Virus record (IMG/VR): IMGVR_UViG_3300050821_013430
Span: 62,001-126,000 of that record
DNA: 64,000 bases
Strand: one strand, 5' to 3'
Shown: piece by piece, positions 1-64,000 of the stretch
Layout of the letters: every line of letters starts with the position of its first letter
Position numbering within the stretch: the first letter of the stretch is position 1
The notes under the pieces: generated by a model
The model's input: the letters and a program-made list of their open reading frames with translations, nothing else
Database searches by the model: none
Told to the model about the DNA's origin: nothing
Made by a program: the position numbers and the translations under genes

Positions 1-2
1 CC

Positions 3-629
3 ACCGTTGCCACCAACGCCACCGTTACCAATAACAAATGGGCAATTACTTCCACCCGCTCCAGCACCAGGGAGGCCATCATTAATCCCTCCATTAAAAT
101 TGCCTGAACTTCCACCAGCTCCACCTCCATTAGGGAATCCGCCTCCCACAGTATGTGTAACAACGCTTCCTCCCGCTCCAAAAGAAAAGGGAGCGCTACT
201 GCCTATTTGGAACGGATAAGTTGCTCCGCCAAAATTATCAGCAGTGCCAATTCCTGCCTGTCCTCCTTGACCGCCGTTGAATACAAAAGGATGACCTAGG
301 GTTAGAGAAAAAGAAGAAAGATGACCATTAAAACCATCTGTTGCGGCGGTTGAAGTGCTAAAAATACCGCCAGATCCACCAACGGCTGGTGCGGCCACAG
401 TGTAACTATAAGATACGCCTGGTGTTACATTGATATAAACCCAACTTCCAGTCGCCCCACCACCCCCACTTCCACCACTTTTACTACCGCTACCTAAACC
501 ACCACCAGCCGCACCGCCTCCTCCGGCTCCACCGGATCCAATTCCGAAAATCCAAACTTGAGTCACACCCGCTGGTGCTGTCCAGCTTGCTGTTCCTGGC
601 GTTGTAAATTGTACTGATACTAAAACCAT
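3..629 (-). CDS. Glycine-rich virion/fibre protein (partial, runs off the window start; not in ORF track)
   Basis: ATG at 629 directly after the TAA of 630..2309. Reads MVLVSVQFTTPGTASWTAPAGVTQVWIFGIGSGGAGGGG..., the same Gly-rich domain type as 44710..45555. Confidence 0.8.
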   Translation of the reverse strand, partial: MVLVSVQFTTPGTASWTAPAGVTQVWIFGIGSGGAGGGGAAGGGLGSGSKSGGSGGGGATGSWVYINVTPGVSYSYTVAAPAVGGSGGIFSTSTAATDGFNGHLSSFSLTLGHPFVFNGGQGGQAGIGTADNFGGATYPFQIGSSAPFSFGAGGSVVTHTVGGGFPNGGGAGGSSGNFNGGINDGLPGAGAGGSNCPFVIGNGGVGGNG

Positions 630-2309
630 TTATATACTCCACCATCCGGTACTACCGTCTGAAATGAGTCTAACTGTTTGATAATCAGCAGATAACACAT
701 AATCAGTTGGTAAGCCCTCTATATTATTGGTGCCAAATCTATGAACGGTAATAGGATTAGTTGCGGCATTACCAGAAATATCCTTGATGGTAATTACACG
801 ACCTCTTGTACTCACGGCTGGCAAATTTACTTGATAGGGGGCCGATGCATTGACTAAAACCACCACATCCAAAGTGATGGAATAAGGAGAGCCGGTAGAA
901 ACTATATTAGTGGCACTGTTGGCAAAATAAAGGGGCCCTAAAATACTAACATTAGCAATATCTACACCTGATGAACTTACATTGTTTGGTACCTGATTGA
1001 CATTGAAAGTGCCAGTCATATCGTTATTACCATAAACAATACAATTAGTATTATTGATCAAAGTAGAAGTGCTAGGACTGGTTTGCCAAACTATGATATT
1101 TATAGAGGTTGGGGTACCGCCAGAACTACTTACAGAAAGGATATTATTGTTGGAAATTACAATATTAGCTTTTGGTCCAGTAATAGAAGGAACTGTATTA
1201 GGAAATGACGCAATAACAGGTCCGGTTAGTAATACACTATTATCTACAAAATTAGTATAAAAATAATTTTCAGTAGCATTTATATTACAAACATTGAGTT
1301 GAAACGGCGCTGCTACGGCCGAAGTACCGTAACCATTTGCTGAATTACCATAACATCTAATTTTATTTTTGTTGCAATAAAAATAGTCAGCATTACCACC
1401 ACCGGCTTGAAAAATAATTGGAATGGTGAAACCATCAAAAGACGAATTACGAATAAATAATCCGGTACCAGTAGTAAAATTTATACTATCAGTGCCAATA
1501 GCGGCGCCAGTATTAGAAGAGGGTTTTCCGGCAGTATAAACCACTTTTCCTAAAAATCTAACTCCATCACAAACTAAATTGGAACTCTGATCTTGCACTA
1601 CCAATGGAAAAGATACTGATGTATTTCGTGGTACTAAATAAGACGTATCGCCCAAAAATTTTGGCTCTATAAAATTATCAGCAATAGTAAGGTTTAGAAA
1701 TACCGTATCTTTGGAAAAAATGAATAATGAGTCAGATCCGCCACCAGCAATAATTCCATTATCGCCTACTCTACTAGAATCAGATGAAATAGAAAACATC
1801 GGGGCGTTAGAGGAAGTTTGATTGATTAGTTTGGTGCCAAACCCTTCTCCCATCAATATAATGCCTGGGGGTACATTAACAGTATTAGAAATGGAATAAG
1901 TACCAGCTTTGATAAAAACAATACCACCATCTCTAACACGATGATAACTAGGATTAGATGGATTAGTAAAGAGATCATTGAGTACCGGATCTAACGGAGG
2001 TACGCTAGCATCATATGGAGTACTTCCCGGTACGCCAGGAGAGGCAAAACTATTGTGATAAGTATCATATCCATCGCCAACCGCAATAAATCCTGTACCA
2101 TTAGCAAGCTCAAAAGCAATGAAATTAACCAAATTTTGTAAGGCCTGCTCTACGGTGGTAGCTGGGCCGTAGATATTCATTGGAGAGGGGTTTAGATCGA
2201 CTTGATCGGCAGTGTGACGGAAACCAATGACGCCTTCGAGATGGGACTGAAAATCAAATCTATCGGTCGCGAGGCGCCCGATGCCTCTATTATAGGGAAT
2301 ATTTGCCAT
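630..2309 (-). CDS. Virion protein with pectin-lyase-like beta-helix and C-terminal fibre/adaptor domain
   Basis: GGIVFIKAGTYSISNTVNVPPGIILMGEG beta-helix start and Asn-rich coils. C-terminal VNLP..GRVITIKD..NPITV domain is shared with 20287..21153. Confidence 0.65.
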   Translation of the reverse strand: MANIPYNRGIGRLATDRFDFQSHLEGVIGFRHTADQVDLNPSPMNIYGPATTVEQALQNLVNFIAFELANGTGFIAVGDGYDTYHNSFASPGVPGSTPYDASVPPLDPVLNDLFTNPSNPSYHRVRDGGIVFIKAGTYSISNTVNVPPGIILMGEGFGTKLINQTSSNAPMFSISSDSSRVGDNGIIAGGGSDSLFIFSKDTVFLNLTIADNFIEPKFLGDTSYLVPRNTSVSFPLVVQDQSSNLVCDGVRFLGKVVYTAGKPSSNTGAAIGTDSINFTTGTGLFIRNSSFDGFTIPIIFQAGGGNADYFYCNKNKIRCYGNSANGYGTSAVAAPFQLNVCNINATENYFYTNFVDNSVLLTGPVIASFPNTVPSITGPKANIVISNNNILSVSSSGGTPTSINIIVWQTSPSTSTLINNTNCIVYGNNDMTGTFNVNQVPNNVSSSGVDIANVSILGPLYFANSATNIVSTGSPYSITLDVVVLVNASAPYQVNLPAVSTRGRVITIKDISGNAATNPITVHRFGTNNIEGLPTDYVLSADYQTVRLISDGSTGWWSI

Positions 2310-2340
2310 TACAAGGATGCGATTTTATTGGTGGAAGCCT

Positions 2341-2368
2341 TTGACAAATAAAAACCGATGGGTATATT
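2341..2368 (+). promoter_or_regulatory. Sigma70-like promoter for the HNH gene
   Basis: TTGACA-16nt-TATATT. Confidence 0.55.
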
Positions 2369-2387
2369 GTTGATTAGAGCATCTTCA

Positions 2388-3278
2388 ATGTCAAAGAATA
2401 AAGAAACAAAATGGTGCAAATATTGCGAGACGATGCAGCCAGCAAAAGGTTTTCGCGGTAGGAAATGTCTGGAATGTTTAAGAAAGTATAGGCGACAATG
2501 GGAAAAAGATAATAAGGAAGAAATAGCGGCTAAAAAGAGACAATATCAAACCGAGCATAGAGAAGAGATCGCAATTAAGCGAAAACCATACTTCGATGCT
2601 CGTAAAGAGGAAAAAGCGGCGTATGATAAACTATATCGAGAAAAAAATAAAGAGAAGAAATCTGAACAAGATCGAAAATATTACCAAGAACATAGAGAAC
2701 CAAAATTAGCACACCAGCGACAATATAACATCAATAATAAAGAGAGAATAGCCGCATATCAAAAACAATACGCTTTTGATCATAAAAAACCATCGTTCAA
2801 AATCAACAAAGAGTGCTCAAAAATAAAAGAGGCTCGTCGGATTGCGAAACGAGCAACAGAACGGGAATATCGAAAAAGAAAAAGCGCAGTAAATCCTGTT
2901 TTTAAACTGAAGTGTGGTGTTTCTAGTTTAGTAAATCGTTATCTGAAACTATCTGGCGGTAATAAAAATGGTCTGATCCGCAATAACTATTTTCCTTATA
3001 GTGATGCAGAATTAAGAGGACATCTTGAAAAACAATTTGAGCCCTGGATGAACTGGAATAATCACGGTAAATATGATCCCAAAACCTGGGATGATAATGA
3101 TCCATCTACTTGGAAATGGCAACTCGATCATATCATCCCTCAATCCGATTTACCATCTTCTTCACCAGAAGAAGAGAACTTCAAGAAGTGTTGGGCGTTG
3201 GAAAATCTTCGACCGCTAAGCGCCAAACAGAACATTCTTGATGGAATTAGAAAAACAAGACACAAGAAAAAGAATTAG
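2388..3278 (+). CDS. HNH homing endonuclease
   Basis: N-terminal CxxC..CxxC, basic helical repeats, C-terminal WQLDHIIP...NLRPLSAKQN. Start moved to MSKNK (2388), downstream of a TTGACA/TATATT promoter. Confidence 0.8.
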   Translation: MSKNKETKWCKYCETMQPAKGFRGRKCLECLRKYRRQWEKDNKEEIAAKKRQYQTEHREEIAIKRKPYFDARKEEKAAYDKLYREKNKEKKSEQDRKYYQEHREPKLAHQRQYNINNKERIAAYQKQYAFDHKKPSFKINKECSKIKEARRIAKRATEREYRKRKSAVNPVFKLKCGVSSLVNRYLKLSGGNKNGLIRNNYFPYSDAELRGHLEKQFEPWMNWNNHGKYDPKTWDDNDPSTWKWQLDHIIPQSDLPSSSPEEENFKKCWALENLRPLSAKQNILDGIRKTRHKKKN

Positions 3279-5308
3279 TCATTATAGGGTGGATACTGAG
3301 TAGGGTCATTTTCGGGATTTGGGAAAGTTATTGTTTCATTTGGGGATGGTATGACCAAACCGTGAGTATGACCCAATACTTCTTGTACTATCCATTTCCC
3401 TCCGTTCCATAATATAGGATGATTATGACCAGCACTAACGCCGGTCAGTTGATTGGTGGGACTGGGTGAATTTTCATTGGTTTGGAAGGTATGCATGTGC
3501 GGCCCAATCCCAAAAGCATTGGTGATTGTTGTAGTGGCACTCTGCGGGAAATACTGAGTATTTCTGAATACTGGTACTTGATAGATAGGGTCGAACTTTC
3601 TTATTCTTTGTACTCTAAACTTTTGCGCGCCAGACAGCGTATCAATAGTTTTGTTTCGATTAGTATATAATATCTCATATCGATATTCTTCATTACCATT
3701 TTGATCAAAGCGAACAATAAAGTCCCTATCTTTTACTGCTGGAACTACTAACGTCCAACAATCAGAAGTAAATTCGGATTCCAAACCACCTTCGTACTGT
3801 TTCACGTCATCATCGGTAGGACTAAATCTAACCATAATTCTACCATCAGCACGACGAGGATTGAAATATTGTTCCCATCCAATTACCATTTTAGTGCCAA
3901 AACATTGTGGACATCTGTCATCCGGATATTCACTTTCCGGAATATAGCAGTTACAGGTTATACCAGTCCATAATCTACGTACCAAACATACCGGTTCACC
4001 GGTTACTGCTAATAAAATTTCTTGACGGTTATTATTAGCGTCTTGTAGAGACATTCCACGAACCTGACGACCTACTCCGTCATATCCGTCTGCGCAGTAT
4101 AACTCTCCACCAATATAACTTCCCACGCATACGCCAGTCAATAAATCTAATGGATTAGTTCGATGCCACCCAGCATAGTCATAATGTGGAAAATTAACAT
4201 TGGAAGCATCACTGGCTGATAGATCAGTAGTCAGCAAATCCTTAGTTTCTTGATGATATCCATCAGCCAGTGTAAAAGCAAAATTAGGATACTCAAATCG
4301 ACTTTGACAGGGGAAAATAACAGTATTATGCTCTTCGTCTCCTCCAGCCCAAAAAGATACCAATGGATTCCAAGTATTGTATCCATCATAACCATCGGTT
4401 TGATGCATGCGTGCGATGGTGTTGTCAAAACCACGACCCATTCCAACAGCCTCGGTTGGCCCTCCTATTACTACAATAAAAGTATCTCCTGGTACAAAAG
4501 TAGTAGTCTCAGAAATTGAAAAACTCAAATTTCCATTAGAAATGGTCTGATTATACACTGGCCAAACAAAAGGATCACCGTATTGATTTCTTACTGAGTC
4601 TGAAATAGAACCAATAGCCTCAAATTTAGCCGTACCAGCAATCGGATTACCGCTTCCATCTCGTTGAACGAAAACACACTTGATTTCCCAAATCTGAGCC
4701 GGAGAATTGACATTGACCAAAGCCAAGCCATTGATGGTGCCAGTACCATGATTACCCGCTACTGGTGTATAAAAATTACCACCACCCTGATCTACTAAGT
4801 GCCCGGGAATCGGAGTAGTCCCAGACGGAACATTTAGGTTATCATTGTTTTGATCGATAGATGAATAAAAAACCAGTTCTACACCAACTTGAACAATTCC
4901 AAAAATAGGAAAACCAAAAGTATCTACTAATGGAATTAGTAAATCGGTAGCCCCAATATCAGATCGTAATAAACTAGTTGGATACACTTTCAATCCATTG
5001 AAAGCATCCGGAAGTAAAGTGAGATCAACAAATCCAGGATCGTATTCAACCCCACGTACCGCAAAATGATATAATTGCCCGGGTATAAAATCAGGTATAT
5101 TGACTGAAAGAGATCCGTCAATAGAAACGAACTTTACTCCCTCCTTGAAAACCTGATCTTCCTCAGTAGAATAATAAATATGGTATGCCATCTTATTATT
5201 TACACTATTTGGCAAGACAAGAGTCCAAGCAAGGTAAATAGTCTGCCCATCTCCAAGCGACGCCGCTTCGATTAGGCCTTCTATATCTGGGTTGATCACA
5301 TACCCCAC
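3275..5308 (-). CDS. Putative neck/head-closure protein with N-terminal FN3-like domain
   Basis: FN3-like N-terminus (IYLAW..YHIYY..PGQLYHFAVRGV), Cys cluster TCNC..CPQCFGT, His-repeat C-terminus. GTG start with AAGGAG. Confidence 0.5.
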   Translation of the reverse strand: MGYVINPDIEGLIEAASLGDGQTIYLAWTLVLPNSVNNKMAYHIYYSTEEDQVFKEGVKFVSIDGSLSVNIPDFIPGQLYHFAVRGVEYDPGFVDLTLLPDAFNGLKVYPTSLLRSDIGATDLLIPLVDTFGFPIFGIVQVGVELVFYSSIDQNNDNLNVPSGTTPIPGHLVDQGGGNFYTPVAGNHGTGTINGLALVNVNSPAQIWEIKCVFVQRDGSGNPIAGTAKFEAIGSISDSVRNQYGDPFVWPVYNQTISNGNLSFSISETTTFVPGDTFIVVIGGPTEAVGMGRGFDNTIARMHQTDGYDGYNTWNPLVSFWAGGDEEHNTVIFPCQSRFEYPNFAFTLADGYHQETKDLLTTDLSASDASNVNFPHYDYAGWHRTNPLDLLTGVCVGSYIGGELYCADGYDGVGRQVRGMSLQDANNNRQEILLAVTGEPVCLVRRLWTGITCNCYIPESEYPDDRCPQCFGTKMVIGWEQYFNPRRADGRIMVRFSPTDDDVKQYEGGLESEFTSDCWTLVVPAVKDRDFIVRFDQNGNEEYRYEILYTNRNKTIDTLSGAQKFRVQRIRKFDPIYQVPVFRNTQYFPQSATTTITNAFGIGPHMHTFQTNENSPSPTNQLTGVSAGHNHPILWNGGKWIVQEVLGHTHGLVIPSPNETITFPNPENDPTQYPPYND

Positions 5309-5312
5309 CTCG

Positions 5313-6548
5313 TTACTCCTTATCGCTTTTATTGTTATTAATATGTTTCCAGCGCTTTTTATTGATTATTTTGCCTATCGTTCCTTGACTAACATTATAT
5401 TCATCGGCAAGTTTTTTCTGGCTATACTTTCTCGGAACGTATTTATTTATTATTTCTAATACTTGTTCTTCTGTTAATTTAGACATTTTGTGATTTTCAC
5501 CAAAAGGTGGAGATTTCTTAATCAAAGGAAGTATATTAAATTTTTTCATATATTCATAAATACTAGTTCTTGAACACCCAAATTCTTCCGCAACAAGATC
5601 ATAATTTCCTAAACGCTCATACGATGCCAATAAATCGTTTTTATCTAAATTTAGAATAAAGCACCCATCATCTATTTGTTTTACCTTATCTGATTCTACT
5701 TTTTTCCTTTCCAAAAAAATATTAGCGTCAGCGTAAAGACAATCCACTATTTTACGCATATCGTGAAATTTTTGGAAAGAAATTCTATAAAGACTATTAT
5801 TATCTGAAATATATTCTGCCCCTAAATATCCATTACTAGATAAATTACATTGTTTGATGAAAAACTCTCTAAATGTTTCAAGAACTTGTAAATTACCACA
5901 AATTCCGCAACTCATTTTTTTATATTTTCCATTTTCACTAAATGAAAACCATCCATCTCCATCAAAATATCCTCTTATAAAATGATGAAAAAGGAAGTGT
6001 TCTTTCAACCAATCAGGTATAGTATAAATTTTGGTTTTGGCCGGAACAACATTAAATCTCGCCAAATCTTTCACCATTTGCCAGCAACCTATACGTATTA
6101 CCGCCCTATTACCACTGATCATTGTTTGTATTTTACCATTTGGTTTTATAATGGTATTAATTTCGCCAGCACGCTGATAAATTTTAACTGGAGTATTTGA
6201 TTTGATTGATAGTCTAAATTTTTCAAGATGGGGCGCGTCTTTTTCTCCTAAATATATATTCACATTACTGCTATTTTTTGTTATATTACCGTCAGCGGCC
6301 ATAAATCCAGCCCAATAAAAACTTTCTTCATTATCCCGCCCAAAAAAATTTTCATCACACGTGTATCGTATTTTCTTTTTATATGGAATATCATAAATCT
6401 TCATCCGACTGATAACTGGATATGTTGATACTCCAAATTTTTCTGCCATGGCCGAGATACTTCCTAACTCATTATATTCTTTTATAAGAATTTCTCTCGT
6501 TAGAATATCGTCATACATTATACGATCTTTTCGAGCCATATCATTCAT
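5313..6548 (-). CDS. LAGLIDADG homing endonuclease with HTH domains
   Basis: FYWAGFMAADG and FIRGYFDGDG motifs, with flanking HTH segments. Confidence 0.85.
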   Translation of the reverse strand: MNDMARKDRIMYDDILTREILIKEYNELGSISAMAEKFGVSTYPVISRMKIYDIPYKKKIRYTCDENFFGRDNEESFYWAGFMAADGNITKNSSNVNIYLGEKDAPHLEKFRLSIKSNTPVKIYQRAGEINTIIKPNGKIQTMISGNRAVIRIGCWQMVKDLARFNVVPAKTKIYTIPDWLKEHFLFHHFIRGYFDGDGWFSFSENGKYKKMSCGICGNLQVLETFREFFIKQCNLSSNGYLGAEYISDNNSLYRISFQKFHDMRKIVDCLYADANIFLERKKVESDKVKQIDDGCFILNLDKNDLLASYERLGNYDLVAEEFGCSRTSIYEYMKKFNILPLIKKSPPFGENHKMSKLTEEQVLEIINKYVPRKYSQKKLADEYNVSQGTIGKIINKKRWKHINNNKSDKE

Positions 6549-6607
6549 ATTTTACCTCATTGTGCATAATGCGATGCAATTTTATGCCTATAAATATGAA
6601 TAATATA

Positions 6608-7126
6608 TCACACCTGATCTAACAATTCGTCTTTCTTTTTTTCCGCTTTTTGGCCTTCTAATTCGTGATGATCTAACAGTTTATCCACATATTTCTCAGC
6701 CTCGCGTTCGCCATATTCATCAGCCAGATATTCAACTTGATTTTGGAAACCTTCAATTTCGTAAGGATTATTTAGATATTCTCCATCATCAGCGCTCTTG
6801 GTGGGCTTGTCTCCCGAACATTGTTGTAGCCAGTGGGTGGTTTCGTGAATAGCATAACTATAATCTTTCTCAAAATCACCATCACATAAGAGTTTGTAAT
6901 TGAAATAAAGGACTCCATGATCGCACTTAGCGCTGACATCGATATCAGCAAAACACATCGGCACTAAATCTAATTCACTGATGTCAGTATCATATTCCTC
7001 AAAAATACGCTGCATAATAGGATTTTTCTTTAACTCAGCCTTCATCCGATTCAACAATCTCATTAACATTTGGGGAGGAATCTGTTTTATTTCCTCAATG
7101 GTAAATTTTTGCTTCTCGTCGGGCAT
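6608..7126 (-). CDS. Zinc metallopeptidase-like protein (HExxH)
   Basis: AIHETTHWLQ with a downstream NPYEIEG glutamate. Confidence 0.6.
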   Translation of the reverse strand: MPDEKQKFTIEEIKQIPPQMLMRLLNRMKAELKKNPIMQRIFEEYDTDISELDLVPMCFADIDVSAKCDHGVLYFNYKLLCDGDFEKDYSYAIHETTHWLQQCSGDKPTKSADDGEYLNNPYEIEGFQNQVEYLADEYGEREAEKYVDKLLDHHELEGQKAEKKKDELLDQV

Positions 7127-7140
7127 AAGAATATGCGAAA

Positions 7141-7473
7141 TTATGGCTTCTGTTTGGCTAATTCTACTTCTTGCGCCAAATGTTGTAGGGCTTCTTCAAT
7201 CCTACCTAGCCAAGCGTCTAAATTGATAGGAGTAGGGCCCAAGGTTGGAATCTGGGGTGCCGGATCATTGTCTGCGTGGTGAGAAGCGCGAAAACCTACT
7301 TCCGGAGAGAGATCATCAGGTTTGAGAGCACTTTTCATATTATTGTACTCATAAAGATCATCCAAGGCCCAAACGGTAGATCGGGCCTTCCAATCATTTT
7401 GGGCGGAATCCCCGTGTAATTGGGCTAATTTGAGGAAGCGAGAGCAGAGAAATTGTAAGTGCAGCAAGTCCAT
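7141..7473 (-). CDS. Hypothetical protein, possible internal head protein
   Basis: N-terminus MDLLHLQFLCSRFLKLAQ resembles that of the neighbouring gene. Confidence 0.55.
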   Translation of the reverse strand: MDLLHLQFLCSRFLKLAQLHGDSAQNDWKARSTVWALDDLYEYNNMKSALKPDDLSPEVGFRASHHADNDPAPQIPTLGPTPINLDAWLGRIEEALQHLAQEVELAKQKP

Positions 7474-7480
7474 ATTATAA

Positions 7481-8014
7481 CTAACTATTTAGAGCCTGAG
7501 CGACTTCGATCATCCGAGGATCGCCGGGTTTCAATTTTCCGTCCAATTGAGCATCATATACCCAAGCATTAGTGGGCCGGTGGTACTTGATAGTCTTCCC
7601 AGTGGCCAATCGGATCCTCTCCAGTAGCTCCGGCGGAATATGTTGGCCTTTGAAGATCACACGAACATTGTCAATCACCGCCTCGCCAGTTTCCCGATTG
7701 ACCTTGGCATCGACCACCATCTTAGAATCATGCGGCCAAGAATAGATCATTCCCAGGCGAACAACTGGATTGACCGCATACTCGGGGTCAAACTCGAGAA
7801 CTTCTTTACGGTCGTAGTCATCGTCTTCGGGCTGTCCAAACTGAGCAAACCAAGCCTCCACCACCGGCCAGACCCTTTCGTTCTTGGCTCGTTGGTCAGC
7901 TTTTCGCTGTTCTTCCTTGCGACGATCCTGTTCCCGCCAATCCTCATCGTCATCCCAGATTCCTGCAAGTTTGACGAACCGATCACATAAGCGTTGTAGT
8001 CGATCTAAATTCAT
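7481..8014 (-). CDS. Hypothetical protein, possible internal head protein
   Basis: Start reassigned to MNLDRLQRLCDRFVKLAG (8014), 6 nt after the late-promoter motif. Confidence 0.6.
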   Translation of the reverse strand: MNLDRLQRLCDRFVKLAGIWDDDEDWREQDRRKEEQRKADQRAKNERVWPVVEAWFAQFGQPEDDDYDRKEVLEFDPEYAVNPVVRLGMIYSWPHDSKMVVDAKVNRETGEAVIDNVRVIFKGQHIPPELLERIRLATGKTIKYHRPTNAWVYDAQLDGKLKPGDPRMIEVAQALNS

Positions 8015-9014
8015 GAGAAGATGCGAAAATATTAGCCTTTTGAGCGACTTCGTATTTACGAGGGAGGTAGATGATGGCATCGTGGTAGAGGTAGTTGGTG
8101 ATTTTAGAAAGCACACCATTTCCGCCATATTCAAGGGCATAGTGTTTTTTAATCAGACGAGGCTTCTTTTTATCAATGCCAAGTTCTTCGGCGAAAATAG
8201 CGCTAACTACGGAGAGAAATTCATTGGTACCACACAAAGAAAAATATACCTGAGGAACGGTTCTACCATTTTTTGGTTTACTAATGTAAAAACTACCATC
8301 ACCATCATTATAGCCACGAATAAAATGATGTCGCAATGAATGATTTATGATCCATTCTGGGAAGGTATAGATGAGACTTTTAGCAGGTACAATATTGAAT
8401 TTGGCCAGTTCATTGACCATTATTTCCGAAGTAATAGTAAAACTGCTGGCTAAGGAATTATTCCATTTTGGGTTACGTTTATTAGACTTCACCTCATATT
8501 GTCTAACTTTCGCATCTGATTTTAATAATTCCTTTATAAGAAGAAGATGCTGCTCATCATATCTAGCCAAACTGAGTTGTATTTCATAACGGAAATTACC
8601 ACTGGACGAAAGTCGTTTTTTGACGCATCCATCTGCTGCTAAAAATCCAGCCACGTAAAAAATCGCCTCATTTTCATTGGAAAAGAAATGATCATCACAA
8701 ATGCGTTTTATCTGCGGATTGAAATATAATCCAAACTTTTGCATATATCGTTTTATAGTGCCACAATCTACACCAAGTTTTCGTCCCACGGCCTTTAGAC
8801 TGCCGTACTCAGCATATGCTTGTTCTAATACTTCTTGTGTCAATAAAATATCTCGACGTGGTTTTACAATACAATCGATACCGCATATCTCGAAGGCTGT
8901 ATAGACGGTTATTGGATTTATACCATATTTTTCGGCTATTTTAGTAGCTGATCCAATGATTTCTAATTCTTGTTTTAATTGTTCGGGCGTTAAAATTTTG
9001 AGCAGTTTGTTCAT
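7983..9014 (-). CDS. LAGLIDADG homing endonuclease
   Basis: FYVAGFLAADG and FIRGYNDGDG motifs, N-terminal HTH repeats. Confidence 0.85.
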   Translation of the reverse strand: MNKLLKILTPEQLKQELEIIGSATKIAEKYGINPITVYTAFEICGIDCIVKPRRDILLTQEVLEQAYAEYGSLKAVGRKLGVDCGTIKRYMQKFGLYFNPQIKRICDDHFFSNENEAIFYVAGFLAADGCVKKRLSSSGNFRYEIQLSLARYDEQHLLLIKELLKSDAKVRQYEVKSNKRNPKWNNSLASSFTITSEIMVNELAKFNIVPAKSLIYTFPEWIINHSLRHHFIRGYNDGDGSFYISKPKNGRTVPQVYFSLCGTNEFLSVVSAIFAEELGIDKKKPRLIKKHYALEYGGNGVLSKITNYLYHDAIIYLPRKYEVAQKANIFASSHEFRSTTTLM

Positions 9015-9090
9015 ATGAGTCCTTAGTGACAGCGCCCACTAAAATAATGAGCTATTCATATGTTATATTATGCGTAGCGCCCAAAGATAA

Positions 9091-9987
9091 CTATAGCACC
9101 CGCCTAGCTCTTAAAAAGCGCAGGCGTGAAACTGATGGATTTAAACCGCTCATTAAGCTGAACGTCCCAAGACCCTTGGGACTGGGGCGGAGACTATTTT
9201 TAATATACTTCAATGTCTCCCTATACTGTGTAATTAGTGTATTGTACTGGGTTTGCAGTAATTCAGAGACGGTTGGTGGGTTAAAGTTTATGCCGTTGTC
9301 AGTGATCTGAAATTCGCGGCCCCTTTCAATCAGTGCCTTGCTTGCTAGCGCATACAGCGTAGCACATTGCACCAATATTTCTCCAAACTGCTCAATAAAT
9401 AAAGTATCATCCCAGGTGAAAAAAGTGAAATATGGTACCTGATTGAAATCTACCAACGCGGCAGCCAAAAAACTCACCAGCATATCAATAGAATACAAAG
9501 AACAATCAACATATTGTAGGTTTCCAAATTTATCAAAGGCCGGTGTTTTACCATCAGCATTCAATCTATTTTTAAGTATCTTGATCAATTTGTTGATGTT
9601 ATAAATAGCAATCTGAGAATAATTAAACCCAGGATCATCTCCAAGTGCCATAAAACCATCGGTATTCAGTGCTGGCAAATCGGTATGACTTACCACGAAA
9701 CTAAACGTATTTTGTACTTGAAATCCGTTGATAGTGCCAGTCCAAATATCATTGAACACGCCATAAGGCCCATTGATAGGTACGGTAAAAACATAGGAGT
9801 AGGAACCCACACCGTGCTGCTCTACTCCTTGACTGGTGGGTAAAAGTAAAACGCTTCCACTTGGTTGGACAATCGAAATTGTGGGAAACTGATCGGTATT
9901 GACCGGATTACCGAATTGATCCTTGAATTGAACAGTCAAATTGATCTGCTCAGTTACATCAACAAATTCACCACGAAATTTGATCAT
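9091..9987 (-). CDS. Putative head-tail adaptor/neck protein with N-terminal Ig-like domain
   Basis: Beta-rich N-terminus, helical C-terminus (ALVDFNQVP..FQITDNGINF), structural gene context. Confidence 0.45.
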   Translation of the reverse strand: MIKFRGEFVDVTEQINLTVQFKDQFGNPVNTDQFPTISIVQPSGSVLLLPTSQGVEQHGVGSYSYVFTVPINGPYGVFNDIWTGTINGFQVQNTFSFVVSHTDLPALNTDGFMALGDDPGFNYSQIAIYNINKLIKILKNRLNADGKTPAFDKFGNLQYVDCSLYSIDMLVSFLAAALVDFNQVPYFTFFTWDDTLFIEQFGEILVQCATLYALASKALIERGREFQITDNGINFNPPTVSELLQTQYNTLITQYRETLKYIKNSLRPSPKGLGTFSLMSGLNPSVSRLRFLRARRVL

Positions 9988-10000
9988 TCCCTATTCCTTA

Positions 10001-10336
10001 TTATGGTACTGATACACTAAACAGGCCAAAGGGCGCGCTCACTATCACTTGAATAAAGGTTGTTTCCGGATTACCGGTAGCAGGATCAACATAACTAACA
10101 TCTACCACATAAGTTCCGACCGATACTGCTCCGGATGGTATGGTAAATTGGAAGTAGTATAAACCAACATCATATCGAATCATTGACTGCGGATAACCAG
10201 TAGCCACATTGAGAGAGGGAAAAATAATCCTAGAAATTGTTGGGATCGAGTATCCATCAGATCGTTGTCCCAGATCCAATGTCTCAAACCAAATACTCAC
10301 AGTTTGGCCTGGTTGATATTGTAAAACCATATTCAT
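10001..10336 (-). CDS. Small Ig-like virion protein
   Basis: VGLYYFQFTIP..GTYVVDV resembles the N-domain of 9091..9987. Confidence 0.5.
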   Translation of the reverse strand: MNMVLQYQPGQTVSIWFETLDLGQRSDGYSIPTISRIIFPSLNVATGYPQSMIRYDVGLYYFQFTIPSGAVSVGTYVVDVSYVDPATGNPETTFIQVIVSAPFGLFSVSVP

Positions 10337-10365
10337 ACAGAATATGCAGAATTAGGCATTGTTCT

Positions 10366-10752
10366 ATGAAGGATACACGAGAGTTTTGGATTACAAATTT
10401 GTCGAATAGGAATGTTTCTTTATCGGACCTATATATTAGCGTTCCGGCGATGAGTACCGTCAATTTATTGGATTCTAAGCATTATTCTTTTACTTTTGAT
10501 CAATTGCAAAAATCGGCCACAGAAGGCTCGCTTTTTAGAAAACAGAAAATGATTGTTCTTAGGGAAATAGGCCCGTACTCTACCAATATTCCTCATAGTA
10601 TTCAATTAGATACAAATTCTCCTATGCCTCAACGCTCTCGTTCGGCTTATGAAATCAAAGAAGAAAAATTCGAAGAACTGGAAGTATCGGATGAAGAATT
10701 TGCAGAACAAACCGCTGACAGTGTATCGCAAGAAAAACCAGTTAGCAAATGA
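10366..10752 (+). CDS. Hypothetical protein
   Basis: Start reassigned to MKDTREFWITN, 6 nt after AGAATTAGGCAT. Confidence 0.6.
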   Translation: MKDTREFWITNLSNRNVSLSDLYISVPAMSTVNLLDSKHYSFTFDQLQKSATEGSLFRKQKMIVLREIGPYSTNIPHSIQLDTNSPMPQRSRSAYEIKEEKFEELEVSDEEFAEQTADSVSQEKPVSK

Positions 10753-10765
10753 GGATAATACAATT

Positions 10766-11062
10766 ATGCCTAATTTATATGAATGGATTTTAGCGGCGTT
10801 TTCAGCAATCAGTTTGTTGCTGAGTTTTCTCAATTTTAAGGATCGTCGCTCTAAAGAGCAAACAGAAAACGTATCCGACCAATTAGAAACGCTAAATAAA
10901 TCACATAAAGAAATTGAGGATAAGGTAGCAAAACAAATAGCAAACCATAATGATTCTCAGAAAGCAATGGAAATCAAAGTAGCCGTATTAGAAGAGCGAA
11001 TCAATAACGAAATTCATATTCTAAATAAGATGAACGAAAAACTTGACGACTATCTAAAATAA
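10766..11062 (+). CDS. Membrane-anchored coiled-coil protein (possibly lysis-related)
   Basis: GAGGA SD, N-terminal TM helix WILAAFSAISLLLSFL, then coiled coil. Confidence 0.55.
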   Translation: MPNLYEWILAAFSAISLLLSFLNFKDRRSKEQTENVSDQLETLNKSHKEIEDKVAKQIANHNDSQKAMEIKVAVLEERINNEIHILNKMNEKLDDYLK

Positions 11063-11072
11063 TGAGGATCTA

Positions 11073-11234
11073 ATGACCGATAAGCCAGAAGTATTGATAG
11101 AAGAAGTTGAATCAAAATTAGAAGAAGCACGACGATCTAAGCGTCTTGAAAAATTTCGAGAACTGGATAAAAAAATTGATGAAATTTCGAGACGTAGGCG
11201 GATGCAGGGATTTAAGAAAGCTTCGGAAAATTGA
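11073..11234 (+). CDS. Small coiled-coil hypothetical protein (53 aa, not in ORF track)
   Basis: GAGGA SD, reads MTDKPEVLIEEVESKLEEARRSKRLEKF...SEN*. Confidence 0.55.
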   Translation: MTDKPEVLIEEVESKLEEARRSKRLEKFRELDKKIDEISRRRRMQGFKKASEN

Positions 11235-11237
11235 ACA

Positions 11238-11474
11238 TTATAGGATTGGCGTAATTTCAACGGCTTTTGGCTGACCGCGTAAATTAGTTCCTAACTTAAA
11301 AGAAACTTTTTGATCTTTGTTGAGGGTCTTATAGCCACCCATTACAATATCGGAATAGTGCAAGAAAATATCTTTTTGTGGCGCTCCATTTTCATCGCTC
11401 CATTGGGCAAATCCAAATCCCTTTTGAGCACTAAACCAAATCACTACGCCGCTATATACTTTATCATTTTCCAT
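11238..11474 (-). CDS. Cold-shock domain protein
   Basis: GVVIWF..KGFGF (RNP1), DIFLHYS (RNP2), QPKAVEI. Confidence 0.9.
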   Translation of the reverse strand: MENDKVYSGVVIWFSAQKGFGFAQWSDENGAPQKDIFLHYSDIVMGGYKTLNKDQKVSFKLGTNLRGQPKAVEITPIL

Positions 11475-11482
11475 CTTATTCC

Positions 11483-11791
11483 TTACTTATTTTCCTCATC
11501 ATCTTTACTGGTTTTGGCCACTTCTCCACCAATAATAAGATTACCACCACGACCTAAATAACGACCATCGAGTAAATTACTAACTTCCAAAACTCCAAGT
11601 TTGCCCATTGCCTTTAACTCTTCTTCATTGGTACAATTACGCATTACTTTGTCCCATTTGTCAAATAATTGTAATAATTCTACTTCACAGCCTTTCCATT
11701 TGGCCTCTTCGATCAAACGGAGACGATAATCTCGCTCTGGAATAACGTATGTACCATCGGGATTTCTCTTTACTTTACCTTTTAATGCCAT
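11483..11791 (-). CDS. Hypothetical protein
   Basis: Intact ORF with GAAAGG SD in the gene run. Confidence 0.6.
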   Translation of the reverse strand: MALKGKVKRNPDGTYVIPERDYRLRLIEEAKWKGCEVELLQLFDKWDKVMRNCTNEEELKAMGKLGVLEVSNLLDGRYLGRGGNLIIGGEVAKTSKDDEENK

Positions 11792-11814
11792 AATGTCTTA
11801 CCTTTCTGAATAAA

Positions 11815-12207
11815 CTACGGATGCGACCATGCCTGTACAGTTACTACTGGAGAGCCGGATGAACCTGTTTGCACACGGAACCAAATAGTAGAAATAACTC
11901 GATTTTGGAATGTCAATGAGATATTTTCAAAACAACTTCCTAATTCTCCATGTACTGTATTACCATTGAAAGAATATTCGACAACGGCGCCGGGGACCCA
12001 CGTATTACCACTACTACCTGCTGCCGTTAAATTGGTCATTATTACAGTGTAGGTAGGAACAGCTAAATTTATAATTACTGAGGGCTGATAACCATCAACC
12101 GTATCGCTGCCAAAAGTAGTGGTAGCAGTTACGGTGAATTTTTGGAAAAAATTATAATCATAACCATGATTAGTGTATCCAATACCTGGAAAATTATTAC
12201 TTGGCAT
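11815..12207 (-). CDS. Small beta-rich putative virion protein
   Basis: VVEYSFNGNTVHGEL..IWFR, preceded by the late-promoter motif. Confidence 0.5.
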   Translation of the reverse strand: MPSNNFPGIGYTNHGYDYNFFQKFTVTATTTFGSDTVDGYQPSVIINLAVPTYTVIMTNLTAAGSSGNTWVPGAVVEYSFNGNTVHGELGSCFENISLTFQNRVISTIWFRVQTGSSGSPVVTVQAWSHP

Positions 12208-12232
12208 CTATGACCTCTCTACTTATGCCTAA

Positions 12233-13093
12233 TTATACCGAGTATTTCTTCTTTGCATCACCATACCCGATTTCCATCATTTTTTTGATCTTATGAGGGC
12301 TAAAATCCAAAATATTATCCACTAAATTGAAATCAGGCCTAATTACTTGTAATTTTACTAGCTTTTTATCGCTTACTCCGGCTGCGGCTAACTTATTGTA
12401 CATAATGGCCTTTTCTAAGTCATTGGACATAATTTTGTCAGATGATAAATCAATACTTCGCTTAAAAATGTCTAAAATATTAGGATTTTCAATGAAATTT
12501 TTGTTCCGAGTTTCAGGAGACGTCATAATGATATCAATTTCATCGGCATTTAGATCCAATGCCTCAGCAATTGGACTAATACTCTTGGTGCCACCATCAG
12601 CCCACCATTGATTTTTCATCCAAACAGGAGACAGTAAGCCAGGAAAAGAAGCAGAAGCAACAACTGCATCTATAAAATCATCATCAGTTTGAGAGAAGGT
12701 GGTGTATTTCCCAGAACAAAGAGAAACTGCGCCTACAATCACTTGTTTGCCAGAGGCACGAATTTTATCCAATGAAATATGAGTTTTGATTAATTTAGCC
12801 AATGGGGCGCTATCAAACACTGATTTTTCCCAAAGAGCGTGGAATTTGCCAAAGGGCTGCCAGCGTTGATATACCTGTTTGGTTGTCAATTTTTCCCAAA
12901 GAGAAGTTAAATCCTGAGCGGCTTGAATTTCTTGACCTGTTGGATACATAGCAAGAAGAGCGGCATTGATGGCTCCGACGCTGACGCCTAGGTAAGCGTC
13001 GTATTGTACTTGTAATTCTCCAAGCAAATATTTGAGGGCTCCGGCCTGAGACGCCCCTTTTGATCCGCCACCTGATAAAACAAGCGCCTTCAT
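12233..13093 (-). CDS. Patatin-like phospholipase
   Basis: LSGGGSKG, GVSVG nucleophile and ADGG motifs. Start at MKALVL with GGAG SD. Confidence 0.9.
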   Translation of the reverse strand: MKALVLSGGGSKGASQAGALKYLLGELQVQYDAYLGVSVGAINAALLAMYPTGQEIQAAQDLTSLWEKLTTKQVYQRWQPFGKFHALWEKSVFDSAPLAKLIKTHISLDKIRASGKQVIVGAVSLCSGKYTTFSQTDDDFIDAVVASASFPGLLSPVWMKNQWWADGGTKSISPIAEALDLNADEIDIIMTSPETRNKNFIENPNILDIFKRSIDLSSDKIMSNDLEKAIMYNKLAAAGVSDKKLVKLQVIRPDFNLVDNILDFSPHKIKKMMEIGYGDAKKKYSV

Positions 13094-13124
13094 ATATGTC
13101 TCCAAGTTTGACGTTTTATTATAT

Positions 13125-13985
13125 TCATTCATCACCCAACAGCAAATGCATTCTTTTTTCTTCACTATGTAAAGATAGATCAGCACGCTCCAATGTATCT
13201 ATTATCATTTTAGACAATTCTAATCCACTTCTCCAATCTTTTTTTCCATCAATCAATTGTAAAAACGTTTCAATCGAAGAAGCGAGCGGCAAAGTTCGAT
13301 CAATTTTTACCACTTTCCCATTATGTATCAGTTTGTCTTCTCGTATATCATCATATATAATCGTTTCTTTTCCTCCAAAAACCTCAAAATAACGACTTTT
13401 ATTTTGGGCTCCATTACCAATTTGAGCACTTACTCTGACTCCACCTATATTGAGGTGCAAATCAAATATCTCGCCCTGAGAATGCCACGAAGGCATTCGT
13501 GCCGCATAATCAATTGATGTTTGATTATTTAACAAAGCAAAACACATCGACAGATCGTGAGAACCATAATCAAATAAAGACGAATAATCTCGGAAGGGGC
13601 CGTTTCCATAGCCTCTGGTAAAAATACCATCAATTCGATCCCAAGACAGAACAATTTCTCGTAATTTGAGGAAGGCGGGAGCAAAAATATGTTGATGGTT
13701 GACCAAAATAGGAGCAGAAAACCTATCCAATATTTTTATCTCGTTTAGAGAAAGAGCCAATGGCTTTTCTACCATCACGGGTACATTACGCTCTAAAGCA
13801 TAATGAGCAATATCAATATGAGATTGTGGCGGAGTAGCGATAATCACCCCGTCTGGCTGCTCATCCAATAAAGACTTCCAATTATGTCTAGTTGCAATTT
13901 GCAAAGAGACATCAGGAAAATCAGCAAGAGTAGAGACATAATTTCTACCCCAATGACCATTACCAATAAGTAAGATATTACTCAT
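13125..13985 (-). CDS. Gfo/Idh/MocA-family oxidoreductase
   Basis: IGNGHWG Rossmann motif, IATPPQSH, VEKP. Confidence 0.85.
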   Translation of the reverse strand: MSNILLIGNGHWGRNYVSTLADFPDVSLQIATRHNWKSLLDEQPDGVIIATPPQSHIDIAHYALERNVPVMVEKPLALSLNEIKILDRFSAPILVNHQHIFAPAFLKLREIVLSWDRIDGIFTRGYGNGPFRDYSSLFDYGSHDLSMCFALLNNQTSIDYAARMPSWHSQGEIFDLHLNIGGVRVSAQIGNGAQNKSRYFEVFGGKETIIYDDIREDKLIHNGKVVKIDRTLPLASSIETFLQLIDGKKDWRSGLELSKMIIDTLERADLSLHSEEKRMHLLLGDE

Positions 13986-14928
13986 AACGATTTCTGTATT
14001 CTAGATACCAATTTACACACTCAAAAAGACCTCTATCAAAATCGAATATAGGCCTCCATCCTAATGCCTTGATTTTAGAGCAATCCACCGAATACCTAAA
14101 ATCGTGGCCGGTCCGGTCTTTGATAAAATCAATGGCCGGATTTTCGACCTTCAGGATTTGACTGATTCGCTTCACGACTTCCAAATTGGTCAGCTCCACC
14201 CCAGAGCCAATGTTGTAGGTCTCATTGGCGGGAGCCTTTTCCACGATCTTCATAATGGCCGAGCAGTTGTCCTTGACATAGAGCCACTCCCGCATCTGCT
14301 TGCCCTCTCCGTGAATAGGGATCGGCTTGCCATCCATAATCGATGTGATGACCTTCGGGACCAAGTTGCGAGGGGGTTGGCGGGGCCCGTAGTTATTGCA
14401 GCAGCGCGTGATGTTGTATGGTAGTCCGTGAGTTTGATTAGCGGCGACCACCAACATTTCAGCACAGGCTTTGGAGGCGGAGTATGGGTTTCTGGGTTTG
14501 AGGGGTGAGTGTTCGGTCCAGGACGGATCACCGATCTTGAGTTGGCCGTATATCTCATCGGTTGATATCATAATGAACCGCTCCACTTGATACTTGAGCG
14601 CCAGATCTACCATCACCTGGGTACCCACGATGTTGGAATGAACGAAAGGCTTGGCGCTTCGGATCGAGTCATCCACGAAACTCTCGGCTGCTCCGTGAAT
14701 GACGATGTTGGGCCGTTCCAGAGCAAATACGTTGTCCATAAAAATCTCATCTGCAATATCACCCATATAGAAAGTGTGGCCAGTATTGCGATAGATGTTC
14801 TTGAGGTTGTAGGGGGCGATGATTTTATCAACGCTCGAGAATTTGTAGTCCAGGCGATCATCAAAGACCTTCCTAATAAAGTTGCTGAAGATAAACCCGG
14901 CCGAGCCGGTCACGAGCACGCGTTTCAT
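13978..14928 (-). CDS. rfbB: dTDP-glucose 4,6-dehydratase
   Basis: VTGSAGFI, AAESFVDDS, ISTDEIYG, PYSASKA, NNYGP, DRTGHDFRY. Confidence 0.9.
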   Translation of the reverse strand: MKRVLVTGSAGFIFSNFIRKVFDDRLDYKFSSVDKIIAPYNLKNIYRNTGHTFYMGDIADEIFMDNVFALERPNIVIHGAAESFVDDSIRSAKPFVHSNIVGTQVMVDLALKYQVERFIMISTDEIYGQLKIGDPSWTEHSPLKPRNPYSASKACAEMLVVAANQTHGLPYNITRCCNNYGPRQPPRNLVPKVITSIMDGKPIPIHGEGKQMREWLYVKDNCSAIMKIVEKAPANETYNIGSGVELTNLEVVKRISQILKVENPAIDFIKDRTGHDFRYSVDCSKIKALGWRPIFDFDRGLFECVNWYLEYRNRYE

Positions 14929-15836
14929 TGGCCATCCCATCCTTGCAAAGCGTCCTCAATGGATTTAAGGTAGGACGCGTGATGTTGATTGAAGCCCCAT
15001 TGATAGTAATCCGGCACCGCCTGGCACACCTTCGTTAGAGCATCTTCGGAGGTCATCTTGTTGCATCCGCGAAGAACGGCGTAGGCAAAATGCGGACTTC
15101 GTGAGGCACCAACGTGGCAATGGAGGTAAATGGGCCGATCCGAATGCTGTTGAGCAAACTTGACTGCCTGCCTAACGTAATCGGCAGGAAAAGGATTGCC
15201 ATCATCCTGAACCGGCAGTTCCAAGAGGTTATCGATCTGCTTGTCCTTGTCCGTATGACCATCTACGTTGATCACGGATCCGATACTGAAATCTCTGGTC
15301 AGGTGTTCCCAGTCCTTTTGGTCGCAAATGTTGCCACCCACCAGGAGATGGGGCGCTACCCAATACCTTGCCATCGTTGGATTAGTAGGACTAACGGTAT
15401 TGATGTAGGTTTCTGCCACCCCCACGTTCAGTTCGAGTAGTTGTCGGATAAGATAATCGGCTTTGCCAGCCATTACCTCCGGCTTGCTAAAAAGATGAGT
15501 AGCACCCGCGACTATCATATTGGCGTTATTCTGCTGGATGCCGGAGAAAGTGATGACTGGTATGGATAAGTTCTTGCTTTTCAACCAGTTGAGCAGGTCA
15601 ATGCCATTACCCTGCGGCATATCGTGATCCAAAATGATGACGTCAATCTTGACGCTGCTGATGATAGCCGCGGCTGCGAGGGCACCCGGCACCACGCTGA
15701 ATTGCACCTCGGTCTGGGGCCCAAAAATGCTGGCGAAATGCTCGATAACGCCCTTTTGGCAGTGGAGATCGTCCTCACAAATTAGGACGTGCTTCTGGGG
15801 ATATTTGAGCCGGTTGATATGTCTGAACTGGAACAT
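14925..15836 (-). CDS. Response-regulator receiver domain fused to a dual-specificity phosphatase
   Basis: VLICEDD, ILDHDMPQGNG, ITFSG and SKP receiver motifs, then LHCHVGASRS (CX5R). Confidence 0.8.
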   Translation of the reverse strand: MFQFRHINRLKYPQKHVLICEDDLHCQKGVIEHFASIFGPQTEVQFSVVPGALAAAAIISSVKIDVIILDHDMPQGNGIDLLNWLKSKNLSIPVITFSGIQQNNANMIVAGATHLFSKPEVMAGKADYLIRQLLELNVGVAETYINTVSPTNPTMARYWVAPHLLVGGNICDQKDWEHLTRDFSIGSVINVDGHTDKDKQIDNLLELPVQDDGNPFPADYVRQAVKFAQQHSDRPIYLHCHVGASRSPHFAYAVLRGCNKMTSEDALTKVCQAVPDYYQWGFNQHHASYLKSIEDALQGWDGQ

Positions 15837-17261
15837 TTATGAACCCTTCCTTGTTAGCTCTTCGATTGCGGGAAACCACGGCATGCCGCGATCGATACCA
15901 CCACACGACTGACATCTGGCCCCGCCTATCTTGATGCCATTGAAACTGCCGCTATATTTGGGGTCTTCGATCCAAGGGCCATCGCTACAAGTGCAGGTCA
16001 TGTTCTCGCAATATCGCTGCACCTTCAGCTCCGGCAAAGGCACAATGAAAGTGGGATACCTGACATTTTTGAAATGCTGATACCACTGCTGCTGACACTT
16101 TTCGATTATTGAGTCCGCAAAGTTCCAGGCGAGGATCAATAACACATCCGGCTTGCGTTCCAAAATGGCTTGTGAGGTATAGATGAGAATATGCTTACCG
16201 GGAGTAAATGTTCCTTGTTTCAAGGGAGCATCATCTACCGCGAAATCAATCCATTCTTCTTTGATCCCAAGAGCATACATTAAGGTCGTAGCTTTAGCCG
16301 GGGCGCCGTAGATGGCGATGGATTTATCCTGATCTCTCAGATCTCGGAGTTTTTCACGAAGTTCTAGTCCTAGATACTTGATATTGTGGGCCAGTTGCTT
16401 GACCTTCTTCTCAATGTCTTGTTCTTGTTGCGGCAAATCACCTAGTCCGGCGCTTAATGCACCACGATACCATCTACCAAGGCCGAAATCTTCTTGGCAA
16501 CGAACAAAAACTCGAATTGATCCCCCGTGATTTGGAATTCTTTCGACATCAAACAAATCCAAACCGTGGCCGGTAAAAAATGGGCGCAAGGGCCCTACGG
16601 TATGGTAAGAGCTGTGCTCGTGGTAAATAGTGTCGAATAAGGTATGGTCGCACACATCAGCGAAATAGGACACCTCGAACACGAATACTCCCTGCGGAGC
16701 CAGCAGCTTCTTGACACCCTTGGTAAAGTCAACCAGGTCGGGGCAATGGGCAAACACGTTGTTGGCCACGATCAAATCAAACTGACCGTGTTCCTTGAGC
16801 ATCTTATCGGCATAGGCCTCGGTGAAAAACTCCGTGATGGTCTCGATGCCCTTCTTGTTAGCTTCGTCCGCGATGTTCCGGGCTGGATCGATGCCCATGA
16901 CCTTCATTCCCAGATCCTTGAAGTGCTGCAACATCACTCCGTCGTTGCTGGCAATTTCCAGGATTTTGCTGCCAGGCTTCAGATCAAACTTTTCGACCAT
17001 TGACACTGCATACTTACGAAAATGCTCCACATTGACGGGGGAGGTACCAGCCACATAATGGTAGTGGCGAAAAATCCGCTCCGGATCAATACTCTGATTG
17101 AGCTGGTAGTGCCCACAGGAGGCGCAACAACACACTTGTAGCGGAAAAAGGTCCTGGGGGCTGGGAGAGGACAAAAATTCGTTAGCAAGCGGCGTGGAGC
17201 CTAAATCTAATACCGGTGCGCCGAGGGGGCCCTTGCACAATCTGCACTTATCAGTCTTCAT
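15837..17261 (-). CDS. NDP-hexose C-methyltransferase (SAM-dependent)
   Basis: CRLC..LGSTPLAN..CASC, EIASNDG, NNVFAH, YHEH, HGGSIR, YGAPAKA, LAWNF. Confidence 0.9.
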   Translation of the reverse strand: MKTDKCRLCKGPLGAPVLDLGSTPLANEFLSSPSPQDLFPLQVCCCASCGHYQLNQSIDPERIFRHYHYVAGTSPVNVEHFRKYAVSMVEKFDLKPGSKILEIASNDGVMLQHFKDLGMKVMGIDPARNIADEANKKGIETITEFFTEAYADKMLKEHGQFDLIVANNVFAHCPDLVDFTKGVKKLLAPQGVFVFEVSYFADVCDHTLFDTIYHEHSSYHTVGPLRPFFTGHGLDLFDVERIPNHGGSIRVFVRCQEDFGLGRWYRGALSAGLGDLPQQEQDIEKKVKQLAHNIKYLGLELREKLRDLRDQDKSIAIYGAPAKATTLMYALGIKEEWIDFAVDDAPLKQGTFTPGKHILIYTSQAILERKPDVLLILAWNFADSIIEKCQQQWYQHFKNVRYPTFIVPLPELKVQRYCENMTCTCSDGPWIEDPKYSGSFNGIKIGGARCQSCGGIDRGMPWFPAIEELTRKGS

Positions 17262-17690
17262 CTAAAACTCCTCTCGCACTAAATCGGCTTCGTGATGTTC
17301 GTGGTCCTTGATGCCGTGTCCCAGGGAAATCAACACCGTATCCTCCAGGAATACCGTGCGATGCACGTAGTATGGGCGAGTGAAAACCATCTCACCCGCC
17401 TTGACGACGATCGGCTCTCGATTAGCCTTTTCGGGTGATGTATCCACCGATCGCTCGTAGTATTCCATCGATCCCGATATGACGAAAAGGTAGTGCCAGT
17501 TCTCGTGATGCCAATGATTGCTACGTACCGATCCTGCCTTACTGGTAATGATAGCCACGCTGGTAATAGGTGATAAGAGTAGATTTTGGATGACACCAGT
17601 AGCATTCACAAAGGGCGCGTCCAATGGTACAAGAATATCTGCCGGAAACTCTCCACGACTAACCAAATCTCCATATTCTCTATTGTTCAT
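17262..17690 (-). CDS. Cupin-fold sugar epimerase/isomerase
   Basis: RSNHWH..WHYLFVISG..YVH cupin motifs, within the sugar operon. Confidence 0.7.
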   Translation of the reverse strand: MNNREYGDLVSRGEFPADILVPLDAPFVNATGVIQNLLLSPITSVAIITSKAGSVRSNHWHHENWHYLFVISGSMEYYERSVDTSPEKANREPIVVKAGEMVFTRPYYVHRTVFLEDTVLISLGHGIKDHEHHEADLVREEF

Positions 17691-18652
17691 CTTGCATCCT
17701 TATCTGACTTTACATACCAGTCTATTGTCTTTTTCAGCCCTTCTTGCAGTTCTGTCGTTGCCTCCCAATCCAATAGCTCCTTGGCTCGGCTTGTGTCCAA
17801 AAGCCTTTTTGGCTGACCATCTGAAACACTGCCATCGAATACTACCCTGCCCTGATACTCCGTTAGCTCTTTGATCAGGTGGGTCAGGTTCTTGATGCTA
17901 ATATCTTGTCCTACTCCCAGATTGATTGGTAAGTCGTTGTCAAAACGACTTGCGATTGCTTTGACAAGAACCTCAGCGGTGTCGCCAGCATAGAGAAACT
18001 CCCGAGTGGCATTGCCAGTACCCCAGCATTTGACCTCGGGTGCATTGGTATGCTTGGCATCTATGAACTTACGGATCAATGCCGGAATGACGTGGCTGTT
18101 GGTTAGATCGAAGTGATCGTACGGACCGTACATATTTACTGGAATTAGATGTGCCCCTTTGATACCATATTGGACTCGATATGTTTGCCCCAACATCATC
18201 AGCGTTCGTTTTGCTTGTGCGTATGGGAAATTGGTTTCTTCAGCGGCACCGTTCCAAATATTATCCTCCTTGAAAGGAACTGGACAGTATTTAGGATAGG
18301 CACACACTGAACCTAATGAATAGACATAAGGAACCTTCATCGTTCGTGCTGCTTCATAGACATTGAGTGCCATTTGAGTGTTATCTCGCAGGAAATCAGC
18401 CGGACTGTTCTTATTGGCTAGAATCCCGCCGCACTTCGCGGCCATATGCAGAATAGCAGTAGGTTGATATTGTCGAATGGCCCACCAAATATCGGCACCG
18501 TGATCGCATTCATTGCCGATATTTTGCGACGTTAGAATGTCCAAGTCTTTACTCTTTGGCGCCCAATATTCGATTTTAGCAGCATTCAATAACGGCAAAA
18601 GATGATGTCCGAGAAATCCATTGCCTCCCGTAATCAAAATGCGTTCTTTCAT
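17687..18652 (-). CDS. fcl: GDP-L-fucose synthase-like NDP-sugar epimerase/reductase
   Basis: AAKCGGILAN, GSVCAYPK, YAQAK, NMYGPYD, SHVIPALIRK, WGTGNATREFLY. Confidence 0.8.
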   Translation of the reverse strand: MKERILITGGNGFLGHHLLPLLNAAKIEYWAPKSKDLDILTSQNIGNECDHGADIWWAIRQYQPTAILHMAAKCGGILANKNSPADFLRDNTQMALNVYEAARTMKVPYVYSLGSVCAYPKYCPVPFKEDNIWNGAAEETNFPYAQAKRTLMMLGQTYRVQYGIKGAHLIPVNMYGPYDHFDLTNSHVIPALIRKFIDAKHTNAPEVKCWGTGNATREFLYAGDTAEVLVKAIASRFDNDLPINLGVGQDISIKNLTHLIKELTEYQGRVVFDGSVSDGQPKRLLDTSRAKELLDWEATTELQEGLKKTIDWYVKSDKDAR

Positions 18653-19440
18653 CGTTTCCTCTTGAATAAGTCTATCGTCTTTCTGATACCAGCATCCAAG
18701 GATGTTTGAGCTTCACAAATGAGTGATTTATTCGTAATCACCAAGGAACTGCCACTTTTGGTGCCTCGTACTATCTGGCAGCCGGTATGTTTAGAGACCA
18801 GCTCCGCTACCTCATATATCGAGTTCCACTGCAATGTGCTGGCGTCAAATACGCCTTTATATTCAAATGATAAGTGTAGGGCCCTACAAATATCGTCAAT
18901 ATGAATAAACTGTCTTTTTTCTTGACCATCGGTCATCATTCGTATGATATCATTAGACAATGCTTGATGAACGAAATCAGCAACTACATGGCTCTTGACA
19001 GACTGCGGCTCATAGGCCCCATAAACGTTCCAAAACCGTACCACCCGGCCCCCATTGAGTTGTGTCCAAACCTCACCAAGCCGCTTTAGGACGCCGTAAA
19101 CGGTATCGCAGTCCTCGGCGAGCTGACTGGAAACGAAAACGAAAGGGATATCGATCAGCTGATCCATCGAGTTGGTTAGAATTCTGATATTCCACTCAAG
19201 TTGTTCTTTTTGAGTATTAGGATCATAGAGGTAGTTGGCTCCACCAACTTTGAAGGCTAAAAAATAAACGCGATCAATATTAACCAGGGGTAAGGTGAAA
19301 AATCTGCAATCCTCATGCTCATTTCTGATGATATCGTATTCAATAACATTTTCTCCAAGGTCGCGAAGATAATGGCATAGGTATCGACCGACGAAACCAG
19401 AAGAGCCAAGAACAAGGTTATTCATCTTACTTATGCACAA
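18649..19440 (-). CDS. NAD-dependent epimerase/dehydratase
   Basis: GSSGFVG, YGVLK, NVYG, RQFIHIDD. Confidence 0.85.
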   Translation of the reverse strand: MCISKMNNLVLGSSGFVGRYLCHYLRDLGENVIEYDIIRNEHEDCRFFTLPLVNIDRVYFLAFKVGGANYLYDPNTQKEQLEWNIRILTNSMDQLIDIPFVFVSSQLAEDCDTVYGVLKRLGEVWTQLNGGRVVRFWNVYGAYEPQSVKSHVVADFVHQALSNDIIRMMTDGQEKRQFIHIDDICRALHLSFEYKGVFDASTLQWNSIYEVAELVSKHTGCQIVRGTKSGSSLVITNKSLICEAQTSLDAGIRKTIDLFKRKR

Positions 19441-19441
19441 T

Positions 19442-20275
19442 TTACGGACTTATTGCAATATCGTATCTTGCACTGAGATAACTTTGAACAAGTATCATAT
19501 TACTATAAGCAAGAATGCTGTTATATATGAGCACCTCAACTATTTTACCATTGAGGAAATGGCCTGACATATATTGATTATCGGCGCCCAACCAAACACC
19601 ATCTGTACCAGCACCTACGGAACCAGCTCCTACTGTGCCTGTTAGATTTGGTGTAGTTTTGCTGATACCAATCGCTGAACTTGCGCCATCATATTCGCCA
19701 CGAAATACTTCTGGGTATCCAGTTGCCGATATTGAGGTAGTAAGATTGGTGCCTCCTGCCAAAATAGAATATACCCCATCATTATTGTATAGCCAAGGGT
19801 TTGTTACCGTATCACCACCAACAAATATCTCAGCGCCACCTCCGACGGTTCCATCATCATTAGCAACAACAAAAATGGTATATGGTTGTGCTACTGGTGA
19901 AGCCCAAGTTCCAGTAGACTTCATATATTGAGATAAAGAATCCCTAAAACTAACTGATGGAAAACCGGCATACATATTATCTGAGGCGTTGAATGTTGGA
20001 TTAGCGCTACCACCCGCTCCCACCATATTTTTATTTGAATCACCGGTGCCGCTCTGGTCTGCCCAGCCCGTAACCTGATTACCGGACAATGTAATACCCA
20101 TATCGCTTCGCAACCACAACTGCAGTCCTGAAATGCTGGTTGGTGAGAAAAGTGTTGGTAGCGTTGTAGGCACATACTCAGTGCCATTGAACTGCAATAC
20201 TTGCCCGGTGATTGGTGGCACTGATGAAACTGGAATACCCTGAATCGCTGTGACTCGTTTTTTAACATCGGACAT
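19442..20275 (-). CDS. Virion protein with LamG/concanavalin-A-like domain
   Basis: LQLWLRSD..VTGWADQSG..LNGKIVEVLIYN, with N-terminal AIQG module. Confidence 0.7.
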   Translation of the reverse strand: MSDVKKRVTAIQGIPVSSVPPITGQVLQFNGTEYVPTTLPTLFSPTSISGLQLWLRSDMGITLSGNQVTGWADQSGTGDSNKNMVGAGGSANPTFNASDNMYAGFPSVSFRDSLSQYMKSTGTWASPVAQPYTIFVVANDDGTVGGGAEIFVGGDTVTNPWLYNNDGVYSILAGGTNLTTSISATGYPEVFRGEYDGASSAIGISKTTPNLTGTVGAGSVGAGTDGVWLGADNQYMSGHFLNGKIVEVLIYNSILAYSNMILVQSYLSARYDIAISP

Positions 20276-20286
20276 GTTGTCTCCTT

Positions 20287-21153
20287 TTATACCTTACTAA
20301 GTATATTCCAAATACTACCATTAAATATAACAGTAATTCCGCCAAAATTAGTATTAATTACATAAGTAGAAGCGGCATCAATATTAACTCCACCTCCTGA
20401 TACTGTTAGATTATTAGTGGATGCAATACCAACGGAATCTTTAATTATATAAATATCTCCTGCCGATGGAGATGGCGGTAGTGTAATAGTAAATATTCCT
20501 GATGTCGTATCACCAAGAATAATATAATCATAAGCAGTTGAACGACCATTATTTATGGTATAATCTGATGTAATATTAACTATTTGACTAAATCGTAGTC
20601 CCGTACTATTAAATCTAATATTTTTGCCTGTCAAACCTATTTGGGCAACATCAGGATTAGTGGATGCGTTAAAAGCATCTAATACAATTTCTTGTGCATT
20701 ATCATGCCCATAACCAGTTGTTAAATAGATAGATGCCTGTCCTCCACCATTTTGTGCGCCAGCATCTAGTTGAATATTATTACCACCGGCAGAACTTGAG
20801 GTCGGGGCACAACCACTAAAAATATTAATCGGTCCATTGCCACCGCCTCCAACTTGATCAGTAGATATTGTTAAACCGCTTGTACCATTTGTGCTTTGTA
20901 TTAAAACAGCGCTAGCATCTACAGTACCACTGTTGCCAGTTAAACCTATAACTATTGGATTTGGATATGTTCCAGATAAATCACCTCCGGCGGGCCCATC
21001 TGGTATTCCACTTGGTGTTGGCAATGGTTTAGATTCCCACTCATCATTTGTATTAATCCAAGTCAATACATAACCATCTTCACTCGCGCCTAGTATTTCT
21101 CGTTTAACCTGATTTCCTTGAATTGCATAAACGATTTTTCCGACATCAGACAT
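20287..21153 (-). CDS. Virion fibre/adaptor protein
   Basis: AIQG..DGYVLTW module, GGDLSGTYPNP, C-terminal domain shared with 630..2309. Confidence 0.65.
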   Translation of the reverse strand: MSDVGKIVYAIQGNQVKREILGASEDGYVLTWINTNDEWESKPLPTPSGIPDGPAGGDLSGTYPNPIVIGLTGNSGTVDASAVLIQSTNGTSGLTISTDQVGGGGNGPINIFSGCAPTSSSAGGNNIQLDAGAQNGGGQASIYLTTGYGHDNAQEIVLDAFNASTNPDVAQIGLTGKNIRFNSTGLRFSQIVNITSDYTINNGRSTAYDYIILGDTTSGIFTITLPPSPSAGDIYIIKDSVGIASTNNLTVSGGGVNIDAASTYVINTNFGGITVIFNGSIWNILSKV

Positions 21154-21176
21154 TTTAATCTCCTTATGTTAAATAT

Positions 21177-21707
21177 TTATTTATGCGCATCAATCGCAAG
21201 TTCAAACCATACATTGTGGATTGAAATACGATCTACTTTATTAAATCCAACTGATGAAATAAGTTTTTTCAAACTTTTTTCTGTATAACCATAGAAATGA
21301 CTATCAGGTATAGAGTTTTGTTGGTGCATTTCATCTTGCTCTCCCCAAATCAATCTAGAATATTGATATTGGGCTTCGCCTTCGCTTGCTAACCAGAGTG
21401 GCATTGCCTTTGCCATATCTGGTACTGATAAACGCAATCGACCATTTGGCTGTAACACACGATGACATTCTTGCATTACAAATATAGCCTTCAATCGTAA
21501 TAGATGTTCGAAAAAATCACCCATCCAAATCTCTTCGATTGAATTATCAGATTCTCGTATACCTTGAGATATATCATAGCATTCAAAAAATCCATTGTTA
21601 GTATCAAAATCTTTGCAAATATCAATGCTTTTCCACCCGATATGATCCAAGGAGATCACATTCAGTGCTGCAAGGCCGCTTCTTCCTGATCCAAGATTGA
21701 GTTTCAT
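21177..21707 (-). CDS. Class I SAM-dependent methyltransferase
   Basis: MKLNLGSG, FFEHL, ECHRVLQPNG..SVPD. TAATG coupling to the upstream glycosyltransferase. Confidence 0.85.
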   Translation of the reverse strand: MKLNLGSGRSGLAALNVISLDHIGWKSIDICKDFDTNNGFFECYDISQGIRESDNSIEEIWMGDFFEHLLRLKAIFVMQECHRVLQPNGRLRLSVPDMAKAMPLWLASEGEAQYQYSRLIWGEQDEMHQQNSIPDSHFYGYTEKSLKKLISSVGFNKVDRISIHNVWFELAIDAHK

Positions 21708-23797
21708 TATATTTGTGCAACTTGAAGAATAACACCACGCATCTCGCGCAAACTCCAATCATTGACGGGATCACTGAAATTATTGGCTTGTTTGCGACGC
21801 CAAATAGGATAGTTAGACATATGATGTCTAATCCTTCGTGCGTGCGGCATCACAAATCTCGGATTGATAATATACACCTTATTGTCTTTATCTACAATCC
21901 AAGTGAAACCGAGTTTCTTGACCAAGATATCAGAAAAAACATTATCCTGACACAAATGTGCTCCGTCCAACTCTTCATCCCAGCCATTGACCTTAAGAGC
22001 GGCTTCTATCTTAAGGCTCTCGTTTTTAGCATTAAAAGCTTGATGATCTCCAGGACCATATGGCATAAATAATTTAGTATCAGCATTACCCATACTATCT
22101 AATGACAGGGCTTCTGGATCTTGATCGAATGGCTCCTTGAAAATACTCCACATTAAATGGTTTAACTTACCTGTAATAATATCACTCACAAATAAATCAG
22201 TATCTTCATTTTGATAAGGAGTAAAATCAGGATGTAATTCCGGTAAAGATTTATACTGGTGAGGACACATATAGCCCATATTTTCGGCTAAATTAATGTT
22301 GTGAAACTTAATATGTTTTTCCACACAATCTGTGGGTAAATAGGTATAATCAGTGATCATTAACACCAATGAAGCAGAGGCGTTTACAAAACCAGTATTA
22401 GTGGTATGTGCTAAACAGCTAATAGGAAACACATTTTTTATTGGTTCGACATGTTTAACTATGAAATCATATTTTTTGCTTTCTTGTGCTACAATATCTT
22501 TCCGATGCTTATAAATACCATCTACCAATATCAGTTCAAAGTTCTTGAAAGTTTGTCGCTCTAAACTTTTGAATACTATATCTAAACCGCCTGGGCGCAT
22601 CGTTGGCATAATAATAGAAATAGCTGGTGTCTTACTGCCACTGATATTTGGTATAGATAATGTATTACTGTGTTTTGGATTGTCTTCAATCAATTTACAC
22701 ATCTTATTAGCAATATTAGTCCAAAGATATTTTTGAGCAAACAATTTACATTTATCTCGGGCATTATTGGCAAAGGTTATATCAGTTAAAGCCTTTACTA
22801 CTCCCGCTGCGTACTCATTCAATTTTGTGGCTACTGGCATTTCAGTCATCAAACAGCCACTATGTCGATAGATACCACCAATACAATCAGCGGAACTAAT
22901 AGCTGGAATAGCGCCAGCCGCGTGAGCTTGCATTATACTCAAACTAAATCCCTCCGAAAACGCAACGGTATCTACTGGATAAAGTAGAACGGATGCTTCG
23001 CTCATTTGTCGTTTCATTTCTTCAACACTAACAGAGCCAATTTGTTCCACACCCATATTCTTCATTCGTTTTATTGCTTCACGGCAATAACGCAATCTAT
23101 GACCCAGTTCCGTAACGTGAGGATGATCGGTGGTAGAGTTAGGCTCAATTTTTAGTACAGGGCCTTCTTGAAAATGGTAGAATATTTTTAGACTAGCTTC
23201 TGGAACCTGTTCTTTGATTTTGGGAAAAGCCTGTAATGCCAAATGCAAACCACGATCTGCCGATGAGCAGAAAATCATCCGCCCTGGCACCTTTTTATTG
23301 TCTTCGTACCAAGAAGGATCACATCCTAATGCCAGCGTTTGCCATTTTTCGGGTTTGGGGGCCTGGCGCTGTAAATGTTTAGTGTGTTGATCACAAACTC
23401 CTAACCATAGATCTACATAATCATCATATCCTGACTGACAGTAAGTAAAATCATTAAGAAACTGCCAACAAATACGAAATGGTTTCTCATTGACACCACG
23501 AAGAGCGTCTGGTTCATTAATAGAGATCACTGCATCAAAACTCTCATCAATAACAGTATGCCGTTCAATGAAATTATATAGTTTGCATCCCTGCCAAATA
23601 TCTGGTTTATTATTAGGTTGGGCATTCTTGGTAAACATATGGATTTCGTGCCCAAGTTTTTGTAGCTCGCTGCTGATAATGCAAAAACTAAGATCTGTAC
23701 CAGTTAGTCCCCTACCACTTGTCCAAATATTATCGAACCAAAAATCAAGAGGGCGCGTCGATAAACTCCATTCGCCAAGTATGACTGCAATTTTCAT
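21707..23797 (-). CDS. Bifunctional glycosyltransferase (GT4-like + GT2-like)
   Basis: SSADRGL..FSEGFSLSIMQA (GT-B), then ISIIMPT..FELILVDG (GT-A). Confidence 0.85.
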   Translation of the reverse strand: MKIAVILGEWSLSTRPLDFWFDNIWTSGRGLTGTDLSFCIISSELQKLGHEIHMFTKNAQPNNKPDIWQGCKLYNFIERHTVIDESFDAVISINEPDALRGVNEKPFRICWQFLNDFTYCQSGYDDYVDLWLGVCDQHTKHLQRQAPKPEKWQTLALGCDPSWYEDNKKVPGRMIFCSSADRGLHLALQAFPKIKEQVPEASLKIFYHFQEGPVLKIEPNSTTDHPHVTELGHRLRYCREAIKRMKNMGVEQIGSVSVEEMKRQMSEASVLLYPVDTVAFSEGFSLSIMQAHAAGAIPAISSADCIGGIYRHSGCLMTEMPVATKLNEYAAGVVKALTDITFANNARDKCKLFAQKYLWTNIANKMCKLIEDNPKHSNTLSIPNISGSKTPAISIIMPTMRPGGLDIVFKSLERQTFKNFELILVDGIYKHRKDIVAQESKKYDFIVKHVEPIKNVFPISCLAHTTNTGFVNASASLVLMITDYTYLPTDCVEKHIKFHNINLAENMGYMCPHQYKSLPELHPDFTPYQNEDTDLFVSDIITGKLNHLMWSIFKEPFDQDPEALSLDSMGNADTKLFMPYGPGDHQAFNAKNESLKIEAALKVNGWDEELDGAHLCQDNVFSDILVKKLGFTWIVDKDNKVYIINPRFVMPHARRIRHHMSNYPIWRRKQANNFSDPVNDWSLREMRGVILQVAQI

Positions 23798-26283
23798 TGT
23801 GTGGCCTCTTTCAACTTGTTATGATTTCCAAATCTTGGATCACCATTGTAATAGCCCCGGCCCCCATCTCTGTAAGCGGTGGTTGGATAGTATGGCACAA
23901 TGGGATTGGTCTTCATACTCTCTATCAGATCATGAAACATAGCTTCCCAATCCTTGGCCAAAGTATCTAGTCCGAAATATTCCTTGGCATATTGCTGCAG
24001 CTTGGCTCTATCGGTATCATCCTCCTTGGTGAGGGCTTCAACGGTCGCTTGCACAAACTTGTCCTTATACTCGGGACTGGTCCATTCCCCTGGCAGGAGC
24101 ACGCCACGATCGGCTACCGTTTCATTGAGAGCGGCGATGGTAGATGAGATCATTCGTGTGCCTGCAGCCTGAGCTTCCATTGCAGATAGGCAAGAAGTCT
24201 CAGAAAACCAAGTTGAGTACAACCATGCACCGGCTGACAGGTATTCTTCTGCCAATTCTTGCTGATTTACTCGATCGTGATATACAACGCCCAATGGTTC
24301 CATTTCCTTGATCTTGGCCTTGAGGAAGTGGATCAGGTTCATTTGGTTCTGATCGTGCTTGGCTACAAACTCCCAGTTCTTGAAACCGTAGAACAGGTGA
24401 AGCGTCGCGGCGGGAACTCGCTCTTTGATCTTGGGCCATACCTCCAACAAGATCGGCCAGCTGCGGTCAGGGGAGCTTGAATTGACGCACTTGAAACGAT
24501 CGCGGGGGACTGTCTTGTCGAATCGGGTCAAATCGATCCCATTGCGCGTCACTACCACGTGCTCTGGATGCAAGTTGTGCCAGTTAGTTAGATTAGACTT
24601 ATGCCATTCAGAAAGAGCCAAAATTCTATCTGCCTTCAACAGCAGCTCATTGGTAGCATTAATAGCGAAGATGTCGTGCACCCAGAGTAGCTTCAGTTTG
24701 GCCTCAATGCCATACTGGTCTCCAAGCATAGCTGCGTTCCTGGAGACTACCAGAACATCGCAGGTCAGGTTCTGGTATAGATTGGAAGGGTAATATTCCA
24801 CCCCATCAAAAGTGCTGGCGATCCCGCAGCTGCAATAGACCCGAACCCTATTATCAAGGGCTGCCAATCGTTTGGCCATTTCCATAGCCATAGTTTCAGA
24901 ACCGCCCATACCAAACTTTTTGATCGTCTCGGGTGTCCAAATTTCTACTCCATCACCAAGTGCAAAAACAATATCTAACTTACCTTCTTTTAGAGGTACA
25001 ATGTTATTGATGATAGTTAGTCCGGGAATAGGTTGATTGTTGATGATCGCGGCTACCTGCTCTACACCAACTTGTGTTAGACTGCCGTTGTTTTTCAGGA
25101 CATTAGTGTTCTCTACTATCTTCTGTCGGGCTAGAAAGTCTTCATAGAGCCGTTTGTTGTTTAGGAAGTTGGGGTCATTGGGTTGCTTTTGTATTCCGAT
25201 ATTGACGCTATTCAATGCTCCCACCACATCGCCCAATTTATTGAGCGCTAGGTTGAGATACTTATGGATTTCGGAATCCCGTTCCAATGGATTGATGAAT
25301 AGTAGAGTTTTGGTTGGAGGAAGGTTTAGTCCTGCTTTGGCAAAATACGCGCAGCGTTCCCAATTCCGCATCTCCTGGGGTCCGCCCCGAGAAGCGAAGA
25401 AATAGAACATCCGAGCCAAAGCAAAATAACCTTCTCCCCAATTCTCTTTGATCTCAATAGACTTGAAAGCCCATTTGATACCATCGTCCAAGTTATTTTG
25501 GGCCTGGTAAATATCGACCAATTTGAGGCAAGCCATCACCCGCTCATCTTCCCAACCAGAAACTGAAACATACTTGGTTAGATGCTGAATAGACTCATCG
25601 ATCAGCCCGGCATTGGCGCACTCTAAACCCAAGTAATAGAGTTGGCGAGCATCACTATCGCCTACCTTCTCGTAATACTTTTTCAGGATCCGAAGATTAC
25701 GATCAGGCTCGTGCATCTTGGGACTGAATTGTCGGTGATGCTTGAACACTAAGTCTTCGCGAGGAATATGAGCTACTCTGACATTATCCTTTGGAATAAG
25801 GACCTCGTGCACGGGATTTACCCACTTATAGAAGTCCTTCTTGTAGAAGAGCCTTTCTCGATAGTGTTGTAGAGTGCATTGACCTAACTCATTATAGGCA
25901 TATTCATAAGGGAATAGATAGGAAATAGTGTCTAAATGGGTATAGTTCTTCTTGAAGTCTTCAATAATAAGAGGAAGATTTTGACATCCCTCAATGGTAT
26001 CATCTGCGTCACACCACAAAATCCAGTCTTTGGTTGCCAAATCGAACGATCTTTGGCGAGCTTGCGAAAAATCCTCAATCAGACCAGTGGTTGGATCATT
26101 GCAATCAGTATAAACCTCGAAAATATCAGCGTATTTCTTGGCTATTTCAGGTGTGTTGTCGGTAGACCCGGTATCGACAACTACCAACTCTTCTATATAG
26201 GGTCTGATAGATTGAAGGCACTTTTCCAGAAAAGGTTCATTCTTTACGATGATACAGAGGCTAACAGGGCTCTTTTCGGTCAT
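23794..26283 (-). CDS. Glycosyltransferase GT2-TPR-GT4 fusion
   Basis: SLCIIVKNE..VVDTGSTD..DADD..VHE (GT2), TPR helices, GGSET..SSPDRS..ETSCLSAMEAQAAG (GT4). Confidence 0.9.
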   Translation of the reverse strand: MTEKSPVSLCIIVKNEPFLEKCLQSIRPYIEELVVVDTGSTDNTPEIAKKYADIFEVYTDCNDPTTGLIEDFSQARQRSFDLATKDWILWCDADDTIEGCQNLPLIIEDFKKNYTHLDTISYLFPYEYAYNELGQCTLQHYRERLFYKKDFYKWVNPVHEVLIPKDNVRVAHIPREDLVFKHHRQFSPKMHEPDRNLRILKKYYEKVGDSDARQLYYLGLECANAGLIDESIQHLTKYVSVSGWEDERVMACLKLVDIYQAQNNLDDGIKWAFKSIEIKENWGEGYFALARMFYFFASRGGPQEMRNWERCAYFAKAGLNLPPTKTLLFINPLERDSEIHKYLNLALNKLGDVVGALNSVNIGIQKQPNDPNFLNNKRLYEDFLARQKIVENTNVLKNNGSLTQVGVEQVAAIINNQPIPGLTIINNIVPLKEGKLDIVFALGDGVEIWTPETIKKFGMGGSETMAMEMAKRLAALDNRVRVYCSCGIASTFDGVEYYPSNLYQNLTCDVLVVSRNAAMLGDQYGIEAKLKLLWVHDIFAINATNELLLKADRILALSEWHKSNLTNWHNLHPEHVVVTRNGIDLTRFDKTVPRDRFKCVNSSSPDRSWPILLEVWPKIKERVPAATLHLFYGFKNWEFVAKHDQNQMNLIHFLKAKIKEMEPLGVVYHDRVNQQELAEEYLSAGAWLYSTWFSETSCLSAMEAQAAGTRMISSTIAALNETVADRGVLLPGEWTSPEYKDKFVQATVEALTKEDDTDRAKLQQYAKEYFGLDTLAKDWEAMFHDLIESMKTNPIVPYYPTTAYRDGGRGYYNGDPRFGNHNKLKEATQ

Positions 26284-26358
26284 TTCTTTCTACTTTCGGC
26301 TTACTGAGGCTCAACACCGTATATATCGACCTTTCCATATGTTTGACGATGACCAGAA

Positions 26359-28416
26359 TTACAACACAGTATTTGGCGTACCGGCATCATAACGAGCTTT
26401 GGCCGGTAGGGTAGCCGTATTGCCGGTAGTGGGGTCGACCCAAGGCCACGGATTACTACCGAAAAACTTGGGCGCAGCACTCAAATACAGAGAATTAGCC
26501 AATGATTGGGCAGGGACAGTGGTCCAAGTTTGCTTACTTTGTAGCCAGTCCCAGTTTCCTTCTCGAAGGGTAGTAGTGGTAGTTTTGGGATCATAGGGCT
26601 GCGGACTAACATCGTCCCATCCAAGCAACCAGATGGCGGGTGTAACCATACCAGAGGGACCGGTAACATCGTAAGTGTAACCGCTCATCTGTCCTTGTGC
26701 TCCTAAGACATTGCCCACGAAGCTCATATAGTAGCTGTATGCCGTAGAGCCTGCACAACGCTCTGGTGAATTGCCTTGGCTGGCGTCATTGATAGCGCTG
26801 GCACCAACTGCAATCGTTAGTGTCCCGCCCACTCCGGCTCCAGTTTTGGAAGCAATCGAAGCGGAGGTTGAAGTATATTCGGCTCCACCGTTGGTGACGG
26901 TGAAACTAGTTGGATTACCGCTGCCGTTGACCGCTGTAACCGTAAGTGCAGCTGACAAGCCATAGATCGGATCTTGCAAAGCCAATGTTAGTTGATCTCC
27001 CGCCTTATATCCAGTGCCACCGGTCATCGAAGCTGAAACAACTGTGCTGGTACTTGGATTGGTGAAGGGACCGCTTCTGATACCACGCAACCAGTTGCGG
27101 AAGATGGTGTGATAGGTAGAACTACCGTGGGTTTTATCACTATCCCAGTTGAAACCGTAGTTGCCTTCGAACAGCATATGATGGGGCCCGACCATATGGC
27201 TGCCATTAAGTCCAATTTCGATCCAGTTCTGATTGGTGAGAATGAAGCCCTCGTCCATATAGTTGTAACCTGCTACTGCTCCTGCGCCGGAACAACGAGC
27301 AACCATTACCTTATTGGCCCGGATCGAGATGTTGTTCTCGATCAGAAACTCGGAAGAGCCATCCGAAGAACTAATGGCATAACCACCACCTCCTGGCTCG
27401 GACCAGGCGCCATCGTGAATATAACTATCCCTGATCTCGCACTTGAAAGCGTTAGTCAACGCTACGCCCTCATTGAGCCAAATAGTGATCTCTACTCCTT
27501 TGACCCAACAGAAAGCCGCGCAGGTCATTCTAATACTACCATCAGAAAATCCCATCATCGTTAGGTTTTCTACGCCTGCATTGGTGACAAACGGATTTCC
27601 TGTGAAACCGGTTAGTTGGGCGGTATGAGCGGCCCGATAGTTGGAGTGCAGTGGGGTTGTAAAGGTAATAGTGTTACCACTGACACTTTGGATCTGTTTG
27701 ATCTCGCCTGTTGGCCTATCTTGACGACAGAACCAAGACGCCGCATCGCCACTAGTAGGTGTAGTAGCGGTCAGTGGATCATCGATCTGATTGGCGGGAT
27801 TGTGAAGCTGCCAGGTAACTTTCCAATCGGGAGCGGCCCAAATCTGACCACGACCTAATGGGTCGGTCATCCATTTTGCACCAGAGAGTTCGTCCAATAA
27901 CACGAATACACCAGCAGTAAATCCACTACCATTAGCAACGGTGATACTGTTAGAGCCTTTTACTCCGTCTACACTTAGATTTTGAGAAGTGTTATCAGGA
28001 TTGGGCCAACGATTAGGGCCGATTACCGCGAAGGCTTGATAGTCCGTAGCCTGATAGGAAACCATCGTGGCGCCATTGGTTTTCTTGACGATGGTTTTAC
28101 CAGCGCCTGCACCTCGAAGAGTGATGGGTGTGCTGATCAGAATGAAGTTATTGACGATGAAAGTCCCAGCTGCCAACATTACTACTTGGTTATTGGGACA
28201 AGCATTAACTGCGTTTTGGATGGCAGTACTATCATCACCTCCACTGGGAGAGATAGTAGTATAGATGGTAGTTCTGTTTGGGATACCACCAATAGAGTTA
28301 AGGCCCGGGTTCCAGGTTGTTAGCCTGTCTGCCGAAATGATAGGAGCATTCGTATTTGAGGTACGAAGTCGGGCTCCCAATCCAGGAAGGGATAATCCTC
28401 CACCGATGGGGCTCAT
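26359..28416 (-). CDS. Pectin-lyase-like beta-helix spike/depolymerase
   Basis: GDDSTAIQNAVNAC..VMLAAGTF..ITLRGAG and FLIENN/LFEGN coils, with an inserted GGTGYKAGD fibre repeat. Confidence 0.7.
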   Translation of the reverse strand: MSPIGGGLSLPGLGARLRTSNTNAPIISADRLTTWNPGLNSIGGIPNRTTIYTTISPSGGDDSTAIQNAVNACPNNQVVMLAAGTFIVNNFILISTPITLRGAGAGKTIVKKTNGATMVSYQATDYQAFAVIGPNRWPNPDNTSQNLSVDGVKGSNSITVANGSGFTAGVFVLLDELSGAKWMTDPLGRGQIWAAPDWKVTWQLHNPANQIDDPLTATTPTSGDAASWFCRQDRPTGEIKQIQSVSGNTITFTTPLHSNYRAAHTAQLTGFTGNPFVTNAGVENLTMMGFSDGSIRMTCAAFCWVKGVEITIWLNEGVALTNAFKCEIRDSYIHDGAWSEPGGGGYAISSSDGSSEFLIENNISIRANKVMVARCSGAGAVAGYNYMDEGFILTNQNWIEIGLNGSHMVGPHHMLFEGNYGFNWDSDKTHGSSTYHTIFRNWLRGIRSGPFTNPSTSTVVSASMTGGTGYKAGDQLTLALQDPIYGLSAALTVTAVNGSGNPTSFTVTNGGAEYTSTSASIASKTGAGVGGTLTIAVGASAINDASQGNSPERCAGSTAYSYYMSFVGNVLGAQGQMSGYTYDVTGPSGMVTPAIWLLGWDDVSPQPYDPKTTTTTLREGNWDWLQSKQTWTTVPAQSLANSLYLSAAPKFFGSNPWPWVDPTTGNTATLPAKARYDAGTPNTVL

Positions 28417-29372
28417 CAGTTGATCGCTTCGTGGGCTGTTTGAACCCAGTCGGTAGAGTTGAAAATGAAGGTGGATGCACGCGCTTTGCTGGCAGGGAAG
28501 GTGTAGAGTGTTCCTCCCGCCGGGCCACCATTGACGATGGTCAGAGTGAAGGCGGTCGCATCCAAACGAGCGATGGTCAAGCTCTCATTGGTCACTGCGC
28601 CAGTGGTATCGAGGGTGATGGTTTGGTTAGCAGTCAGAGTGGCCGCGGGCATATTGAACTGATTGGCGGTGCCAACATTGATATGCACGCTTGCGTTTCC
28701 GAGCACGGAAGAAACGACGGTAGGCGTTGCGGAAATAGTGCCGTTGGCAGAGGCCACAAGGGCACGAGTTCCAGTACCGGCAAGGAAAGCGACGGGATTA
28801 GAAATAGAACCTGCGGCTCCTTGAGCCCCAGTAGCTCCCGTTGCGCCTGTCGCTCCCGCTGCGCCTGTCGCTCCCGCTGCGCCTGCTGGTCCGGTAGGAC
28901 CGGTTGAGCCTGCGGAGCCTTGAACACCTTGCGGACCCTGTGGTCCTGCTACACCGGCAGGACCTGTGCTACCTGCTGGGCCAGTAGATCCAGCTGGCCC
29001 TGTATTACCTGTCGAGCCAGGAGCGCCTTGTGGGCCTGCATTACCTACTGGGCCTGCTGGTCCGGTGCTACCTGTTGGACCTGAAGGCCCGGCAGGACCA
29101 GTATTTCCCTGTGCGCCTGCTGCGCCTTGTGGGCCCTGTGGCCCTTGAGCTCCTTGCGGACCTACACTTCCTGCGTTGCCAGCTGGGCCTGTCGGTCCCG
29201 TTGATCCTGCGGGTCCGGCAGGACCAGTGCTGCCAGTTGGCCCTTCGGGTCCCGGGGGACCCGCTGGACCTGTTGATCCTTGTCCTCCGCCACCTCCGAT
29301 TGTGTTTTGATCCACGAAGGAGAGGTTATACTTGTATCCGTCCCAGGTAAGGCTTGGTATTAGGTTGTCCAT
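28416..29372 (-). CDS. Collagen-like fibre protein
   Basis: Continuous Gly-X-Y tract (GST/GPA/GPQ) followed by a globular C-terminus. Confidence 0.85.
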
Positions 29373-29418
29373 GTCAAAATGTCGAATTATTCCTATGGCC
29401 CATCTGTTGAAATTTGAG

Positions 29419-30150
29419 TTAGGTCATACCATAGAATATAGTATCAGTGAATTGTACTTTCGTAGTATGTGGGGTGTCAGAGGTAAATCCGACGATCATT
29501 TGCGCCCAATCGCCTGATGGAGTCAATTTGGTATTGGCGGTGAAGGATCCGCCAGTTGAGGTTGATTGCTGTTCCATCGCACCGCCGTTGCCAGTACCTT
29601 GTTGACCGTTGCTCCACATGACGAATGACCAGCCCGTACCCAAGCCATTTTCAGTTGTATTAGTATACATATAACCAATAAGCAGCTCATGTTGATAGGA
29701 GCAGGTAACAGGCCCTGCGGTGGCAGTGGTGCCAGATGATGCGCTATTGATCGTGCAAGCTGACAGATCTAAGGCAGTCACTCCTGACAACTCTATGATG
29801 AATAGCTCTGGAAAGTTAAATGCACCATTGGTATTAACATTGATAGTAACGGTATTAGTATTCGCGGCCGCGGCTTTTATTCCGACGCAAACGAAAACAT
29901 ACATAGACATGCTATGTGCTGGCGAGGACAACGATAACACTTGTTGGTAAGTATTACCAGCGCTATCGGACATTGAAGTAAAAGTTGCAGTTGCATCGAC
30001 CCATGACATGCAGACAAGATTGGTGTTACCAGCGGTTTGGGCGTGAATATAGGTACAGGTGACGGGCGAAGAGGAAGCGGTACTACCATCAGTAACACCA
30101 GCCCCCATGCTATCACCTGATTGAATGGGAAAGACGATTGAGATTGCCAT
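29419..30150 (-). CDS. Beta-sandwich virion surface protein
   Basis: S/T-rich, [15 protein letters not shown], lies among fibre genes. Confidence 0.5.
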
Positions 30151-30194
30151 AGTATTATGTTCCTCTAATCATTTTGTTCTGACTATGCGTATAA

Positions 30195-33100
30195 TCATCC
30201 TATTTGCATTATATTAATTGTCGAGCCTGTCGGACTTATACTTGGAGCAAATGATGATGGCACTACGGCCGGTCCATTATTAACCCAAGATAACCAAGTT
30301 GATATATTAACTCCTGATCCAATAGCTGCTATATATGAATTATCTACTTGTCCATAACCGCTACCACCAATACTAATCGCCGCAGATTGAGATATGGGGG
30401 TTCCAGAGCCTAATAAACCGGTAGCTCCTAAATATTGCATCATCATAATACCGTGCGTTCCAGATGGAACACCAGTATAATTTATACTGGTGTTAATTCT
30501 ATAGTAGCTATAGGTATTAGCAATGTCAGCATTATTGAAAGTTACATAAGAACACCCAGTAGTAACGGTGGTGGCGCCTATATTACCAATACTGATTTGC
30601 TGTCCGCCCCATTGCACTAATCTAAATGGGCCGCTCATTGCACCAGCAACGCTCCAATTGCCCGATGGCACCTGCATACCGGCCGTAGCTTGCCCTTGAT
30701 AAAAGTTACCCATCGGTGTAATGGTGATCTCATTAGGATTAGGTCCGGTGGCCGCTACCAATCCACCTATCAAATTGATATTGTTCGCGATGGCAACCGT
30801 AGCTCCTTGATTGAACCACCACATACCAGTGCCATTGACGCCAGCGGTGCCTGGGGGTCCTGTAACTCCAGTAGCTCCAGCAACACCGCCCGGGGAAACA
30901 AATGCGGTGGCCACAGCGCTTCCTACTGGAATATTACCCACATAACCCAAGTTCTGTAAGCCAACGGTAGGTACACCTGCCGTAGCTACCTGATAATAGC
31001 CTCCACTTGGTATGAAAATAACCTGACCGGCTTGTATCCAATAACCGGAAGGAATTTGTACAGAGATCGCATTAGCAACGCCAGTGGCGGGCTGAGTAAA
31101 GCCATAGTTAGTAGAATAAGCATTAATGCCACCAGCGCCAGTCGACCCATATGTACCTTGTGGGCCGGTTGAACCTTGAGGCCCAAGTGGGCCTGTGGCT
31201 CCCGTTGCTCCTGCAATGCCCCCTGGCGAAATATTACCTGTTGCTACGGCACTACCTACCGGAATGTTTCCTAGATAGCCGAGATTTTGCAGCCCAACCG
31301 TTGGCACACCAGCCGTAGCTACTTGATAGTAACCTCCGCTGGGAATGAAGACGACTTGTCCAACCTGTATCCAGTTACCAGAAGGGATCTGAACTGAAAT
31401 AGTATTGGCCGCACCAGTTGCTGGTTGGGTAAACCCATAATGAGTGGAGTAAGCGTTGATACCGGGAGCGCCAGTAACACCAGTAGCGCCTGCGCCTGGG
31501 CCCGCTCCGCCCGAGGGAACGAAGTTGAGGCCATAAGAGGCATAATAGTTGGTACCATTGAAGTATAGAGAGATGATGTCAACGGCTCCAGTACCAGTTG
31601 ATAAAGTGGGTGGCGTACCACCTACCCATTGAACGTTAGTTGGCCAGGTAACAGTCATAAAACCAGATCCGCCTTGAACTAGACGAAGTAGAAGACTGGA
31701 AACACCAACTGGATTAGTAAAGGTAAAGGTTGGAGAACCATTTAGAGTAATGGTTTGACGACTACCCACGCTCCAGTTGATATTGAATGTGCTACCGCCA
31801 GAATTACCGTTAGAAACCTCCTGCTCGAAATCCAGTGTTTGCAGATTGACAATATCGTGATTCTGAACATTGAGACTATCGCCGATTGCAATATTATTAT
31901 AGCCACTTGGGAAGCCACTATAAACCCCGTAGGATAAGAGATTGATTGAAGTGGCCTGTGGATTGAACGCTGAGAAGATGTTTAGTGGCACTCCAGTTAC
32001 AGCCTGTGGTAGCCTGAAAAGACCGGTAGGAGCAGCAGATCCGACATTGCCACCAAAGTAGAAGAAGACACCGGACGGAACCTGAATGGCTCCAGTCGCA
32101 TCTCCATGCAAGGAGCTAATATACGGAGTGGTAGCGGTAGAACTGGCTCCTTGTAGGTCTCCTGCTGGTAGGTAAATAACACCCGGAGTTGATTGAGAGG
32201 CTAAGGTAACGCCTCCGCCACCGCCACCAGTACCTGGTGGGCCCTGAGGACCGGTAGGTCCTGTAGCACCCGTAACACCAGGGCTGCCTTGCGCTCCCTG
32301 AGGACCTGTTGGACCTGTGACTCCTGTAACACCGGGCGATCCTTGGTTACCTTGAGGACCGGTGGGACCAGTAACTCCTGTAACTCCCGCTACACCTCCT
32401 GGTGAGATAAATCCAGCAGCTACCGCGCTACCTACTGGAATATTGGCGCCTGAATAGCCTAAGTTTTGTAGTGAGAAGGTGGGAACAGAACCGGAGGCGA
32501 CTTGGTAATAACCGCCTGAAGGAATAAAAACGATCTGCCCCGCTTGAATCCAATAGCCGCTTGGAATCTGGATTGCAATATCTGCCCCTATTGCTGGTTG
32601 TGTGAAACCTGCTGTAGTTGAATAAGCATTGATCCCAGGTGCTCCCGTTACACCAGTTACGCCTGGTGATCCTTGATTGCCCTGAGGGCCAGTTGGACCA
32701 GTGGCTCCAGTTACGCCCGGACTTCCTTGGGCACCTTGAGGGCCGGTAGGCCCTGTTGTTCCGGTTATACCAGGAGAACCTTGTGCTCCCTGAGGTCCGG
32801 TCGGACCTGTTACGCCAGTTACACCAGCAATCCCTCCCGGAGAAACAAAGCCCGCAGCCACAGCGCTTCCCACTGGAATATTGACGCCTGAGTATCCTAG
32901 GTTTTGGAATGAGAAGGTAGGGACTGATCCAGAAGCAATAGTGTAGTACCCGCCGGACGGAATGAAAACATACTGACCAATCTGAAGCCACTGACCCGAA
33001 GGAACAGTAAGAGGTATGGCTACACCGACTGCCGGTTGAGTAAAACCGTTGGTGGTGGAATAAGCATTGATTCCTGGAGCGCCCGTTACTCCTGTTGTTC

Positions 33101-36100
33101 CTGCTACTCCCTGTGCTCCTTGAGGTCCGGTAGGACCAGTAACTCCTGTTACACCAGGAGAACCCTGATTACCTTGAGACCCCTGAGGGCCAGTAGGTCC
33201 TGTAGCGCCCGTTACTCCAGGTGATCCTTGATTACCCTGCGGTCCTGTTGGCCCAGTGGAACCAATAGTACCAGTTGCGCCTGTTACTCCGGCAATACCT
33301 CCTGGTGATACAAATGCTGCGGATACCAAACTACCAACTGGAATATTGACTCCTGAATAACCAAGATTCTGCAAACTGAAAGTAGGTACAGAACCAGACG
33401 CTACTTGATAATAACCACCGGATGGAATGAAGACGATCTGATTTGTCTGGATCCAATATCCAGATGGAATCTGAATAGCAATATCAGCTCCTACTGCGGG
33501 TTGAGTAAAGCCTGCCGTAGTAGAATAGGCGTTGATGCCAGGTAATCCGGTTACACCGGTTACTCCAGGAGGACCTTGATTTCCTTGAGGTCCAGTTGGC
33601 CCTGTCGCACCAGTAACTCCAGGAGAACCCTGAATACCCTGATTGCCCTGCGGTCCGGTCGGACCTGTTACGCCAGTTACACCAGGGCTTCCTTGAATGC
33701 CTTGACTACCTTGTGGGCCAGTAGGGCCGGTAGCCCCCGTGACTCCAGGAGAGCCCTGAGCGCCTTGAGGTCCTGTGGGTCCTGTTGTGCCAGTTATGCC
33801 TGGACTACCTTGAGCACCTTGAGGTCCTGTGGGTCCTGTAACACCGGTAACTCCAGCCACTCCGCCAGGAGAAACAAACGAAGCAGATACCAAACTACCA
33901 ACTGGAATATTGGCGCCAGAATAACCAAGGTTCTGCAATGAGAAGGTAGGTACTGCTCCAGATGCAACTTGATAATAGCCTCCGCTTGGGATAAAGACGA
34001 TCTGGTTTGTCTGAATCCAGTAACCACTTGGAATTTGGACAATGATATCTGCACCAATCGCAGGCTGGGTGAATCCGGCGGTGGTTGAATAAGCGTTGAT
34101 CCCTGGCGATCCTGTTACTCCTGTTACACCAGGATTTCCTTGATTGCCTTGCGGCCCTGTGGGTCCCGTTGCGCCTGTTACTCCGGGAGAACCTTGGATG
34201 CCCTGTGAGCCTTGCGGACCGGTGGGTCCTGTGGCTCCAGTTACACCAGGACTACCTTGAATACCCTGTGAGCCCTGGGGCCCCGTTGGTCCGGTTGCTC
34301 CAGTCACTCCAGGAGAACCTTGATTGCCTTGCGGACCTGTCGGTCCAGTAGATCCTATGGTACCGGTTGCTCCTGTTACTCCGGCTATGCCACCAGGTGA
34401 AACAAAAGCAGCAGCAACAGCACTGCCAACAGGAATATTGACTCCAGAGTAACCGAGATTTTGGAATGAGAATGTTGGAACGGAGCCTGAAGCAATCGTA
34501 TAATAGCCCCCACTCGGTATAAAGACATACTGACCAATCTGCATCCATTGCCCACTTGGAACGGTAAGTGGAATAGCAGCTCCCACTGCTGGTTGCGTAA
34601 ATCCATTGGTTGTCGAATATGCATTGATTCCAGGCGCTCCAGTTACACCAGTAACTCCTGGCGAACCCTGATTACCTTGTGGACCAGTAGGGCCTGTGGT
34701 TCCAGTAACACCTGGTGATCCTTGCGCTCCTTGGGGTCCAGTAGGGCCTGTAACTCCTGTAATACCAGGACTACCTTGGGCCCCTTGAGGGCCTGTTGGT
34801 CCTGTATTACCCTGCGGTCCAGTTACTCCTGTAACACCGGCAACTCCACCCGGAGAAATAAAGCTTGCTGCGACGGTACTTCCTACCGGAATGTTGACGC
34901 CAGAGTAACCAAGATTTTGTAGCGAGAATGTTGGAACTGCTCCTGATGCTACAACATAATAACCTGCGGATGGTATAAAAACATATTGGCCAGCTTGGAT
35001 CCAATAGCCACTTGGGATCTGAATAGCGATATCTGAACCCACTGCGGGTTGTGTAAATCCTGCGGTAGTAGAATAAGCGTTGATACCTGGAGCGCCTGTG
35101 ACACCTGTTGCACCAGGTGATCCCTGATTGCCTTGTGGTCCTGTAGGGCCTGTAGTTCCAGTTACACCGGGGCTTCCCTGAGGACCTTGCGGCCCAGTTG
35201 GTCCGGTTTGACCTTGAATACCTTGTACTCCAGTAGCCCCTGTAACACCAGCGATACCACCAGGTGAAACGAAAGCAGCAGATACTGCGCTACCAACAGG
35301 AATGTTGGTTCCCGAATAGCCCAAGTTCTGCAAACTAAAAGTAGGCACAGATCCGGAAGCAACAACATAGTATCCACCGCTCGGAATAAAGACATACTGT
35401 CCGATATTGATCCAGTATCCGCTAGGTATCTGGATCGGTATCGCATTACCTACTGCTGGTTGCGTAAAGCCCTGAGTAGTAGAGTAAGCATTGATGCCGG
35501 GAGCACCAGTAATACCGGTTACGCCTGGGCTTCCCTGATTTCCCTGTGGACCAGTAGGACCTGTTGCTCCAGTGACACCAGGAGAACCCTGAATACCTTG
35601 ACTACCCTGCGGCCCCGTTGGTCCGGTAGCTCCCGTTACTCCGGGCGAACCTTGAATACCCTGAGATCCCTGCGGACCAGTCGGTCCGGTTGCCCCAGTA
35701 ACTCCGGGAGAACCTTGAATGCCCTGTGATCCTTGTGGGCCCGTTACGCCAGGTGAGCCTTGATTACCTTGCGGGCCTGTAGGCCCTGTTGTACCTGTGA
35801 CTCCTGCTACTCCTCCCGGAGAAACAAAACCTGCTGCTACTGCACTACCTACCGGGATATTGACACCAGAGTAGCCCAGATTTTGGATCGAGAATGTAGG
35901 CACTGAGCCCGATGCTATCGTATAGTATCCTCCACTAGGGATAAACACATACTGGCCGATCTGCATCCATTGACCAGATGGAACCTGAATAGGAATAGCG
36001 TTACCAATGGCAGGCTGAGTAAAGCCTTCAGTGGTTGAGTAGGCGTTGATCCCAGGTGCTCCCGTTACTCCTGGACTACCTTGATTTCCTTGCGGGCCAG

Positions 36101-37244
36101 TAGGTCCGGTGGCCCCAGTTACACCGGGAGAACCCTGAGGACCTTGAGGCCCTGTCGGACCAGTAACTCCAGGTGAGCCCTGCGGACCAGCTGAAGGTGA
36201 GCCAGGCCCAATAGGTCCGGTAACGCCTGGCGAGCCTTGAGGGCCTTGAGGGCCAGTTGCCCCCGTTACACCAGGAGAGCCCTGAATGCCCTGAGAGCCG
36301 GTTTGACCTTGAGGCCCTGTTGCTCCGGTTGCTCCTGCTACTCCGCCAGGCGATACGAATGCTGGCGCTATTGCACTTCCAACAGGAATATTGACACCAG
36401 AATACCCAAGGTTTTGCAAACTGAAAGTGGGAACCGCTCCCGATGCTACAACATAGTATCCACCACTTGGAATGAAAACATACTGCCCTATCTGGATCCA
36501 ATATCCACTGGGGATTTGGATTGGTATGTCAGCTCCCACTGCTGGTTGAGTAAATCCTTCGGTAGTAGAATAGGCATTGATTCCACCAACACCGGTAGCT
36601 CCCGTGACTCCTGGTGATCCTTGGTTGCCTTGAGGGCCTGTTGGTCCAGTTGCGCCGGTAACGCCTTGTGGACCTTGAGGCCCTGTCGGGCCGGTTGCAC
36701 CAGGATTACCTTGCGGGCCTGTGGGCCCTGTTGCGCCGGTAACTCCTGGACTGCCCTGATTGCCTTGCGGACCAGTAGGTCCTGTTACTCCTGTAACGCC
36801 AGGAGAGCCTTGCGACCCTTGCGAGCCAGCGGGGCCTGTTGGTCCGGTTGCACCGGTTACTCCAGGCGATCCTTGAATGCCTTGAGAACCGGTTTGTCCT
36901 TGCGGTCCTGTTGGACCTGTGGCTCCGGTAACGCCCTGAATACCTTGCTGACCTTGAGGACCGGTGGGTCCTGTTACACCAGGCGAGCCCTGATTTCCTT
37001 GCGGACCTGTCGGTCCGGTTGCGCCTGTAACTCCGTCCGCGCCCGTTGCTCCCTGAGGTCCGGTGGGACCGGTCGCTCCGGTGACACCAGGAGAGCCTTG
37101 GTTGCCCTGAGGTCCTGTAGGACCGGTGGCTCCGGTTACACCGGGACTGCCTTGAATGCCTTGCGGTCCAATAGAACCAGTAGAACCAATCGGACCGGTA
37201 GGTCCGGTAGCTCCAGGTGCTCCTCTTGCGTACCCTTGGCTCAA
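30195..37244 (-). CDS. Giant collagen-like fibre protein with 11 globular repeats
   Basis: [12 protein letters not shown] triplet tracts alternating with GINAYST..FTQPA..SPGG repeats. TTG start after GAAAGG. Confidence 0.9.
30880..36600 (-). repeat. 11 copies of a roughly 85-aa coding repeat within the giant collagen
   Basis: GINAYSTxxGFTQPA...IPSGxW...FIPSGGYY...QNLGY...SPGG counted 11 times in the translation. Confidence 0.9.
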
Positions 37245-37303
37245 GATTTTGCCTTTCTATTCTTGGCCGATTCAGACATTTTCTTTCTTGATTCTAGGGT
37301 CAT
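37241..37303 (-). pseudogene. 20-aa mini-ORF, NUMOD3-like homing endonuclease remnant
   Basis: [20 protein letters not shown], overlapping the upstream stop (ATGA) and the collagen TTG (TTGA). Confidence 0.45.
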
Positions 37304-37635
37304 GACACTTCAACTCCAAAGATATTGAAAGTCAATAATCCGCTTGCGGATTGAACTCTGACTTCATCTCCTTCGGCTAATGAAATACCGATAGTAGCAA
37401 TGAAAGTATCGTTACCATCCATCGAAAGATCATAATACAGATATTGCTTCAATGTATCGACAGCTCCACCGATAGCGATCGAAACCCGAAAAACAGTGAA
37501 ACCAGGATCAGTATTACAGATAACAACAGAGGATATGGTGGTGCCAATATCTACCGTGTTTGGCACCGTATAGATAGTAGTCAGCGTATTAGCGGCGGGT
37601 TGTGCTTGGGCAAGCACCTTGAGGGAATCGCTCAT
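37300..37635 (-). CDS. Small virion adaptor-type protein
   Basis: KVLAQAQPAANTLTTIYTVP..VICN..FNIFGVE. Confidence 0.6.
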   Translation of the reverse strand: MSDSLKVLAQAQPAANTLTTIYTVPNTVDIGTTISSVVICNTDPGFTVFRVSIAIGGAVDTLKQYLYYDLSMDGNDTFIATIGISLAEGDEVRVQSASGLLTFNIFGVEVS

Positions 37636-37710
37636 ATCATACGGTATGCGATCTTATTGAGATCAGAGAATATCGATTGAAATCGATGTGAAATCAATAG
37701 TTAGAGCTTG

Positions 37711-37932
37711 TTACGCTCCCATCACAAGATACCATCGTAACCAAGAATTAGTACCTGTGCCTGCTGCTCCCGCTGGGCCTTGCGGGCCCGTAGGGCCGAT
37801 GGCTCCCGTCACACCAGGACTTCCTTGCGGTCCTGCGGGCCCTGTAGCCCCCGTGACGCCAGGACTGCCTTGAGGCCCCTGCGGACCCATCGGGCCCGTA
37901 GGACCGGTTATAGGAGGATTAAAAAGAGGCAT
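37711..37932 (-). CDS. Mini-collagen with hydrophobic C-terminal peptide
   Basis: Gly-X-Y tract followed by [11 protein letters not shown]. Confidence 0.75.
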
Positions 37933-37933
37933 A

Positions 37934-38572
37934 TTAGCTCAACTCCGTAACCCGGGCATTTCCAATAGTACCATCCCAAATTCCGTCTATTTCGCCAGTA
38001 TAATCGTAGGGAACCTCAAAATAAGCATTGGGGATCAATTTCACGGAATAACTAGAAGTGCTTGCATTTGTACCGAGTTTGAGATACAAGGTGTTTGTTG
38101 TGGAATCATTGTATATAGTGGCCCCAAGTCTAAATGAATTTGAGCTCAATAGCGTCACGCTGGATGTTGCAGCGGCGACACTTGTTATATTGTTGGTTGA
38201 TACTCGGCCGGGCGCTGCAGTTGTGGTACCGCCAGAGTATCTTTCCATTACCGATACATTGACACCGGTAAAAGTTGGCACCCCACTTCCACCTATTACC
38301 CAAGATACTAAAACAGTATCGCTCACGCAGTTATTAAGTTGTAGTATCGTTGTAAATGCAGAAGATATTACTGAGGTAGAAACAGATGGACTTAGTGGTG
38401 TTATTTGATCTATTGGATCGACTTCTTGCATCGTGAAAACTATGGTTGGACTGGTACCTGTTGGTGCGGCAGTAATGTTGATGATAGCAATGATTTCGGA
38501 CGACCCAAATTTAGATACCGGGGCTGAACCATTCGATGTAATCGTATTGTTATTGAAAAGAAAGAATACCAT
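37934..38572 (-). CDS. Virion structural protein
   Basis: [25 protein letters not shown] beta domain. Confidence 0.55.
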
Positions 38573-40228
38573 TTAGATCTGCTCCCTCCAAGAAATTCCG
38601 CCATAGAATGTTGATGTCGTTCCAGTTATCCTCTGTACCGCTAGTACAATAATATCTGATACGCCAGCAATACTGCTTCCCAATCTCAAATCTGATGCTA
38701 ATGGTTGTAGAATGGGAGTTGATGTTATGCTGCTTCCGCTTCCACTACCAACGCCATAGCCTGAAAATAGTTGTGTTCCTCCTGATACTGTCGTTGCATT
38801 AGTCGGGGTCGCTACTTGCATTGCACTATTGGTAACATCACTGAATGATAGTGCGGTTCCAATTACTGTTGGATTGAGCAACAAACAATAGCGATAGTTA
38901 TCGCCTGATATATTGAGAATAGAAACTAATAGTGGATCAATTTCTGCTGATTGATAGGTGCTTTTCTGTCTAATGACAATAAGCGGATAAAGATTAGCAT
39001 CATTATTAGTGGTTAGTGCGGTAGCGCCCATATCTGCGGCAAAAACTGGACCTGTTGAAACCCTTCCACCCTCTGAAATAACGGTGGAACAAATATGAAC
39101 TAAATTAGCGGCAGCTCCAGTACCATCATTACTGATCTCATACCGCAACGGCAAATTTGGCATTGACATATAAACTTGTGTCATTGTGTTGGCATTATTG
39201 ACGATATTGCAATGCTGAATTTCTCCGCCAATATCAAAACCAAATCGTATTCTACCTACACCCAACCACTGAAAGTCAATGATGAAAATTTGAGTCTTGC
39301 TAGTATCTAATGTGATGCCTGATACACCTGTGCCATCTAACTTATCAGTATTCCAACTGGACTGTGGAATAACCGTATCTGCTGGGCTTCCACTAGTATC
39401 ACTTCTTATGACAACACTTATGGTGGTCCCGGATAGTTGGAAAAACACTCCGTTGTTGGCATCAAAATATCCAATGCGGCGAGTGACGCCAGGCGTGCCT
39501 ACTCCTAACACGCCGGTCATTGCAACGAAGATCGATTTACCCGGTTGGTAATTGAAGTGTTGGAAAGTTTGTCTAACTCGCATCCCTGCCGTTGCATTTG
39601 CAACCGCTATTGTGGTAGAGGCCTGATTGGTGTTATAGGTAGAAGTGGTGCCGCTGCCAGAAGTTTGTTGATCGTCCCAAAATAACGGTTGCTTATCTAC
39701 CAATTGTTTATTGTCGAATAGAGTTAGTGGTTCCGCCACGCGCAATCGTTGGAATGCATCCAATTGTGCGTCATCGGAAAAAGTGATTCCAATAGAATTA
39801 TCCGCTTGAATATCAACTTGAAGATGGCCATCTAGGTCCGTTGTAAGTGGTACCATATAGCCATCGGTCCAATTTTGATTGATCTCTCCGAATGAATTTT
39901 CAGCTGCAGCTACTGCTGCTATCACTGGAAATTTGGTAGTAACATCGGGAGTATTGTCAGTACCAGTTCCAACTACCGTTGCATTGAGTTGAGAAGCAAC
40001 TGGTTGAACCGCCGTGATAGTGCCAGAAACAGGTTGGATTACAGTGGATCCGTCTATTTTGATAGCTCCTGCGCCGGTAATAACAAGTTGATTACCACTA
40101 GCATCTACAAGAGTGCCCTGAACCTGCAGTCTATAGACATGACCATCAAAGATAACTCCAACTGGGTTACCTAACTCGTCGAATAGAATACTGGCTGGTG
40201 AGTCACTCGACATCAGACCTCCACCCAT
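38573..40228 (-). CDS. Virion structural protein
   Basis: DAFQRLRVAEPLTLFD..YQPGK..IDFQWLGVGRIRFG..PLRYEI, as seen in phage structural proteins. Confidence 0.6.
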   Translation of the reverse strand: MGGGLMSSDSPASILFDELGNPVGVIFDGHVYRLQVQGTLVDASGNQLVITGAGAIKIDGSTVIQPVSGTITAVQPVASQLNATVVGTGTDNTPDVTTKFPVIAAVAAAENSFGEINQNWTDGYMVPLTTDLDGHLQVDIQADNSIGITFSDDAQLDAFQRLRVAEPLTLFDNKQLVDKQPLFWDDQQTSGSGTTSTYNTNQASTTIAVANATAGMRVRQTFQHFNYQPGKSIFVAMTGVLGVGTPGVTRRIGYFDANNGVFFQLSGTTISVVIRSDTSGSPADTVIPQSSWNTDKLDGTGVSGITLDTSKTQIFIIDFQWLGVGRIRFGFDIGGEIQHCNIVNNANTMTQVYMSMPNLPLRYEISNDGTGAAANLVHICSTVISEGGRVSTGPVFAADMGATALTTNNDANLYPLIVIRQKSTYQSAEIDPLLVSILNISGDNYRYCLLLNPTVIGTALSFSDVTNSAMQVATPTNATTVSGGTQLFSGYGVGSGSGSSITSTPILQPLASDLRLGSSIAGVSDIIVLAVQRITGTTSTFYGGISWREQI

Positions 40229-40240
40229 AATTCATATCTA

Positions 40241-40885
40241 TCATGGACTAATACTCCTTGTGCGTGATGCCTCAAAGACGTTATTCACGTAGGTGAAAGT
40301 ATCCACGACGGTATGCGCGATTACAAATCCAGTGGCATCATACATATTCCAGGTTATTGTAGTTGGAACTTGGTTAGCATTATAGATAATGATTTTCTCT
40401 ACCAGTTTGGTAGTCAATGTATTATCTAAGTACCAAACGATATGAGTGGGAAAGGGACTGCCAGAGGGGCTGGTGACCCGTACTGCATTGGAAGCGAAAC
40501 CTTGCGTGGGGCCATTGTCGATGAAATGTATGAGTTGTAGAAGTTTTTGATGCTCATCTGCCGTGATTCCGCTCCCACCTGGTACATCCAATCCATTGAC
40601 AATCCCGGCTCCTTGTAAAAAAGTCTTCTGCGCCGTATTGAATTGCAATAGATCAATATCACTACAAATAACGGTTATCTCTCCCGCCCGTATCTTATGA
40701 TTGAGTTCCCCTTTCAATAAGGAGGCACGAATGTCATCTTCCGCTACCCCTGGAATTTGTAGAAGATCACGCGTCTCTCCAAAATTGATTGGATACTGAA
40801 ATATCTTGATGGTTTTGTTTTCATTAGCCGTATTCAATACAACGAAACAGCCGTTGATTTTTAGATAAGGAGCGAATATATCCAC
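40241..40885 (-). CDS. Putative virion protein
   Basis: Intact ORF heading the fibre operon. Confidence 0.5.
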   Translation of the reverse strand: MDIFAPYLKINGCFVVLNTANENKTIKIFQYPINFGETRDLLQIPGVAEDDIRASLLKGELNHKIRAGEITVICSDIDLLQFNTAQKTFLQGAGIVNGLDVPGGSGITADEHQKLLQLIHFIDNGPTQGFASNAVRVTSPSGSPFPTHIVWYLDNTLTTKLVEKIIIYNANQVPTTITWNMYDATGFVIAHTVVDTFTYVNNVFEASRTRSISP

Positions 40886-40889
40886 GGGC

Positions 40890-41603
40890 CTAACCCTCTT
40901 TCTTTTGGCTCGGCAACCTATCTCTAATTGTAATTGTTATAGTGCGTTCCACATCGGGCTGATCGGTAGTAGCTTTGACACTGAATAACTTGTCGATCAA
41001 ACTATCATATCCATTGACTGCAATATCGTGTCGAGTAATCACAGTTTCTTTGGTGGCATCCTTATGCAACAAGTCTTCGTCCTTGCTAAGAATAGCTTGT
41101 TTGATTTGTTGCTCTGACATCTGTCCTAATTTTTCTGGCGTCAATCGATATCGGACATGCAATAATTCTTCCAAATAGTCAAAACTGCCAACACCTGGTT
41201 GATTGTCGGTATAATCCGCATCCTTTTGCAAAGAACGCAATCCTTTGTCTATCGAAGATAGCAAAGTGCGAGCATAACTATCTTGCCATTCCGGTTCATT
41301 CTCATAAGTTTTCTTGATGGATTGAAGAACCTTTTGCAATCGGGAAAATTGATCCAATTTATGCTCAATGGCTTCGGAAATAAAGGAATCGGAACGATGG
41401 TAATTTTGCAAGCCCCGACGAGGGATGATTTGATGGCCCTGATCAATGCGACGGGTATCAAAAGCTACTTTGATTAGGCCGGGACTTTCCAAATTGGCAA
41501 AGGCAACTTTTCGCAATTCCAAACCCTCTCGACAGGCAGGGGTAGTGGAAGCGGATAAAAGCTGGTAGTATATTTGGTTGATTTGATCGCGATCCAAGGG
41601 CAT
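40890..41603 (-). CDS. Hypothetical protein
   Basis: Intact ORF with GGGAG SD and late-promoter motif. Confidence 0.6.
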   Translation of the reverse strand: MPLDRDQINQIYYQLLSASTTPACREGLELRKVAFANLESPGLIKVAFDTRRIDQGHQIIPRRGLQNYHRSDSFISEAIEHKLDQFSRLQKVLQSIKKTYENEPEWQDSYARTLLSSIDKGLRSLQKDADYTDNQPGVGSFDYLEELLHVRYRLTPEKLGQMSEQQIKQAILSKDEDLLHKDATKETVITRHDIAVNGYDSLIDKLFSVKATTDQPDVERTITITIRDRLPSQKKEG

Positions 41604-41635
41604 TCTCCCAAGGAATGCGAAATTATGCTGAGGGA

Positions 41636-42229
41636 TTACGCAGCGGTAATTACTTGCTTTTTCTTTTGCTGATGGAAGTAAATTCGCTCACAATGGGCGA
41701 GAAATTCATCTACCGATCTATCGTGGCGCGTGTAATTACAAGGCCAACAACAAGGCACTACATTGTCGATAGTATGAGTACCACTACAATTGAGTCTGTC
41801 TAACCCATTATACACAAAATCAGCATTATCCTTAGAAGATTGAGATGATCTCTTATCGTTTTTGGCCCAATTGCAAAGATTGGACGGTTTTGCGCCGCAG
41901 TAATGACAATCCATTTGAGATAGGCGAAAGAAATCATCAAACGATAGTTCTTGATTGTATCGATACTTCCATATTACACGAGCACTAGCTTCTTTGGGGG
42001 TGTATTTGGTATTCACGGCAGTCATTTGGGGACAGCGTTCGATACGCTTCTCCATATTTAGGCAGCCACAAGACTTGATACGACCACCAGTTAGTTTAGA
42101 AGCTGGTATTGTTTTTACGATTCCACAATCGCATCGACAAACCCACTGTGTCCGACCTTTTTCGGGGGTGGCCGAAGCAATAACCAACATTCTCGTGAAT
42201 TTCTGTCCCACTAAGTCTAACTTTCTCAT
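41636..42229 (-). CDS. HNH homing endonuclease
   Basis: WVCRCDCG..SCGC, CHYCG, NGLDRL..NVVPCCWPCN. Start at MRKLDL with GGAGA SD. Confidence 0.8.
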   Translation of the reverse strand: MRKLDLVGQKFTRMLVIASATPEKGRTQWVCRCDCGIVKTIPASKLTGGRIKSCGCLNMEKRIERCPQMTAVNTKYTPKEASARVIWKYRYNQELSFDDFFRLSQMDCHYCGAKPSNLCNWAKNDKRSSQSSKDNADFVYNGLDRLNCSGTHTIDNVVPCCWPCNYTRHDRSVDEFLAHCERIYFHQQKKKQVITAA

Positions 42230-42260
42230 TTGATCTCCATATGTTTGAGTATGAGAGTAT

Positions 42261-42289
42261 AACATACTCACGGAGCCTGGGGGTGTCAA
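42261..42289 (-). promoter_or_regulatory. Sigma70-like promoter for the HNH gene
   Basis: TTGACA-17nt-TATGTT. Confidence 0.5.
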
Positions 42290-42303
42290 GTACCGGCCAA
42301 ATG

Positions 42304-42337
42304 AAAACAAAAAGGACGGAGTTTTTAGCTCCGTCCT
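42304..42337 (-). terminator. Rho-independent terminator after the major capsid gene
   Basis: AGGACGGAG/CTCCGTCCT stem followed by a U-tract on the minus strand. Confidence 0.85.
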
Positions 42338-42381
42338 CTGAGTTTAGCTTACGCTAAATGCTTGAAATTACTGGGTTATTA

Positions 42382-43401
42382 CTACGCCCCGATAATTACG
42401 CTCTTATTGCCTTTTGCAGCCCCTCTGGGATTGACAATTGCCAAACCAATCTGCTCACTTACGACCCAGCCTAGTTTGAGCTGGCGGGGTTCGTCTGCAG
42501 GGAGAACTTCGATGTCTTGACGGATCGGCATAACCCCTAGAAATTCGGGATCGGCGACGCAATACACGGTTCCGGGGGGCACAATCTTGCTCACCAGGAT
42601 GTCAGCGCCCCAGATGTGAGCATACAGCCCAGTCTGAAGGATTTCGCGCATCGTGACGGGATCAACTTCCCCACCACCTACGCCCTGACCACCACCGCTA
42701 CCCCACTTGAGGATATCGGTAAACTCGTTGATGTTCATGAAGAACTTCGTGGTTACGAGGTCCCAGCGATCAACTTGAGCCTTTAGCTCAACGAGGTCGC
42801 GCTTGAGAAGACCCGCATCTGCGATGTCTTGCACTGTGTTTTCAACCGAAGCCGCTGCGTCAATGGCCGCAAAGACGTTAGCGTCTTCTTGTGCCATGAT
42901 TTCTTGACGAGCCTTCTGAACTGCACGGTCGATAACATTGAACCGACGACGCTTAACTTCCGAAATACGAACTGTGGGGTTGGCCACGATTTCGAACTCG
43001 GGAACCACAACGCGGTCACCGAAGACACGTGATTCTGGTGCGGTGCCGTTGCTGGAAACTACGACAGCAGCGACATCGATATCACGCTCATATGTCGGAT
43101 ATGCACCCTGACTAAGTGGATCAACCACGAGAGCCCGGCGAGCGATTCCATGATAGTCCAAGTTTCTGCGAATTGGATTCGCCATTGCTTGGGCTAGAGC
43201 AATTTTGCCTTCTTGGCTGCTGATGGCTCTGGCCATCAAATCATCACGATTTTGGTCAGAGAGGCTTGGTTGTCCCGCAAGACCTTGATTCGCCGGAACA
43301 TTCTCCTGAAGAATTGCAGCATATTTCGCCAAACATTGGATGGCGTCTTGGAGCGAGGTGGCATTCATTTGCCCCTGTCCGTTAAACATTTGATTACTCA
43401 T
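42382..43401 (-). CDS. Major capsid protein (HK97-fold)
   Basis: LAQAMANPIRRNLDYHGIARRALVVDPL, FEIVANP, EIMAQED, LKLGWVVSEQIGLAIVNP. Strong SD, own promoter and terminator. Confidence 0.85.
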   Translation of the reverse strand: MSNQMFNGQGQMNATSLQDAIQCLAKYAAILQENVPANQGLAGQPSLSDQNRDDLMARAISSQEGKIALAQAMANPIRRNLDYHGIARRALVVDPLSQGAYPTYERDIDVAAVVVSSNGTAPESRVFGDRVVVPEFEIVANPTVRISEVKRRRFNVIDRAVQKARQEIMAQEDANVFAAIDAAASVENTVQDIADAGLLKRDLVELKAQVDRWDLVTTKFFMNINEFTDILKWGSGGGQGVGGGEVDPVTMREILQTGLYAHIWGADILVSKIVPPGTVYCVADPEFLGVMPIRQDIEVLPADEPRQLKLGWVVSEQIGLAIVNPRGAAKGNKSVIIGA

Positions 43402-43470
43402 TAGATACTCCTGAAAATGGATTGATTTGCCAGTTTTACCAGCTTACAGCGCAGAGTGCGCCTACAGAAA

Positions 43471-43492
43471 ATATCTAATTATGCCTGATTTA
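43471..43492 (-). promoter_or_regulatory. Tandem late-promoter motifs upstream of the capsid gene
   Basis: Overlapping TAAATCAGGCAT and ATAATTAGATAT. Confidence 0.55.
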
Positions 43493-43500
43493 TTTTCCTC

Positions 43501-43528
43501 TTGACACGGGCGTATTACGATATATGTT
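43501..43528 (+). promoter_or_regulatory. Sigma70-like promoter for the HNH gene
   Basis: TTGACA-16nt-TATGTT. Confidence 0.45.
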
Positions 43529-43555
43529 AGAGGTCATCACTCGGAAGAAAACACT

Positions 43556-44716
43556 ATGAATAAACTTATTGATATGGTAGGACAAAAGTTCGGCAAATTG
43601 ACGGTAGTATCGAAAGCGTCGCCTATTCCCGAAGGGATAAAAACTATACGAATGAAACCAGCCTGGAATTGTCGCTGCGATTGCGGGGGCACTAAAACAG
43701 TCAAAGAATACCAACTAAAAAATGGCGGAGTAAAATCTTGCGGTTGTTTTAGAAAAGAAAGCGAAAGCGATTTACAAGTTGGTATCAAAAAGAATCGACT
43801 AACAATGCTTGAATATCTAATTGGTAAATGGAAATGCAAGTGTGATTGTGGTAATATTGTGGTTATCACGACGGATAAAATCAATAATGGAAACACTAAA
43901 TCGTGCGGTTGTCTCAATTCAGAAAGTGCCAGTGCAAGAGCATACAAACTTATAGAGGGCCGCAGACAATTTGAGCCCCGTATTACATCAGCACGGAGGG
44001 TATGGAAAAACGTCTATGCCTATAACGATGAACAATGTGTGTCATTTGAAGAGTTTTTGACGCTCTCTCAACAAAATTGTTATTATTGTGGGATCGTGCC
44101 ATCAAACCATCATAATCAATTTGCTACTAAAAGTGCCCGTGGCTCTCAAAAAGCCAAGGAAGAAGGTCTTTTCTCATACAACGGCCTCGATCGTATTGAT
44201 GCCAGCAAACACCATACTACTGATAATGTAGTGTCCTGCTGCTATCCCTGTAATCGCGCCAAAAATGACCGTACAGTAGAAGAATTTTTGGATTGGTCTA
44301 ATCATTTGCAACTCAAACCTTTCGAGCCACTCAAAATCAAAACCATCCCACTGCCTGACAATAGTTATTTGCAAACCTCTGTCAAATGTGTATTTCGGAA
44401 TCATAAAGACGATACTGATTTGACCTTAGAGGAATACTACTCAATTTCTCAAATGAATTGTTTCTATTGTGATTGTACGCCAAGCAATACTTTCAATTAT
44501 GCCAAGAGCGACAAAAAATCTTCTCAAAAAGCCAAGGACAATGCCATATACATTTACAATGGTATCGATCGCGTAGATCGTTCTTTTCCCCATAACAAAA
44601 ACAATGTAGTTTCGTCTTGTAAGTTTTGTAATTGGTCTAAGAGTGGTATGACTCTATCCGAATTTCATGATTGGATCAAACGCATCCAAGCCTTTCAACA
44701 CACCAAACATCAATAA
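43556..44716 (+). CDS. HNH homing endonuclease with duplicated domains
   Basis: Two WxCxCDCG..SCGC modules and two CxYC..NGxDR..NVVxxC..CN modules. Confidence 0.8.
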   Translation: MNKLIDMVGQKFGKLTVVSKASPIPEGIKTIRMKPAWNCRCDCGGTKTVKEYQLKNGGVKSCGCFRKESESDLQVGIKKNRLTMLEYLIGKWKCKCDCGNIVVITTDKINNGNTKSCGCLNSESASARAYKLIEGRRQFEPRITSARRVWKNVYAYNDEQCVSFEEFLTLSQQNCYYCGIVPSNHHNQFATKSARGSQKAKEEGLFSYNGLDRIDASKHHTTDNVVSCCYPCNRAKNDRTVEEFLDWSNHLQLKPFEPLKIKTIPLPDNSYLQTSVKCVFRNHKDDTDLTLEEYYSISQMNCFYCDCTPSNTFNYAKSDKKSSQKAKDNAIYIYNGIDRVDRSFPHNKNNVVSSCKFCNWSKSGMTLSEFHDWIKRIQAFQHTKHQ

Positions 44717-45555
44717 ATGATGTAGAGATAGCCGGAACCGCCATTGCCACCATTTCCGCCATTATAGCCACCAGCAGTTGTGGTGTCGCCTCCGCCACCT
44801 CCACCTGCCCCAGTATTGGCAGCAGCATTGGAACCATTTCCGCCTGTTCCGGAATTGGAACTTCCACCATTTCCCCCATTACCTTGCGGCCCTGCACCGC
44901 CTCCTCCCCCATTTTCACTTCCAGAGGTACCACCCGCATATGTATTGATCCAGTTGGAAAAACCGGATGCAGAACTATTACCACCGCTTCCGGCAGTTAG
45001 AATGCTAACGCCGGTATTATTGACATAATTGGTTGCGCCTGGAAAACTAGGGGCCCCAATCGAATAAGTACTGGTACCGCCCACGCTTATTGTGCCTCCG
45101 CCACCTATTGCTGAAAACAAAACTGTCGCACCATTAGCGAATGTAGTTGAACCACCATTTCCTGAACTAGAAGGAGTTGTTCCATAGGCGGTTCCAGAAC
45201 TACTGCTACCACCTGCGCCAATCGTAACTGTATAAGAAGTGCTTGCTGTTACTGATACATATCCAGATTGTTGCCAAGCTCCGGCGCCACCACCCCCACC
45301 GACTCCATATGTTCCACCTCCCCCACCACCGCCACCGCCAGCCGCAAGTATCAAAATATTGCTCACGCCAGTCGGACAAGTCCAAGAGCCACTCGAAGTA
45401 AAATAAGCCTGGCTCAATGTACTACGCGGAAGAGGGGCGGGCTTCCAATACCCATCCGTCGCATCGTAAGTCAAAACATACCCATCCGTTGGTGTTACTG
45501 AATTTACTGATATGCCTTGAATTGCAACTACTGTTCCATTGATATCAGAAGTCAT
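44710..45555 (-). CDS. Glycine-rich virion/fibre protein
   Basis: AIQG..DGYVLTY module, then FTSSGSWTCPTGV..GGGGGGGG..GGSGYLYI. Confidence 0.75.
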   Translation of the reverse strand: MTSDINGTVVAIQGISVNSVTPTDGYVLTYDATDGYWKPAPLPRSTLSQAYFTSSGSWTCPTGVSNILILAAGGGGGGGGGTYGVGGGGGAGAWQQSGYVSVTASTSYTVTIGAGGSSSSGTAYGTTPSSSGNGGSTTFANGATVLFSAIGGGGTISVGGTSTYSIGAPSFPGATNYVNNTGVSILTAGSGGNSSASGFSNWINTYAGGTSGSENGGGGGAGPQGNGGNGGSSNSGTGGNGSNAAANTGAGGGGGGDTTTAGGYNGGNGGNGGSGYLYIIY

Positions 45556-45596
45556 ATTAGTCTCCTTTTACTGGTATATCAAATTATTAGTAATTA

Positions 45597-45630
45597 GAAA
45601 AACAAAAAGAGCCGAGAATTTCTTCTCGGC
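45597..45630 (-). terminator. Rho-independent terminator
   Basis: GCCGAGAA/TTCTCGGC stem with U-tract, downstream of 45660..46409. Confidence 0.8.
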
Positions 45631-45659
45631 CCCTTGAGCATTTTGATTACCTACTAAAC

Positions 45660-46409
45660 TTATGCGAGTAGGCTTGACTCTGGCATAAAGCTGAATACCG
45701 CAAACTGTACTTTCTGTGTAAGCGATACCTGAGGATTGGCTGAAGGCGAGTTGAGCGCTGCCACCAAGCGATTAGGTGTGGTAACAAGAGCACGATTGGT
45801 CTCGAATTCAACGAAACGAGCGAGCACTGTTGCAAGCGAGCCGTTCCAACCAACAGTAGTTGCTGTATGTAACGGTGTCAAGAAACCTGGGTTAGCACTT
45901 CCCTTCGCCTCTACGAATAATGGAGCGCCTGTGGTGAGCGTTGCATTGGTGGGTTGCAGGCCAGTCGCAGCTGTCGGATCGCAAGCATCCAAAGAAACCT
46001 TATACAGACCGGGCTTGTCCCAGCAAGTAATGCGGCTTGAGCCTGTTTGGGTCGGTGGGCCTAGAACGGTACCTGAACCGATTTGTGTTTGACCAACGGT
46101 TCCACCAACGACGGTACCGAAAAGGGTGCCGTAGCCAGTTGAAACTGTGCCAGCATATGATGCTGTGCCATCGTCAGCTAGCATATAGGGCCCAGCTTGG
46201 GCAACTGCTAGCTGTGATTTGGTTACCGCTGGAATCGTTGTTCCACCATAGAGATAACCGTCTGCTGAATCCGCAGGGCCAGGGTTGCTGGCTGAGGGAA
46301 CTGCAATGAATGTACAAACTTCGCCACCGAGGAAGCTAAGAGTGTCGAGAAAGTAACCGTCGAATTGACCTAGCGGTTCGCGACCGCCTTGTACTGGTTG
46401 GAGAGCCAT
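45660..46409 (-). CDS. Putative capsid decoration/cement protein
   Basis: Near the capsid gene with its own terminator. TQTGSSRITCW matches STQGSGRMTVW of 52656..53348. Confidence 0.55.
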   Translation of the reverse strand: MALQPVQGGREPLGQFDGYFLDTLSFLGGEVCTFIAVPSASNPGPADSADGYLYGGTTIPAVTKSQLAVAQAGPYMLADDGTASYAGTVSTGYGTLFGTVVGGTVGQTQIGSGTVLGPPTQTGSSRITCWDKPGLYKVSLDACDPTAATGLQPTNATLTTGAPLFVEAKGSANPGFLTPLHTATTVGWNGSLATVLARFVEFETNRALVTTPNRLVAALNSPSANPQVSLTQKVQFAVFSFMPESSLLA

Positions 46410-46486
46410 AGTTTTTTCCTTGTTGAGAAAGTCTTACACCTTGAAAGTCTAATTTGATGTCTTGATATTCCCATATTGGGAAGAAA

Positions 46487-47764
46487 TTATTTGGCGCCCT
46501 GGAAATTGGCCATTTCCTCTTGTAATCCTGCCATTTCCCCCTCAAAATCAGGCTCTTGCGGCATCTGATAAATGGTTGGATTAGTAGCAGCGGAAGGGGC
46601 GGTAGCAACCGAATGAATTTCCTGCATTACTGAATTGATGCCGCTAGACGCTGTTTTGGTGGTAGTTTCGAGGGCTTTCATCGCTCCAATGGCCTTATGC
46701 ACATTGTCGCCGAAAATGCCGGTAATCGGCGTCTTCAATTTCGCCCACCAATCCGATTCCTGGGAGGCATAACGGCCCTGTTCGGCTGCATTGATGAAAA
46801 CATCGGCCAGATGGTTCAATTGAGTAATTTCGTCCAAATAAGCGGTAGCAACCGACTCTGCCTGATGTTTAGCGGAAGGATCGTTGGTTTGCATATGCAT
46901 TTGATCGACCGTTTGAGCGTAAAGATTGGCGGTTTGTCCGATATGTTTGAGGGAAGTAGCCAAACTATGCAGCAAGGGGTCATTAGCGTGCTCTTGCATC
47001 AATGCAACGGTGGCGTCTAGGGCCTCTTGAGCATTGATAGCGACATTTTTGGCTTGGGGAGCGGTCTTGAAGATGGCAGAAAGCACCCCACCGGCTGCGC
47101 CAGCGATACGAGCCCCTAACCAAGCGCCTGGGAGGATGTCCTGAGGGCCTGTAAAGGCTCCGATGATACCGCCCGTCACCCCACCCAAAACTGCGGCAGT
47201 GCCCGCCCCAGAGCCCACATCTTCGACTTCTTCTAGCCCGCCTTGAAAGAGATTTGTGACATCATCCAAGCCAAAAGCCTTAGCATAGAGTTGTTCAATG
47301 CAAACATCGGCCAAAACCCTTAGCTCAGCCATAGATTGATTTTCCAGATGATTGGCGGTTCTAACCAGGGACTGCATTAGCTCGGATTGGGCGTACCGAT
47401 GATGAGTATAATTGCCATCGGGAGTCTTATGAACGATATGCAGCATAATATTCTGGCGTTCGTTGTTGTTTTCCACCAAAGCATTGAGACGATCGTAGGC
47501 GGGGGCGAGAACGCAGGCGTTAGGGTGAGCGTCCTCGATGATATTACGCTCGTACTTCATTGATTCGGGAAGATCGGGCTTGACGCCATAAAGAGCGGAG
47601 ATAGTATCCGCATCTTGCCAACTCCAACGAGGATTTTTCTCCAAGAGTTTCTTGGAATCATCAGGATTAGGCTCTTTTTTAGCGGCAGTAGCCACCAAAC
47701 CCTCTTTTTGGGCCAGTTTGAGAAAGTTCTCAAAGACCTCAGTGTCGATATTTTGTCGTGGCAT
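46487..47764 (-). CDS. Putative internal head/ejection protein with glycine-zipper hydrophobic helices
   Basis: FLKLAQ, AHP..ERQ module, AAVLGGVTGGIIGAF. Confidence 0.5.
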   Translation of the reverse strand: MPRQNIDTEVFENFLKLAQKEGLVATAAKKEPNPDDSKKLLEKNPRWSWQDADTISALYGVKPDLPESMKYERNIIEDAHPNACVLAPAYDRLNALVENNNERQNIMLHIVHKTPDGNYTHHRYAQSELMQSLVRTANHLENQSMAELRVLADVCIEQLYAKAFGLDDVTNLFQGGLEEVEDVGSGAGTAAVLGGVTGGIIGAFTGPQDILPGAWLGARIAGAAGGVLSAIFKTAPQAKNVAINAQEALDATVALMQEHANDPLLHSLATSLKHIGQTANLYAQTVDQMHMQTNDPSAKHQAESVATAYLDEITQLNHLADVFINAAEQGRYASQESDWWAKLKTPITGIFGDNVHKAIGAMKALETTTKTASSGINSVMQEIHSVATAPSAATNPTIYQMPQEPDFEGEMAGLQEEMANFQGAK

Positions 47765-47784
47765 GCTGATATACCTTTTTATGG

Positions 47785-48795
47785 CTATTTGTACTGGACA
47801 TTGGTGGTTGGAGGGCCTTTTGCTGGGGCTTTTTCGGCTAATTCATCCATAAAACTATCCACTATCTGTTTTCTAGAGGTAAATTCCTTAGGAATGAAGG
47901 TATAATTACCGGAATTGGTCTTATTATAGTCCTGAATGGCATCTACCGCCTTTTGGAAACCAGAAGTTGAGCGAATTTGAGAGTCTAAACCTTTGGTATC
48001 GGGATAAATCGCTTGTACCCAGTCAGCGATGGTGTTGCCAATTTCCTCAGGAGGAACCGTTTCGATCCAATAACCAGTAATATTGAGTTTTTCAGGATGA
48101 TAGTCGGGGGCGGGCTTGAAGGTAGTTTGAGTAGAAGAAACAGGAACATACTCAGAAGATGGGGAAGGGGCTAGAGGGTTGGCGGAAAGAGGAGAAGGTT
48201 TGCCCATTAGTTTAGCACCGGCATCACCTAAAACCATCAGACCGGCAGCAGAAAGAGCGGCCTTAAAAATCCAAGCGATAACTCGCCAGAGGATAGAGCC
48301 TGTCTTTCCACGAAGCAAATCGAAGAAAGAAGCACGAGAGATTTTGGTTTTAGGAGAGTGTAGCAAATCGATCCAAGTCAATTTCAATAACTGTACTTCT
48401 CGAAGAGAAACAGATGCGGCAACAGAACCACCTAAAACCGCACCCTTCGCGGCTTGATCTATATGTTCAGGAGTAATAGTACCGTCATGAAGGGGGCCGG
48501 TGATAGCGTCAATAATGGAAGAGAAAATGCCAGTCAAACTGAATCCAAAAATTTGCTCTGCCGCTTCCAATAAAATTGACATCCACTTGAATCCCATCGC
48601 ATACATAATGCCTGGCACTAATAGATTCAATACTGAGGCTACCTTATTTTTTGGATCAATATGAGCCGAAATATAGTCTGAAATCCAACTACCGATAGAA
48701 CTGGTTAGCCCAGAAGCAGTCTTGACTTTCGAATCTCTAACCAATTCTTCTACCAAAAGAGTATCTTGCAAAAACTGATGACGAGCGTTATTCAT
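47785..48795 (-). CDS. Putative ejection protein with hydrophobic helices
   Basis: KVKTAS, several TM-like segments. Confidence 0.45.
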   Translation of the reverse strand: MNNARHQFLQDTLLVEELVRDSKVKTASGLTSSIGSWISDYISAHIDPKNKVASVLNLLVPGIMYAMGFKWMSILLEAAEQIFGFSLTGIFSSIIDAITGPLHDGTITPEHIDQAAKGAVLGGSVAASVSLREVQLLKLTWIDLLHSPKTKISRASFFDLLRGKTGSILWRVIAWIFKAALSAAGLMVLGDAGAKLMGKPSPLSANPLAPSPSSEYVPVSSTQTTFKPAPDYHPEKLNITGYWIETVPPEEIGNTIADWVQAIYPDTKGLDSQIRSTSGFQKAVDAIQDYNKTNSGNYTFIPKEFTSRKQIVDSFMDELAEKAPAKGPPTTNVQYK

Positions 48796-49985
48796 TAGTG
48801 CGCCCCTCGATCTACTAGTCTCTTGATTTCTTGCAGCGATTCAATATTGCCTTGTAGGATGGAATATCCTTGCCCGATTTGCTTATTCAGATCTTCCTGC
48901 ATATCCTTTGCCATCCCCTGCATCGCAAGCGCAACATTATTCAGCATAGCGCTAATAGGATACATCACTTCTAACACTCCGCCAATAAATTTGGAAGCAG
49001 CATAATTAGAATTGGCAACATAACCGCCCATCGATCTCCGAACGGTAGCGGGAAGCCCGGCCGCGGTGGTATCAGGACTGGATAGCATAATTTGTTTCAC
49101 TTTGTAGGTATTGACCAATTGATTGATGGGAGCAAGCACCTGATTCTCAATTTCATTGGTATCAAGGGGAAGTTTGAGTTCCCGAACATAAGACATCCAA
49201 TTTTCTGCCCAACTGGCGATCCTGCCCAAATCAACCCAATTACGATTCAACGGAAATTGATTGAGTTGTTGTATTACTCCCTGCAATTTTGCTTCTTGTT
49301 GCTGTTGTTGGGCGCCTGATTGTTGATAAGAAACTGGAACGGCTTTGGATGAATCGAAGGGGGCACCGGGAGCACCAGGGGCGCCGGTGGGCACTTCGTC
49401 GGGTTTCTTTTCTAACCCCTTCATTTCTTGTTGATGTTGTTCTTCGGTAGTTGGATACTTGACTTCGGAAGCGCCAGGCGGGGGCACGACAAAATTCAGT
49501 TTGCTTTCAATTTCTTGACCGATAGCGGTAAGTCTGGCCTGTCCAAACTTATTGTCTTCCATCTTAGAACCAAGATCGTGAATGTAAGCGATTAGTCCTG
49601 CCGGATCAATGTAGTATTGGGGTTGGCCAGTTTTTGGATATGGGAGGTACTCCGCCTTTACTCGATCGGAAGGCAGCTCTTCCAATCCTTGTCCTGCCCC
49701 ACCCGGATAGACAATTCTGGCACCATTGAATTTGACTTCCTTAGTTTGGAGGAAACTCAATAGAGAGTCTAGACTAGCCAAATCCTTGATGAAAACTTCG
49801 GCATCGGGGCGGTCTGAATAAATGCTGGACTCTGGCAATGCATTGAGCAGTTTGCGAGCAATACCTTGCAACATTTGTTCCCCAGCGGCCAAATTAGGAC
49901 TCTGAGCAAGTCTAACTAACTTCTCTAATTCTTGATCGAATAGAGACTTTACCAGAACTTGTGTTTCTTCATCATTGAAAAGCAT
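48795..49985 (-). CDS. Putative internal virion protein
   Basis: VRLAQ motif, helical, operon context. Confidence 0.45.
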   Translation of the reverse strand: MLFNDEETQVLVKSLFDQELEKLVRLAQSPNLAAGEQMLQGIARKLLNALPESSIYSDRPDAEVFIKDLASLDSLLSFLQTKEVKFNGARIVYPGGAGQGLEELPSDRVKAEYLPYPKTGQPQYYIDPAGLIAYIHDLGSKMEDNKFGQARLTAIGQEIESKLNFVVPPPGASEVKYPTTEEQHQQEMKGLEKKPDEVPTGAPGAPGAPFDSSKAVPVSYQQSGAQQQQQEAKLQGVIQQLNQFPLNRNWVDLGRIASWAENWMSYVRELKLPLDTNEIENQVLAPINQLVNTYKVKQIMLSSPDTTAAGLPATVRRSMGGYVANSNYAASKFIGGVLEVMYPISAMLNNVALAMQGMAKDMQEDLNKQIGQGYSILQGNIESLQEIKRLVDRGAH

Positions 49986-49987
49986 AA

Positions 49988-51079
49988 TTAGTATCCTGGA
50001 CCAGGAGCAGCGGTAGAAGGAGAAAAACGCTTCTTATAGGCGTCTAGTATTTGATGGGCTTGTTGAGAGCCTGGATCAATGTTGGTTCTTTGTAGATATG
50101 CCTTGAAACCCTCAGGGGTGGCAATATCCTTGAACATTAGCGGCTCTAAACCAGGAATCACGGTGTTCATATTCTTCTGCAAAATTTCTTGCTCTTCTTT
50201 GGTCAAACCGGACTCAGTAGTTTCATACTTACCAAATGATTTAGTTTGATCAATATAGCCACGGTATTCTTTGTTTTCCAATACTAATTGCTTGAATTGT
50301 TGCGCTAACTCAGTAAAAAACTTGATGTCCTTTGTCAATGCAGCGGATAATTCTGCTTCTTTGCCAACCGCATATCTTTTCTGTCCTTGATTGGCGGAGT
50401 GCGGAGCCATCAATGCTTCTTGTATAGTGTTGGTAAAATTCTCAAACTCCTTTTCAACATTGACATTGGCTTTGACTTTTAGGTCTCCCATAAAATAAAC
50501 CATTGAACGACACACCTCATAAATGGATAGAAGTGCGTTCTGAGTTCGCCACCCCCAAATACCATCTGGTCTAGCTTCGGTACGAGGAGCGCCCGGAGCG
50601 GACGGAGTACCCACCATCGCAATAGTATTGACTACACCACGAAACAAATTTTGTGGTGTGGCAGTTTGCTCTCGTTGCGGCATTTTCATATCAGTCGGAG
50701 TGACGACTTGCTTGCCTGGCTGCGCAACATTCTGCATATAGTGCTGCACTAGGAACGCTCCAAATGGATCGGTACCACCCAAATATTGGCCACTAGTGCT
50801 TTCTTGAGGGCCAGTTTGTTTGCCGAGAGGAGAAGCAGCCAGTGCCTTGGAAAAATTGAGAATGGCTTGCTGCATTTGTTTGACTGCGGCCATACTATTG
50901 GCAACATCGCCAACGCCTGACGGAGCGGGTTTAGGAGCAGTAATAACCGTTTGTGGTACGGCGAGCGTGCCAGGGCTTGCGGCGGGAGGCATAAACGGAG
51001 CTGGTGCCGAACCTGCTCTAGGAGCTTCGGGAGCAGGCGCCGCTGGTGCTGGTTGCATAAAAGGAGCCGGAGATGACAT
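49988..51079 (-). CDS. Putative internal virion protein with peptidoglycan-binding-like motif
   Basis: DGIWGWRTQNAL, Pro/Ala-rich N-terminus. Confidence 0.45.
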   Translation of the reverse strand: MSSPAPFMQPAPAAPAPEAPRAGSAPAPFMPPAASPGTLAVPQTVITAPKPAPSGVGDVANSMAAVKQMQQAILNFSKALAASPLGKQTGPQESTSGQYLGGTDPFGAFLVQHYMQNVAQPGKQVVTPTDMKMPQREQTATPQNLFRGVVNTIAMVGTPSAPGAPRTEARPDGIWGWRTQNALLSIYEVCRSMVYFMGDLKVKANVNVEKEFENFTNTIQEALMAPHSANQGQKRYAVGKEAELSAALTKDIKFFTELAQQFKQLVLENKEYRGYIDQTKSFGKYETTESGLTKEEQEILQKNMNTVIPGLEPLMFKDIATPEGFKAYLQRTNIDPGSQQAHQILDAYKKRFSPSTAAPGPGY

Positions 51080-52240
51080 TTACTTCCCTTGGCTCATTAC
51101 ATATTGATGAGCGTCATTGATGTTTTTTTTCAGGTCATCCAATTTCTTTGCGTCTCCAGCAGTTGGCGTGGTACGAATGCTTTGATCTAGATCGGAAAGT
51201 TCTTTATCCTCTCCTGCAGCCCAATCCGCAGTTGCTTTATCGGAACGCTTTGTTTTGATTTCATTGAGCTGACTGCGTAGAGTAGCAATATCACCAATCA
51301 TACTTTTTTGTGTCGGGCCAGCTTTTGGTATGTCTTTATAAATTGGAAGAGCGCCTTGTATCAATTGGGCTGCTTGTTGTAGAGCGCGCTTGGAAGTAGA
51401 AAGTACCGTACTAAGTTGGCCACCAATTTCGGGTTCCAATACAACAGTTTTTCTACCACCCTTTTGCAAACTAGGGCCAACAGCTACCGCTACCATATCT
51501 ATATAATCTTGAACAACCCGAACAATTTCTCCAATAAAAGTGGCTTGTGGTGAGCCATCAAATTTGGTGCGGAAACTGGATATTTCAGAATTGAAATTGT
51601 TAGCATCATCTGAGAATGTATTAACATAATGCTCTACAAATGGAACAGGCAGCGCTCGCCAGGCTCCGCGTTGAGGCAGTTGGGTAGAATTTACGGCCAT
51701 CGTAGTAGCGGCGTTGATATTATCTACGGCCGCATCGACCATTGCTTTTGCGTCATTTTCAGGTGTATCGGCAGTCTTGATTCTCATCAATGCCGCAGCA
51801 ATTTTGGCATCCAATTTACCCGTTGGTTCCTTCTCTACTACTTGTCTGATTTTCTTCTGGCGCTCTACGATGGTTTCAATTTCACCCAGTTCGTTCCAAC
51901 TCTTGTCCAGTTTTTTACCACCATCGGGATGAGCAAAATCGATAATGTCTTCGCCCTCTTCATCATGTACATGATAGAGATGCACTTCGGCTGTTTTCAT
52001 CAGCAAGAAATTTTGCTCAATCTCTTGGGCAGCAGATTCCAGGCCAGCCCCGCGAAGCCCTGAGCATAATTTGAGCAGGTTCTCCGAGAGAGATTCACCC
52101 GGCGCTAAATCAGCCTTTTTAAAGACAGAGGCTTGTTTGGTGAGAGGGGCGGGTTGAGAAACCCAGCCTTTTTGATATGCCAACCGATCGAAGGCGTCCA
52201 TCGTAATTAGAGTGTCGCGTTTGGGCAATTTGAAAGTCAT
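51080..52240 (-). CDS. Putative internal head protein
   Basis: KQAS, KKAD, KTAE, KTAD motifs and AHP..ERQ module. Confidence 0.5.
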   Translation of the reverse strand: MTFKLPKRDTLITMDAFDRLAYQKGWVSQPAPLTKQASVFKKADLAPGESLSENLLKLCSGLRGAGLESAAQEIEQNFLLMKTAEVHLYHVHDEEGEDIIDFAHPDGGKKLDKSWNELGEIETIVERQKKIRQVVEKEPTGKLDAKIAAALMRIKTADTPENDAKAMVDAAVDNINAATTMAVNSTQLPQRGAWRALPVPFVEHYVNTFSDDANNFNSEISSFRTKFDGSPQATFIGEIVRVVQDYIDMVAVAVGPSLQKGGRKTVVLEPEIGGQLSTVLSTSKRALQQAAQLIQGALPIYKDIPKAGPTQKSMIGDIATLRSQLNEIKTKRSDKATADWAAGEDKELSDLDQSIRTTPTAGDAKKLDDLKKNINDAHQYVMSQGK

Positions 52241-52298
52241 TAGGGCTACCTTTGGTAGATAGAGGTCGATCTAATGCGGAAATATCGATAGTTAGGAA

Positions 52299-52652
52299 CT
52301 AAGCGGATTGTTTTGATTTCTTGGCATCTATCGTGGCTAAATACGCTTTCAACTCTTGATATTTGGCAATGCCTACTTTCTTTTTCTTATCTCTATGGTT
52401 ACATCCATCCGCATACAATAGCCCTAGAAAATAAGCCTTTTCTTCGGTATCGATAATATCGAAATAGTGTTCATTGATATTTTTGCATTTTCGCAACAAT
52501 GATCCTTGTTTGTGATGTTTGACTCCGGCGCGGGCCAACCTATCATCAATAACCCAACGACTAACGCCATATTGTTCGGCCAATTTGCACGAACTTATGC
52601 CTGTAAGATAGGCGTCAATAATTTCTTGCTCCGGAAGTTTGATATATTCCAT
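52299..52652 (-). pseudogene. Truncated LAGLIDADG homing endonuclease
   Basis: HTH and first motif KAYFLGLLYADG, but the second motif is missing. Confidence 0.7.
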
Positions 52653-52655
52653 TGA

Positions 52656-53348
52656 TTATAAAAATAGCAATTCTAGGAGTGAATTGGTAGGGGAAGGAGG
52701 CGCGGTCGTTATCGCAATACTTGGGTGAATTGGGCTCGGTCTTCGAGTCGTAAATAGTCCAATCTCACTCACATACAAGTTAGACCTAACGGGGTAGACT
52801 TGATTGGTTTCAAACTGATCTACCTGACAAAACATTCTTTGAAACCAAACCGTCATTCTACCGCTTCCCTGCGTGCTATCATCGCCCGGAATATTAGGTA
52901 CTTGATAGGTATAATTGACGACCGTTCGGATAGCGTTAGGGGTTCCCGTCCCCATTAGGTCATAATTGAGCGGAGTGCCTGCTGGGAAAATAACGACCCC
53001 ATTGATAGGTACCAATTGGACTGGTACTGTAGATACGAAACTATATGGCGCAACATAAGCATGATGCAGTTCCGCCTTGATATCCACTGGCGTGATAAAT
53101 TGGCCAGTAGTTGGATTTTGTACGCCAGCGGCTGGTACAGTAATGACTTCATTCCAAGCCACCGCTGTAAAAGCTCGAATTTTGATGTCATCGATAATAC
53201 CAATAGGGGAGGTGCCATCGGAAACGGTACCCATTACTTGATTACCGAGGACGGTAACGCTTGCAACTTGGCCTGGCTGAAACTCTGCCGAAGGATCGAC
53301 AATCATTGATGTAGGCAATCCATACCCACTCTGTATAATTCTTAGCAA
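52656..53348 (-). CDS. Putative capsid decoration/cement protein (paralog of 45660..46409)
   Basis: FQPGQ, PIGIIDD, DDSTQGSGRMTVW, LYVSEIGLFTT. Confidence 0.55.
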   Translation of the reverse strand: MLRIIQSGYGLPTSMIVDPSAEFQPGQVASVTVLGNQVMGTVSDGTSPIGIIDDIKIRAFTAVAWNEVITVPAAGVQNPTTGQFITPVDIKAELHHAYVAPYSFVSTVPVQLVPINGVVIFPAGTPLNYDLMGTGTPNAIRTVVNYTYQVPNIPGDDSTQGSGRMTVWFQRMFCQVDQFETNQVYPVRSNLYVSEIGLFTTRRPSPIHPSIAITTAPPSPTNSLLELLFL

Positions 53349-53400
53349 TTGAAACCTCGTAAATGTTTTCTAAGCAGGTATATATCAGGCGTTCTCTAAC

Positions 53401-53595
53401 CTAATCCTCTTCTTCAAATAGTTTGGAACCATCCTCTTCCGTCGGAGGAGCATGCTCATCAAATTCTACAAGAAGCAAATCATCTGCGTCGTTCGCATCA
53501 TAATCAAAAGGCGTTCCTGTACGCAAGTAATTCTTTACCATTTGGTCAGGTGAAAGATTCTTGGTGTAAGGATCGCCTTTACTCGGCTTTACGCT
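53401..53595 (-). other. Open -1 frame (64 codons) continuing 53589..53984 past an A9 run
   Basis: Reads SVKPSKGDPYTKNLSPDQMVKNY...FEEED*. No SD before the internal ATG. Confidence 0.55.
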
Positions 53596-53984
53596 TTTTT
53601 TTTATTCGCCTTGGACTCTAAAATTTCAATGTCTTCGGGGCCTAATTCGATTACTTCCTCTTTTTCAGGCTCCAATAAACTCTTGAATTCAATGATATCT
53701 TTGTCAAACTTTTCTTTTTGAGGCTCTTTGAGAAGGCTCTTGAACTCAACAATTTCTGGTTTTTTGACTTGGGCCATTTTTTCCAGCAGTTTGGTTAGCA
53801 CTTCGGCCTCTTGATGGAAACCAGTCTCATCAAAAATCTCCGCCGCAGCATTGACAAAATCAGCCGCTTTGGTAATCTGATCATAATGAAACTGATTCTC
53901 GCGTTGATTAGCGATCAATCGTTCGTGCATACCTCTGGCCAATTCTTCCTCAAAACTGCCAGGCTTGAACATTTTGGTGCCCAT
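53589..53984 (-). CDS. Putative head/scaffold-associated protein
   Basis: AAEIFDETGFHQEAEVL helix module, EFKSLL repeat, ends in A9. Confidence 0.6.
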   Translation of the reverse strand: MGTKMFKPGSFEEELARGMHERLIANQRENQFHYDQITKAADFVNAAAEIFDETGFHQEAEVLTKLLEKMAQVKKPEIVEFKSLLKEPQKEKFDKDIIEFKSLLEPEKEEVIELGPEDIEILESKANKKKA

Positions 53985-53992
53985 TTCAGCCT

Positions 53993-54730
53993 TTATTTCT
54001 TGCTGGATTTGGATTTACTATCGGCTTTGCTCTTGGATTTGCTGTCAGACTTGGACTTGCTATCCGCTTTACCCTTGCCAAAAGGCATCTTTTTGCTGTC
54101 TTTCTTAGAGTCCTTTTTGGAATCCTTTTTTGAGTCTTTCTTCTTTTTCTTGGAATCCATTTTCTTTTTCTTGGCTTCTACTACGAAGCTGGCGATTTTA
54201 AGACTTAGCGAAGCGCTCTTCTCTAGTCCGATTTGGTCGAGTACGGCCGAAGCGGTTAGCAAGTGAGCTGCAGCCTTATCGAGGGCATCAGCTAATTGTG
54301 CGTCGCTTGCGTCCTGTTCATCGGCTTCCTGATCATCGGCACTAGACGAATCAGATGACTCATCTTTTGCTTCTTGATCATCGGCACTGGCTGAATCTTC
54401 TGACGATTCGTCCTTTGCATTGCCTTTATCATACGCGGGTGCGGCGGGATAGAGGCCTTTACCATCTGAAGCGCTCATCGAGGAAGATGATTCCTCTGTT
54501 GAGTGATCTTTGGCATTGCCCTTATCGAAGGACGGTGCTGCGGGATACAATCCCTTATCACCGTCTCGTACGTTTCCATCATCTGCTTTGGCAGAGCTGG
54601 ACTCGCTGCTTTTATCTTTGGCAGGAGCCGCATCTTCTGTGGCATACCGACTAAACAAGGATTTATTAGCGTCCAAGTTTTTCTTCATATCTGCAGCAAT
54701 AGTGTCTGCTAAACTAATCTTTGTCATCAT
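53993..54730 (-). CDS. Putative internal head protein with acidic middle and Lys-rich tail
   Basis: Two KGLYPAAPxxDKGNAKD copies, SADDQ repeats, KKDSKK tail. Confidence 0.6.
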   Translation of the reverse strand: MMTKISLADTIAADMKKNLDANKSLFSRYATEDAAPAKDKSSESSSAKADDGNVRDGDKGLYPAAPSFDKGNAKDHSTEESSSSMSASDGKGLYPAAPAYDKGNAKDESSEDSASADDQEAKDESSDSSSADDQEADEQDASDAQLADALDKAAAHLLTASAVLDQIGLEKSASLSLKIASFVVEAKKKKMDSKKKKKDSKKDSKKDSKKDSKKMPFGKGKADSKSKSDSKSKSKADSKSKSSKK

Positions 54731-54742
54731 ATTCTCACCTTA

Positions 54743-57700
54743 TTAGAAGAGTCTTTTGTTGGAGGTTGAAAACGCGGCTGTAAGTTGTGAAACTAAGTCG
54801 CCTTCTTGTTCGCTCACTACATCAGCCTGACTAACCAAACCTACTTGCGGTAGGCGTCCGGCTGATTTTTGAAGTAGAGGGGCATGACGTGCGATAACCC
54901 TTTGCATACCTTCGAAGGATTCATCATTCCACTTCATAATCGATTCCACTTCACTAGCGATGGCTGTCTTTTCGTTGGGAATCAATCCACGATTTGCCAT
55001 ATCATAGGCAACCTCATAAGAACGAGCCAACTTGACACGATACTTGTTCATTTCTTCGTCAGCCTGAGCTTTAGCATGCTCCTTAACTAATTCAGTAGCA
55101 AACTCTTTACCAGAAGGCCCTACTTCACCATAGAACTCTTTCCAGTATTTGACTGCAGCGGGATCGACACCATTAGCAACCAGAGCGTCCAGATCTTTGG
55201 AGCTGAGTTTACCTTCTGATACGAGTTGCTGAATCATTTCCGCCTCTTTACGAACCTTGGGAGGCATGGTAGCTACTTCTAGCATTCTATCATGTTTCTC
55301 TTCTAGATTCTCTACGACTTCCAAACCATCTTGAGGCTTGACATCGAGAGGTCCGGGCTCAGCACCACCCTTAGGATGGAAATCATAGAACACGGGGTTC
55401 CATTTGATATCTGCTGCTAGCTTGGTGCGAAGTGTTTCGCGAGCTGCACGAGATTCTAGTTCAGCTGAAACTACTTGACTACCGGCCGGAACCATTACTG
55501 TCTTTCCGTCTGGCGTAGTAACCTTGACCGCATCAGCATCATTCATGTCGCTGGCGCAGCTAACTGAACTTTCCTCACTTGACATAGCATCCGAAGCATC
55601 ATTGACTTCCTGATCAGCATCATCCGCATCAGCGTCATCTGCTAGATCATCTGCCAACATTGCATCGACCGCTTCATTTGCTGCAGTTGCTGTTTGGGTT
55701 GCGGCATCATCAGCAGCCAAACCGGCCTCGATTTCCGCAATTTCTTTGCCTGTATCACCAATCATAGCCATTAGTCCTAAATCCATATGATCTCCGTTGC
55801 CTTGTCGTAGCATTTCTGCTTCTTCTTCGGCACGCTTTACCATTGCTTGGGTACCGTGCGCGTATTTGACGAAAGAATCCATTACCTTGAAAAGGTTAGC
55901 CAGAGACACGTTAGCGTCTGTAATGGCATCATTTACCAACGAATTGACCAAATCTTTGGTCTTTTCATTGACAACACCTTTATCGTACATTCCTACGATA
56001 GTGCTGAGCTCCTGTTCGTGATCTTGTAGAGAAGCGATGCACTCCTTGAACGCTAGAATCAGCGCGCCATTTAGCTCTTTCCGCATACTATGAAGAGCGG
56101 CGGTGCTAACACGACTTGAATCTGATGCATCGTCTGCGGGAGACATTGCCGCACCTGGAGCTGAAGCCTCAGGAAGAGCGGGAGCGCCCATATCACCAAG
56201 ATCGCCCATCTCGGCTTTTTCGCCTAATAGTTCTTTGACCACTTCTGTGGCATCCGAAATACCATCGCGCGCCTTGTCGAGAGCTTCCATGGCCTTATCT
56301 TTGACGTTGCCATCTTTACCTGCATCCATTCCTGCGTCAGGAGCGCTGGATGCTTCTCCGGCGCCGCTATCCATTGGAGGCATAGCATTAGGGGTGCCAG
56401 CTGGGGGAGGCGGAGGAGCAGCGGCTTGACCACTCTTGATAAGTGATGATGTCTTTGCTGCACCGAAAGCCTTTACCTTGGCAAGTAAATCCTCACCGTA
56501 GGTCTTGGTACCGATTACATTGTGAAGCGCATCTGCACGCCCAGCAGAAATTTCATCTACCGAAGCAGTAAGAACTAACTCACCGTCTTGGAAAACTCTC
56601 CAAACACTCTTGCCTGGATTCTGAGCATTCTTGGTAAAACGAGCAGTAAGACCGGGCTTTACTTCTGCTCTTTGTAGTAATTTCTTGCGGGCAAGCTCAT
56701 CACTGGGCTCCGCTGAATCGGGAGAGGGGTGTAGTCCTTCGACATCTCCAATATCTGGGAAAGGCTTTTGACCTACCATTTGCTTGTCTTCTTTATTGCG
56801 AAGGTGTTCATTGAGAGGATCAATCTCATAGCGTCGCTTGCCGGGTGTTGGTTCATTTAGCCCACCACCACCCAGGAAGTAGCCTTCTTTCTTGGTCTCT
56901 TCTAGAGCGTCTTTGACCTTTTGGATGACTGCTGTCCGACGCATAGCCCTTTCTTCGGCTTCGGCGCGGGCTAACATCTTTTTTAGCTCCATATCGGATT
57001 TTCCTTCATGATGTGAATTGGGGTATAGCCCTTCAACATCACCAACTCCTGGGAAAGGCTTTTGGCCTACCATTTGTTTGTCTTCCTTGTCGCGAAGATG
57101 CTCATTGAGAGGATCTACCTCATACCGACGTTCACCTGGAGTGGGCTCATTGAGTCCGCCCCCACCTTGAAAGTAGCTTTGTTTCTGCATATCTTTTGAT
57201 CCCGACATAGTATCCTCTTTGTTGATAGTGGCTAATTTATCCAAATCTTTTTGCATTTCAACTAACCGTCTCTCAATAGATGCCTTGACTTGCATAAGTT
57301 CTTGTTTCAATTCGTTATTGGTTTCAGCGGCTAAAAACCTTTGAGACGGAGGCGCCAGGGTTTGGTCAGTGCCTGGAAATTCAGATTCAGGCATTGCCAA
57401 AGTCCCTGAGGACTGATTATATGCCGCTTCATTAGTATCTTTTTGCATTGAGGTGTTGATTTCCTCTAATTTTTCGAAGGCAGAATTGATATCTTGCCTA
57501 AATTGACCAAGATCATTAGCCTGAATATCAAAAGAGGTAGCATTACCGCTCCCGTCATCACGAGCAAGTCTAGCGGTAAATTGATTATCTGCCAACCTCT
57601 TCAATTGTTCTTGTTTAGTTTCTACATAAGCATTGAGAGTATTGGCTGCTGCAATGATGTGCTTGATATGAGCTTTTGGATCAGCACCATTGACTACGAT

Positions 57701-58393
57701 TGATAGTTCAATTGGATTGAGATCGATATTGATTTCACCATAGCATGATTTATTTCTCATGTGAGTGCAAAAGTCAGATTCGACCCGAGCTACATTACCA
57801 CAATCCGAACAAATGGCCCGACCTACCGCAGTTCCCATACTTACCGCAGTTTGATACCCAGTGGCTACTTTGCGAGCTAAATCTGGATAGTTGAATTTGT
57901 CGAGAGCGCACAATCCGATAACGCGCTTCAAATTACGATCATAATAAGTGTCTACGATAAAGCCACGAACATGATCTACAGAGCTAGATTTATGATCTAT
58001 ACAGAGGGGCTTACCAATCCACTTCTTATATGCTTTGACTAACTCTTCTTCTGGAAAGATATCACCATTAGCATTTTTATATGGCTTGATAGCCTTATCA
58101 CTACATACCCATTTCCAACTTCCATTACTCTTATCCCAAGAGGCAGTAATCGTTTTACCGAAACGATCTAGTTTTTGGGTTCCATCTTCATTGATAGTCG
58201 AGGCCTCGGCAGCGTGAAGCATGGCCGCTGAAAAATATAGAAAATCATTTGCTTTGGGGGCAATTTTCTTCAAATTCTCCGCAAATTTACTAAATTCTTC
58301 TAATTTTTGAGGATCAAGAACTGGAATTACGGTTTCAATACCCTGAACATTTTCTGGACCAATTTCCAGCGATTCTCCAAATTTAGCAAACAT
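54743..58393 (-). CDS. Prohead maturation protease fused to scaffold region
   Basis: NGDIF..GKPLCIDH..VRGFIVD..VSMGT..CSDC..FCTH..ELSIVVNGAD (HK97-type protease), long helical/acidic C-region. Confidence 0.8.
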   Translation of the reverse strand: MFAKFGESLEIGPENVQGIETVIPVLDPQKLEEFSKFAENLKKIAPKANDFLYFSAAMLHAAEASTINEDGTQKLDRFGKTITASWDKSNGSWKWVCSDKAIKPYKNANGDIFPEEELVKAYKKWIGKPLCIDHKSSSVDHVRGFIVDTYYDRNLKRVIGLCALDKFNYPDLARKVATGYQTAVSMGTAVGRAICSDCGNVARVESDFCTHMRNKSCYGEINIDLNPIELSIVVNGADPKAHIKHIIAAANTLNAYVETKQEQLKRLADNQFTARLARDDGSGNATSFDIQANDLGQFRQDINSAFEKLEEINTSMQKDTNEAAYNQSSGTLAMPESEFPGTDQTLAPPSQRFLAAETNNELKQELMQVKASIERRLVEMQKDLDKLATINKEDTMSGSKDMQKQSYFQGGGGLNEPTPGERRYEVDPLNEHLRDKEDKQMVGQKPFPGVGDVEGLYPNSHHEGKSDMELKKMLARAEAEERAMRRTAVIQKVKDALEETKKEGYFLGGGGLNEPTPGKRRYEIDPLNEHLRNKEDKQMVGQKPFPDIGDVEGLHPSPDSAEPSDELARKKLLQRAEVKPGLTARFTKNAQNPGKSVWRVFQDGELVLTASVDEISAGRADALHNVIGTKTYGEDLLAKVKAFGAAKTSSLIKSGQAAAPPPPPAGTPNAMPPMDSGAGEASSAPDAGMDAGKDGNVKDKAMEALDKARDGISDATEVVKELLGEKAEMGDLGDMGAPALPEASAPGAAMSPADDASDSSRVSTAALHSMRKELNGALILAFKECIASLQDHEQELSTIVGMYDKGVVNEKTKDLVNSLVNDAITDANVSLANLFKVMDSFVKYAHGTQAMVKRAEEEAEMLRQGNGDHMDLGLMAMIGDTGKEIAEIEAGLAADDAATQTATAANEAVDAMLADDLADDADADDADQEVNDASDAMSSEESSVSCASDMNDADAVKVTTPDGKTVMVPAGSQVVSAELESRAARETLRTKLAADIKWNPVFYDFHPKGGAEPGPLDVKPQDGLEVVENLEEKHDRMLEVATMPPKVRKEAEMIQQLVSEGKLSSKDLDALVANGVDPAAVKYWKEFYGEVGPSGKEFATELVKEHAKAQADEEMNKYRVKLARSYEVAYDMANRGLIPNEKTAIASEVESIMKWNDESFEGMQRVIARHAPLLQKSAGRLPQVGLVSQADVVSEQEGDLVSQLTAAFSTSNKRLF
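56727..57175 (-). repeat. Two copies of a roughly 50-aa repeat within the protease/scaffold
   Basis: YFxGGGGLNEPTPGxRRYExDPLNEHLRxKEDKQMVGQKPFP occurs twice. Confidence 0.9.
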
Positions 58394-59066
58394 TTGTTTT
58401 TCCTATACGTTGTAAAAATTCTATATCGGTCAATTTACCCTTTTTTAAATTACAAATTTCGCATGCGGGTGCCAAATTATCAATAGTATGATCGCCACCC
58501 CGACATAACGGAATTTTATGATCTAAATGCAAATTTTCGCCCCTCTTTACACTTATAGAACAATAAGCACATTTATGATCAAAATTTTCGAGCAATTGAT
58601 CGACTTCATTTTGTCGAATACGTGGAAATTTATCGAGTCGCTTGCGGCGACGTCTATTATTTAGAAGAATAGAATCAATATTTTCCTCTCTATATTTTCT
58701 ATTTCGTTCTTTATGATATTCTTTATTATCTTGATACGACGATCTAACGCTTTCTAATCTCTCTTCACGATGTTTGGCATAGCTTTTCGAGGAAATCTCC
58801 TTGGCACGTTCTGGATTTTCTTTTCTCCAAATTCTTAGCCCTTCATTGATCTGATATTTATTTTCTTTTCTATATTCTTTACGATATTCATTATTATATG
58901 ATGGGTATGTTTTTCTATCCGCTTTATGCTCATCTCTATATTTTTTAGCGCATAATTTACATTGGGCGGAAAGGCCATCATCAGTATTTTTATTCTTATA
59001 GAAATTATCATTGGTCGCTTCTTTGCTTTGCTTACAAGTGCAACAAGTTTTTACAATGATAACCAT
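58383..59066 (-). CDS. HNH homing endonuclease
   Basis: CAYC..LDHKIPLCRGG..NLAPACEICNLKKG. Confidence 0.85.
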   Translation of the reverse strand: MVIIVKTCCTCKQSKEATNDNFYKNKNTDDGLSAQCKLCAKKYRDEHKADRKTYPSYNNEYRKEYRKENKYQINEGLRIWRKENPERAKEISSKSYAKHREERLESVRSSYQDNKEYHKERNRKYREENIDSILLNNRRRRKRLDKFPRIRQNEVDQLLENFDHKCAYCSISVKRGENLHLDHKIPLCRGGDHTIDNLAPACEICNLKKGKLTDIEFLQRIGKTNVC

Positions 59067-59210
59067 TTATTTCTCCGACTCTTCAGATTTAGGTTTTGCT
59101 TCAACAGATGGTTGCTGAGCAAGTTCCTGGGCTGCTTTTTTGGATTTTTTATCTAGATCTTCACTGTCAATAACAGTAAGTATCTTTCCTTCTCCACGTT
59201 TTATGAACAT
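59067..59210 (-). CDS. Small hypothetical protein (47 aa, not in ORF track)
   Basis: GAGG SD, reads MFIKRGEGKILTVIDSEDLDKKSKKAAQEL...EK*, late-promoter-like motif upstream. Confidence 0.6.
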   Translation of the reverse strand: MFIKRGEGKILTVIDSEDLDKKSKKAAQELAQQPSVEAKPKSEESEK

Positions 59211-59234
59211 ATGTGCCTCAGGATAAATAGCGAA

Positions 59235-59855
59235 TTATTCCCTCTTTTTCCCATTCAACATTTCTTGCCTTTGGTGAAAAAGATCAATTAAGAGAGGGTC
59301 TTGTTTTTCAATTTTAATTTGTAAACTATCACTAACACCGTCAACCCAGGTTCTACCTAAAATATTAGATTGAATATGATTCTTGATTCTATCATCTATA
59401 ATTTCTTCAATTTCGTCAGTATCCTTTTGGATGGCATCAATCGATGCGGTAATATCTTTAACAAAATCACTTGATTTCAGATCACTAAAAATTTCAGAAA
59501 AATCATTTACATCGTCTTCCAGATCATCAACAGAAGAAATAAATGATTTCATCAATTTGAAAGTTTGCGTGTCAGAAGAAAAAATTTGCATTAAAGTGAT
59601 ACATCTAAAAGCCATATTCTTGAATTGATTAAAATTCTCAATAACTCGATCTCTATAATTTCTTAGTGCAACTCTGAATTTATAAATTTGCTCTTCCGAA
59701 ATATCAGGGTGATCCTTAAAAGGAGTGTGCATAATATTCAAATGATTAACAGCAATCAACAAAAGTTTTTTAGATCGATCGAAAGCAATCAATGCTTTTT
59801 CGGCCTGAGCTTTTTCAGCTTCCGTTACGTCATATGAAAGTTGAGTCAACGTCAT
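59235..59855 (-). CDS. Helical hypothetical protein
   Basis: Intact ORF with late-promoter motif. Confidence 0.6.
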   Translation of the reverse strand: MTLTQLSYDVTEAEKAQAEKALIAFDRSKKLLLIAVNHLNIMHTPFKDHPDISEEQIYKFRVALRNYRDRVIENFNQFKNMAFRCITLMQIFSSDTQTFKLMKSFISSVDDLEDDVNDFSEIFSDLKSSDFVKDITASIDAIQKDTDEIEEIIDDRIKNHIQSNILGRTWVDGVSDSLQIKIEKQDPLLIDLFHQRQEMLNGKKRE

Positions 59856-59881
59856 TTGTATGTATATGCCAAATTAGGCGT

Positions 59882-60721
59882 CTAATAACTTAGGAATCCA
59901 CCACCGTTATCAACCGGCCCAATGCCTTTAACCCCCTCAACATTATCATATAACCCTACTTGAGGTATATCTGATCCTTCTTCTGTTGAAAGTAATCTTT
60001 CCATCATTACTCGATCCCTTTGATCTAAGTCAAAATTACTACGAGTTGGGAATTGATCATATTTATATTGATAGACCGAATCCCAAGGATATTGTCTAAT
60101 ATAATCAGAGAAGGGGGCAAAGGACTGCATGGTTGCCTGATCTAATACCGATCCTTCATAATCAGTATCGTAAACTCTTGAATTGGAAGCAATATCCACA
60201 TTATCAGTACCAATTTCTCTCGCATCGTTTATGTCCATCGTTTCCATCGCACTTTTAGATTTGACATGAACATGATGATGAGGGCAATTAGCAACAATAG
60301 CTTTGATATAAGTTGAGATTGTTTTTTCTGGTAAACCATTTCCAAATCCAATTTCAACCGCTTCTTTAAGGGCCTTTTCACAAGACCATCCTAAAAATTT
60401 GCATCTATAAAGTGCTCCCAAAAGTCCGGTTCGATCTTTACCCTCTATACAATGAAAGAAAGTCGGGCCATCCTTCATCAAAAGATGATAAATATCTTGA
60501 CTAAGCAATTTGAATAACGGAACTAATTCTGACTGCTCTAAAGGAAAAATTAAATGTTTGATCCCTAATAGATGACAAATTCTAGCAATTTTGACGCCTG
60601 ACTCTTTATCTAAACTTATGATTTTATTGATTCCGAGACGTTTTTTCAGCTCTACCACTTCATTAGATGAAGGGGCGCTGCCTCTAAATAATTGTTCATT
60701 GAGCTGAATAAATCTTTTCAT
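59882..60721 (-). CDS. Protein tyrosine/dual-specificity phosphatase with C-terminal extension
   Basis: LFRGSAP, FHCIEGKDRTG (CX5R). Confidence 0.85.
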   Translation of the reverse strand: MKRFIQLNEQLFRGSAPSSNEVVELKKRLGINKIISLDKESGVKIARICHLLGIKHLIFPLEQSELVPLFKLLSQDIYHLLMKDGPTFFHCIEGKDRTGLLGALYRCKFLGWSCEKALKEAVEIGFGNGLPEKTISTYIKAIVANCPHHHVHVKSKSAMETMDINDAREIGTDNVDIASNSRVYDTDYEGSVLDQATMQSFAPFSDYIRQYPWDSVYQYKYDQFPTRSNFDLDQRDRVMMERLLSTEEGSDIPQVGLYDNVEGVKGIGPVDNGGGFLSY

Positions 60722-60723
60722 TT

Positions 60724-61128
60724 CTACTCTAATACCACATTATGTTGTTTGCAAAATAATAGCAAAGTAGCTGCTAGAGCCTTTTCACCAGAATTTTCTT
60801 CTTCATCTAAAATAAGACGATCAAAACATTTCTTGTATAATTCTAAAAATTCTTTCACAATTGAATCTTCACATTGTTTGCGAAGCTGGCGCATAATAGC
60901 AGAAAATGATAAGTCTTCAATATCCGTCAAATCAATAACTTCTGATAAGCCTTGCTGCGCTCTTTTTTTTCTTTTTTTGTCTAAGTGCTTAAAGTATTCT
61001 ATTTGTCGTAATCGTTTTTCTGCCTGCTCCCTAGATGAATATGTTCCCAAATCTTTACCCTTTTCGGATAAGACTCTATATTTACCATTAGGTAATTTTC
61101 TAATCCTGGCGAGCTTATACAACTCCAT
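60724..61128 (-). CDS. Hypothetical head-associated protein
   Basis: YKLAR, GKDLGTYSSREQAEKRLRQIEYFKH. Confidence 0.55.
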   Translation of the reverse strand: MELYKLARIRKLPNGKYRVLSEKGKDLGTYSSREQAEKRLRQIEYFKHLDKKRKKRAQQGLSEVIDLTDIEDLSFSAIMRQLRKQCEDSIVKEFLELYKKCFDRLILDEEENSGEKALAATLLLFCKQHNVVLE

Positions 61129-61132
61129 AGTA

Positions 61133-61531
61133 TTACTTGCCCTTGAATAAGTCTTTTACAATTTTACTGTCTCGACTATTTATGAACGTATCTTTGAGAA
61201 CACCAGTCTCATCCACTTCTGTTAGGAATCTGATGGCTCTTTCATTTAGACAAATGATATTACCAAACTGTATCTTTTTAGTTTTCTGATCTATATAGGC
61301 GCAATTTAGAACTAAACACTCCTTGAAAGCCGTAATAACTTTGCCAACCAACACTGCCGGATAACAAACCGTACTATCGTCATATTTGATATCCTCGTAT
61401 CGATCACCTACATAAATCTCCACTATTCGCCCTTTCAATACCTTAGCTACTACCTCGGCAAGTGAAATTGTACGATCTTTATTTTCTTGCAAATCTTGAA
61501 CGGCAAGTTCAAATTCTTTTTCAGTCGCCAT
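61133..61531 (-). CDS. Hypothetical protein
   Basis: Start likely at MATEKEF. Confidence 0.55.
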   Translation of the reverse strand: MATEKEFELAVQDLQENKDRTISLAEVVAKVLKGRIVEIYVGDRYEDIKYDDSTVCYPAVLVGKVITAFKECLVLNCAYIDQKTKKIQFGNIICLNERAIRFLTEVDETGVLKDTFINSRDSKIVKDLFKGK

Positions 61532-62237
61532 AGTTAGATGTCTTTTTCTTAGCATATTTCTTGATCGATAATTGTTTTTGAGAGGCTAGAGAGGATAATA
61601 ATTGATCTAAAAACTTCTCTAATTTAGATAAAAAGTCTTCATTGCCGGGCGATATCGTTGTTGGTTGGGATTTAGTGGCAGCATAAAACTCTGATAATTT
61701 TTGTTTATAGTTTGCATAAGTTTTAACTTTATTGAGAAATTTTTCTAGATCTCCTAAGGTAATTTTCCCATCTTGATCCAGATCTAAGCCTCGATTAGCG
61801 TAGTAAGCTTTTATTTCGAAATCAATAGAAACAGTACGATGTGGATTAGGTTCTGGATGACTAGAAATGATAATGGCATTAGGATTGTTAGCCTTCACAT
61901 CCGGATACGAAAGGGCGAGGGGCCATAAATTAGCCACATACATTTGAGCTGCCGATTTGAAAGGGCCACCATTGAGGCTAAGTTGAGTACGAAAATATCG
62001 TTCAATATATGGTAATTGTTCTTCACCTGACAATTGTCGAAAATCGTCAGGAGAACCACGAAAGCCTACTCCGCGTAAAGAACTGGGTAAAAATTGCGTC
62101 AAACCAACCGCCTTAGATGGTACTTGTGGATTAAGGCCAGACTCCAACTGCATAATAGCCAGTACATCCTCTGGTTTTAGGCCTAAAGAATTGCTCATTT
62201 GAGCTAATTTAATGTAGAAGTTGGGGCCTAGGGCCAT
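61521..62237 (-). CDS. Lytic transglycosylase (SLT/lysozyme-like), likely virion-associated
   Basis: IMQLESG..AVGLTQF..EQL, plus an EF-hand-like LDLDQDGKIT. Confidence 0.75.
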   Translation of the reverse strand: MALGPNFYIKLAQMSNSLGLKPEDVLAIMQLESGLNPQVPSKAVGLTQFLPSSLRGVGFRGSPDDFRQLSGEEQLPYIERYFRTQLSLNGGPFKSAAQMYVANLWPLALSYPDVKANNPNAIIISSHPEPNPHRTVSIDFEIKAYYANRGLDLDQDGKITLGDLEKFLNKVKTYANYKQKLSEFYAATKSQPTTISPGNEDFLSKLEKFLDQLLSSLASQKQLSIKKYAKKKTSNYGD

Positions 62238-62238
62238 T

Positions 62239-63321
62239 TTATCCTTTTAATATAACTTTGGCTATCAATTGGGCTATAATCGGCTTTGATGTTTCAGTTT
62301 TAGCCGATGGATTAAATGGTGGCTTAAAAGGAGGTTTAACTTCCTTAGATGATTCTGGTTTAGCTGGTGGATTATTTTGAATGTATTCCTTGAGAGACTC
62401 TATTTTAGCAGATTCTTCCGGAGAAACTGGAGCAGGAATTGGTTTTGAAATAGGTAATCCTGGATACGGTTTGGTAGGAGTAGAAGATGGTTTACCAGAA
62501 GAAGGGGACGACGGTCCTCCGACAGTCGAAGCGGGGGCGCCTGGAAGTACCCCTCCTACACCGAGAGCTTTGGACTTAGCCTCTTCTGCTGCTTTTTGAG
62601 ATTCAATATAACTTTTAACATATTTGTTGTAAAAATCATTGAAAGACTTATTATAGGCACGATATTTATTGTTGATGCCTGGCAACAGTCGAACATAATC
62701 TTCAATTTTACGACCTACCCGATATTTACCTAATTGTTTAAGTAAATTAAGGAAGGTCGATGATAATGCCTTGCTCTTGTTAAGCATATTGTTAGTTTGA
62801 TTTTTTAATTCTCTAGCTGTTTGTGGAAAACGCTTTTCCCATTGTCGCAGCCCTTTGCCACGATCAGTGGTCATTGAATACCACCAATCAGATAGCCCAG
62901 CCTCTTTAACACTAGCAGTTTTAGTAGGAGCGCCTTTGAACCATTTAGGCATCTTTTCCATCAGATACTCTTTTTGATTCGGATCTAAATCTCCAAATAA
63001 AAAAGCATGATGATGTTTATGTACTACATCATTGAGGCCTTGGAAGGCTGTCATAATTTCTTCCATCTTCTCGTGAAATTTAGCCAAATAAGAAATAGCA
63101 AACATATACTCGCGACGATTGAAATTAGATTCCGCTATTTTGAGATAATCTTTAAGCTCAAAAGCCTTTTCACGAACTTCGTCATCAACACTAATCAGTT
63201 TGTCGATAATTTCTCGATACTCATCAGACCCTAAAAAATCGGTCTTTAGATCTTTCAATTTCCCAAAAGTTTTTTCTTTGGTACGTTGAAGCCAATTGAG
63301 TCGTTGTGCAATCTTATCCAT
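62239..63321 (-). CDS. Putative internal head protein
   Basis: MDKIAQ, KTASVKEAG motifs, Pro-rich tail. Confidence 0.5.
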   Translation of the reverse strand: MDKIAQRLNWLQRTKEKTFGKLKDLKTDFLGSDEYREIIDKLISVDDEVREKAFELKDYLKIAESNFNRREYMFAISYLAKFHEKMEEIMTAFQGLNDVVHKHHHAFLFGDLDPNQKEYLMEKMPKWFKGAPTKTASVKEAGLSDWWYSMTTDRGKGLRQWEKRFPQTARELKNQTNNMLNKSKALSSTFLNLLKQLGKYRVGRKIEDYVRLLPGINNKYRAYNKSFNDFYNKYVKSYIESQKAAEEAKSKALGVGGVLPGAPASTVGGPSSPSSGKPSSTPTKPYPGLPISKPIPAPVSPEESAKIESLKEYIQNNPPAKPESSKEVKPPFKPPFNPSAKTETSKPIIAQLIAKVILKG

Positions 63322-63361
63322 ATTTAGCCCTCTATGTGTGAGAATGCCATTTTATCGCCTA

Positions 63362-64000
63362 TTAGGCTGGCGGAGCCGCTGGTGGCGGGCCACCTGCTGG
63401 AGGAGGGGGTGGGGGAGGTCCCCCTGCGCCACCTGCTGGGGGTGGTGAGGGCAGAGGGGGTGGCGATCCACTACCACCTAGGCCTGGGAGACCGCTCATC
63501 GGAGGCATTCCTCCTCCCGCAGCCTCTTCTCCGGCTCCCGTTTCGCCTGGAACTGGTGCTTCCTTGGCATCCTGAGTATCGGGCTCTGGAATTTCATTAT
63601 CCTCACCATCACCCAAAGAACGAAGAGCGTTAAGCGGCATTTTCTCGAGAGAGGCCGCTTCTTTAGTTTCAATAGCGGCCTGAATCATTTCTTTGCGTTT
63701 CTTACGAACTTCATCTTCCCATTCCAAACCCATCGCACGATAGAGAGAGTGAAGGGAGGCTCGTTTTTCTTCACCCTTGCCGCTAGTCAGTGTGACTAAA
63801 TTCTGGATATAATCAGCGGTATCGAAGAGAGACATATGATTCCAATCAATTTCTGGAACAATCAGTCTCTTTTTCTTATCCTTGTATTCGTAAAAACCTT
63901 GTATCTTAGATATGGGGGCGAAGATTTTGTTTCGTAACCAAGAACCTAACATATTTCGGAATTGCATATACCGCTGACGAAGAACATCCAAAGCAACGCC
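63362..64000 (-). CDS. Portal protein, C-terminal part (partial)
   Basis: LDVLRQRY..WLRNKIFAPI..VPEIDW with acidic/Pro-rich tail, positioned upstream of the head genes. Confidence 0.6.
   Translation of the reverse strand, partial: GVALDVLRQRYMQFRNMLGSWLRNKIFAPISKIQGFYEYKDKKKRLIVPEIDWNHMSLFDTADYIQNLVTLTSGKGEEKRASLHSLYRAMGLEWEDEVRKKRKEMIQAAIETKEAASLEKMPLNALRSLGDGEDNEIPEPDTQDAKEAPVPGETGAGEEAAGGGMPPMSGLPGLGGSGSPPPLPSPPPAGGAGGPPPPPPPAGGPPPAAPPA

What the first reader, a model, noticed from the sequence alone, without database searches (positions are those of the whole stretch)
13125..37932. Probable phage-encoded system for a self-glycosylated collagen fibre coat
Seen: three Thr/Ser-rich collagen genes sit beside GT2-TPR-GT4 and GT4-GT2 fusions (four GT domains), a methyltransferase and a sugar pathway. 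Two virion genes (19442, 20287) lie inside the enzyme cluster. Known: GPT-repeat collagens such as spore BclA are O-glycosylated, GT2-TPR enzymes glycosylate proteins, and giant-virus fibrils are glycosylated. Inference: this phage builds an exosporium-like glycan-decorated fibre coat with its own enzymes.
Basis: partly seen in the sequence, partly recalled or inferred. Interest (0 to 1): 0.85.

Follow-up and report, generated by a model that had tools for sequence, protein, structure and literature searches.

The report
Megaphage collagen fibres with glycosylation cassette
A giant bacteriophage related to Bacillus phage G carries, as one swappable block, genes for collagen-like fibres next to soluble protein-type sugar-attaching enzymes and a pathway for an unusual methyl-branched sugar, which suggests (but does not prove) that the phage sugar-coats its own fibres.

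Summary
On the minus strand of 13125-37932 lie collagen-like genes of 2349, 318 and 73 aa. Downstream lie a GT-A-TPR-GT-B enzyme, a GT4-GT2 fusion, two methyltransferases and a 6-deoxyhexose pathway with a sugar 3-C-methyltransferase. No protein in the block has a membrane span.

The window belongs to a ~470 kb megaphage whose capsid protein is 53% identical to that of Bacillus phage G.

The GT-A domain's best solved relatives are protein or peptide glycosyltransferases (GmaR, SunS, ThuS). The whole model resembles TPR-plus-GT-B protein O-glycosyltransferases (SPINDLY, OGT).

In every related megaphage locus that could be resolved, collagen genes and this module are present together or absent together, between the same two flanking genes. 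The capsid tree interleaves carriers and non-carriers.

Two points limit the interpretation:
- About 46-58 smaller phages carry the same enzyme family with no collagen, usually just after the capsid gene, so collagen is not its general target.
- Nothing shows a capsid-wide "coat". The fibre's 77-aa bead domain is otherwise found in tail-module proteins of Nodularia phages.

Verdict: partly supported. It is a new variant of phage virion glycosylation, and biochemically untested.

The parts
37712..37932 (-). 73-aa collagen-like ORF (17 GXY triplets). It is either a small collagen-like accessory protein or the detached N-terminus of a collagen gene.
   Evidence: size comparison with SPP1 gp12 from PMC6316719
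37300..37635 (-). 111-aa ORF of unknown function. It is followed by a 20-aa NUMOD3-like mini-ORF (37303-37241) that overlaps the TTG start of the giant collagen.
   Evidence: no intron found by Rfam
30195..37244 (-). Giant 'beads-on-a-string' collagen fibre of 2349 aa. It has 341 GXY triplets (45% with Thr at Y), 11 copies of a 77-aa beta-barrel domain, a 335-aa central region whose last ~80 residues are one of the 11 bead copies, and a 209-aa C-terminal domain.
29419..30150 (-). 243-aa Ser/Thr-rich protein of unknown function, with no homologue in any fetched locus
28416..29372 (-). 318-aa collagen-like protein (53 GXY triplets) with a 128-aa non-collagen C-terminal domain
26359..28416 (-). 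685-aa pectate-lyase-like beta-helix protein (tailspike or depolymerase type)
   Evidence: PF12708, 30.4 bits against a cut-off of 27; weak TSP_Ig-like hit; no PDB sequence hit
23794..26283 (-). GT-A (GT2, DxD at D92/D94/D95) - TPR-like helical repeats (195-414) - GT-B (GT4, E695-x7-E703). Putative protein O-glycosyltransferase and the lead enzyme of the cassette.
21707..23797 (-). GT4-GT2 fusion glycosyltransferase of 696 aa. Its start overlaps the stop of the preceding gene.
21177..21758 (-). 193-aa class-I methyltransferase-like protein. In many relatives the equivalent domain is fused to the C-terminus of GT2-TPR-GT4.
20287..21153 (-). 288-aa fibre-like protein carrying the shared N-terminal anchor motif
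19442..20275 (-). 277-aa fibre-like protein carrying the shared N-terminal anchor motif
18649..19440 (-). Short SDR (263 aa), a putative NDP-sugar reductase. It has no counterpart in any fetched related locus.
17687..18652 (-). GDP-fucose-synthase-like 3,5-epimerase/4-reductase. No close counterpart was found in fetched loci; the only hit was a 26%-identical match in L085.
17262..17690 (-). 142-aa cupin, a putative NDP-ketosugar isomerase or epimerase. Part of the conserved core.
15837..17261 (-). NDP-hexose 3-C-methyltransferase of the TylC3/MtmC/TcaB9 family. Part of the conserved core.
14925..15836 (-). Receiver domain plus dual-specificity phosphatase. Found at the same position in several relatives.
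13978..14940 (-). NDP-glucose 4,6-dehydratase (RmlB-like). Part of the conserved core.
13125..13985 (-). GFO/IDH/MocA oxidoreductase, a putative NDP-ketosugar reductase. Part of the conserved core and the last gene of the cassette.
12233..13186 (-). Patatin-like phospholipase. The conserved flanking gene that marks one border of the variable locus.
40241..40885 (-). 214-aa protein with a conserved N-terminal 100 aa and a variable C-terminus. Part of the conserved flank on the other (capsid) side; in the window two conserved genes (38573-40228, 37934-38572) lie between it and the first collagen ORF. A possible fibre adaptor (inference).

Best explanation
The region is one allelic cassette at a hypervariable fibre locus of a phage-G-like megaphage. 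The locus lies between the capsid-side flank (the conserved 214-aa gene at 40241-40885 and two conserved genes after it) and a patatin gene.

The cassette couples collagen-like fibre genes to a fully soluble, cytoplasmic glycosylation machinery.

Inferred sequence of events:
1. Host NDP-glucose is taken by the phage RmlB-like 4,6-dehydratase. No nucleotidyltransferase is encoded in the cassette.
2. The cupin, the TylC3/MtmC-type 3-C-methyltransferase and the GFO reductase turn the 4-keto intermediate into an NDP-6-deoxy-3-C-methylhexose.
3. In this phage an extra Fcl-like epimerase/reductase and a short SDR probably add a second 6-deoxyhexose.
4. The GT-A-TPR-GT-B enzyme holds a protein substrate on its TPR. 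The GmaR/SunS-like GT-A domain attaches the first sugar to Ser/Thr and the GT4 domain extends it.
5. The GT4-GT2 fusion and the small methyltransferase finish the glycan.

The most probable acceptors are virion fibre proteins encoded in the same cassette, above all Thr in the GXT triplets of the collagen segments. This would be analogous to SgtA acting on BclA3.

Shown: gene content, folds, homologies, synteny and co-occurrence. Inferred: the acceptor, the sugar identity and the position on the virion.
For: Enzyme type:
- The GT-A domain's best solved relatives are all protein or peptide glycosyltransferases: GmaR at 1e-15, then SunS and ThuS.
- The model (pLDDT 91.5) shows GT-A, ten TPR-like helices, then GT-B.
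- Foldseek top hits are the TPR+GT-B protein O-glycosyltransferases SPY and OGT, and SunS/ThuS.
- DxD and E695 are invariant in 48 homologues.

Soluble system:
- No membrane spans and no flippase, polymerase or lipid-carrier transferase in the block.

Synteny and co-occurrence:
- The core GT2-TPR-GT4 / GT4 / cupin / 3-C-MT / RmlB / GFO is conserved in dozens of viral loci.
- In megaphage relatives, collagen genes lie directly upstream on the same strand in L004, L086-089, L095-097, L099, L100, L108 and L164.
- Relatives without the module also lack collagen at the locus: L008, L081, L016, L048.
- The MCP tree interleaves carriers and non-carriers.
- The GT tree needs 3-4 changes of the collagen label, with L133/L139 forming a second collagen-linked clade.

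Substrate plausibility:
- Thr occupies 45% of Y positions in the giant collagen.
- Precedent: SgtA, a GT-A enzyme encoded next to bclA3, adds O-GlcNAc to Thr of GPT repeats (PMC7157674).
Against: - There are no biochemical data of any kind.
- About 46-58 loci of smaller phages carry the same enzyme family with no collagen, mostly right after the MCP gene. The family therefore has other acceptors, and the collagen link is a derived feature of one or two clades.
- Adjacent genes in a swapped block co-occur for reasons of linkage alone.
- L085, L093, L106 and L111 have close GT homologues (47-49% identity) without collagen within 10 kb.
- Thr-rich GXY repeats are common in bacterial and phage collagens whether or not they are glycosylated (established knowledge).
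- The dehydratase scores just under the curated RmlB cut-off, and the cupin has no informative relative. The sugar assignment is therefore tentative.
Confidence: 0.5

Rival explanations
1. The machinery glycosylates other virion proteins: the capsid, a decoration protein, the tail, or the non-collagen fibres at 19442, 20287 and 26359. This would resemble mycobacteriophages, where capsid and tail-tube subunits are glycosylated. On this reading the collagen genes are merely neighbours in the same variable structural locus.
For: - In about 35 small-phage loci the gene order is terminase, portal, MCP, a 120-aa protein, then GT2-TPR-GT4, with no collagen.
- A Manatee Spring podovirus places the homologue two genes after its MCP.
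- Virion glycosylation of mycobacteriophage capsid and tail tube is cited in PMC12619734.
- The window's cassette also holds three non-collagen fibre-like genes.
Against: - MCPs of carriers and non-carriers are about 85% identical, with no extra Ser/Thr tail.
- Within the megaphage clade the module never appears without collagen genes at the locus.
- The module is usually separated from the last collagen gene by less than 100 bp.
Confidence: 0.25
2. The enzymes build a free or cell-bound glycan, or alter the host envelope during infection (for example to block superinfection). They do not modify phage proteins.
For: - GT2 and GT4 enzymes and 6-deoxyhexose pathways are typical of cell-wall polysaccharide loci. 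JGI names the homologues 'glycosyltransferase involved in cell wall biosynthesis'.
- GT4-only relatives occur in many bacterial MAGs.
Against: - No membrane protein, initiating phosphoglycosyltransferase, flippase, polymerase or exporter is in the cassette.
- The full GT-A-TPR-GT-B fusion is almost confined to viral contigs.
- The position is always inside structural modules.
Confidence: 0.08
3. The glycosyltransferases hypermodify phage DNA bases with a glycan to evade restriction.
For: Multi-GT DNA glycosylation is known in phages (Pyle et al. 2024, as cited in PMC12619734; PMC13326640).
Against: - No hydroxymethylase or other base-modification gene lies in or near the cassette.
- The closest solved relatives of the enzyme act on proteins or peptides, and it carries a TPR domain.
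- The cassette is present or absent among phages with nearly identical capsids, and its presence tracks fibre genes.
Confidence: 0.04
4. The GT-A-TPR part acts like SunS or ThuS on a small secreted peptide (a glycocin-type product) rather than on virion proteins.
For: SunS and ThuS are among the best sequence and fold matches.
Against: - No precursor peptide, leader peptidase or exporter gene was seen.
- The enzyme is fused to a second GT and linked to a deoxysugar pathway, which glycocin loci lack (established knowledge).
Confidence: 0.03

Closest known systems
SgtA / BclA3 of Clostridioides difficile, and BclA of the Bacillus cereus group (spore-surface collagen-like glycoproteins)
   Same: - A Thr-rich GXT collagen-like fibre protein is encoded next to a GT-A-type glycosyltransferase.
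- SgtA was shown to add O-GlcNAc to Thr of the collagen repeats (PMC7157674).
- A 6-deoxyhexose pathway and methylated sugars accompany BclA (PMC6947953 abstract).
   Different: - No sequence relationship to SgtA was tested.
- The lead enzyme here is a three-part GT-A-TPR-GT-B protein.
- The pathway centres on a 3-C-methyltransferase, not on rmlACBD or anthrose genes.
- No BclA-type C1q-like C-terminal domain or exosporium-targeting N-terminus was found.
- The setting is a virion, not a spore.
Mycobacteriophage virion glycosylation (Freeman et al. 2023, known here only through citation in PMC12619734)
   Same: Phage-encoded glycosyltransferases lie among late or structural genes and decorate virion proteins.
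   Different: - Their acceptors are the C-termini of capsid and tail-tube subunits, not collagen.
- Homology of the enzymes was not tested.
- No deoxysugar pathway with a C-methyltransferase is known to me there.
- The paper itself could not be read.
GmaR (Listeria flagellin O-GlcNAc transferase) and the SunS/ThuS glycocin S-glycosyltransferases
   Same: - They are the best solved sequence relatives of the GT-A domain.
- They share the layout of a GT-A domain followed by TPR-like helices that bind the protein or peptide substrate. For SunS/ThuS this rests on the fold match. For GmaR it rests on established knowledge, since only its GT domain (204 aa) is in the PDB hit.
   Different: - Identity is only 13-20% over the aligned parts.
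- None of them has a C-terminal GT4 domain.
- Their acceptors are flagellin or Cys of small peptides.
OGT / SPINDLY (TPR + GT-B protein O-glycosyltransferases, GT41)
   Same: The overall TPR-then-GT-B layout is shared. They are the top Foldseek hits (E of 1e-14 to 1e-16).
   Different: - Superposition is poor (rmsd about 22 A), so the domain orientation differs.
- The GT-B domain on its own matches GT4 enzymes better: MshA and GlgM, with TM of 0.66-0.69.
Glycosylated fibrils of Mimivirus and other giant viruses
   Same: A virus encodes its own sugar-nucleotide pathway and GTs to decorate surface fibres. Giant viruses also encode collagen-like proteins (review PMC9614988).
   Different: Those are eukaryotic viruses with different enzymes and sugars, and no homology was tested. 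Here the fibre proteins themselves are collagen-like and lie adjacent to the enzymes.
Collagen-like phage structural proteins (SPP1 gp12 capsid accessory protein; prophage tail fibres of E. coli O157)
   Same: GXY triple-helix segments occur in virion accessory or fibre proteins (PMC6316719; PMC3368898).
   Different: - Those have no associated glycosylation genes.
- The giant protein here alternates 13 collagen segments with 11 beta-barrel beads.

Membership tests
Collagen triple-helix repeat proteins (PF01391) | Long uninterrupted Gly-X-Y repeats | tested here: met
   Pfam E=5e-134 and 2e-23. There are 341, 53 and 17 triplets in the three ORFs.
Collagen triple-helix repeat proteins (PF01391) | Trimeric triple helix actually formed | not testable with these tools
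   This needs circular dichroism, electron microscopy or a solved structure.
BclA-type exosporium glycoprotein system | GXT-rich collagen region with a glycosyltransferase encoded beside it | tested here: met
   Thr fills 45% and 34% of Y positions. The GT genes start 76 bp after the gene that follows the 318-aa collagen.
BclA-type exosporium glycoprotein system | C1q/TNF-like C-terminal domain and an N-terminal exosporium-targeting motif | tested here: not met
   No Pfam or PDB sequence match for the C-terminal regions. The N-termini are short and unrelated. The fold of the C-terminal domains was not predicted.
BclA-type exosporium glycoprotein system | Complete rhamnose operon rmlACBD | tested here: not met
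   Only an RmlB-like gene is present. No RmlA, RmlC or RmlD equivalogs were found in the window genes scanned.
GT2 (GT-A) protein/peptide glycosyltransferases of the GmaR/SunS type | GT-A fold with a DxD motif | tested here: met
   PF00535 E=1.7e-15. D92, D94 and D95 are invariant in 48 sequences. The model shows the fold.
GT2 (GT-A) protein/peptide glycosyltransferases of the GmaR/SunS type | Helical (TPR-like) substrate-binding domain after the GT-A domain | tested here: met
   Helices at 195-414. SunS and ThuS align over about 400 columns. TPR Pfam hits occur in homologues.
GT2 (GT-A) protein/peptide glycosylating enzymes of the GmaR/SunS type | Transfers sugar to a protein side chain | not testable with these tools
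   This needs an enzyme assay or glycoproteomics.
GT4 retaining glycosyltransferases (GT-B) | Two Rossmann lobes and an E-x7-E motif | tested here: met
   Pfam GT4 and GT1 hits. E695-x7-E703 is present in the window protein. E695 is invariant; the second position is E or K across the family. MshA and GlgM give TM of 0.66-0.69.
NDP-hexose 3-C-methyltransferases (TylC3 / MtmC / TcaB9 / KijD1) | Zn-binding N-terminal domain, SAM methyltransferase domain and a specific C-terminal domain | tested here: met
   PF08421, PF13489 and PF08484 all score above their cut-offs. MtmC E=1e-77 and TcaB9 E=1e-58 over 385 residues.
dTDP-glucose 4,6-dehydratase (RmlB, TIGR01181) | Score above the curated equivalog cut-off | tested here: inconclusive
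   342.1 bits against a cut-off of 365.1. It is a 4,6-dehydratase, but the nucleotide specificity is open.
Phage virion glycosylation systems (mycobacteriophage type) | Phage-encoded GTs within the structural gene region | tested here: met
   The cassette lies 5-29 kb downstream of the MCP gene (42382-43401), among fibre genes. The same holds in relatives and small phages.
Phage virion glycosylation systems (mycobacteriophage type) | Glycans demonstrated on virion proteins | not testable with these tools
   No virions are available; the phage is known only from metagenomes.

The most novel reading that the evidence does not exclude
Phage-G-like megaphages, which are widespread in metagenomes, make O-glycosylated collagen fibres. 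The lead enzyme would be a previously undescribed three-part GT-A-TPR-GT-B protein glycosyltransferase. The donor would be a rare branched sugar (a 6-deoxy-3-C-methylhexose) made by the phage itself. The whole unit would be exchanged as a cassette that sets host range or shields the fibres. It would be a bacterial-virus counterpart of both spore BclA glycoproteins and giant-virus glycosylated fibrils.
Probability: 0.4. Interest if true: 0.78.

Novelty: new variant of a known kind. Interest (0 to 1): 0.62.

Why it matters
Phage-encoded virion glycosylation has so far been shown experimentally only for mycobacteriophages, as far as the literature I could search shows.

If this cassette works as inferred, it would add three things:
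- A second, unrelated and far more elaborate system.
- A new acceptor class, collagen triple helices, where glycosylated Thr is known to stabilise the helix in other organisms.
- A new enzyme architecture that joins the GmaR/SunS and OGT/SPY ways of recognising proteins.

The family is large: 867 homologues at E<=1e-10, many on 400-480 kb contigs. The finding would therefore apply to a whole clade of environmental megaphages and to many small phages.

In practical terms, it offers candidate enzymes for glycosylating collagen-like peptides and for making 3-C-methyl sugars. It also marks a hypervariable fibre locus that probably governs host range.

Tried and rejected
- A megablast of 20 kb of the window against GenBank phages found nothing.
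- I asked whether a group I intron or homing-endonuclease insertion splits the 73-aa ORF from the giant collagen. Rfam found nothing at gathering threshold, and only chance miRNA hits at E<=1. I left this as unexplained.
- PDB sequence searches for the collagen C-terminal part and the beta-helix protein gave nothing useful. The cupin matched only generic cupins.
- The PDB fold search for the 77-aa bead gave only weak matches to the beta-barrel crown of F1-ATPase (E about 0.07), which I rejected as a homology claim. The viral library gave two real hits.
- The promoter/terminator scan was at chance level.
- Phage G itself has no collagen or GT genes beside its MCP.
- The bacterial genome scan found mostly GT4-only relatives and a few MAG contigs that may be phage, so it gave no host and no BclA-like locus.
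- The Freeman 2023 paper is not held.
I dropped it and did not send it elsewhere.
- I considered 'coat on the capsid' because the locus is near the MCP. There is no evidence for it, and the tail-module homologues in Nodularia phages point the other way.

Full report
**What the window is**

All genes of the window run on the minus strand.
- The 339-aa protein at 42382-43401 matches the PHROG major head protein family (E=3e-80). It is 53% identical to the major head protein gp27 of the 497-kb Bacillus phage G.
- The window is identical to parts of two IMG/VR contigs of 221,131 and 472,749 bp. More than 300 IMG/VR stretches encode a capsid protein about 85% identical to it, several on contigs of 200-480 kb.
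- The window therefore comes from a phage-G-like megaphage that is known only from metagenomes.
- No tRNA and no Rfam family was found.

**Check of the observation: gene order on the minus strand**
- 37932-37712: a 73-aa collagen-like ORF.
- 37635-37300: a 111-aa ORF.
- 37303-37241: a 20-aa NUMOD3-like mini-ORF that overlaps the TTG start of the next gene.
- 37244-30195: a 2349-aa collagen protein.
- 30150-29419: a 243-aa unknown protein.
- 29372-28416: a 318-aa collagen protein.
- 28416-26359: a pectate-lyase-like beta-helix protein.
- 26283-23794: GT2-TPR-GT4.
- 23797-21707: GT4-GT2.
- 21758-21177: a small methyltransferase.
- 21153-20287 and 20275-19442: two fibre-like proteins.
- 19440-18649: a short SDR.
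- 18652-17687: a fucose-synthase-like epimerase/reductase.
- 17690-17262: a cupin.
- 17261-15837: a sugar 3-C-methyltransferase.
- 15836-14925: a receiver-phosphatase protein.
- 14940-13978: an RmlB-like dehydratase.
- 13985-13125: a GFO/IDH/MocA oxidoreductase.
- 13186-12233: a patatin-like lipase, the flanking gene.

Many neighbouring genes overlap by a few bases or abut, which fits co-expression. The promoter/terminator scan was uninformative.

- The third collagen 'gene' is only 73 aa.
- There are two methyltransferases.
- Three further genes (the receiver-phosphatase, the beta-helix protein and the 243-aa unknown) lie in the block.
- The 'virion' label of 19442 and 20287 rests on weak PHROG hits. 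Both do share a 45-aa N-terminal motif with the fibre-like protein at 44710-45555 (43-44% identity).

**The fibres**
- The giant protein has 341 GXY triplets in 13 segments. Thr fills 45% of Y positions. GVT, GPQ, GPT, GSP and GAT are the commonest triplets.
- Between the segments lie 11 copies of a 77-aa domain.
- AlphaFold models the domain as a small beta-barrel (pLDDT 83).
- It has no significant match in the PDB.
- It does match two viral proteins at E about 1e-5.
- By tblastn, the only isolated phages with this domain infect Nodularia and Aphanizomenon. There a 1227-aa protein with four copies lies in the tail module and is followed by a ConA-like lectin gene, with no glycosyltransferase nearby.
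- This points to a fibre-shaft role and, if anything, a tail location. It shows that the domain itself does not need a glycosylation module.

**The lead enzyme**
- By sequence, the N-terminal GT2 domain is closest among solved structures to GmaR (the Listeria flagellin O-GlcNAc transferase, E=1e-15). The peptide S-glycosyltransferases SunS and ThuS come next (NCBIfam SunS hit).
- An AlphaFold model built on 48 homologues is confident (mean pLDDT 91.5). It shows GT-A (1-190), about ten helices (195-414), a short linker and GT-B (437-792).
- The best Foldseek matches are SPINDLY and OGT, which are TPR+GT-B protein O-glycosyltransferases, and SunS/ThuS. The GT-B domain alone matches GT4 enzymes such as MshA best.
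- DxD (D92, D94, D95) and E695 of the E-x7-E motif are invariant.
- All closest characterised relatives of the GT-A-TPR part act on proteins or peptides.
- None of the proteins from 11483 to 41603 has a membrane span by a hydropathy scan. No flippase, polymerase or lipid-carrier transferase was detected.
- The system is therefore soluble and cytoplasmic, which is where virions assemble.

**The sugar pathway**
- The dehydratase scores 342 bits on the dTDP-glucose 4,6-dehydratase model, against a cut-off of 365.
- The methyltransferase has all three domains of the sugar C-methyltransferases. It matches MtmC (E=1e-77), TcaB9 and KijD1.
- Together with the cupin and the GFO oxidoreductase, these four genes form a conserved core.
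- By established knowledge of TylC3-type pathways, the expected product is an NDP-6-deoxy-3-C-methylhexose. This is an inference.
- The Fcl-like enzyme (GDP-fucose synthase, E=2e-55) and the short SDR have no close counterpart in any fetched locus. They probably add a second 6-deoxyhexose.
- No nucleotidyltransferase is present in the window, so a host NDP-hexose pool is presumably used.

**Relatives and the co-occurrence test**
- A search with an alignment of three homologues returned 79 viral loci with full-length GT2-TPR-GT4. The large protein database holds 867 homologues at E<=1e-10. Many are on 400-480 kb contigs, many are fused to a C-terminal methyltransferase, and some are interrupted by inteins.
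- Downstream synteny is conserved widely: optional methyltransferase, GT4, cupin, 3-C-MT, optional receiver-phosphatase, RmlB, GFO.
- In megaphage relatives, collagen genes lie immediately upstream on the same strand. This holds for L004, L086-L089, L095-L097, L099, L100, L108 and L164, often less than 100 bp from the GT start.
- L096, L097 and L164 show the full arrangement: the conserved 237- and 214-aa genes that follow the capsid gene, then collagens, the GT module and patatin.
- In capsid-anchored relatives that reach patatin without the module (L008, L081, L016, L048), collagen is also absent.
- I saw no resolvable case of collagen without the module. Most collagen-bearing loci are cut by contig ends, so that class could not be sampled well.
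- On the capsid tree, carriers (window, L047, L079, L080) and non-carriers (L081, L082, L008, L031, L048, L016) are interleaved. The cassette has therefore been gained, lost or exchanged several times as one unit.

**Limits on the collagen link**
- On a tree of the GT-A-TPR part, the collagen-linked loci fall in one derived clade (13 of 18 rows) plus the separate pair L133/L139. At least 3-4 label changes are needed.
- The other 46 rows have no collagen.
- In about 35 of 58 such small-phage loci the order is terminase, portal-like protein, a 301-aa MCP, a 120-aa protein, then GT2-TPR-GT4 and further GTs. An annotated 42.6-kb podovirus from Manatee Spring has the same order.
- High-GC phages (L093, L106, L111) place the enzyme near Gly-rich tail-fibre-like genes.
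- The family is thus a general phage enzyme of structural modules. Collagen is at most the acceptor in one or two clades.
- Full-length fusions are nearly absent from bacterial genomes.

**Mechanism and rivals**
- The best-supported reading is that the cassette couples fibre genes with machinery that O-glycosylates virion proteins in the cytoplasm. The Thr-rich collagen segments are the most likely acceptors. This parallels SgtA, which adds O-GlcNAc to Thr of the GPT repeats of BclA3 and is encoded beside it (PMC7157674).
- I give this 0.5.
- The main rival (0.25) is that other virion proteins are the acceptors and that collagen is only linked, as the small-phage contexts suggest.
- Host-envelope modification (0.08), DNA glycosylation (0.04) and a glycocin-like peptide target (0.03) fit the gene content and position poorly.

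**Comparison with known systems and novelty**
- My literature searches found no description of collagen genes coupled to glycosylation genes in phages.
- Known neighbours are mycobacteriophage virion glycosylation (cited in PMC12619734), giant-virus fibril glycosylation (PMC9614988), spore BclA/BclA3 glycoproteins, and unglycosylated collagen-like phage proteins such as SPP1 gp12 (PMC6316719).
- The cassette is best rated as a new variant of a known kind (virus-encoded virion glycosylation). What is new is the enzyme architecture, a probable new acceptor class and a rare branched sugar.

**Verdict**
- Observation: confirmed.
- Interpretation: partly supported.
- Interest: 0.62.

Noticed in passing
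window 5313-6548, 7983-9014, 41636-42310; L008, L059, L067: The window is dense in homing endonucleases: two LAGLIDADG genes and one HNH gene. Relatives carry up to six HNH copies around the capsid gene.
   Followed up: partly
P0080; L095, L096, L099, L106, L108, L111, L112 (GT gene): Several homologues of GT2-TPR-GT4 are interrupted. P0080 carries Hint/intein and LAGLIDADG Pfam domains, and tblastn hits in these loci are split by 0.2-1 kb gaps at about residue 415-435, the linker between TPR and GT4.
   Followed up: partly
window 14925-15836; L164 16138-17052; L095, L099, L112: A response-regulator receiver domain fused to a dual-specificity phosphatase sits inside the sugar operon, between the C-methyltransferase and RmlB. 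It holds this position in several relatives. Its role is unknown; it might regulate the pathway or dephosphorylate a sugar phosphate or a protein.
   Followed up: no
window 37241-37303 and 37244: The giant collagen has only a TTG start and no N-terminal non-collagen domain. A 20-aa ORF rich in Lys/Ser ([20 protein letters not shown]), which resembles a NUMOD3 motif of homing endonucleases, ends on top of that start. Giant collagens of relatives begin instead with MSK(I/V)NA.QIKGVPSGS. This may be the scar of an endonuclease insertion.
   Followed up: partly
window 37712-37932: The 73-aa collagen ORF is similar in size and layout to SPP1 gp12, a 64-aa collagen-like capsid accessory protein. It could be a small decoration protein rather than a gene fragment.
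   Followed up: no
window 30864-36593 (11 copies); L217 9511-13191: The 77-aa beta-barrel bead of the giant collagen is shared with tail-module proteins of Nodularia and Aphanizomenon cyanophages. The virion protein at 38573-40228 has its best isolate homologues in Synechococcus myoviruses. This is a possible hint of a cyanobacterial host or of gene exchange with cyanophages.
   Followed up: partly
window 19442-20275, 20287-21153, 44710-45555: Three proteins share an N-terminal motif (MSDV..V.AIQG..V....G.VL....W.P.PLP) but have unrelated C-termini. This looks like a common virion-attachment module for alternative fibres.
   Followed up: partly
window 1-64000: G+C content varies from 34% to 55% along the window. 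The collagen and glycosyltransferase part (24-38 kb) is 46-55% G+C, while the flanks are 36-43%.
   Followed up: no
window 12233-13186: A patatin-like phospholipase gene (Pfam E=1e-30) is the conserved border of the variable fibre locus in many relatives. Its function in a phage is unknown.
   Followed up: no
window 54743-58393: A 1216-aa protein has a head-maturation-protease-like segment at residues 101-215 (PHROG E=7e-15). It may be a large prohead protease or scaffold fusion.
   Followed up: no
L114-L160 (small phage loci): A conserved basic protein of about 120 aa lies between the MCP gene and GT2-TPR-GT4 in 24 small-phage loci. It has no PHROG hit and is a candidate partner or acceptor of the enzyme in those phages.
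   Followed up: partly
window 43556-44716 (+): This is the only long ORF on the plus strand (386 aa). It overlaps minus-strand ORFs beside the capsid gene and was not analysed.
   Followed up: no

What the first reader, a model, noticed from the sequence alone, without database searches (positions are those of the whole stretch)
14925..15836. Receiver-domain/phosphatase fusion inside the sugar operon
An intact receiver domain (EDD, phospho-acceptor D, S, K) is joined to a CX5R phosphatase and translationally coupled between the methyltransferase and rfbB. No kinase is present in the window, so it may read host two-component signals to gate phosphatase activity. Alternatively it acts on sugar phosphates.
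Basis: partly seen in the sequence, partly recalled or inferred. Interest (0 to 1): 0.6.

Follow-up and report, generated by a model that had tools for sequence, protein, structure and literature searches.

The report
Phage receiver–phosphatase fusion in glycan operon
A 473-kb soil phage carries a real, conserved fusion of a bacterial-type signal receiver domain to a cysteine phosphatase inside its sugar-decoration gene cluster, with no kinase of its own; this is an undescribed but optional accessory module whose substrate is still unknown.

Summary
Window 14925-15836 (-) is an intact 303-aa ORF with an N-terminal receiver (REC) carrying all five catalytic residues and a C-terminal classical dual-specificity phosphatase (DSP: D211, C240-x5-R246). 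It abuts the C-methyltransferase (TAA|ATG) and overlaps the RfbB-like gene.

It is not an assembly artefact. About 40 full-length homologues (48-63 % identity) come from independent metagenomes, mostly on 70-470 kb phage contigs.

The complete 472.7-kb phage genome has no HisKA, Hpt, Ser/Thr/Tyr kinase or APH kinase. Its single HATPase_c hit is an rIIA-like gene.

The link to glycan synthesis is strong. Synteny is conserved (cupin, C-MT, REC(-DSP), RfbB, GFO). REC or paralogous DSP modules are also fused to glycosyltransferases and methyltransferases elsewhere.

The module is accessory. Syntenic operons exist without it, and the closest REC relative (71 %) has no DSP. The window's DSP belongs to a clade that is almost always tethered behind REC.

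The REC is atypical: His at D+1 and Asp at D+2 (0.64 % and 1.99 % in true receivers), and no aromatic K-3 switch.

The most likely role is a host-phosphodonor-dependent regulatory or phospho-processing accessory of phage glycosylation. Gating and substrate are untested. I rate it a new variant of a known kind, of moderate interest.

The parts
14925..15836 (-). Whole REC-DSP ORF (303 aa plus stop codon)
   Evidence: ORF list; Pfam REC + DSPc; 100 % self-match in the genome; about 40 full-length homologues.
15795..15836 (-). Conserved N-terminal extension (residues 1-14, MxFxFRHxNRLxYP) that precedes strand beta-1 of REC. It is also kept in REC-only relatives.
   Evidence: R9 is present in 97/112 and P13 in 103/112 REC instances. 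It is not covered by any solved receiver, since model ranges start at residue 13-14. pLDDT is 87-97.
15429..15836 (-). Receiver (REC) domain, residues 1-136. Key residues: E21/D22 metal pair, D70 acceptor (15627-15629), H71, D72, P74 (D+4), G78 (D+8), S98 (T), G99 (T+1), N103-N104, K118.
   Evidence: PF00072 scores 45.8 bits, above the 30.2 cut-off. Z 18.3 to RR468/PrrA. Residue census over 112 instances. Comparison with the receiver statistics of PMC12632262.
14928..15422 (-). Dual-specificity phosphatase domain, residues 139-303. General acid D211 (15204-15206); P-loop H239-C240-H-V-G-A-S-R246-S247 (15096-15122).
   Evidence: PF00782 scores 31 bits. DUSP10/MKP5 is the best PDB sequence match, E 1.9e-6. 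Z 17.3-17.6 to PTPMT1, DUSP28, DUSP23, DUSP14 and DUSP8. D211 is present in 134/139, C240 in 134/138 and R246 in 137/138 instances. It belongs to the H-type clade, support 0.997.
15837..17261 (-). Upstream neighbour: sugar C-methyltransferase (Methyltransf_13/23/14). Its stop codon abuts the REC-DSP ATG.
   Evidence: Pfam; junction sequence. In L035 the REC is fused to this type of methyltransferase, directly after the cupin gene.
13978..14940 (-). Downstream neighbour: RfbB-like dTDP-glucose 4,6-dehydratase, which overlaps the end of REC-DSP.
   Evidence: TIGR01181 scores 342 bits (cut-off 365); Pfam; overlap seen in the sequence.
12233..26283 (-). The co-directional glycan locus that holds the fusion: GT2-GT4-GT1 (23794-26283), GT1 (21707-23797), small MT (21177-21758), two fibre/virion proteins (19442-21153), two SDR epimerases (17687-19440), cupin (17262-17690), C-MT, REC-DSP, RfbB, GFO oxidoreductase (13125-13985), patatin (12233-13186).
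   Evidence: Pfam and PHROGs scans. The same order is seen in L007, L008/10/11, L012/13, L014-17 and L039.

Best explanation
The ORF is a genuine two-domain protein found in a lineage of huge, uncultured phages; this one comes from soil. It is a receiver domain with a complete phospho-aspartate pocket, tethered by a 3-17-residue linker to a classical Cys-based dual-specificity phosphatase.

It is an optional accessory module of a phage glycan-synthesis locus. That locus makes a C-methylated 6-deoxyhexose from host dTDP-glucose, encodes multi-domain glycosyltransferases, and lies beside tail-fibre genes.

Proposed mechanism (inferred, not shown): D70 of the REC takes a phosphoryl group from a host-derived donor, either a small acyl-phosphate such as acetyl phosphate or a host HK/Hpt. 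The phosphorylation state of REC sets the activity of whichever enzyme it is tethered to or docks with. In this phage that enzyme is the H-type DSP. The DSP then removes a phosphomonoester from a component of the glycosylation process. This would couple glycan decoration to the host's physiological state.

Shown: the architecture, intact catalytic residues, absence of any phage kinase, conserved synteny, and modular fusions.

Inferred: the phosphodonor, the gating, and the substrate (phosphoprotein versus phosphorylated sugar, glycan or lipid).
For: - Real and conserved: 40 full-length homologues at 48-63 % identity, from JGI, ENA, Logan and NCBI sources, on contigs up to 472 kb. There are 57 invariant columns, including every catalytic residue.
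- Both pockets are under selection in every architecture. REC: D70 in 111/111, E21 in 105/108, D22 in 108/108, S/T98 in 109/110, K118 in 105/106. DSP: C240 in 134/138, R246 in 137/138, D211 in 134/139.
- It is a true receiver by the Bourret-lab criteria: five catalytic residues, Pro at D+4, Gly at D+8 and a small T+1 residue.
- No kinase in the complete genome, and no RmlA. Both precursors and phosphodonors must therefore come from the host.
- Synteny: REC(-DSP) sits between cupin/C-MT and RfbB/GFO in at least 8 distinct phage lineages whose orthologues are only 37-70 % identical.
- Typical regulator behaviour: the same REC module is fused to DSP, DSP-DSP, a C-MT, another MT, or a GT, or stands alone in the slot.
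- REC is tied to this DSP type: 37 of 43 members of the H-type DSP clade (support 0.997) lie directly behind a REC. At least one of the 5 free ones, P0047, is a split copy that follows REC-DSP(Q) in L012.
- The two-domain AF2 model is confident as a whole: pTM 0.88, pLDDT 96.6.
- Accessory status fits a regulator: syntenic operons L042, L044, L046 and L065 lack it.
Against: - No experiment and no RNA data exist; no RNA run holds the sequence.
- The docking test of the two halves gave no verdict.
- The linker tolerates 3-17 residues, so rigid coupling is not required.
- The REC pocket is unusual for an HK-driven switch. His at D+1 occurs in 94/112 instances against 0.64 % of receivers. Asp at D+2 occurs in 105/112 against 1.99 %. 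The K-3 position is not aromatic, although Tyr or Phe fills it in 86 % of receivers.
- REC-only loci show that the DSP is dispensable.
- The GT- and MT-fused DSPs are paralogues outside the window's DSP clade.
- In one 371-kb phage the gene lies beside AAA, GIY-YIG, HAD-PNKP and Rnl1 rather than sugar genes.
Confidence: 0.5

Rival explanations
1. Both domains are catalysts, and REC is not a switch. With its D70-x-D72 pair, REC works like a HAD or 'cRec' phosphoesterase through a transient acyl-phosphate intermediate. The DSP is a second phosphatase. Together they strip phosphate(s) from a phosphorylated sugar, glycan, lipid-linked or nucleotide intermediate. This would be analogous to the glycosyltransferase + phosphatase pairs of sucrose-6-P and trehalose-6-P synthesis (my knowledge, not tested here).
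For: - D+2 = Asp and D+1 = His are nearly invariant here but rare in receivers.
- The Asp at +2 occupies the place of the HAD general acid (established knowledge of HAD motif I and the CheY/HAD active-site similarity).
- The genome's own cREC protein carries the same LDHD motif.
- The aromatic allosteric switch is missing.
- REC and DSP are each independently fused to GTs and MTs, and DSPs are often duplicated in tandem.
- No kinase is present in the phage.
Against: - The domain scores as a classical receiver (45.8 bits) and fails the cREC model (20.2 bits, cut-off 27).
- It has a small T+1 residue, Pro at D+4 and Gly at D+8, like true switches.
- The 6-deoxyhexose pathway encoded here needs no phosphatase (pathway knowledge).
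- Syntenic operons without REC or DSP show that no core step depends on them.
- There is no cap or substrate-binding insert of the kind HAD enzymes have (fold = plain CheY).
Confidence: 0.2
2. It is a host-directed effector that is only co-expressed with the glycan genes. The DSP dephosphorylates host phosphoproteins, for example the tyrosine-phosphorylated machinery that controls capsule or EPS synthesis (the Wzc/Wzb theme). The REC acts as a phosphate sink or decoy for a host phosphorelay. The outcome is that host surface-polysaccharide regulation is shut down and dTDP-glucose is freed for the phage pathway.
For: - The P-loop HCxxGxSRS, the general-acid spacing and the best sequence and structure matches are those of protein-directed DUSPs: MKP5/DUSP10, DUSP1/8 and VH1.
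- The phage lacks RmlA and depends on host dTDP-glucose.
- REC-only variants could work as sinks on their own.
- An Asp at D+2 could speed autodephosphorylation (inference).
- The phage carries two further CX5R phosphatases, which suggests a wider phosphatase-based takeover repertoire.
Against: - The host is unknown and no target has been identified.
- Repeated covalent fusion of the paralogous DSPs inside GT2-TPR-DSP-DSP-GT4 polypeptides, and to methyltransferases, points to action in cis on the glycan machinery rather than on host signalling.
- The REC alpha-1 region is well conserved across phages that probably infect different hosts, which is unexpected if it docked to diverse host kinases.
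Confidence: 0.2
3. It works on nucleic-acid or nucleotide ends (RNA repair or NAD/ADPr conflict, as proposed for cRec). The sugar-operon position would then be secondary.
For: - In the 371-kb phage contig L005 the gene lies next to GIY-YIG, HAD-PNKP and T4 Rnl1-type RNA ligase.
- There is a weak sub-threshold match to cREC_REC.
- Some DSP-fold enzymes are RNA 5'-phosphatases (knowledge).
Against: - Only one lineage shows this context, against at least 8 with the sugar operon.
- The P-loop is not the CTHGxNR type of RNA triphosphatases (the motif is from knowledge).
- The genome already has a separate true cREC protein elsewhere.
Confidence: 0.05
4. It is a chance ORF, or a chimera made by mis-assembly.
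For: None was found.
Against: The same architecture and order appear in about 40 independently assembled sequences from many samples. An identical copy lies on a second contig (L009). E-values reach 1e-124 to 1e-180.
Confidence: 0.01

Closest known systems
Response regulators with enzymatic output domains (CheB methylesterase, PleD/WspR GGDEF, RpfG HD-GYP, REC-PP2C phosphatases)
   Same: An N-terminal CheY-like receiver with all five catalytic residues is tethered to an enzyme. The REC module is recombined with several different outputs.
   Different: The output is a Cys-based DUSP-fold phosphatase. I found this combination in no solved structure, no large Atlas cluster and no paper. It is encoded by a phage with no HK or Hpt. 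It has an unusual D+1 His and D+2 Asp and lacks the aromatic K-3 residue.
cRec (cyclic-phosphate-processing Rec, PF20274) of jumbo phages, Iyer et al. 2021, PMC7824862
   Same: Both are phage-borne receiver-like domains that are never paired with a histidine kinase. They share the LDHD...G.G.D motif with the genome's own cREC protein.
   Different: This REC passes the classical PF00072 model (45.8 bits) and fails PF20274 (20.2 bits, cut-off 27). hhalign to the genome's cREC gives only 69 % probability over 63 columns. Its context is glycan synthesis, not NAD/ADPr or RNA ligases, apart from one locus.
Classical dual-specificity phosphatases (MKP5/DUSP10, DUSP1/8, DUSP23, DUSP28, vaccinia VH1) and PTPMT1
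   Same: The fold matches (Z 17.3-17.6). The HCxxGxSRS P-loop is present, with the general-acid Asp 29 residues upstream. The C-terminal GFxxH..Y..SIE segment resembles the DUSP 'PNxGFxxQL' region.
   Different: Sequence identity is only 15-26 %. There is an extra N-terminal strand with the conserved motif AExYxN. It is viral and tethered to REC. The structural scores are tied between protein-directed DUSPs and the lipid phosphatase PTPMT1, so they do not reveal the substrate class.
Glycosyltransferase + phosphatase two-step systems (sucrose-6-P synthase/phosphatase, trehalose-6-P synthase/phosphatase) and Wzb/Wzc tyrosine-phosphatase control of polysaccharide synthesis (comparison from my own knowledge)
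   Same: A phosphatase is embedded in, or fused to, glycan-synthesis enzymes. Paralogous DSPs sit inside GT2-TPR-DSP-DSP-GT4 proteins.
   Different: The known systems use HAD or LMW-PTP/PHP phosphatases, not a DUSP fold. No phosphorylated acceptor and no BY-kinase is identifiable here. The window's DSP clade is not itself fused to GTs.

Membership tests
Receiver domain (PF00072, true receiver in the sense of Bourret and co-workers, PMC12632262) | (beta-alpha)5 CheY fold | tested here: met
   AF2 model pLDDT 96.6. Z 18.3, rmsd 1.7-1.8 A over 117 residues to RR468/PrrA. Pfam 45.8 bits, above the 30.2 cut-off.
Receiver domain (PF00072, true receiver in the sense of Bourret and co-workers, PMC12632262) | Five catalytic residues: DD pair, D, T/S, K | tested here: met
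   E21/D22, D70, S98 and K118 are invariant in 20 homologues and present in at least 97 % of 112 instances. Definition taken.
Receiver domain (PF00072, true receiver in the sense of Bourret and co-workers, PMC12632262) | Accessory marks of phospho-active receivers: Pro at D+4, Gly at D+8, small residue at T+1 | tested here: met
   P74 in 101/112, G78 in 103/112, G99 in 103/112. For comparison, receivers have 88 %, 97 % and 74 %.
Receiver domain (PF00072, true receiver in the sense of Bourret and co-workers, PMC12632262) | Y-T coupling: aromatic residue at K-3 | tested here: not met
   Position 115 is Leu here and L/K/V/H/R across the family. Tyr or Phe fills it in 86 % of receivers. This feature is common in receivers but does not define them.
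Two-component system (HK/Hpt + RR) | A cognate histidine kinase or Hpt encoded with it | tested here: not met
   There is no HisKA or Hpt in the complete 472.7-kb genome. The single HATPase_c hit is rIIA-like. Host kinases could not be examined because the host is unknown.
Two-component system (HK/Hpt + RR) | Asp phosphorylation changes the output | not testable with these tools
   This needs biochemistry. The docking job gave no verdict.
cRec (PF20274) | Match to the family model above its cut-off | tested here: not met
   20.2 bits against a cut-off of 27. By contrast, the genome's other REC (C1:414732-415304) scores 32.8 bits.
cRec (PF20274) | Operonic link to NAD/ADPr-processing or RNA-ligase genes | tested here: not met
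   Only L005/L006 show Rnl1/PNKP neighbours. At least 8 lineages show sugar genes instead.
Dual-specificity phosphatase (PF00782, Cys-based PTP superfamily) | HCX5R(S/T) P-loop with the catalytic Cys and Arg | tested here: met
   H239-C240-HVGAS-R246-S247. C is present in 134/138 and R in 137/138 instances.
Dual-specificity phosphatase (PF00782, Cys-based PTP superfamily) | General-acid Asp about 30 residues upstream of the Cys | tested here: met
   D211 lies 29 residues before C240 and is present in 134/139 instances.
Dual-specificity phosphatase (PF00782, Cys-based PTP superfamily) | DUSP fold and family-model score | tested here: inconclusive
   The fold is clearly met: Z 17.6 to PTPMT1 and 17.4 to DUSP28/23. 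The Pfam score of 31.0 is just below the 33.5 cut-off for this sequence, while paralogues reach 55-57 bits.
Dual-specificity phosphatase (PF00782, Cys-based PTP superfamily) | Phosphomonoesterase activity and substrate class | not testable with these tools
The structural neighbours are tied between protein and lipid phosphatases.
Glucan phosphatases (laforin/SEX4/LSF2) | Carbohydrate-binding module and the C-[TN]-A-G-[aliphatic]-G-R P-loop signature (signature from my knowledge) | tested here: not met
   No CBM was detected. The P-loop is CHVGASR or CQMGGSR.
HAD phosphatases | DxD motif I on a Rossmannoid HAD fold with squiggle/flap and cap (features from my knowledge) | tested here: not met
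   A D70-H-D72 motif is present. However, the fold is plain CheY, and no HAD structure appears among the best matches. The resemblance is confined to the active site.

The most novel reading that the evidence does not exclude
This could be a phage-specific branch of the receiver superfamily, marked by a D-H-D pocket, no aromatic switch and a conserved N-terminal arm. It would have left histidine-kinase signalling altogether and would work in one of two ways. Either it is a kinase-independent sensor of host acyl-phosphate or energy state, or it is a HAD-like phospho-Asp enzyme. In either case it would be plugged interchangeably into phosphatases, methyltransferases and glycosyltransferases to control or complete the glycan decoration of huge-phage virions. 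That would be the first viral 'one-protein two-component' control of glycosylation, and a bridge between classical receivers and the hypothetical cRec enzymes.
Probability: 0.2. Interest if true: 0.8.

Novelty: new variant of a known kind. Interest (0 to 1): 0.58.

Why it matters
Receiver domains are the archetypal bacterial signalling switch. Finding a conserved, catalytically complete receiver family in phages that encode no kinase raises a question: what phosphorylates it, and what does a virus learn from that signal? Here the receiver is tethered to a Cys phosphatase, and in relatives to methyl- and glycosyltransferases.

If the receiver reads a host metabolite or phosphorelay, this would be a simple and testable case of a virus adjusting its glycan decoration to host physiology. 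If it is instead a catalyst, it would give experimental footing to the still hypothetical idea that some phage Rec domains are phosphoesterases.

It also flags a DUSP-fold clade linked to glycan assembly, for which no substrate is known. The protein is small, soluble-looking and confidently modelled, so all of this can be tested directly with standard biochemistry.

Tried and rejected
- Cultured-phage database: no DNA or protein match, so no annotated relative exists there.
- Word-based search with the DSP half alone: blank. That tool is insensitive for short, diverged queries. The exhaustive search did find 66 free DSPs among the listed hits.
- ESM Atlas, by shape and by features: only ordinary response regulators, and no REC-DSP cluster of 50 or more members.
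- Complex prediction of REC (1-136) against DSP (139-303): 'no answer', score 0.00, controls not run. This is not evidence either way.
- GTDB genome scan: one REC-only relative (58 %) on a 20-kb contig of a 'Methylobacter' MAG. The contig is full of small unknown ORFs plus an HTH gene and shares nothing else with this phage. It is probably viral or mobile DNA, so I did not use it as a host call. The other six hits are ordinary receivers at 22-33 % identity.
- Promoter and terminator scan of 11-27 kb: promoter-like sites are no more frequent than in shuffles (34 against 38.3), so it is uninformative.
- Sequencing runs: four soil-metagenome DNA runs, one of them probably the source, and no RNA run.
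- Literature: no paper combines a receiver domain, a dual-specificity phosphatase and phage, or a DSP with glycosyltransferase architecture.
- The idea that the HATPase_c hit might be a hidden kinase was rejected. It is homologous to a gene next to rIIB in L005 and is itself followed by an rIIB homologue.
- The idea that the DSP is a core sugar-pathway enzyme was rejected. Syntenic operons lack it and close REC relatives have no DSP.
- The glucan-phosphatase and HAD memberships were rejected (see the membership tests).
Full report

Yes. Window 14925-15836 on the minus strand is an uninterrupted 303-codon ORF.

- Pfam finds a receiver domain at residues 17-120 (PF00072, E 7.7e-12, 45.8 bits, cut-off 30.2).
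- Pfam also finds a dual-specificity phosphatase catalytic domain at residues 178-271 (PF00782, E 2.4e-7, 31.0 bits, just under the 33.5 cut-off).
- The stop codon of the upstream C-methyltransferase is followed directly by the ATG (TAA|ATG), with an AAGGAAGG stretch 9 nt upstream.
- The RfbB-like gene downstream starts inside the last codons of the ORF, either at an ATGA overlap at 14928 or at an ATG at 14940.

An AlphaFold2 model built on a 70-sequence alignment is very confident (mean pLDDT 96.6, pTM 0.88). It superposes on canonical receivers at Z 18.3 (rmsd 1.7-1.8 A over 117 residues; RR468, PrrA). It superposes on DUSP-fold enzymes at Z 17.3-17.6 (PTPMT1, DUSP28, DUSP23, DUSP14, DUSP8; Foldseek). 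By sequence, the closest solved phosphatase is MKP5/DUSP10 (E 1.9e-6), and the closest receivers are ordinary response regulators.

**2. Where it sits**

The window is bases 62001-126000 of a 472,749-bp IMG/VR virus record that CheckV rates 100 % complete. The only public runs that hold the sequence are soil metagenomes, and none is RNA.

The gene lies in a long co-directional block on the minus strand, in this order:
- pectate-lyase-like and collagen-like tail-fibre genes;
- an 829-aa GT2-GT4-GT1 protein;
- a 696-aa GT1;
- a small methyltransferase;
- two fibre/virion proteins;
- two SDR epimerases/reductases;
- a cupin;
- a sugar C-methyltransferase (Methyltransf_13/23/14);
- REC-DSP;
- an RfbB-like 4,6-dehydratase (TIGR01181, 342 bits);
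- a GFO/IDH/MocA oxidoreductase;
- a patatin-like lipase.

The gene set predicts a C-methylated 6-deoxyhexose and its transfer by the phage's own glycosyltransferases. The phage has no glucose-1-phosphate nucleotidyltransferase, so it must start from host dTDP-glucose.

**3. No kinase anywhere in the phage**

HisKA, Hpt, Pkinase and APH models find nothing in the whole genome, while the same searches ring in the control genomes. The single HATPase_c hit is a 706-aa protein. It is homologous to a gene that precedes rIIB in a related phage, and it is itself followed by an rIIB homologue. It is therefore rIIA-like and not a sensor kinase.

**4. The fusion is a conserved family, not an artefact**

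A word-indexed search found 40 full-length homologues (48-63 % identity). They come from JGI, ENA, Logan and NCBI data and lie on contigs of up to 370-472 kb.

An exhaustive HMMER scan of 1.84 billion cluster representatives found only 1,085 hits at E<=1e-3 and 162 at E<=1e-10. The family is small.

Among the 191 proteins retrieved, the architectures are as follows:

| Architecture | Count |
|---|---|
| REC-DSP | 30 |
| REC-DSP-DSP | 11 |
| Free REC, about 140 aa | 62 |
| Free DSP, about 170 aa | 66 |
| DSP-DSP | 1 |
| DSP-REC | 1 |
| DSP (single or tandem) plus other domains | 15 |
| REC plus other domains | 4 |
| Ordinary four-receiver protein (P0181) | 1 |

Catalytic residues are kept in essentially every instance, whatever the architecture:
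- REC: D70 in 111/111, D22 in 108/108, S/T98 in 109/110, K118 in 105/106.
- DSP: C240 in 134/138, R246 in 137/138, D211 in 134/139.

Both pockets are therefore in use.

**5. What the modules are fused to**

I scanned 20 multidomain relatives. One of them, P0181, is an ordinary four-receiver protein. All 19 others carry glycosyltransferase and/or methyltransferase domains, or a second module of the family:
- DSP (often in tandem) embedded in GT2-(TPR)-DSP-DSP-GT4/GT1 proteins of 550-1,383 aa: P0053, P0059, P0074, P0085, P0086, P0092, P0124, P0141, P0165, P0167, P0171, P0183.
- DSP + methyltransferase: P0080, P0178, and L020:1979-3346.
- REC + methyltransferase: P0048, P0049.
- REC + glycosyltransferase: P0172.
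- DSP-REC in reversed order: P0046.
- DSP-DSP: P0045.

P0048 is a REC fused to the methyltransferase that directly follows the cupin gene. It is the same slot as in the window, with the REC joined to its other neighbour.

**6. Synteny**

The order cupin, C-MT, REC(-DSP), RfbB, GFO recurs in at least eight distinct phage lineages whose orthologues are only 37-70 % identical: L007, L008/10/11, L012/13/38, L014, L015-17, L020, L035 and L039. Three more lineages have the REC beside glycosyltransferases only: L018, L021 and L036/37.

The variations are informative:
- L012 has REC-DSP followed by a free DSP.
- L014, L015-17 and L039 have REC only, with no DSP within 7-10 kb. L039 carries the closest REC of all (71 % identity, on a 353-kb contig).
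- One 371-kb phage (L005) places the gene beside an AAA protein, GIY-YIG, HAD-PNKP and T4-type RNA ligase instead.

All these loci were found through the REC itself, so I made an unbiased census through the C-methyltransferase. Of the 80 best viral loci, 4 carry the REC and 6 carry a family DSP (two of those only weakly, E about 5e-6). Clearly syntenic operons go straight from C-MT to RfbB, or hold only a homing endonuclease there: L042, L044, L046 and L065.

The module is therefore an optional accessory of the operon and not one of its core enzymes. The C-MT/RfbB junction is a variable insertion point.

**7. Two kinds of DSP**

A maximum-likelihood tree of 134 DSP instances separates an 'H-type' clade (P-loop HCHxGxSRSPH, support 0.997, 43 members) from the rest, which mostly have HCQMGGSRSPA.

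- 37 of the 43 H-type copies lie directly behind a REC: 26 as REC-DSP, and 11 within REC-DSP-DSP (10 in last position, 1 in the middle).
- At least one of the five free H-type copies, P0047, is a split version that follows REC-DSP(Q) in L012.
- All GT- or MT-fused DSPs fall outside this clade.

The window's DSP is H-type. This has two consequences. First, this DSP type has co-evolved with the REC tether, which is the best comparative argument for functional coupling between the two halves. Second, the Rosetta-stone link to glycosyltransferases is for paralogues (30-45 % identity) and carries over to the window's DSP only by family and by neighbourhood.

**8. The receiver is complete but odd**

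By the criteria of Bourret and co-workers, it is a true receiver and not a pseudo-receiver:

| Position | This family | True receivers |
|---|---|---|
| Five catalytic residues | all present | definition |
| D+4 = Pro | 101/112 | 88 % |
| D+8 = Gly | 103/112 | 97 % |
| T+1 = Gly here (Ala/Gly in receivers) | 103/112 | 74 % |

Their residue tables for true receivers also show how unusual the pocket is:

| Position | This family | True receivers |
|---|---|---|
| D+1 = His | 94/112 | 0.64 % |
| D+2 = Asp | 105/112 | 1.99 % |
| T+2 | Ile (89/112) | mostly Tyr, Arg, His, Lys or Phe |
| T+5/T+6 | invariant Asn-Asn | no figure looked up |
| K-3 aromatic switch | variable, mostly non-aromatic | Tyr or Phe in 86 % |

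A conserved 14-residue N-terminal arm (R9, P13) belongs to the REC module, and free RECs keep it too.

The D-x-D arrangement is that of HAD motif I, where the +2 Asp is the general acid (my knowledge). The genome's separate, bona fide cREC protein (PF20274, 32.8 bits, C1:414732-415304) has the same LDHD motif. The window's REC fails the cREC model (20.2 bits against a cut-off of 27) and aligns to that protein only weakly (hhalign probability 69 %). It therefore sits between classical receivers and the hypothetical cRec phosphoesterases that Iyer et al. proposed for jumbo phages (PMC7824862).

**9. Interpretation**

The parsimonious reading is that REC behaves here as receivers do everywhere: a phospho-Asp module recombined with different enzymatic outputs. 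In this phage lineage those outputs are all enzymes of one glycan-synthesis locus.

In the window, the output is an H-type DUSP. With no phage kinase, the phosphoryl group must come from the host. Given the small T+1 residue and the atypical pocket, a small acyl-phosphate donor is at least as likely as a host histidine kinase. The accessory distribution fits a regulator or modifier.

I cannot name the phosphatase's substrate:
- The P-loop and its nearest relatives are those of protein-directed DUSPs.
- The structural scores are tied with the lipid phosphatase PTPMT1.
- The paralogues' insertion between GT domains suggests action on the growing glycan or its acceptor.

I put 0.5 on this 'host-phosphodonor-dependent accessory of phage glycosylation' model. 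I put 0.2 on the rival in which REC itself is a HAD/cRec-like catalyst and the protein is a tandem phosphoesterase. I put 0.2 on a host-directed effector or phosphate-sink role. I put 0.05 on an RNA/nucleotide-end function, and essentially nothing on artefact.

**10. Novelty**

I found no description of a receiver-DUSP architecture in the searchable literature, in PDB or among large ESM-Atlas clusters. JGI's automatic names ('protein-tyrosine phosphatase/CheY-like chemotaxis protein') are the only prior annotation. I could not query InterPro architectures, so unrelated cellular REC-DSP fusions are not excluded.

The parts are well-known folds. What is new:
- the combination;
- its viral, kinase-less setting;
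- the distinctive D-H-D receiver branch;
- its modular embedding in a glycosylation locus.

That makes it a new variant of a known kind, with moderate interest that would rise sharply if the receiver proves to be kinase-independent or catalytic.

**11. Limits**

- Everything functional is inferred.
- There are no expression data.
- The host is unknown.
- The AF2 inter-domain geometry could not be inspected, because only pTM was returned.
- The docking test returned no verdict.
- The loci censuses are samples: 80 of at least 599 C-MT loci, and 150 of 1,085 family hits.

Noticed in passing
window 59882-60721 (-); also genome C1:289641-290255 (outside the window): The phage encodes two further CX5R phosphatases. 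One is a 279-aa Y_phosphatase2-type protein (31.5 bits, cut-off 27; motif HCIEGKDRTG). The other is a 205-aa protein with IHCDGGISRSS and weak DSPc / Rit1-DUSP-like matches.
   Followed up: partly
genome C1:414732-415304 (-), outside the window (locus L003:1330-1710): A stand-alone, bona fide cREC domain protein (PF20274, 32.8 bits, cut-off 27). It carries the same LDHD motif as the REC of the finding.
   Followed up: partly
window 13978-17690 compared with L007:5437-9883: This looks like a swapped cassette. Between the window's phage and the L007 phage the flanking genes are 81-94 % identical (patatin 94, epimerase 88, o130 81). C-MT, REC-DSP and RfbB are only 41, 60 and 44 % identical. The cupin-to-RfbB stretch has GC 0.49-0.51, against 0.37-0.39 in GFO, patatin and the 696-aa GT, and 0.453 genome-wide. 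This suggests diversifying exchange of the sugar-specifying core.
   Followed up: partly
L007:7151-8038, L039:9044-9997, L042:8259-9167 (the slot homologous to window ~15836): The C-MT/RfbB junction is a hot spot for homing-endonuclease-like insertions in relatives: DUF723/CapR/DUF4379 in two phages, and NUMOD3 + TnsA-like in a third. GIY-YIG and LAGLIDADG genes also pepper these operons.
   Followed up: partly
L007:3443-5437: The orthologue of the window's 321-aa epimerase (17687-18652) is 664 aa long in L007. It is interrupted by a Hint_2 intein-like insert between residues about 176 and 523.
   Followed up: no
window 12233-13186 (-): A patatin-like phospholipase (PF01734, 107.9 bits) closes the sugar operon. 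It keeps that position in L007, L008, L014 and L039. Its role next to glycan genes is unexplained.
   Followed up: no
genome C1:218310-221392 (-), outside the window: An rIIA-like GHKL ATPase (706 aa) is followed by an rIIB homologue. This is the genome's only HATPase_c hit, and it could be mistaken for a sensor kinase.
   Followed up: yes
window 15837-17261 (-), residues ~415-474: The window's C-methyltransferase is about 50-70 aa longer than its orthologues (398-430 aa). It has a Cys-rich C-terminal tail (…CENMTCTC…CQSCGG…) with no match. It may be a remnant of an inserted element or a zinc-binding add-on.
   Followed up: no
window 26359-37244 (-): Directly upstream of the glycan genes lie a pectate-lyase-like tailspike (685 aa), a collagen-repeat tail fibre (318 aa) and a 2,349-aa ORF. 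This would fit the glycan locus serving virion fibres, but I did not test it.
   Followed up: no
L027 (contig of a 'Methylobacter sp.' MAG, DATBQC010000625.1), 7995-8405: This is the only close relative in 185,579 species genomes: a REC-only gene (58 % identity). It lies on a 20-kb contig of small unknown ORFs plus an HTH and a DUF6166 gene, and shares nothing else with this phage. It is probably viral or mobile DNA binned into the MAG, and so at best a weak host hint.
   Followed up: partly

What the first reader, a model, noticed from the sequence alone, without database searches (positions are those of the whole stretch)
53401..53984. Candidate -1 frameshift or polymerase slippage at A9 in a head gene
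The gene ends AAT AAA AAA AAA GCG TAA. A -1 shift in the A9 run opens 64 further protein-like codons that fill the gap to 53401, and the internal ATG of that frame has no SD. This would give short and long forms of the protein.
Basis: partly seen in the sequence, partly recalled or inferred. Interest (0 to 1): 0.6.

Follow-up and report, generated by a model that had tools for sequence, protein, structure and literature searches.

The report
Conserved poly-A recoding in phage head-gene
A small head-assembly gene of a 473-kb phage is broken by a frame change exactly at a run of nine A's. Twelve distantly related phages keep the same run and the same break, so it is almost certainly a programmed slip that makes a short and a long form of one protein.

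Summary
The minus-strand gene 53984..53589 (131 aa) ends AAT AAA AAA AAA GCG TAA. The A9 run is at 53595-53603, and the -1 frame is open for 64 more codons to 53401.

It is not an assembly error. A second assembly of the probable source run and a contig from an unrelated freshwater run both read A9.

Twelve divergent lineages share the design: the N part is 37-68% identical in the pairs measured, and synonymous sites in the tail are saturated in the nine compared. Each has a codon ending in T, then A9 (A10 once), a 0-frame stop 1-4 codons later, and a conserved tail in the -1 frame. All 36 Lys codons in the runs are AAA.

Other relatives carry the same tail in frame, usually next to a short tail-less paralog. 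The slip therefore replaces a two-gene system.

Nine A's rather than seven, no conserved downstream RNA structure, and the need for one extra A all favour RNA polymerase slippage over ribosomal -1 frameshifting. No RNA data cover the run, so this is not settled.

The protein is a helical hairpin with a short helix and an acidic tail, and sits between a prohead protease-scaffold fusion and a putative cement protein. It is probably scaffold-like, but that is untested. It is a new member of a known kind of recoding.

The parts
53589..53984 (-). 0-frame ORF, the short form (131 aa, P0001). It holds an N-terminal helical-hairpin domain (about residues 1-72) and a variable middle part with two FKSLL-type repeats, and ends KKKA.
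   Evidence: The N-domain is conserved in all relatives. AF2 model of an in-frame homolog: helices 6-47 and 51-67.
53594..53604 (-). Slip site T-A9-G (A run 53595-53603). The T is the third base of the preceding codon, and the three Lys codons are all AAA.
   Evidence: The same T-A9 run (A10 in L007) is present in 12 lineages. G follows the run in 10, T in L007 and C in L141. Lys codons are 36 of 36 AAA in the runs, against 127 AAA: 64 AAG elsewhere in nine of these genes.
53589..53591 (-). 0-frame stop TAA, one codon after the run. It ends the short form.
   Evidence: A stop lies 1 codon after the run in 10 lineages, 2 codons in L055 and 4 in L052. In the nine lineages where it was printed, the third frame also closes within a few codons.
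53401..53595 (-). Tail in the -1 frame: 64 codons plus TAG (53403-53401). It is reached only by a slip in the run, and the long form is 194 aa.
   Evidence: dN/dS is 0.15-0.52 where it could be computed, with synonymous sites saturated. The same tail is in frame in about 20 relatives.
53500..53577 (-). Most conserved block of the tail (GDPYT..L[ST]P..MV.N....G..F.Y). It includes a short predicted helix, and Met 53541 lies inside this motif.
   Evidence: Alignments A2, A4 and A6. In the model of the in-frame homolog L023 the helix is at residues 86-96, with pLDDT 87-89.
54743..58393 (-). Context: a 1216-aa fusion of a prohead-protease domain and a long scaffold-like region.
   Evidence: phrog_18299, head maturation protease, E 6.6e-15 over residues 107-215. 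33.9% identity to Bacillus phage G gp19.
53993..54730 (-). Context: a 245-aa protein with an acidic N part and a very basic K/S-rich C end. No family match.
   Evidence: Present at the same position in relatives.
52656..53348 (-). Context: a conserved 230-aa all-beta protein (P0004), possibly a capsid cement or decoration protein. It always lies just downstream of the tail.
   Evidence: 55-71% identity in 33 loci. ESM Atlas features point to Phage_cement families at 0.94-0.95. The AF2 model is all-beta. Only weak matches to capsid accessory chains, Z 4-5.8.
42382..43401 (-). Context: the major capsid protein, about 10 kb further along the same strand.
   Evidence: phrog_2522, E 2.8e-80. 53.5% identity to Bacillus phage G gp27.

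Best explanation
The A9 run is a programmed slippage site in a small head-assembly gene of a phage-G-like huge phage. Standard decoding gives a 131-aa protein: a helical hairpin plus a variable middle part. A fraction of products enters the -1 frame inside the run and gains a 64-aa tail with a short conserved helix and an acidic end, giving 194 aa. I think the slip happens mainly during transcription. On nine A's the RNA-DNA hybrid can re-pair one base back, the host RNA polymerase adds an extra A, and ordinary translation of the A10 mRNA gives the long form. All other run lengths end within a few codons and give short forms. The site would thus set a fixed ratio of tail-less to tailed subunits. 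Relatives achieve the same thing with two tandem paralogous genes, a short tail-less A and a tailed B. Shown: the anatomy of the site, its conservation, the homology of the tail to in-frame tails, and selection on the tail. Inferred: that two forms are actually made, their ratio, the polymerase as the slipping machine, and a scaffold-like role.
For: (1) Twelve lineages share one design: window; L007; L014 (also L043, L045, L046); L019; L049 (also L050, L051); L052; L053; L054; L055; L138; L141; L143/L144. The design is a codon NNT, then A9 (A10 in L007), a 0-frame stop 1-4 codons later, and the tail in the -1 frame, which is closed upstream by the TAA made from the T and the run. (2) These lineages are old. 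The N part is 37-68% identical in the pairs measured, the tail is 38-73% identical, and dS is saturated in every pair of the nine compared. Even so, 36 of 36 Lys codons in the runs are AAA, against 66% AAA elsewhere in nine of these genes. The base before the run is T in 12 of 12, although the amino acid there varies (N, D, A, S). (3) The tail is translated. dN/dS is 0.15-0.52 where defined. In the nine lineages checked, the first ATG/GTG/TTG of its frame lies at tail codon 11-21, inside or after conserved residues. About 20 relatives carry the homologous tail in frame behind the same N-domain. (4) It is not an error. A9 appears in a second assembly of the source run and in a different study's run. 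No assembly of any lineage has an in-frame run length. (5) On a tree of the neighbouring conserved gene, the seven frame-broken lineages that have a full copy of it need only one change of state, and sit beside a clade with two genes. Their N-domain is of the A type (E 1e-19 to 1e-27 to A paralogs, 1e-9 to 1e-12 to B), while the tail, and in L014 the FKSI motif just before it, match B. In L053 the short form (76 aa) is the size of an A paralog. (6) For the polymerase: the run is never shorter than 9, although a ribosomal heptamer needs only 7. The tail frame needs +1 base, the commonest product of bacterial RNAP slippage on runs of 9 A/T (PMC5009743). There is no conserved hairpin downstream and no conserved SD-like element upstream. 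L013 and L031 have an A9 at the homologous linker with the tail in frame, so a slip there would instead truncate the protein; this reverse polarity is also seen between tssM1 and tssM3 (PMC4256274). No phage RNA polymerase was detected with three Pfam models.
Against: No RNA or protein data cover the run. The only RNA contig found (X7) covers 53902-54052, and contigs cannot show minor variants. A AAA AAA in the 0 frame is also a legitimate -1 ribosomal shift heptamer, so translation may contribute or even dominate. The host and its polymerase are unknown, and divergent phage polymerases could escape the Pfam models. The KKK could be partly conserved for protein reasons. The scaffold-like role rests on gene position and a helical model only, with no family, PDB or PHROG match.
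Confidence: 0.6

Rival explanations
1. Ribosomal -1 programmed frameshifting. With AAA AAA in the P and A sites, both tRNA-Lys slip back one base on A AAA AAA and translation continues in the tail frame. The mRNA stays A9.
For: The heptamer A AAA AAA is in the correct phase in all 12 lineages. -1 shifts are the classical route to C-terminally extended phage structural proteins, such as the tail chaperones (Xu et al. 2004, as cited in PMC2628397). Phage G, the nearest cultured relative, has an annotated joined CDS at GTA AAA AAG TAG in its head region.
Against: Nine A's are conserved where seven would do. No conserved downstream stem-loop or pseudoknot was found (50-nt folds, z between -1.5 and +1.0) and there is no conserved upstream SD-like element. 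The better shift site, A AAA AAG, is not in phase here; that A AAA AAA alone is weak in bacteria is my recollection and was not tested.
Confidence: 0.25
2. Assembly or sequencing error. The true run is A10 and the gene is one continuous ORF.
For: Homopolymers are error-prone, and a single genome cannot exclude it.
Against: A second assembler on the source run and an unrelated run both give A9. L014-type and L049-type loci were assembled 4 and 3 times with A9. Twelve lineages with saturated synonymous divergence all show the break. L007 has A10, but its flanks are shifted so that the break remains.
Confidence: 0.02
3. A decaying gene. A frameshift mutation cut off the tail, which is now an untranslated relic.
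For: The break sits in a Lys-rich linker where indels arise easily.
Against: The tail keeps its motifs and an open frame of 47-89 codons in 12 lineages, with dS saturated and dN/dS below 1 in the nine compared. A relic would have accumulated stops and lost the run.
Confidence: 0.03
4. Two independent genes. The tail is initiated on its own.
For: Gene callers list a 46-aa ORF from ATG 53541. Similar small ORFs were called in relatives.
Against: That Met is an internal residue of the conserved motif in the in-frame homologs. Conserved residues (KKS, GDP[YF]T) lie upstream of any start codon. There is no SD before the ATG.
Confidence: 0.03
5. DNA-level phase variation. Replication slippage makes A9 and A10 sub-populations of phage, each encoding one form.
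For: Homopolymer tracts drive phase variation in bacteria and in some phages (poly-G tracts in Campylobacter phages, PMC2853527).
Against: None of about 20 assemblies of the 12 lineages has an in-frame length. A head needs both forms in one cell, which a mixed population does not supply.
Confidence: 0.05

Closest known systems
Citrobacter rodentium tssM1 (type VI secretion): transcriptional frameshifting at an A11 tract (PMC4256274)
   Same: A poly-A tract lies a few bases before a premature stop. Extra A's in the mRNA restore the frame to a C-terminal interaction domain. Short and long variants are made at a fixed ratio (20-25% long), and both are needed. A relative (Yersinia tssM3) has the tract in frame, so slippage makes the short form, like L013/L031 here.
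   Different: It is a bacterial membrane protein with A11, and it is rare among homologs. Here the gene is a phage head-module gene with A9, kept across a whole clade, and nothing has been shown experimentally.
Thermus thermophilus dnaX: slippage at a run of nine (review PMC5009743)
   Same: A run of exactly 9 A/T, RNA polymerase adds A's, and two products share the N terminus.
   Different: A cellular replication gene in which slippage yields the shorter product.
Phage -1 ribosomal frameshifts in structural genes: tail assembly chaperones G/GT (Xu et al. 2004, cited in PMC2628397) and T7 capsid 10A/10B (recalled, not checked here)
   Same: Late phage morphogenesis genes in which a minor, C-terminally extended form is made at a fixed ratio from one gene.
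   Different: Those use heptamers, act in tail-chaperone or major-capsid genes, and are translational. This gene is neither of those, and its site is a 9-mer without a detectable stimulator.
Nested protease/scaffold genes (lambda C/Nu3, Mu I/Z, KS10 gp28/29; PMC2628397, PMC4378225)
   Same: Head-assembly proteins made in two overlapping forms from one locus, in the same place in the head module.
   Different: Those share the C terminus through an internal in-frame start. Here the forms share the N terminus through a frame change.
The two-paralog arrangement in related huge phages (this work: L004-L035, L142, L145, L146)
   Same: The same N-domain and the same tail, with a tail-less and a tailed protein encoded side by side. 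In L047 and L048 the stop and start overlap as ATGA.
   Different: Two genes and no frame break. The window's clade has one gene plus the slip site.

Membership tests
Programmed transcriptional slippage sites (A/T homopolymers; dnaX of Thermus, tssM1, IS elements) | Homopolymer run of about 9 or more A or T in the coding strand | tested here: met
   A9 at 53595-53603. A9 or A10 in all 12 lineages.
Programmed transcriptional slippage sites (A/T homopolymers; dnaX of Thermus, tssM1, IS elements) | The alternative product needs an insertion or deletion of the repeated base, and the frames are arranged to use it | tested here: met
   One extra A gives the 194-aa form. In the nine lineages where both other frames were printed, they stop within a few codons.
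Programmed transcriptional slippage sites (A/T homopolymers; dnaX of Thermus, tssM1, IS elements) | The run is conserved at nucleotide level against synonymous drift | tested here: met
   36 of 36 AAA in the runs against 66% AAA elsewhere in nine of the genes; dS saturated.
Programmed transcriptional slippage sites (A/T homopolymers; dnaX of Thermus, tssM1, IS elements) | The mRNA is heterogeneous in run length while the DNA is not | not testable with these tools
   Only contigs were on hand, and the one RNA contig does not reach the run.
-1 programmed ribosomal frameshifting | Slippery heptamer X XXY YYZ in phase with the 0 frame | tested here: met
   A AAA AAA is in phase.
-1 programmed ribosomal frameshifting | Stimulator: a downstream stem-loop or pseudoknot 5-9 nt away, or an upstream SD-like sequence | tested here: not met
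   Folds of 50 and 80 nt after the run in 9 lineages: z between -1.5 and +1.0 for 50 nt and no shared helix. The flanks do not align outside the coding motifs. Long-range or peptide stimulators were not excluded.
-1 programmed ribosomal frameshifting | A trans-frame peptide is made from an unedited mRNA | not testable with these tools
   Needs proteomics and RNA sequencing.
Phage scaffolding / prohead core proteins | Encoded in the head module between the protease and the capsid or decoration genes | tested here: met
   The protease fusion is upstream, the cement-like P0004 is downstream, and the MCP is on the same strand. The order is conserved in relatives.
Phage scaffolding / prohead core proteins | Small, mostly helical, charged protein with a C-terminal interaction element | tested here: met
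   AF2 model of the in-frame homolog: two long helices, a short helix and a disordered acidic end, pLDDT 79.6. The fold is generic, so this is weak evidence.
Phage scaffolding / prohead core proteins | Present in proheads, removed or cleaved on maturation, and required for shell assembly | not testable with these tools
   No cultured member and no proteome.
Phage scaffolding / prohead core proteins | Sequence or fold homology to a characterised scaffold | tested here: not met
   No match in Pfam, PHROGs, a PDB profile search, Foldseek PDB or BFVD beyond uncharacterised homologs. No similarity to phage G gp20.
Tail assembly chaperone G/GT frameshift | Gene pair between the major tail protein and the tape measure protein | tested here: not met
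   The locus lies in the head module. The neighbours are a protease fusion and a cement-like protein.

The most novel reading that the evidence does not exclude
The T-A9 run may be a site where the host RNA polymerase is used as a molecular ratio-setter for phage head assembly. That would be a conserved, clade-wide case of transcriptional recoding in the morphogenesis of a dsDNA phage. It would also be evolutionarily interchangeable with a duplicated gene pair: A plus B in some lineages, one chimeric gene plus a slip in others, and an in-frame A9 with reversed polarity in L013/L031.
Probability: 0.5. Interest if true: 0.65.

Novelty: new member of a known kind. Interest (0 to 1): 0.55.

Why it matters
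Gene callers split this locus into a 131-aa protein and a meaningless 46-aa ORF, so the tailed form is missing from the annotation of a widespread group of huge phages. Their capsid gene alone was found on 312 IMG/VR contigs.

If the slip is confirmed, it adds a head-assembly case to the short list of conserved recoding sites in tailed phages. If it is transcriptional, I found no report of such a site in dsDNA phage morphogenesis in four literature searches.

It also gives a natural experiment. The same pair of products is encoded by two genes in sister lineages and by one gene plus a slip here. That makes it possible to test directly whether recoding serves to fix stoichiometry.

In practice, the T-A9 motif, the nearby stop and the conserved tail form a simple rule for finding and correctly annotating these genes.

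Tried and rejected
1. Nucleotide search of the locus against cultured phages: no match. P0004 by tblastn: no match. Only the protease domain and the MCP link the genome to Bacillus phage G.
2. Family and fold searches for the protein found nothing informative. These were Pfam and PHROGs on the window's proteins, PHROGs on 26 family members, a PDB profile search, Foldseek against PDB, BFVD (only uncharacterised homologs) and the ESM Atlas (unnamed viral clusters, scores below 0.9).
3. hhalign of the family against phage G gp20 was negative.
4. Complex prediction of the tail with the major capsid protein gave no verdict. It counts neither for nor against binding.
5. P0004 fold search: Foldseek found nothing. 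VIA-align gave at best Z 5.8, with several capsid accessory chains at Z 4-5, below a reliable level.
6. Conserved RNA structure around the run: none was found.
7. Reads: only Logan contigs were served, so the run-length mixture in DNA or RNA could not be measured.
A natural in-frame homolog (L023) was folded instead.
10. Phage-encoded RNA polymerase was not detected with PF00562, PF04983 or PF00940; divergent enzymes may be missed. There is no phage tRNA-Lys among the 6 tRNAs.

Full report
**What is there**

The window is bases 62001-126000 of a 472,749-bp IMG/VR virus record. Its major capsid protein (window 43401..42382) matches phrog_2522 at E 2.8e-80 and is 53.5% identical to gp27 of Bacillus phage G. 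The genome is therefore a phage-G-like huge phage from soil.

On the minus strand, the ORF 53984..53589 encodes 131 aa and ends AAT AAA AAA AAA GCG TAA.
- The nine A's are at 53595-53603, the T before them at 53604, and the stop at 53591-53589.
- Read one base back, the frame is open for 64 more codons down to TAG at 53403-53401.
- That frame is closed just upstream by the TAA formed from the T and the first two A's, so it can only be entered within the run.
- The third frame stops after five codons.
- The only ATG of the tail frame (53541) has no Shine-Dalgarno sequence before it.

The two predicted products are 131 aa and 194 aa.

**Is it real DNA?**

Only contigs of public runs were available. 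Logan's own assembly of the probable source run covers the whole kilobase with no difference. A 151-nt contig from a freshwater run of another study spans 53498-53648 with no difference and no gap. Both read A9. An RNA-library contig (X7) matches 53902-54052 but does not reach the run. The genome holds only two runs of nine A/T and none longer, so the run alone is not statistically striking.

**Comparative evidence**

Relatives were found in four ways.
- The conserved neighbouring gene P0004 brought in 33 related loci.
- A protein word search brought in six more proteins ending KKKA or KKKV, and DNA was recovered for five of them.
- A metagenome scan added replicate assemblies.
- A tail-based scan added three further lineages.

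Twelve distinct lineages share the design: a codon ending in T, then A9 (A10 once, with flanks adjusted so that the break persists), a 0-frame stop 1, 2 or 4 codons later, and a conserved tail of 47-89 codons in the -1 frame.

These lineages are far apart. The N part is 37-68% identical in the pairs measured. In the nine lineages compared, synonymous sites in the tail are saturated in every pair, dN is 0.23-0.89, and dN/dS is 0.15-0.52 where it can be computed. Three nucleotide-level features nevertheless hold:
- All 36 Lys codons of the runs are AAA, while nine of the same genes use AAA 127 times and AAG 64 times elsewhere.
- The base before the run is T in 12 of 12, although the codon there encodes N, D, A or S.
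- No assembly of any lineage has an in-frame run length.

This is conservation of a nucleotide signal, not of a protein motif.

**The tail belongs to this protein**

In about 20 more distant relatives the homologous tail is fused in frame to the same N-terminal domain. The tail has three conserved parts: a block of the type D-P-x-T-x-G-L-T-P-x-K-M-V-x-N-L, an acidic D-D-L-L-N block, and a terminal F-E-D-E. The Met at 53541 is an internal residue of the first block. In the nine lineages checked, conserved residues lie upstream of the first possible start codon. The tail is therefore neither a separate gene nor a relic.

**Evolutionary setting**

Most relatives have two tandem paralogs: a short A of about 70-80 aa that is the N-domain only, and a B made of the N-domain, a linker and the tail. 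In L047 and L048 the two genes overlap as ATGA.

In the frame-broken lineages the single N-domain is of the A type: E 1e-19 to 1e-27 against A paralogs, but 1e-9 to 1e-12 against B. The tail is of the B type, and in L014 the FKSI motif just before the run matches the one before the tail of the L013 and L031 B paralogs. In the minimal case, L053, the short form is 76 aa, the size of an A paralog, and the long form would be the size of a B paralog.

On a tree of P0004, the seven frame-broken lineages that have a full copy of it need one change of state (79/86 support; 76% of bootstrap trees). They sit next to a well-supported two-gene clade.

L013 and L031, which are sister loci, have an A9 at the homologous linker with the tail in frame. 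A slip there would truncate the protein (306 aa down to about 213). The linker is thus a recurrent slippage site whose polarity differs between lineages.

**Mechanism**

I favour RNA polymerase slippage for four reasons.
- The run is never shorter than nine, although a ribosomal heptamer needs only seven. Nine is the length at which bacterial RNA polymerase slips efficiently, and it matches the 9-10 bp hybrid (review PMC5009743).
- The tail needs one extra A, which that review describes as the most frequent slippage product.
- I found no conserved hairpin after the run and no conserved SD-like element before it.
- The closest worked example, tssM1 of Citrobacter rodentium, has the same layout. 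It gives 20-25% long form, both forms are required, and a relative shows the reverse polarity (PMC4256274).

No phage RNA polymerase was detected with three Pfam models, so a host enzyme is the likely actor. Against this, A AAA AAA is in phase for a ribosomal -1 shift, and nothing here measures RNA.

My estimates are: programmed recoding of some kind, about 0.85-0.9; mainly transcriptional, about 0.6; mainly ribosomal, about 0.25.

**Function**

The gene lies between a 1216-aa prohead-protease fusion (phrog_18299) followed by a highly charged 245-aa protein, and P0004. P0004 is a conserved all-beta protein whose Atlas features point to phage cement families, but its fold matches are weak.

An AF2 model of a natural in-frame homolog shows a helical hairpin, a linker, a short confident helix over the conserved tail block, and a disordered acidic end. 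No family or fold search names the protein.

I therefore propose, from position and shape only, that this is a scaffold- or core-like head-assembly protein whose tail is an interaction element, and that the slip fixes the ratio of tail-less to tailed subunits. A complex prediction of the tail with the capsid protein gave no verdict and is not used as evidence.

**Verdict**

This is a new member of a known kind (homopolymer recoding that gives two length variants), in a previously unannotated head-module gene family of huge phages. Which machine slips, and what the tail binds, remain open.

Noticed in passing
L013:3029-3946 and L031:2156-3073 (B paralogs of related phages): An A9 run (C-A9-G) sits at the homologous Lys-rich linker, but with the tail in frame. 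One extra or one missing A would truncate the 306-aa protein to about 213 aa. This is the reverse polarity of the window's site.
   Followed up: partly
L049:1495-1505 (inside the gene 1272-1877): A second copy of the motif T-A9-GTCTA lies about 75 codons into the gene, in another phase, so the gene reads through it. It almost repeats the motif at the real break (1862). A one-base loss there would end the protein just after the N-domain. It is not present in L052, L054 or L055.
   Followed up: partly
genome G000:C1:16644-16652 (outside the window): This is the only other run of nine A/T in the 473-kb genome. It lies inside a 376-codon open frame on the minus strand, and both other frames close within 4-23 codons.
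   Followed up: no
L056:6590-6615 (Bacillus phage G, record 20589-20614): Phage G genes 22/23 ('endolysin') are annotated as a joined CDS. The short form ends GTA AAA AAG TAG, a classical -1 shift heptamer directly before a stop, in the region between the protease and the capsid gene.
   Followed up: partly
window 52299-52652 and 58383-59066; L027, L032, L033, L035, L052, L053: Homing-endonuclease-like genes interrupt the head module at varying places. The window has an endonuclease-like ORF (phrog_4645) and an HNH endonuclease; L052 has a GIY-YIG gene and L053 a faint LAGLIDADG match. In L027, L032, L033 and L035 an unscanned ORF of about 250-290 aa, which I only guess is of this kind, sits between the tail gene and P0004.
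   Followed up: no
window 54743-58393 and 53993-54730: The protease fusion holds two long internal repeats of about 75 aa, each ending in a G-L-[YH]-P motif. The next protein repeats a K-G-L-Y-P-A-A-P block twice. These may be a shared binding or cleavage motif of the head core.
   Followed up: no
window 30195-37244: A 2349-aa ORF lies in a stretch with G+C of 0.47-0.55, while other parts of the window fall to 0.34-0.39. The composition is strongly mosaic.
   Followed up: no
window 53902-54052: A contig from a seawater metatranscriptome library (X7) is identical over 151 nt at the 5' end of the gene. This is either transcription or carried-over DNA of the same phage in a very different habitat.
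   Followed up: no
window 42382-43401: The major capsid protein is 79-87% identical across the 80 best of 312 matching IMG/VR contigs, while the head-assembly proteins next to the slip site are only 37-68% identical.
   Followed up: no
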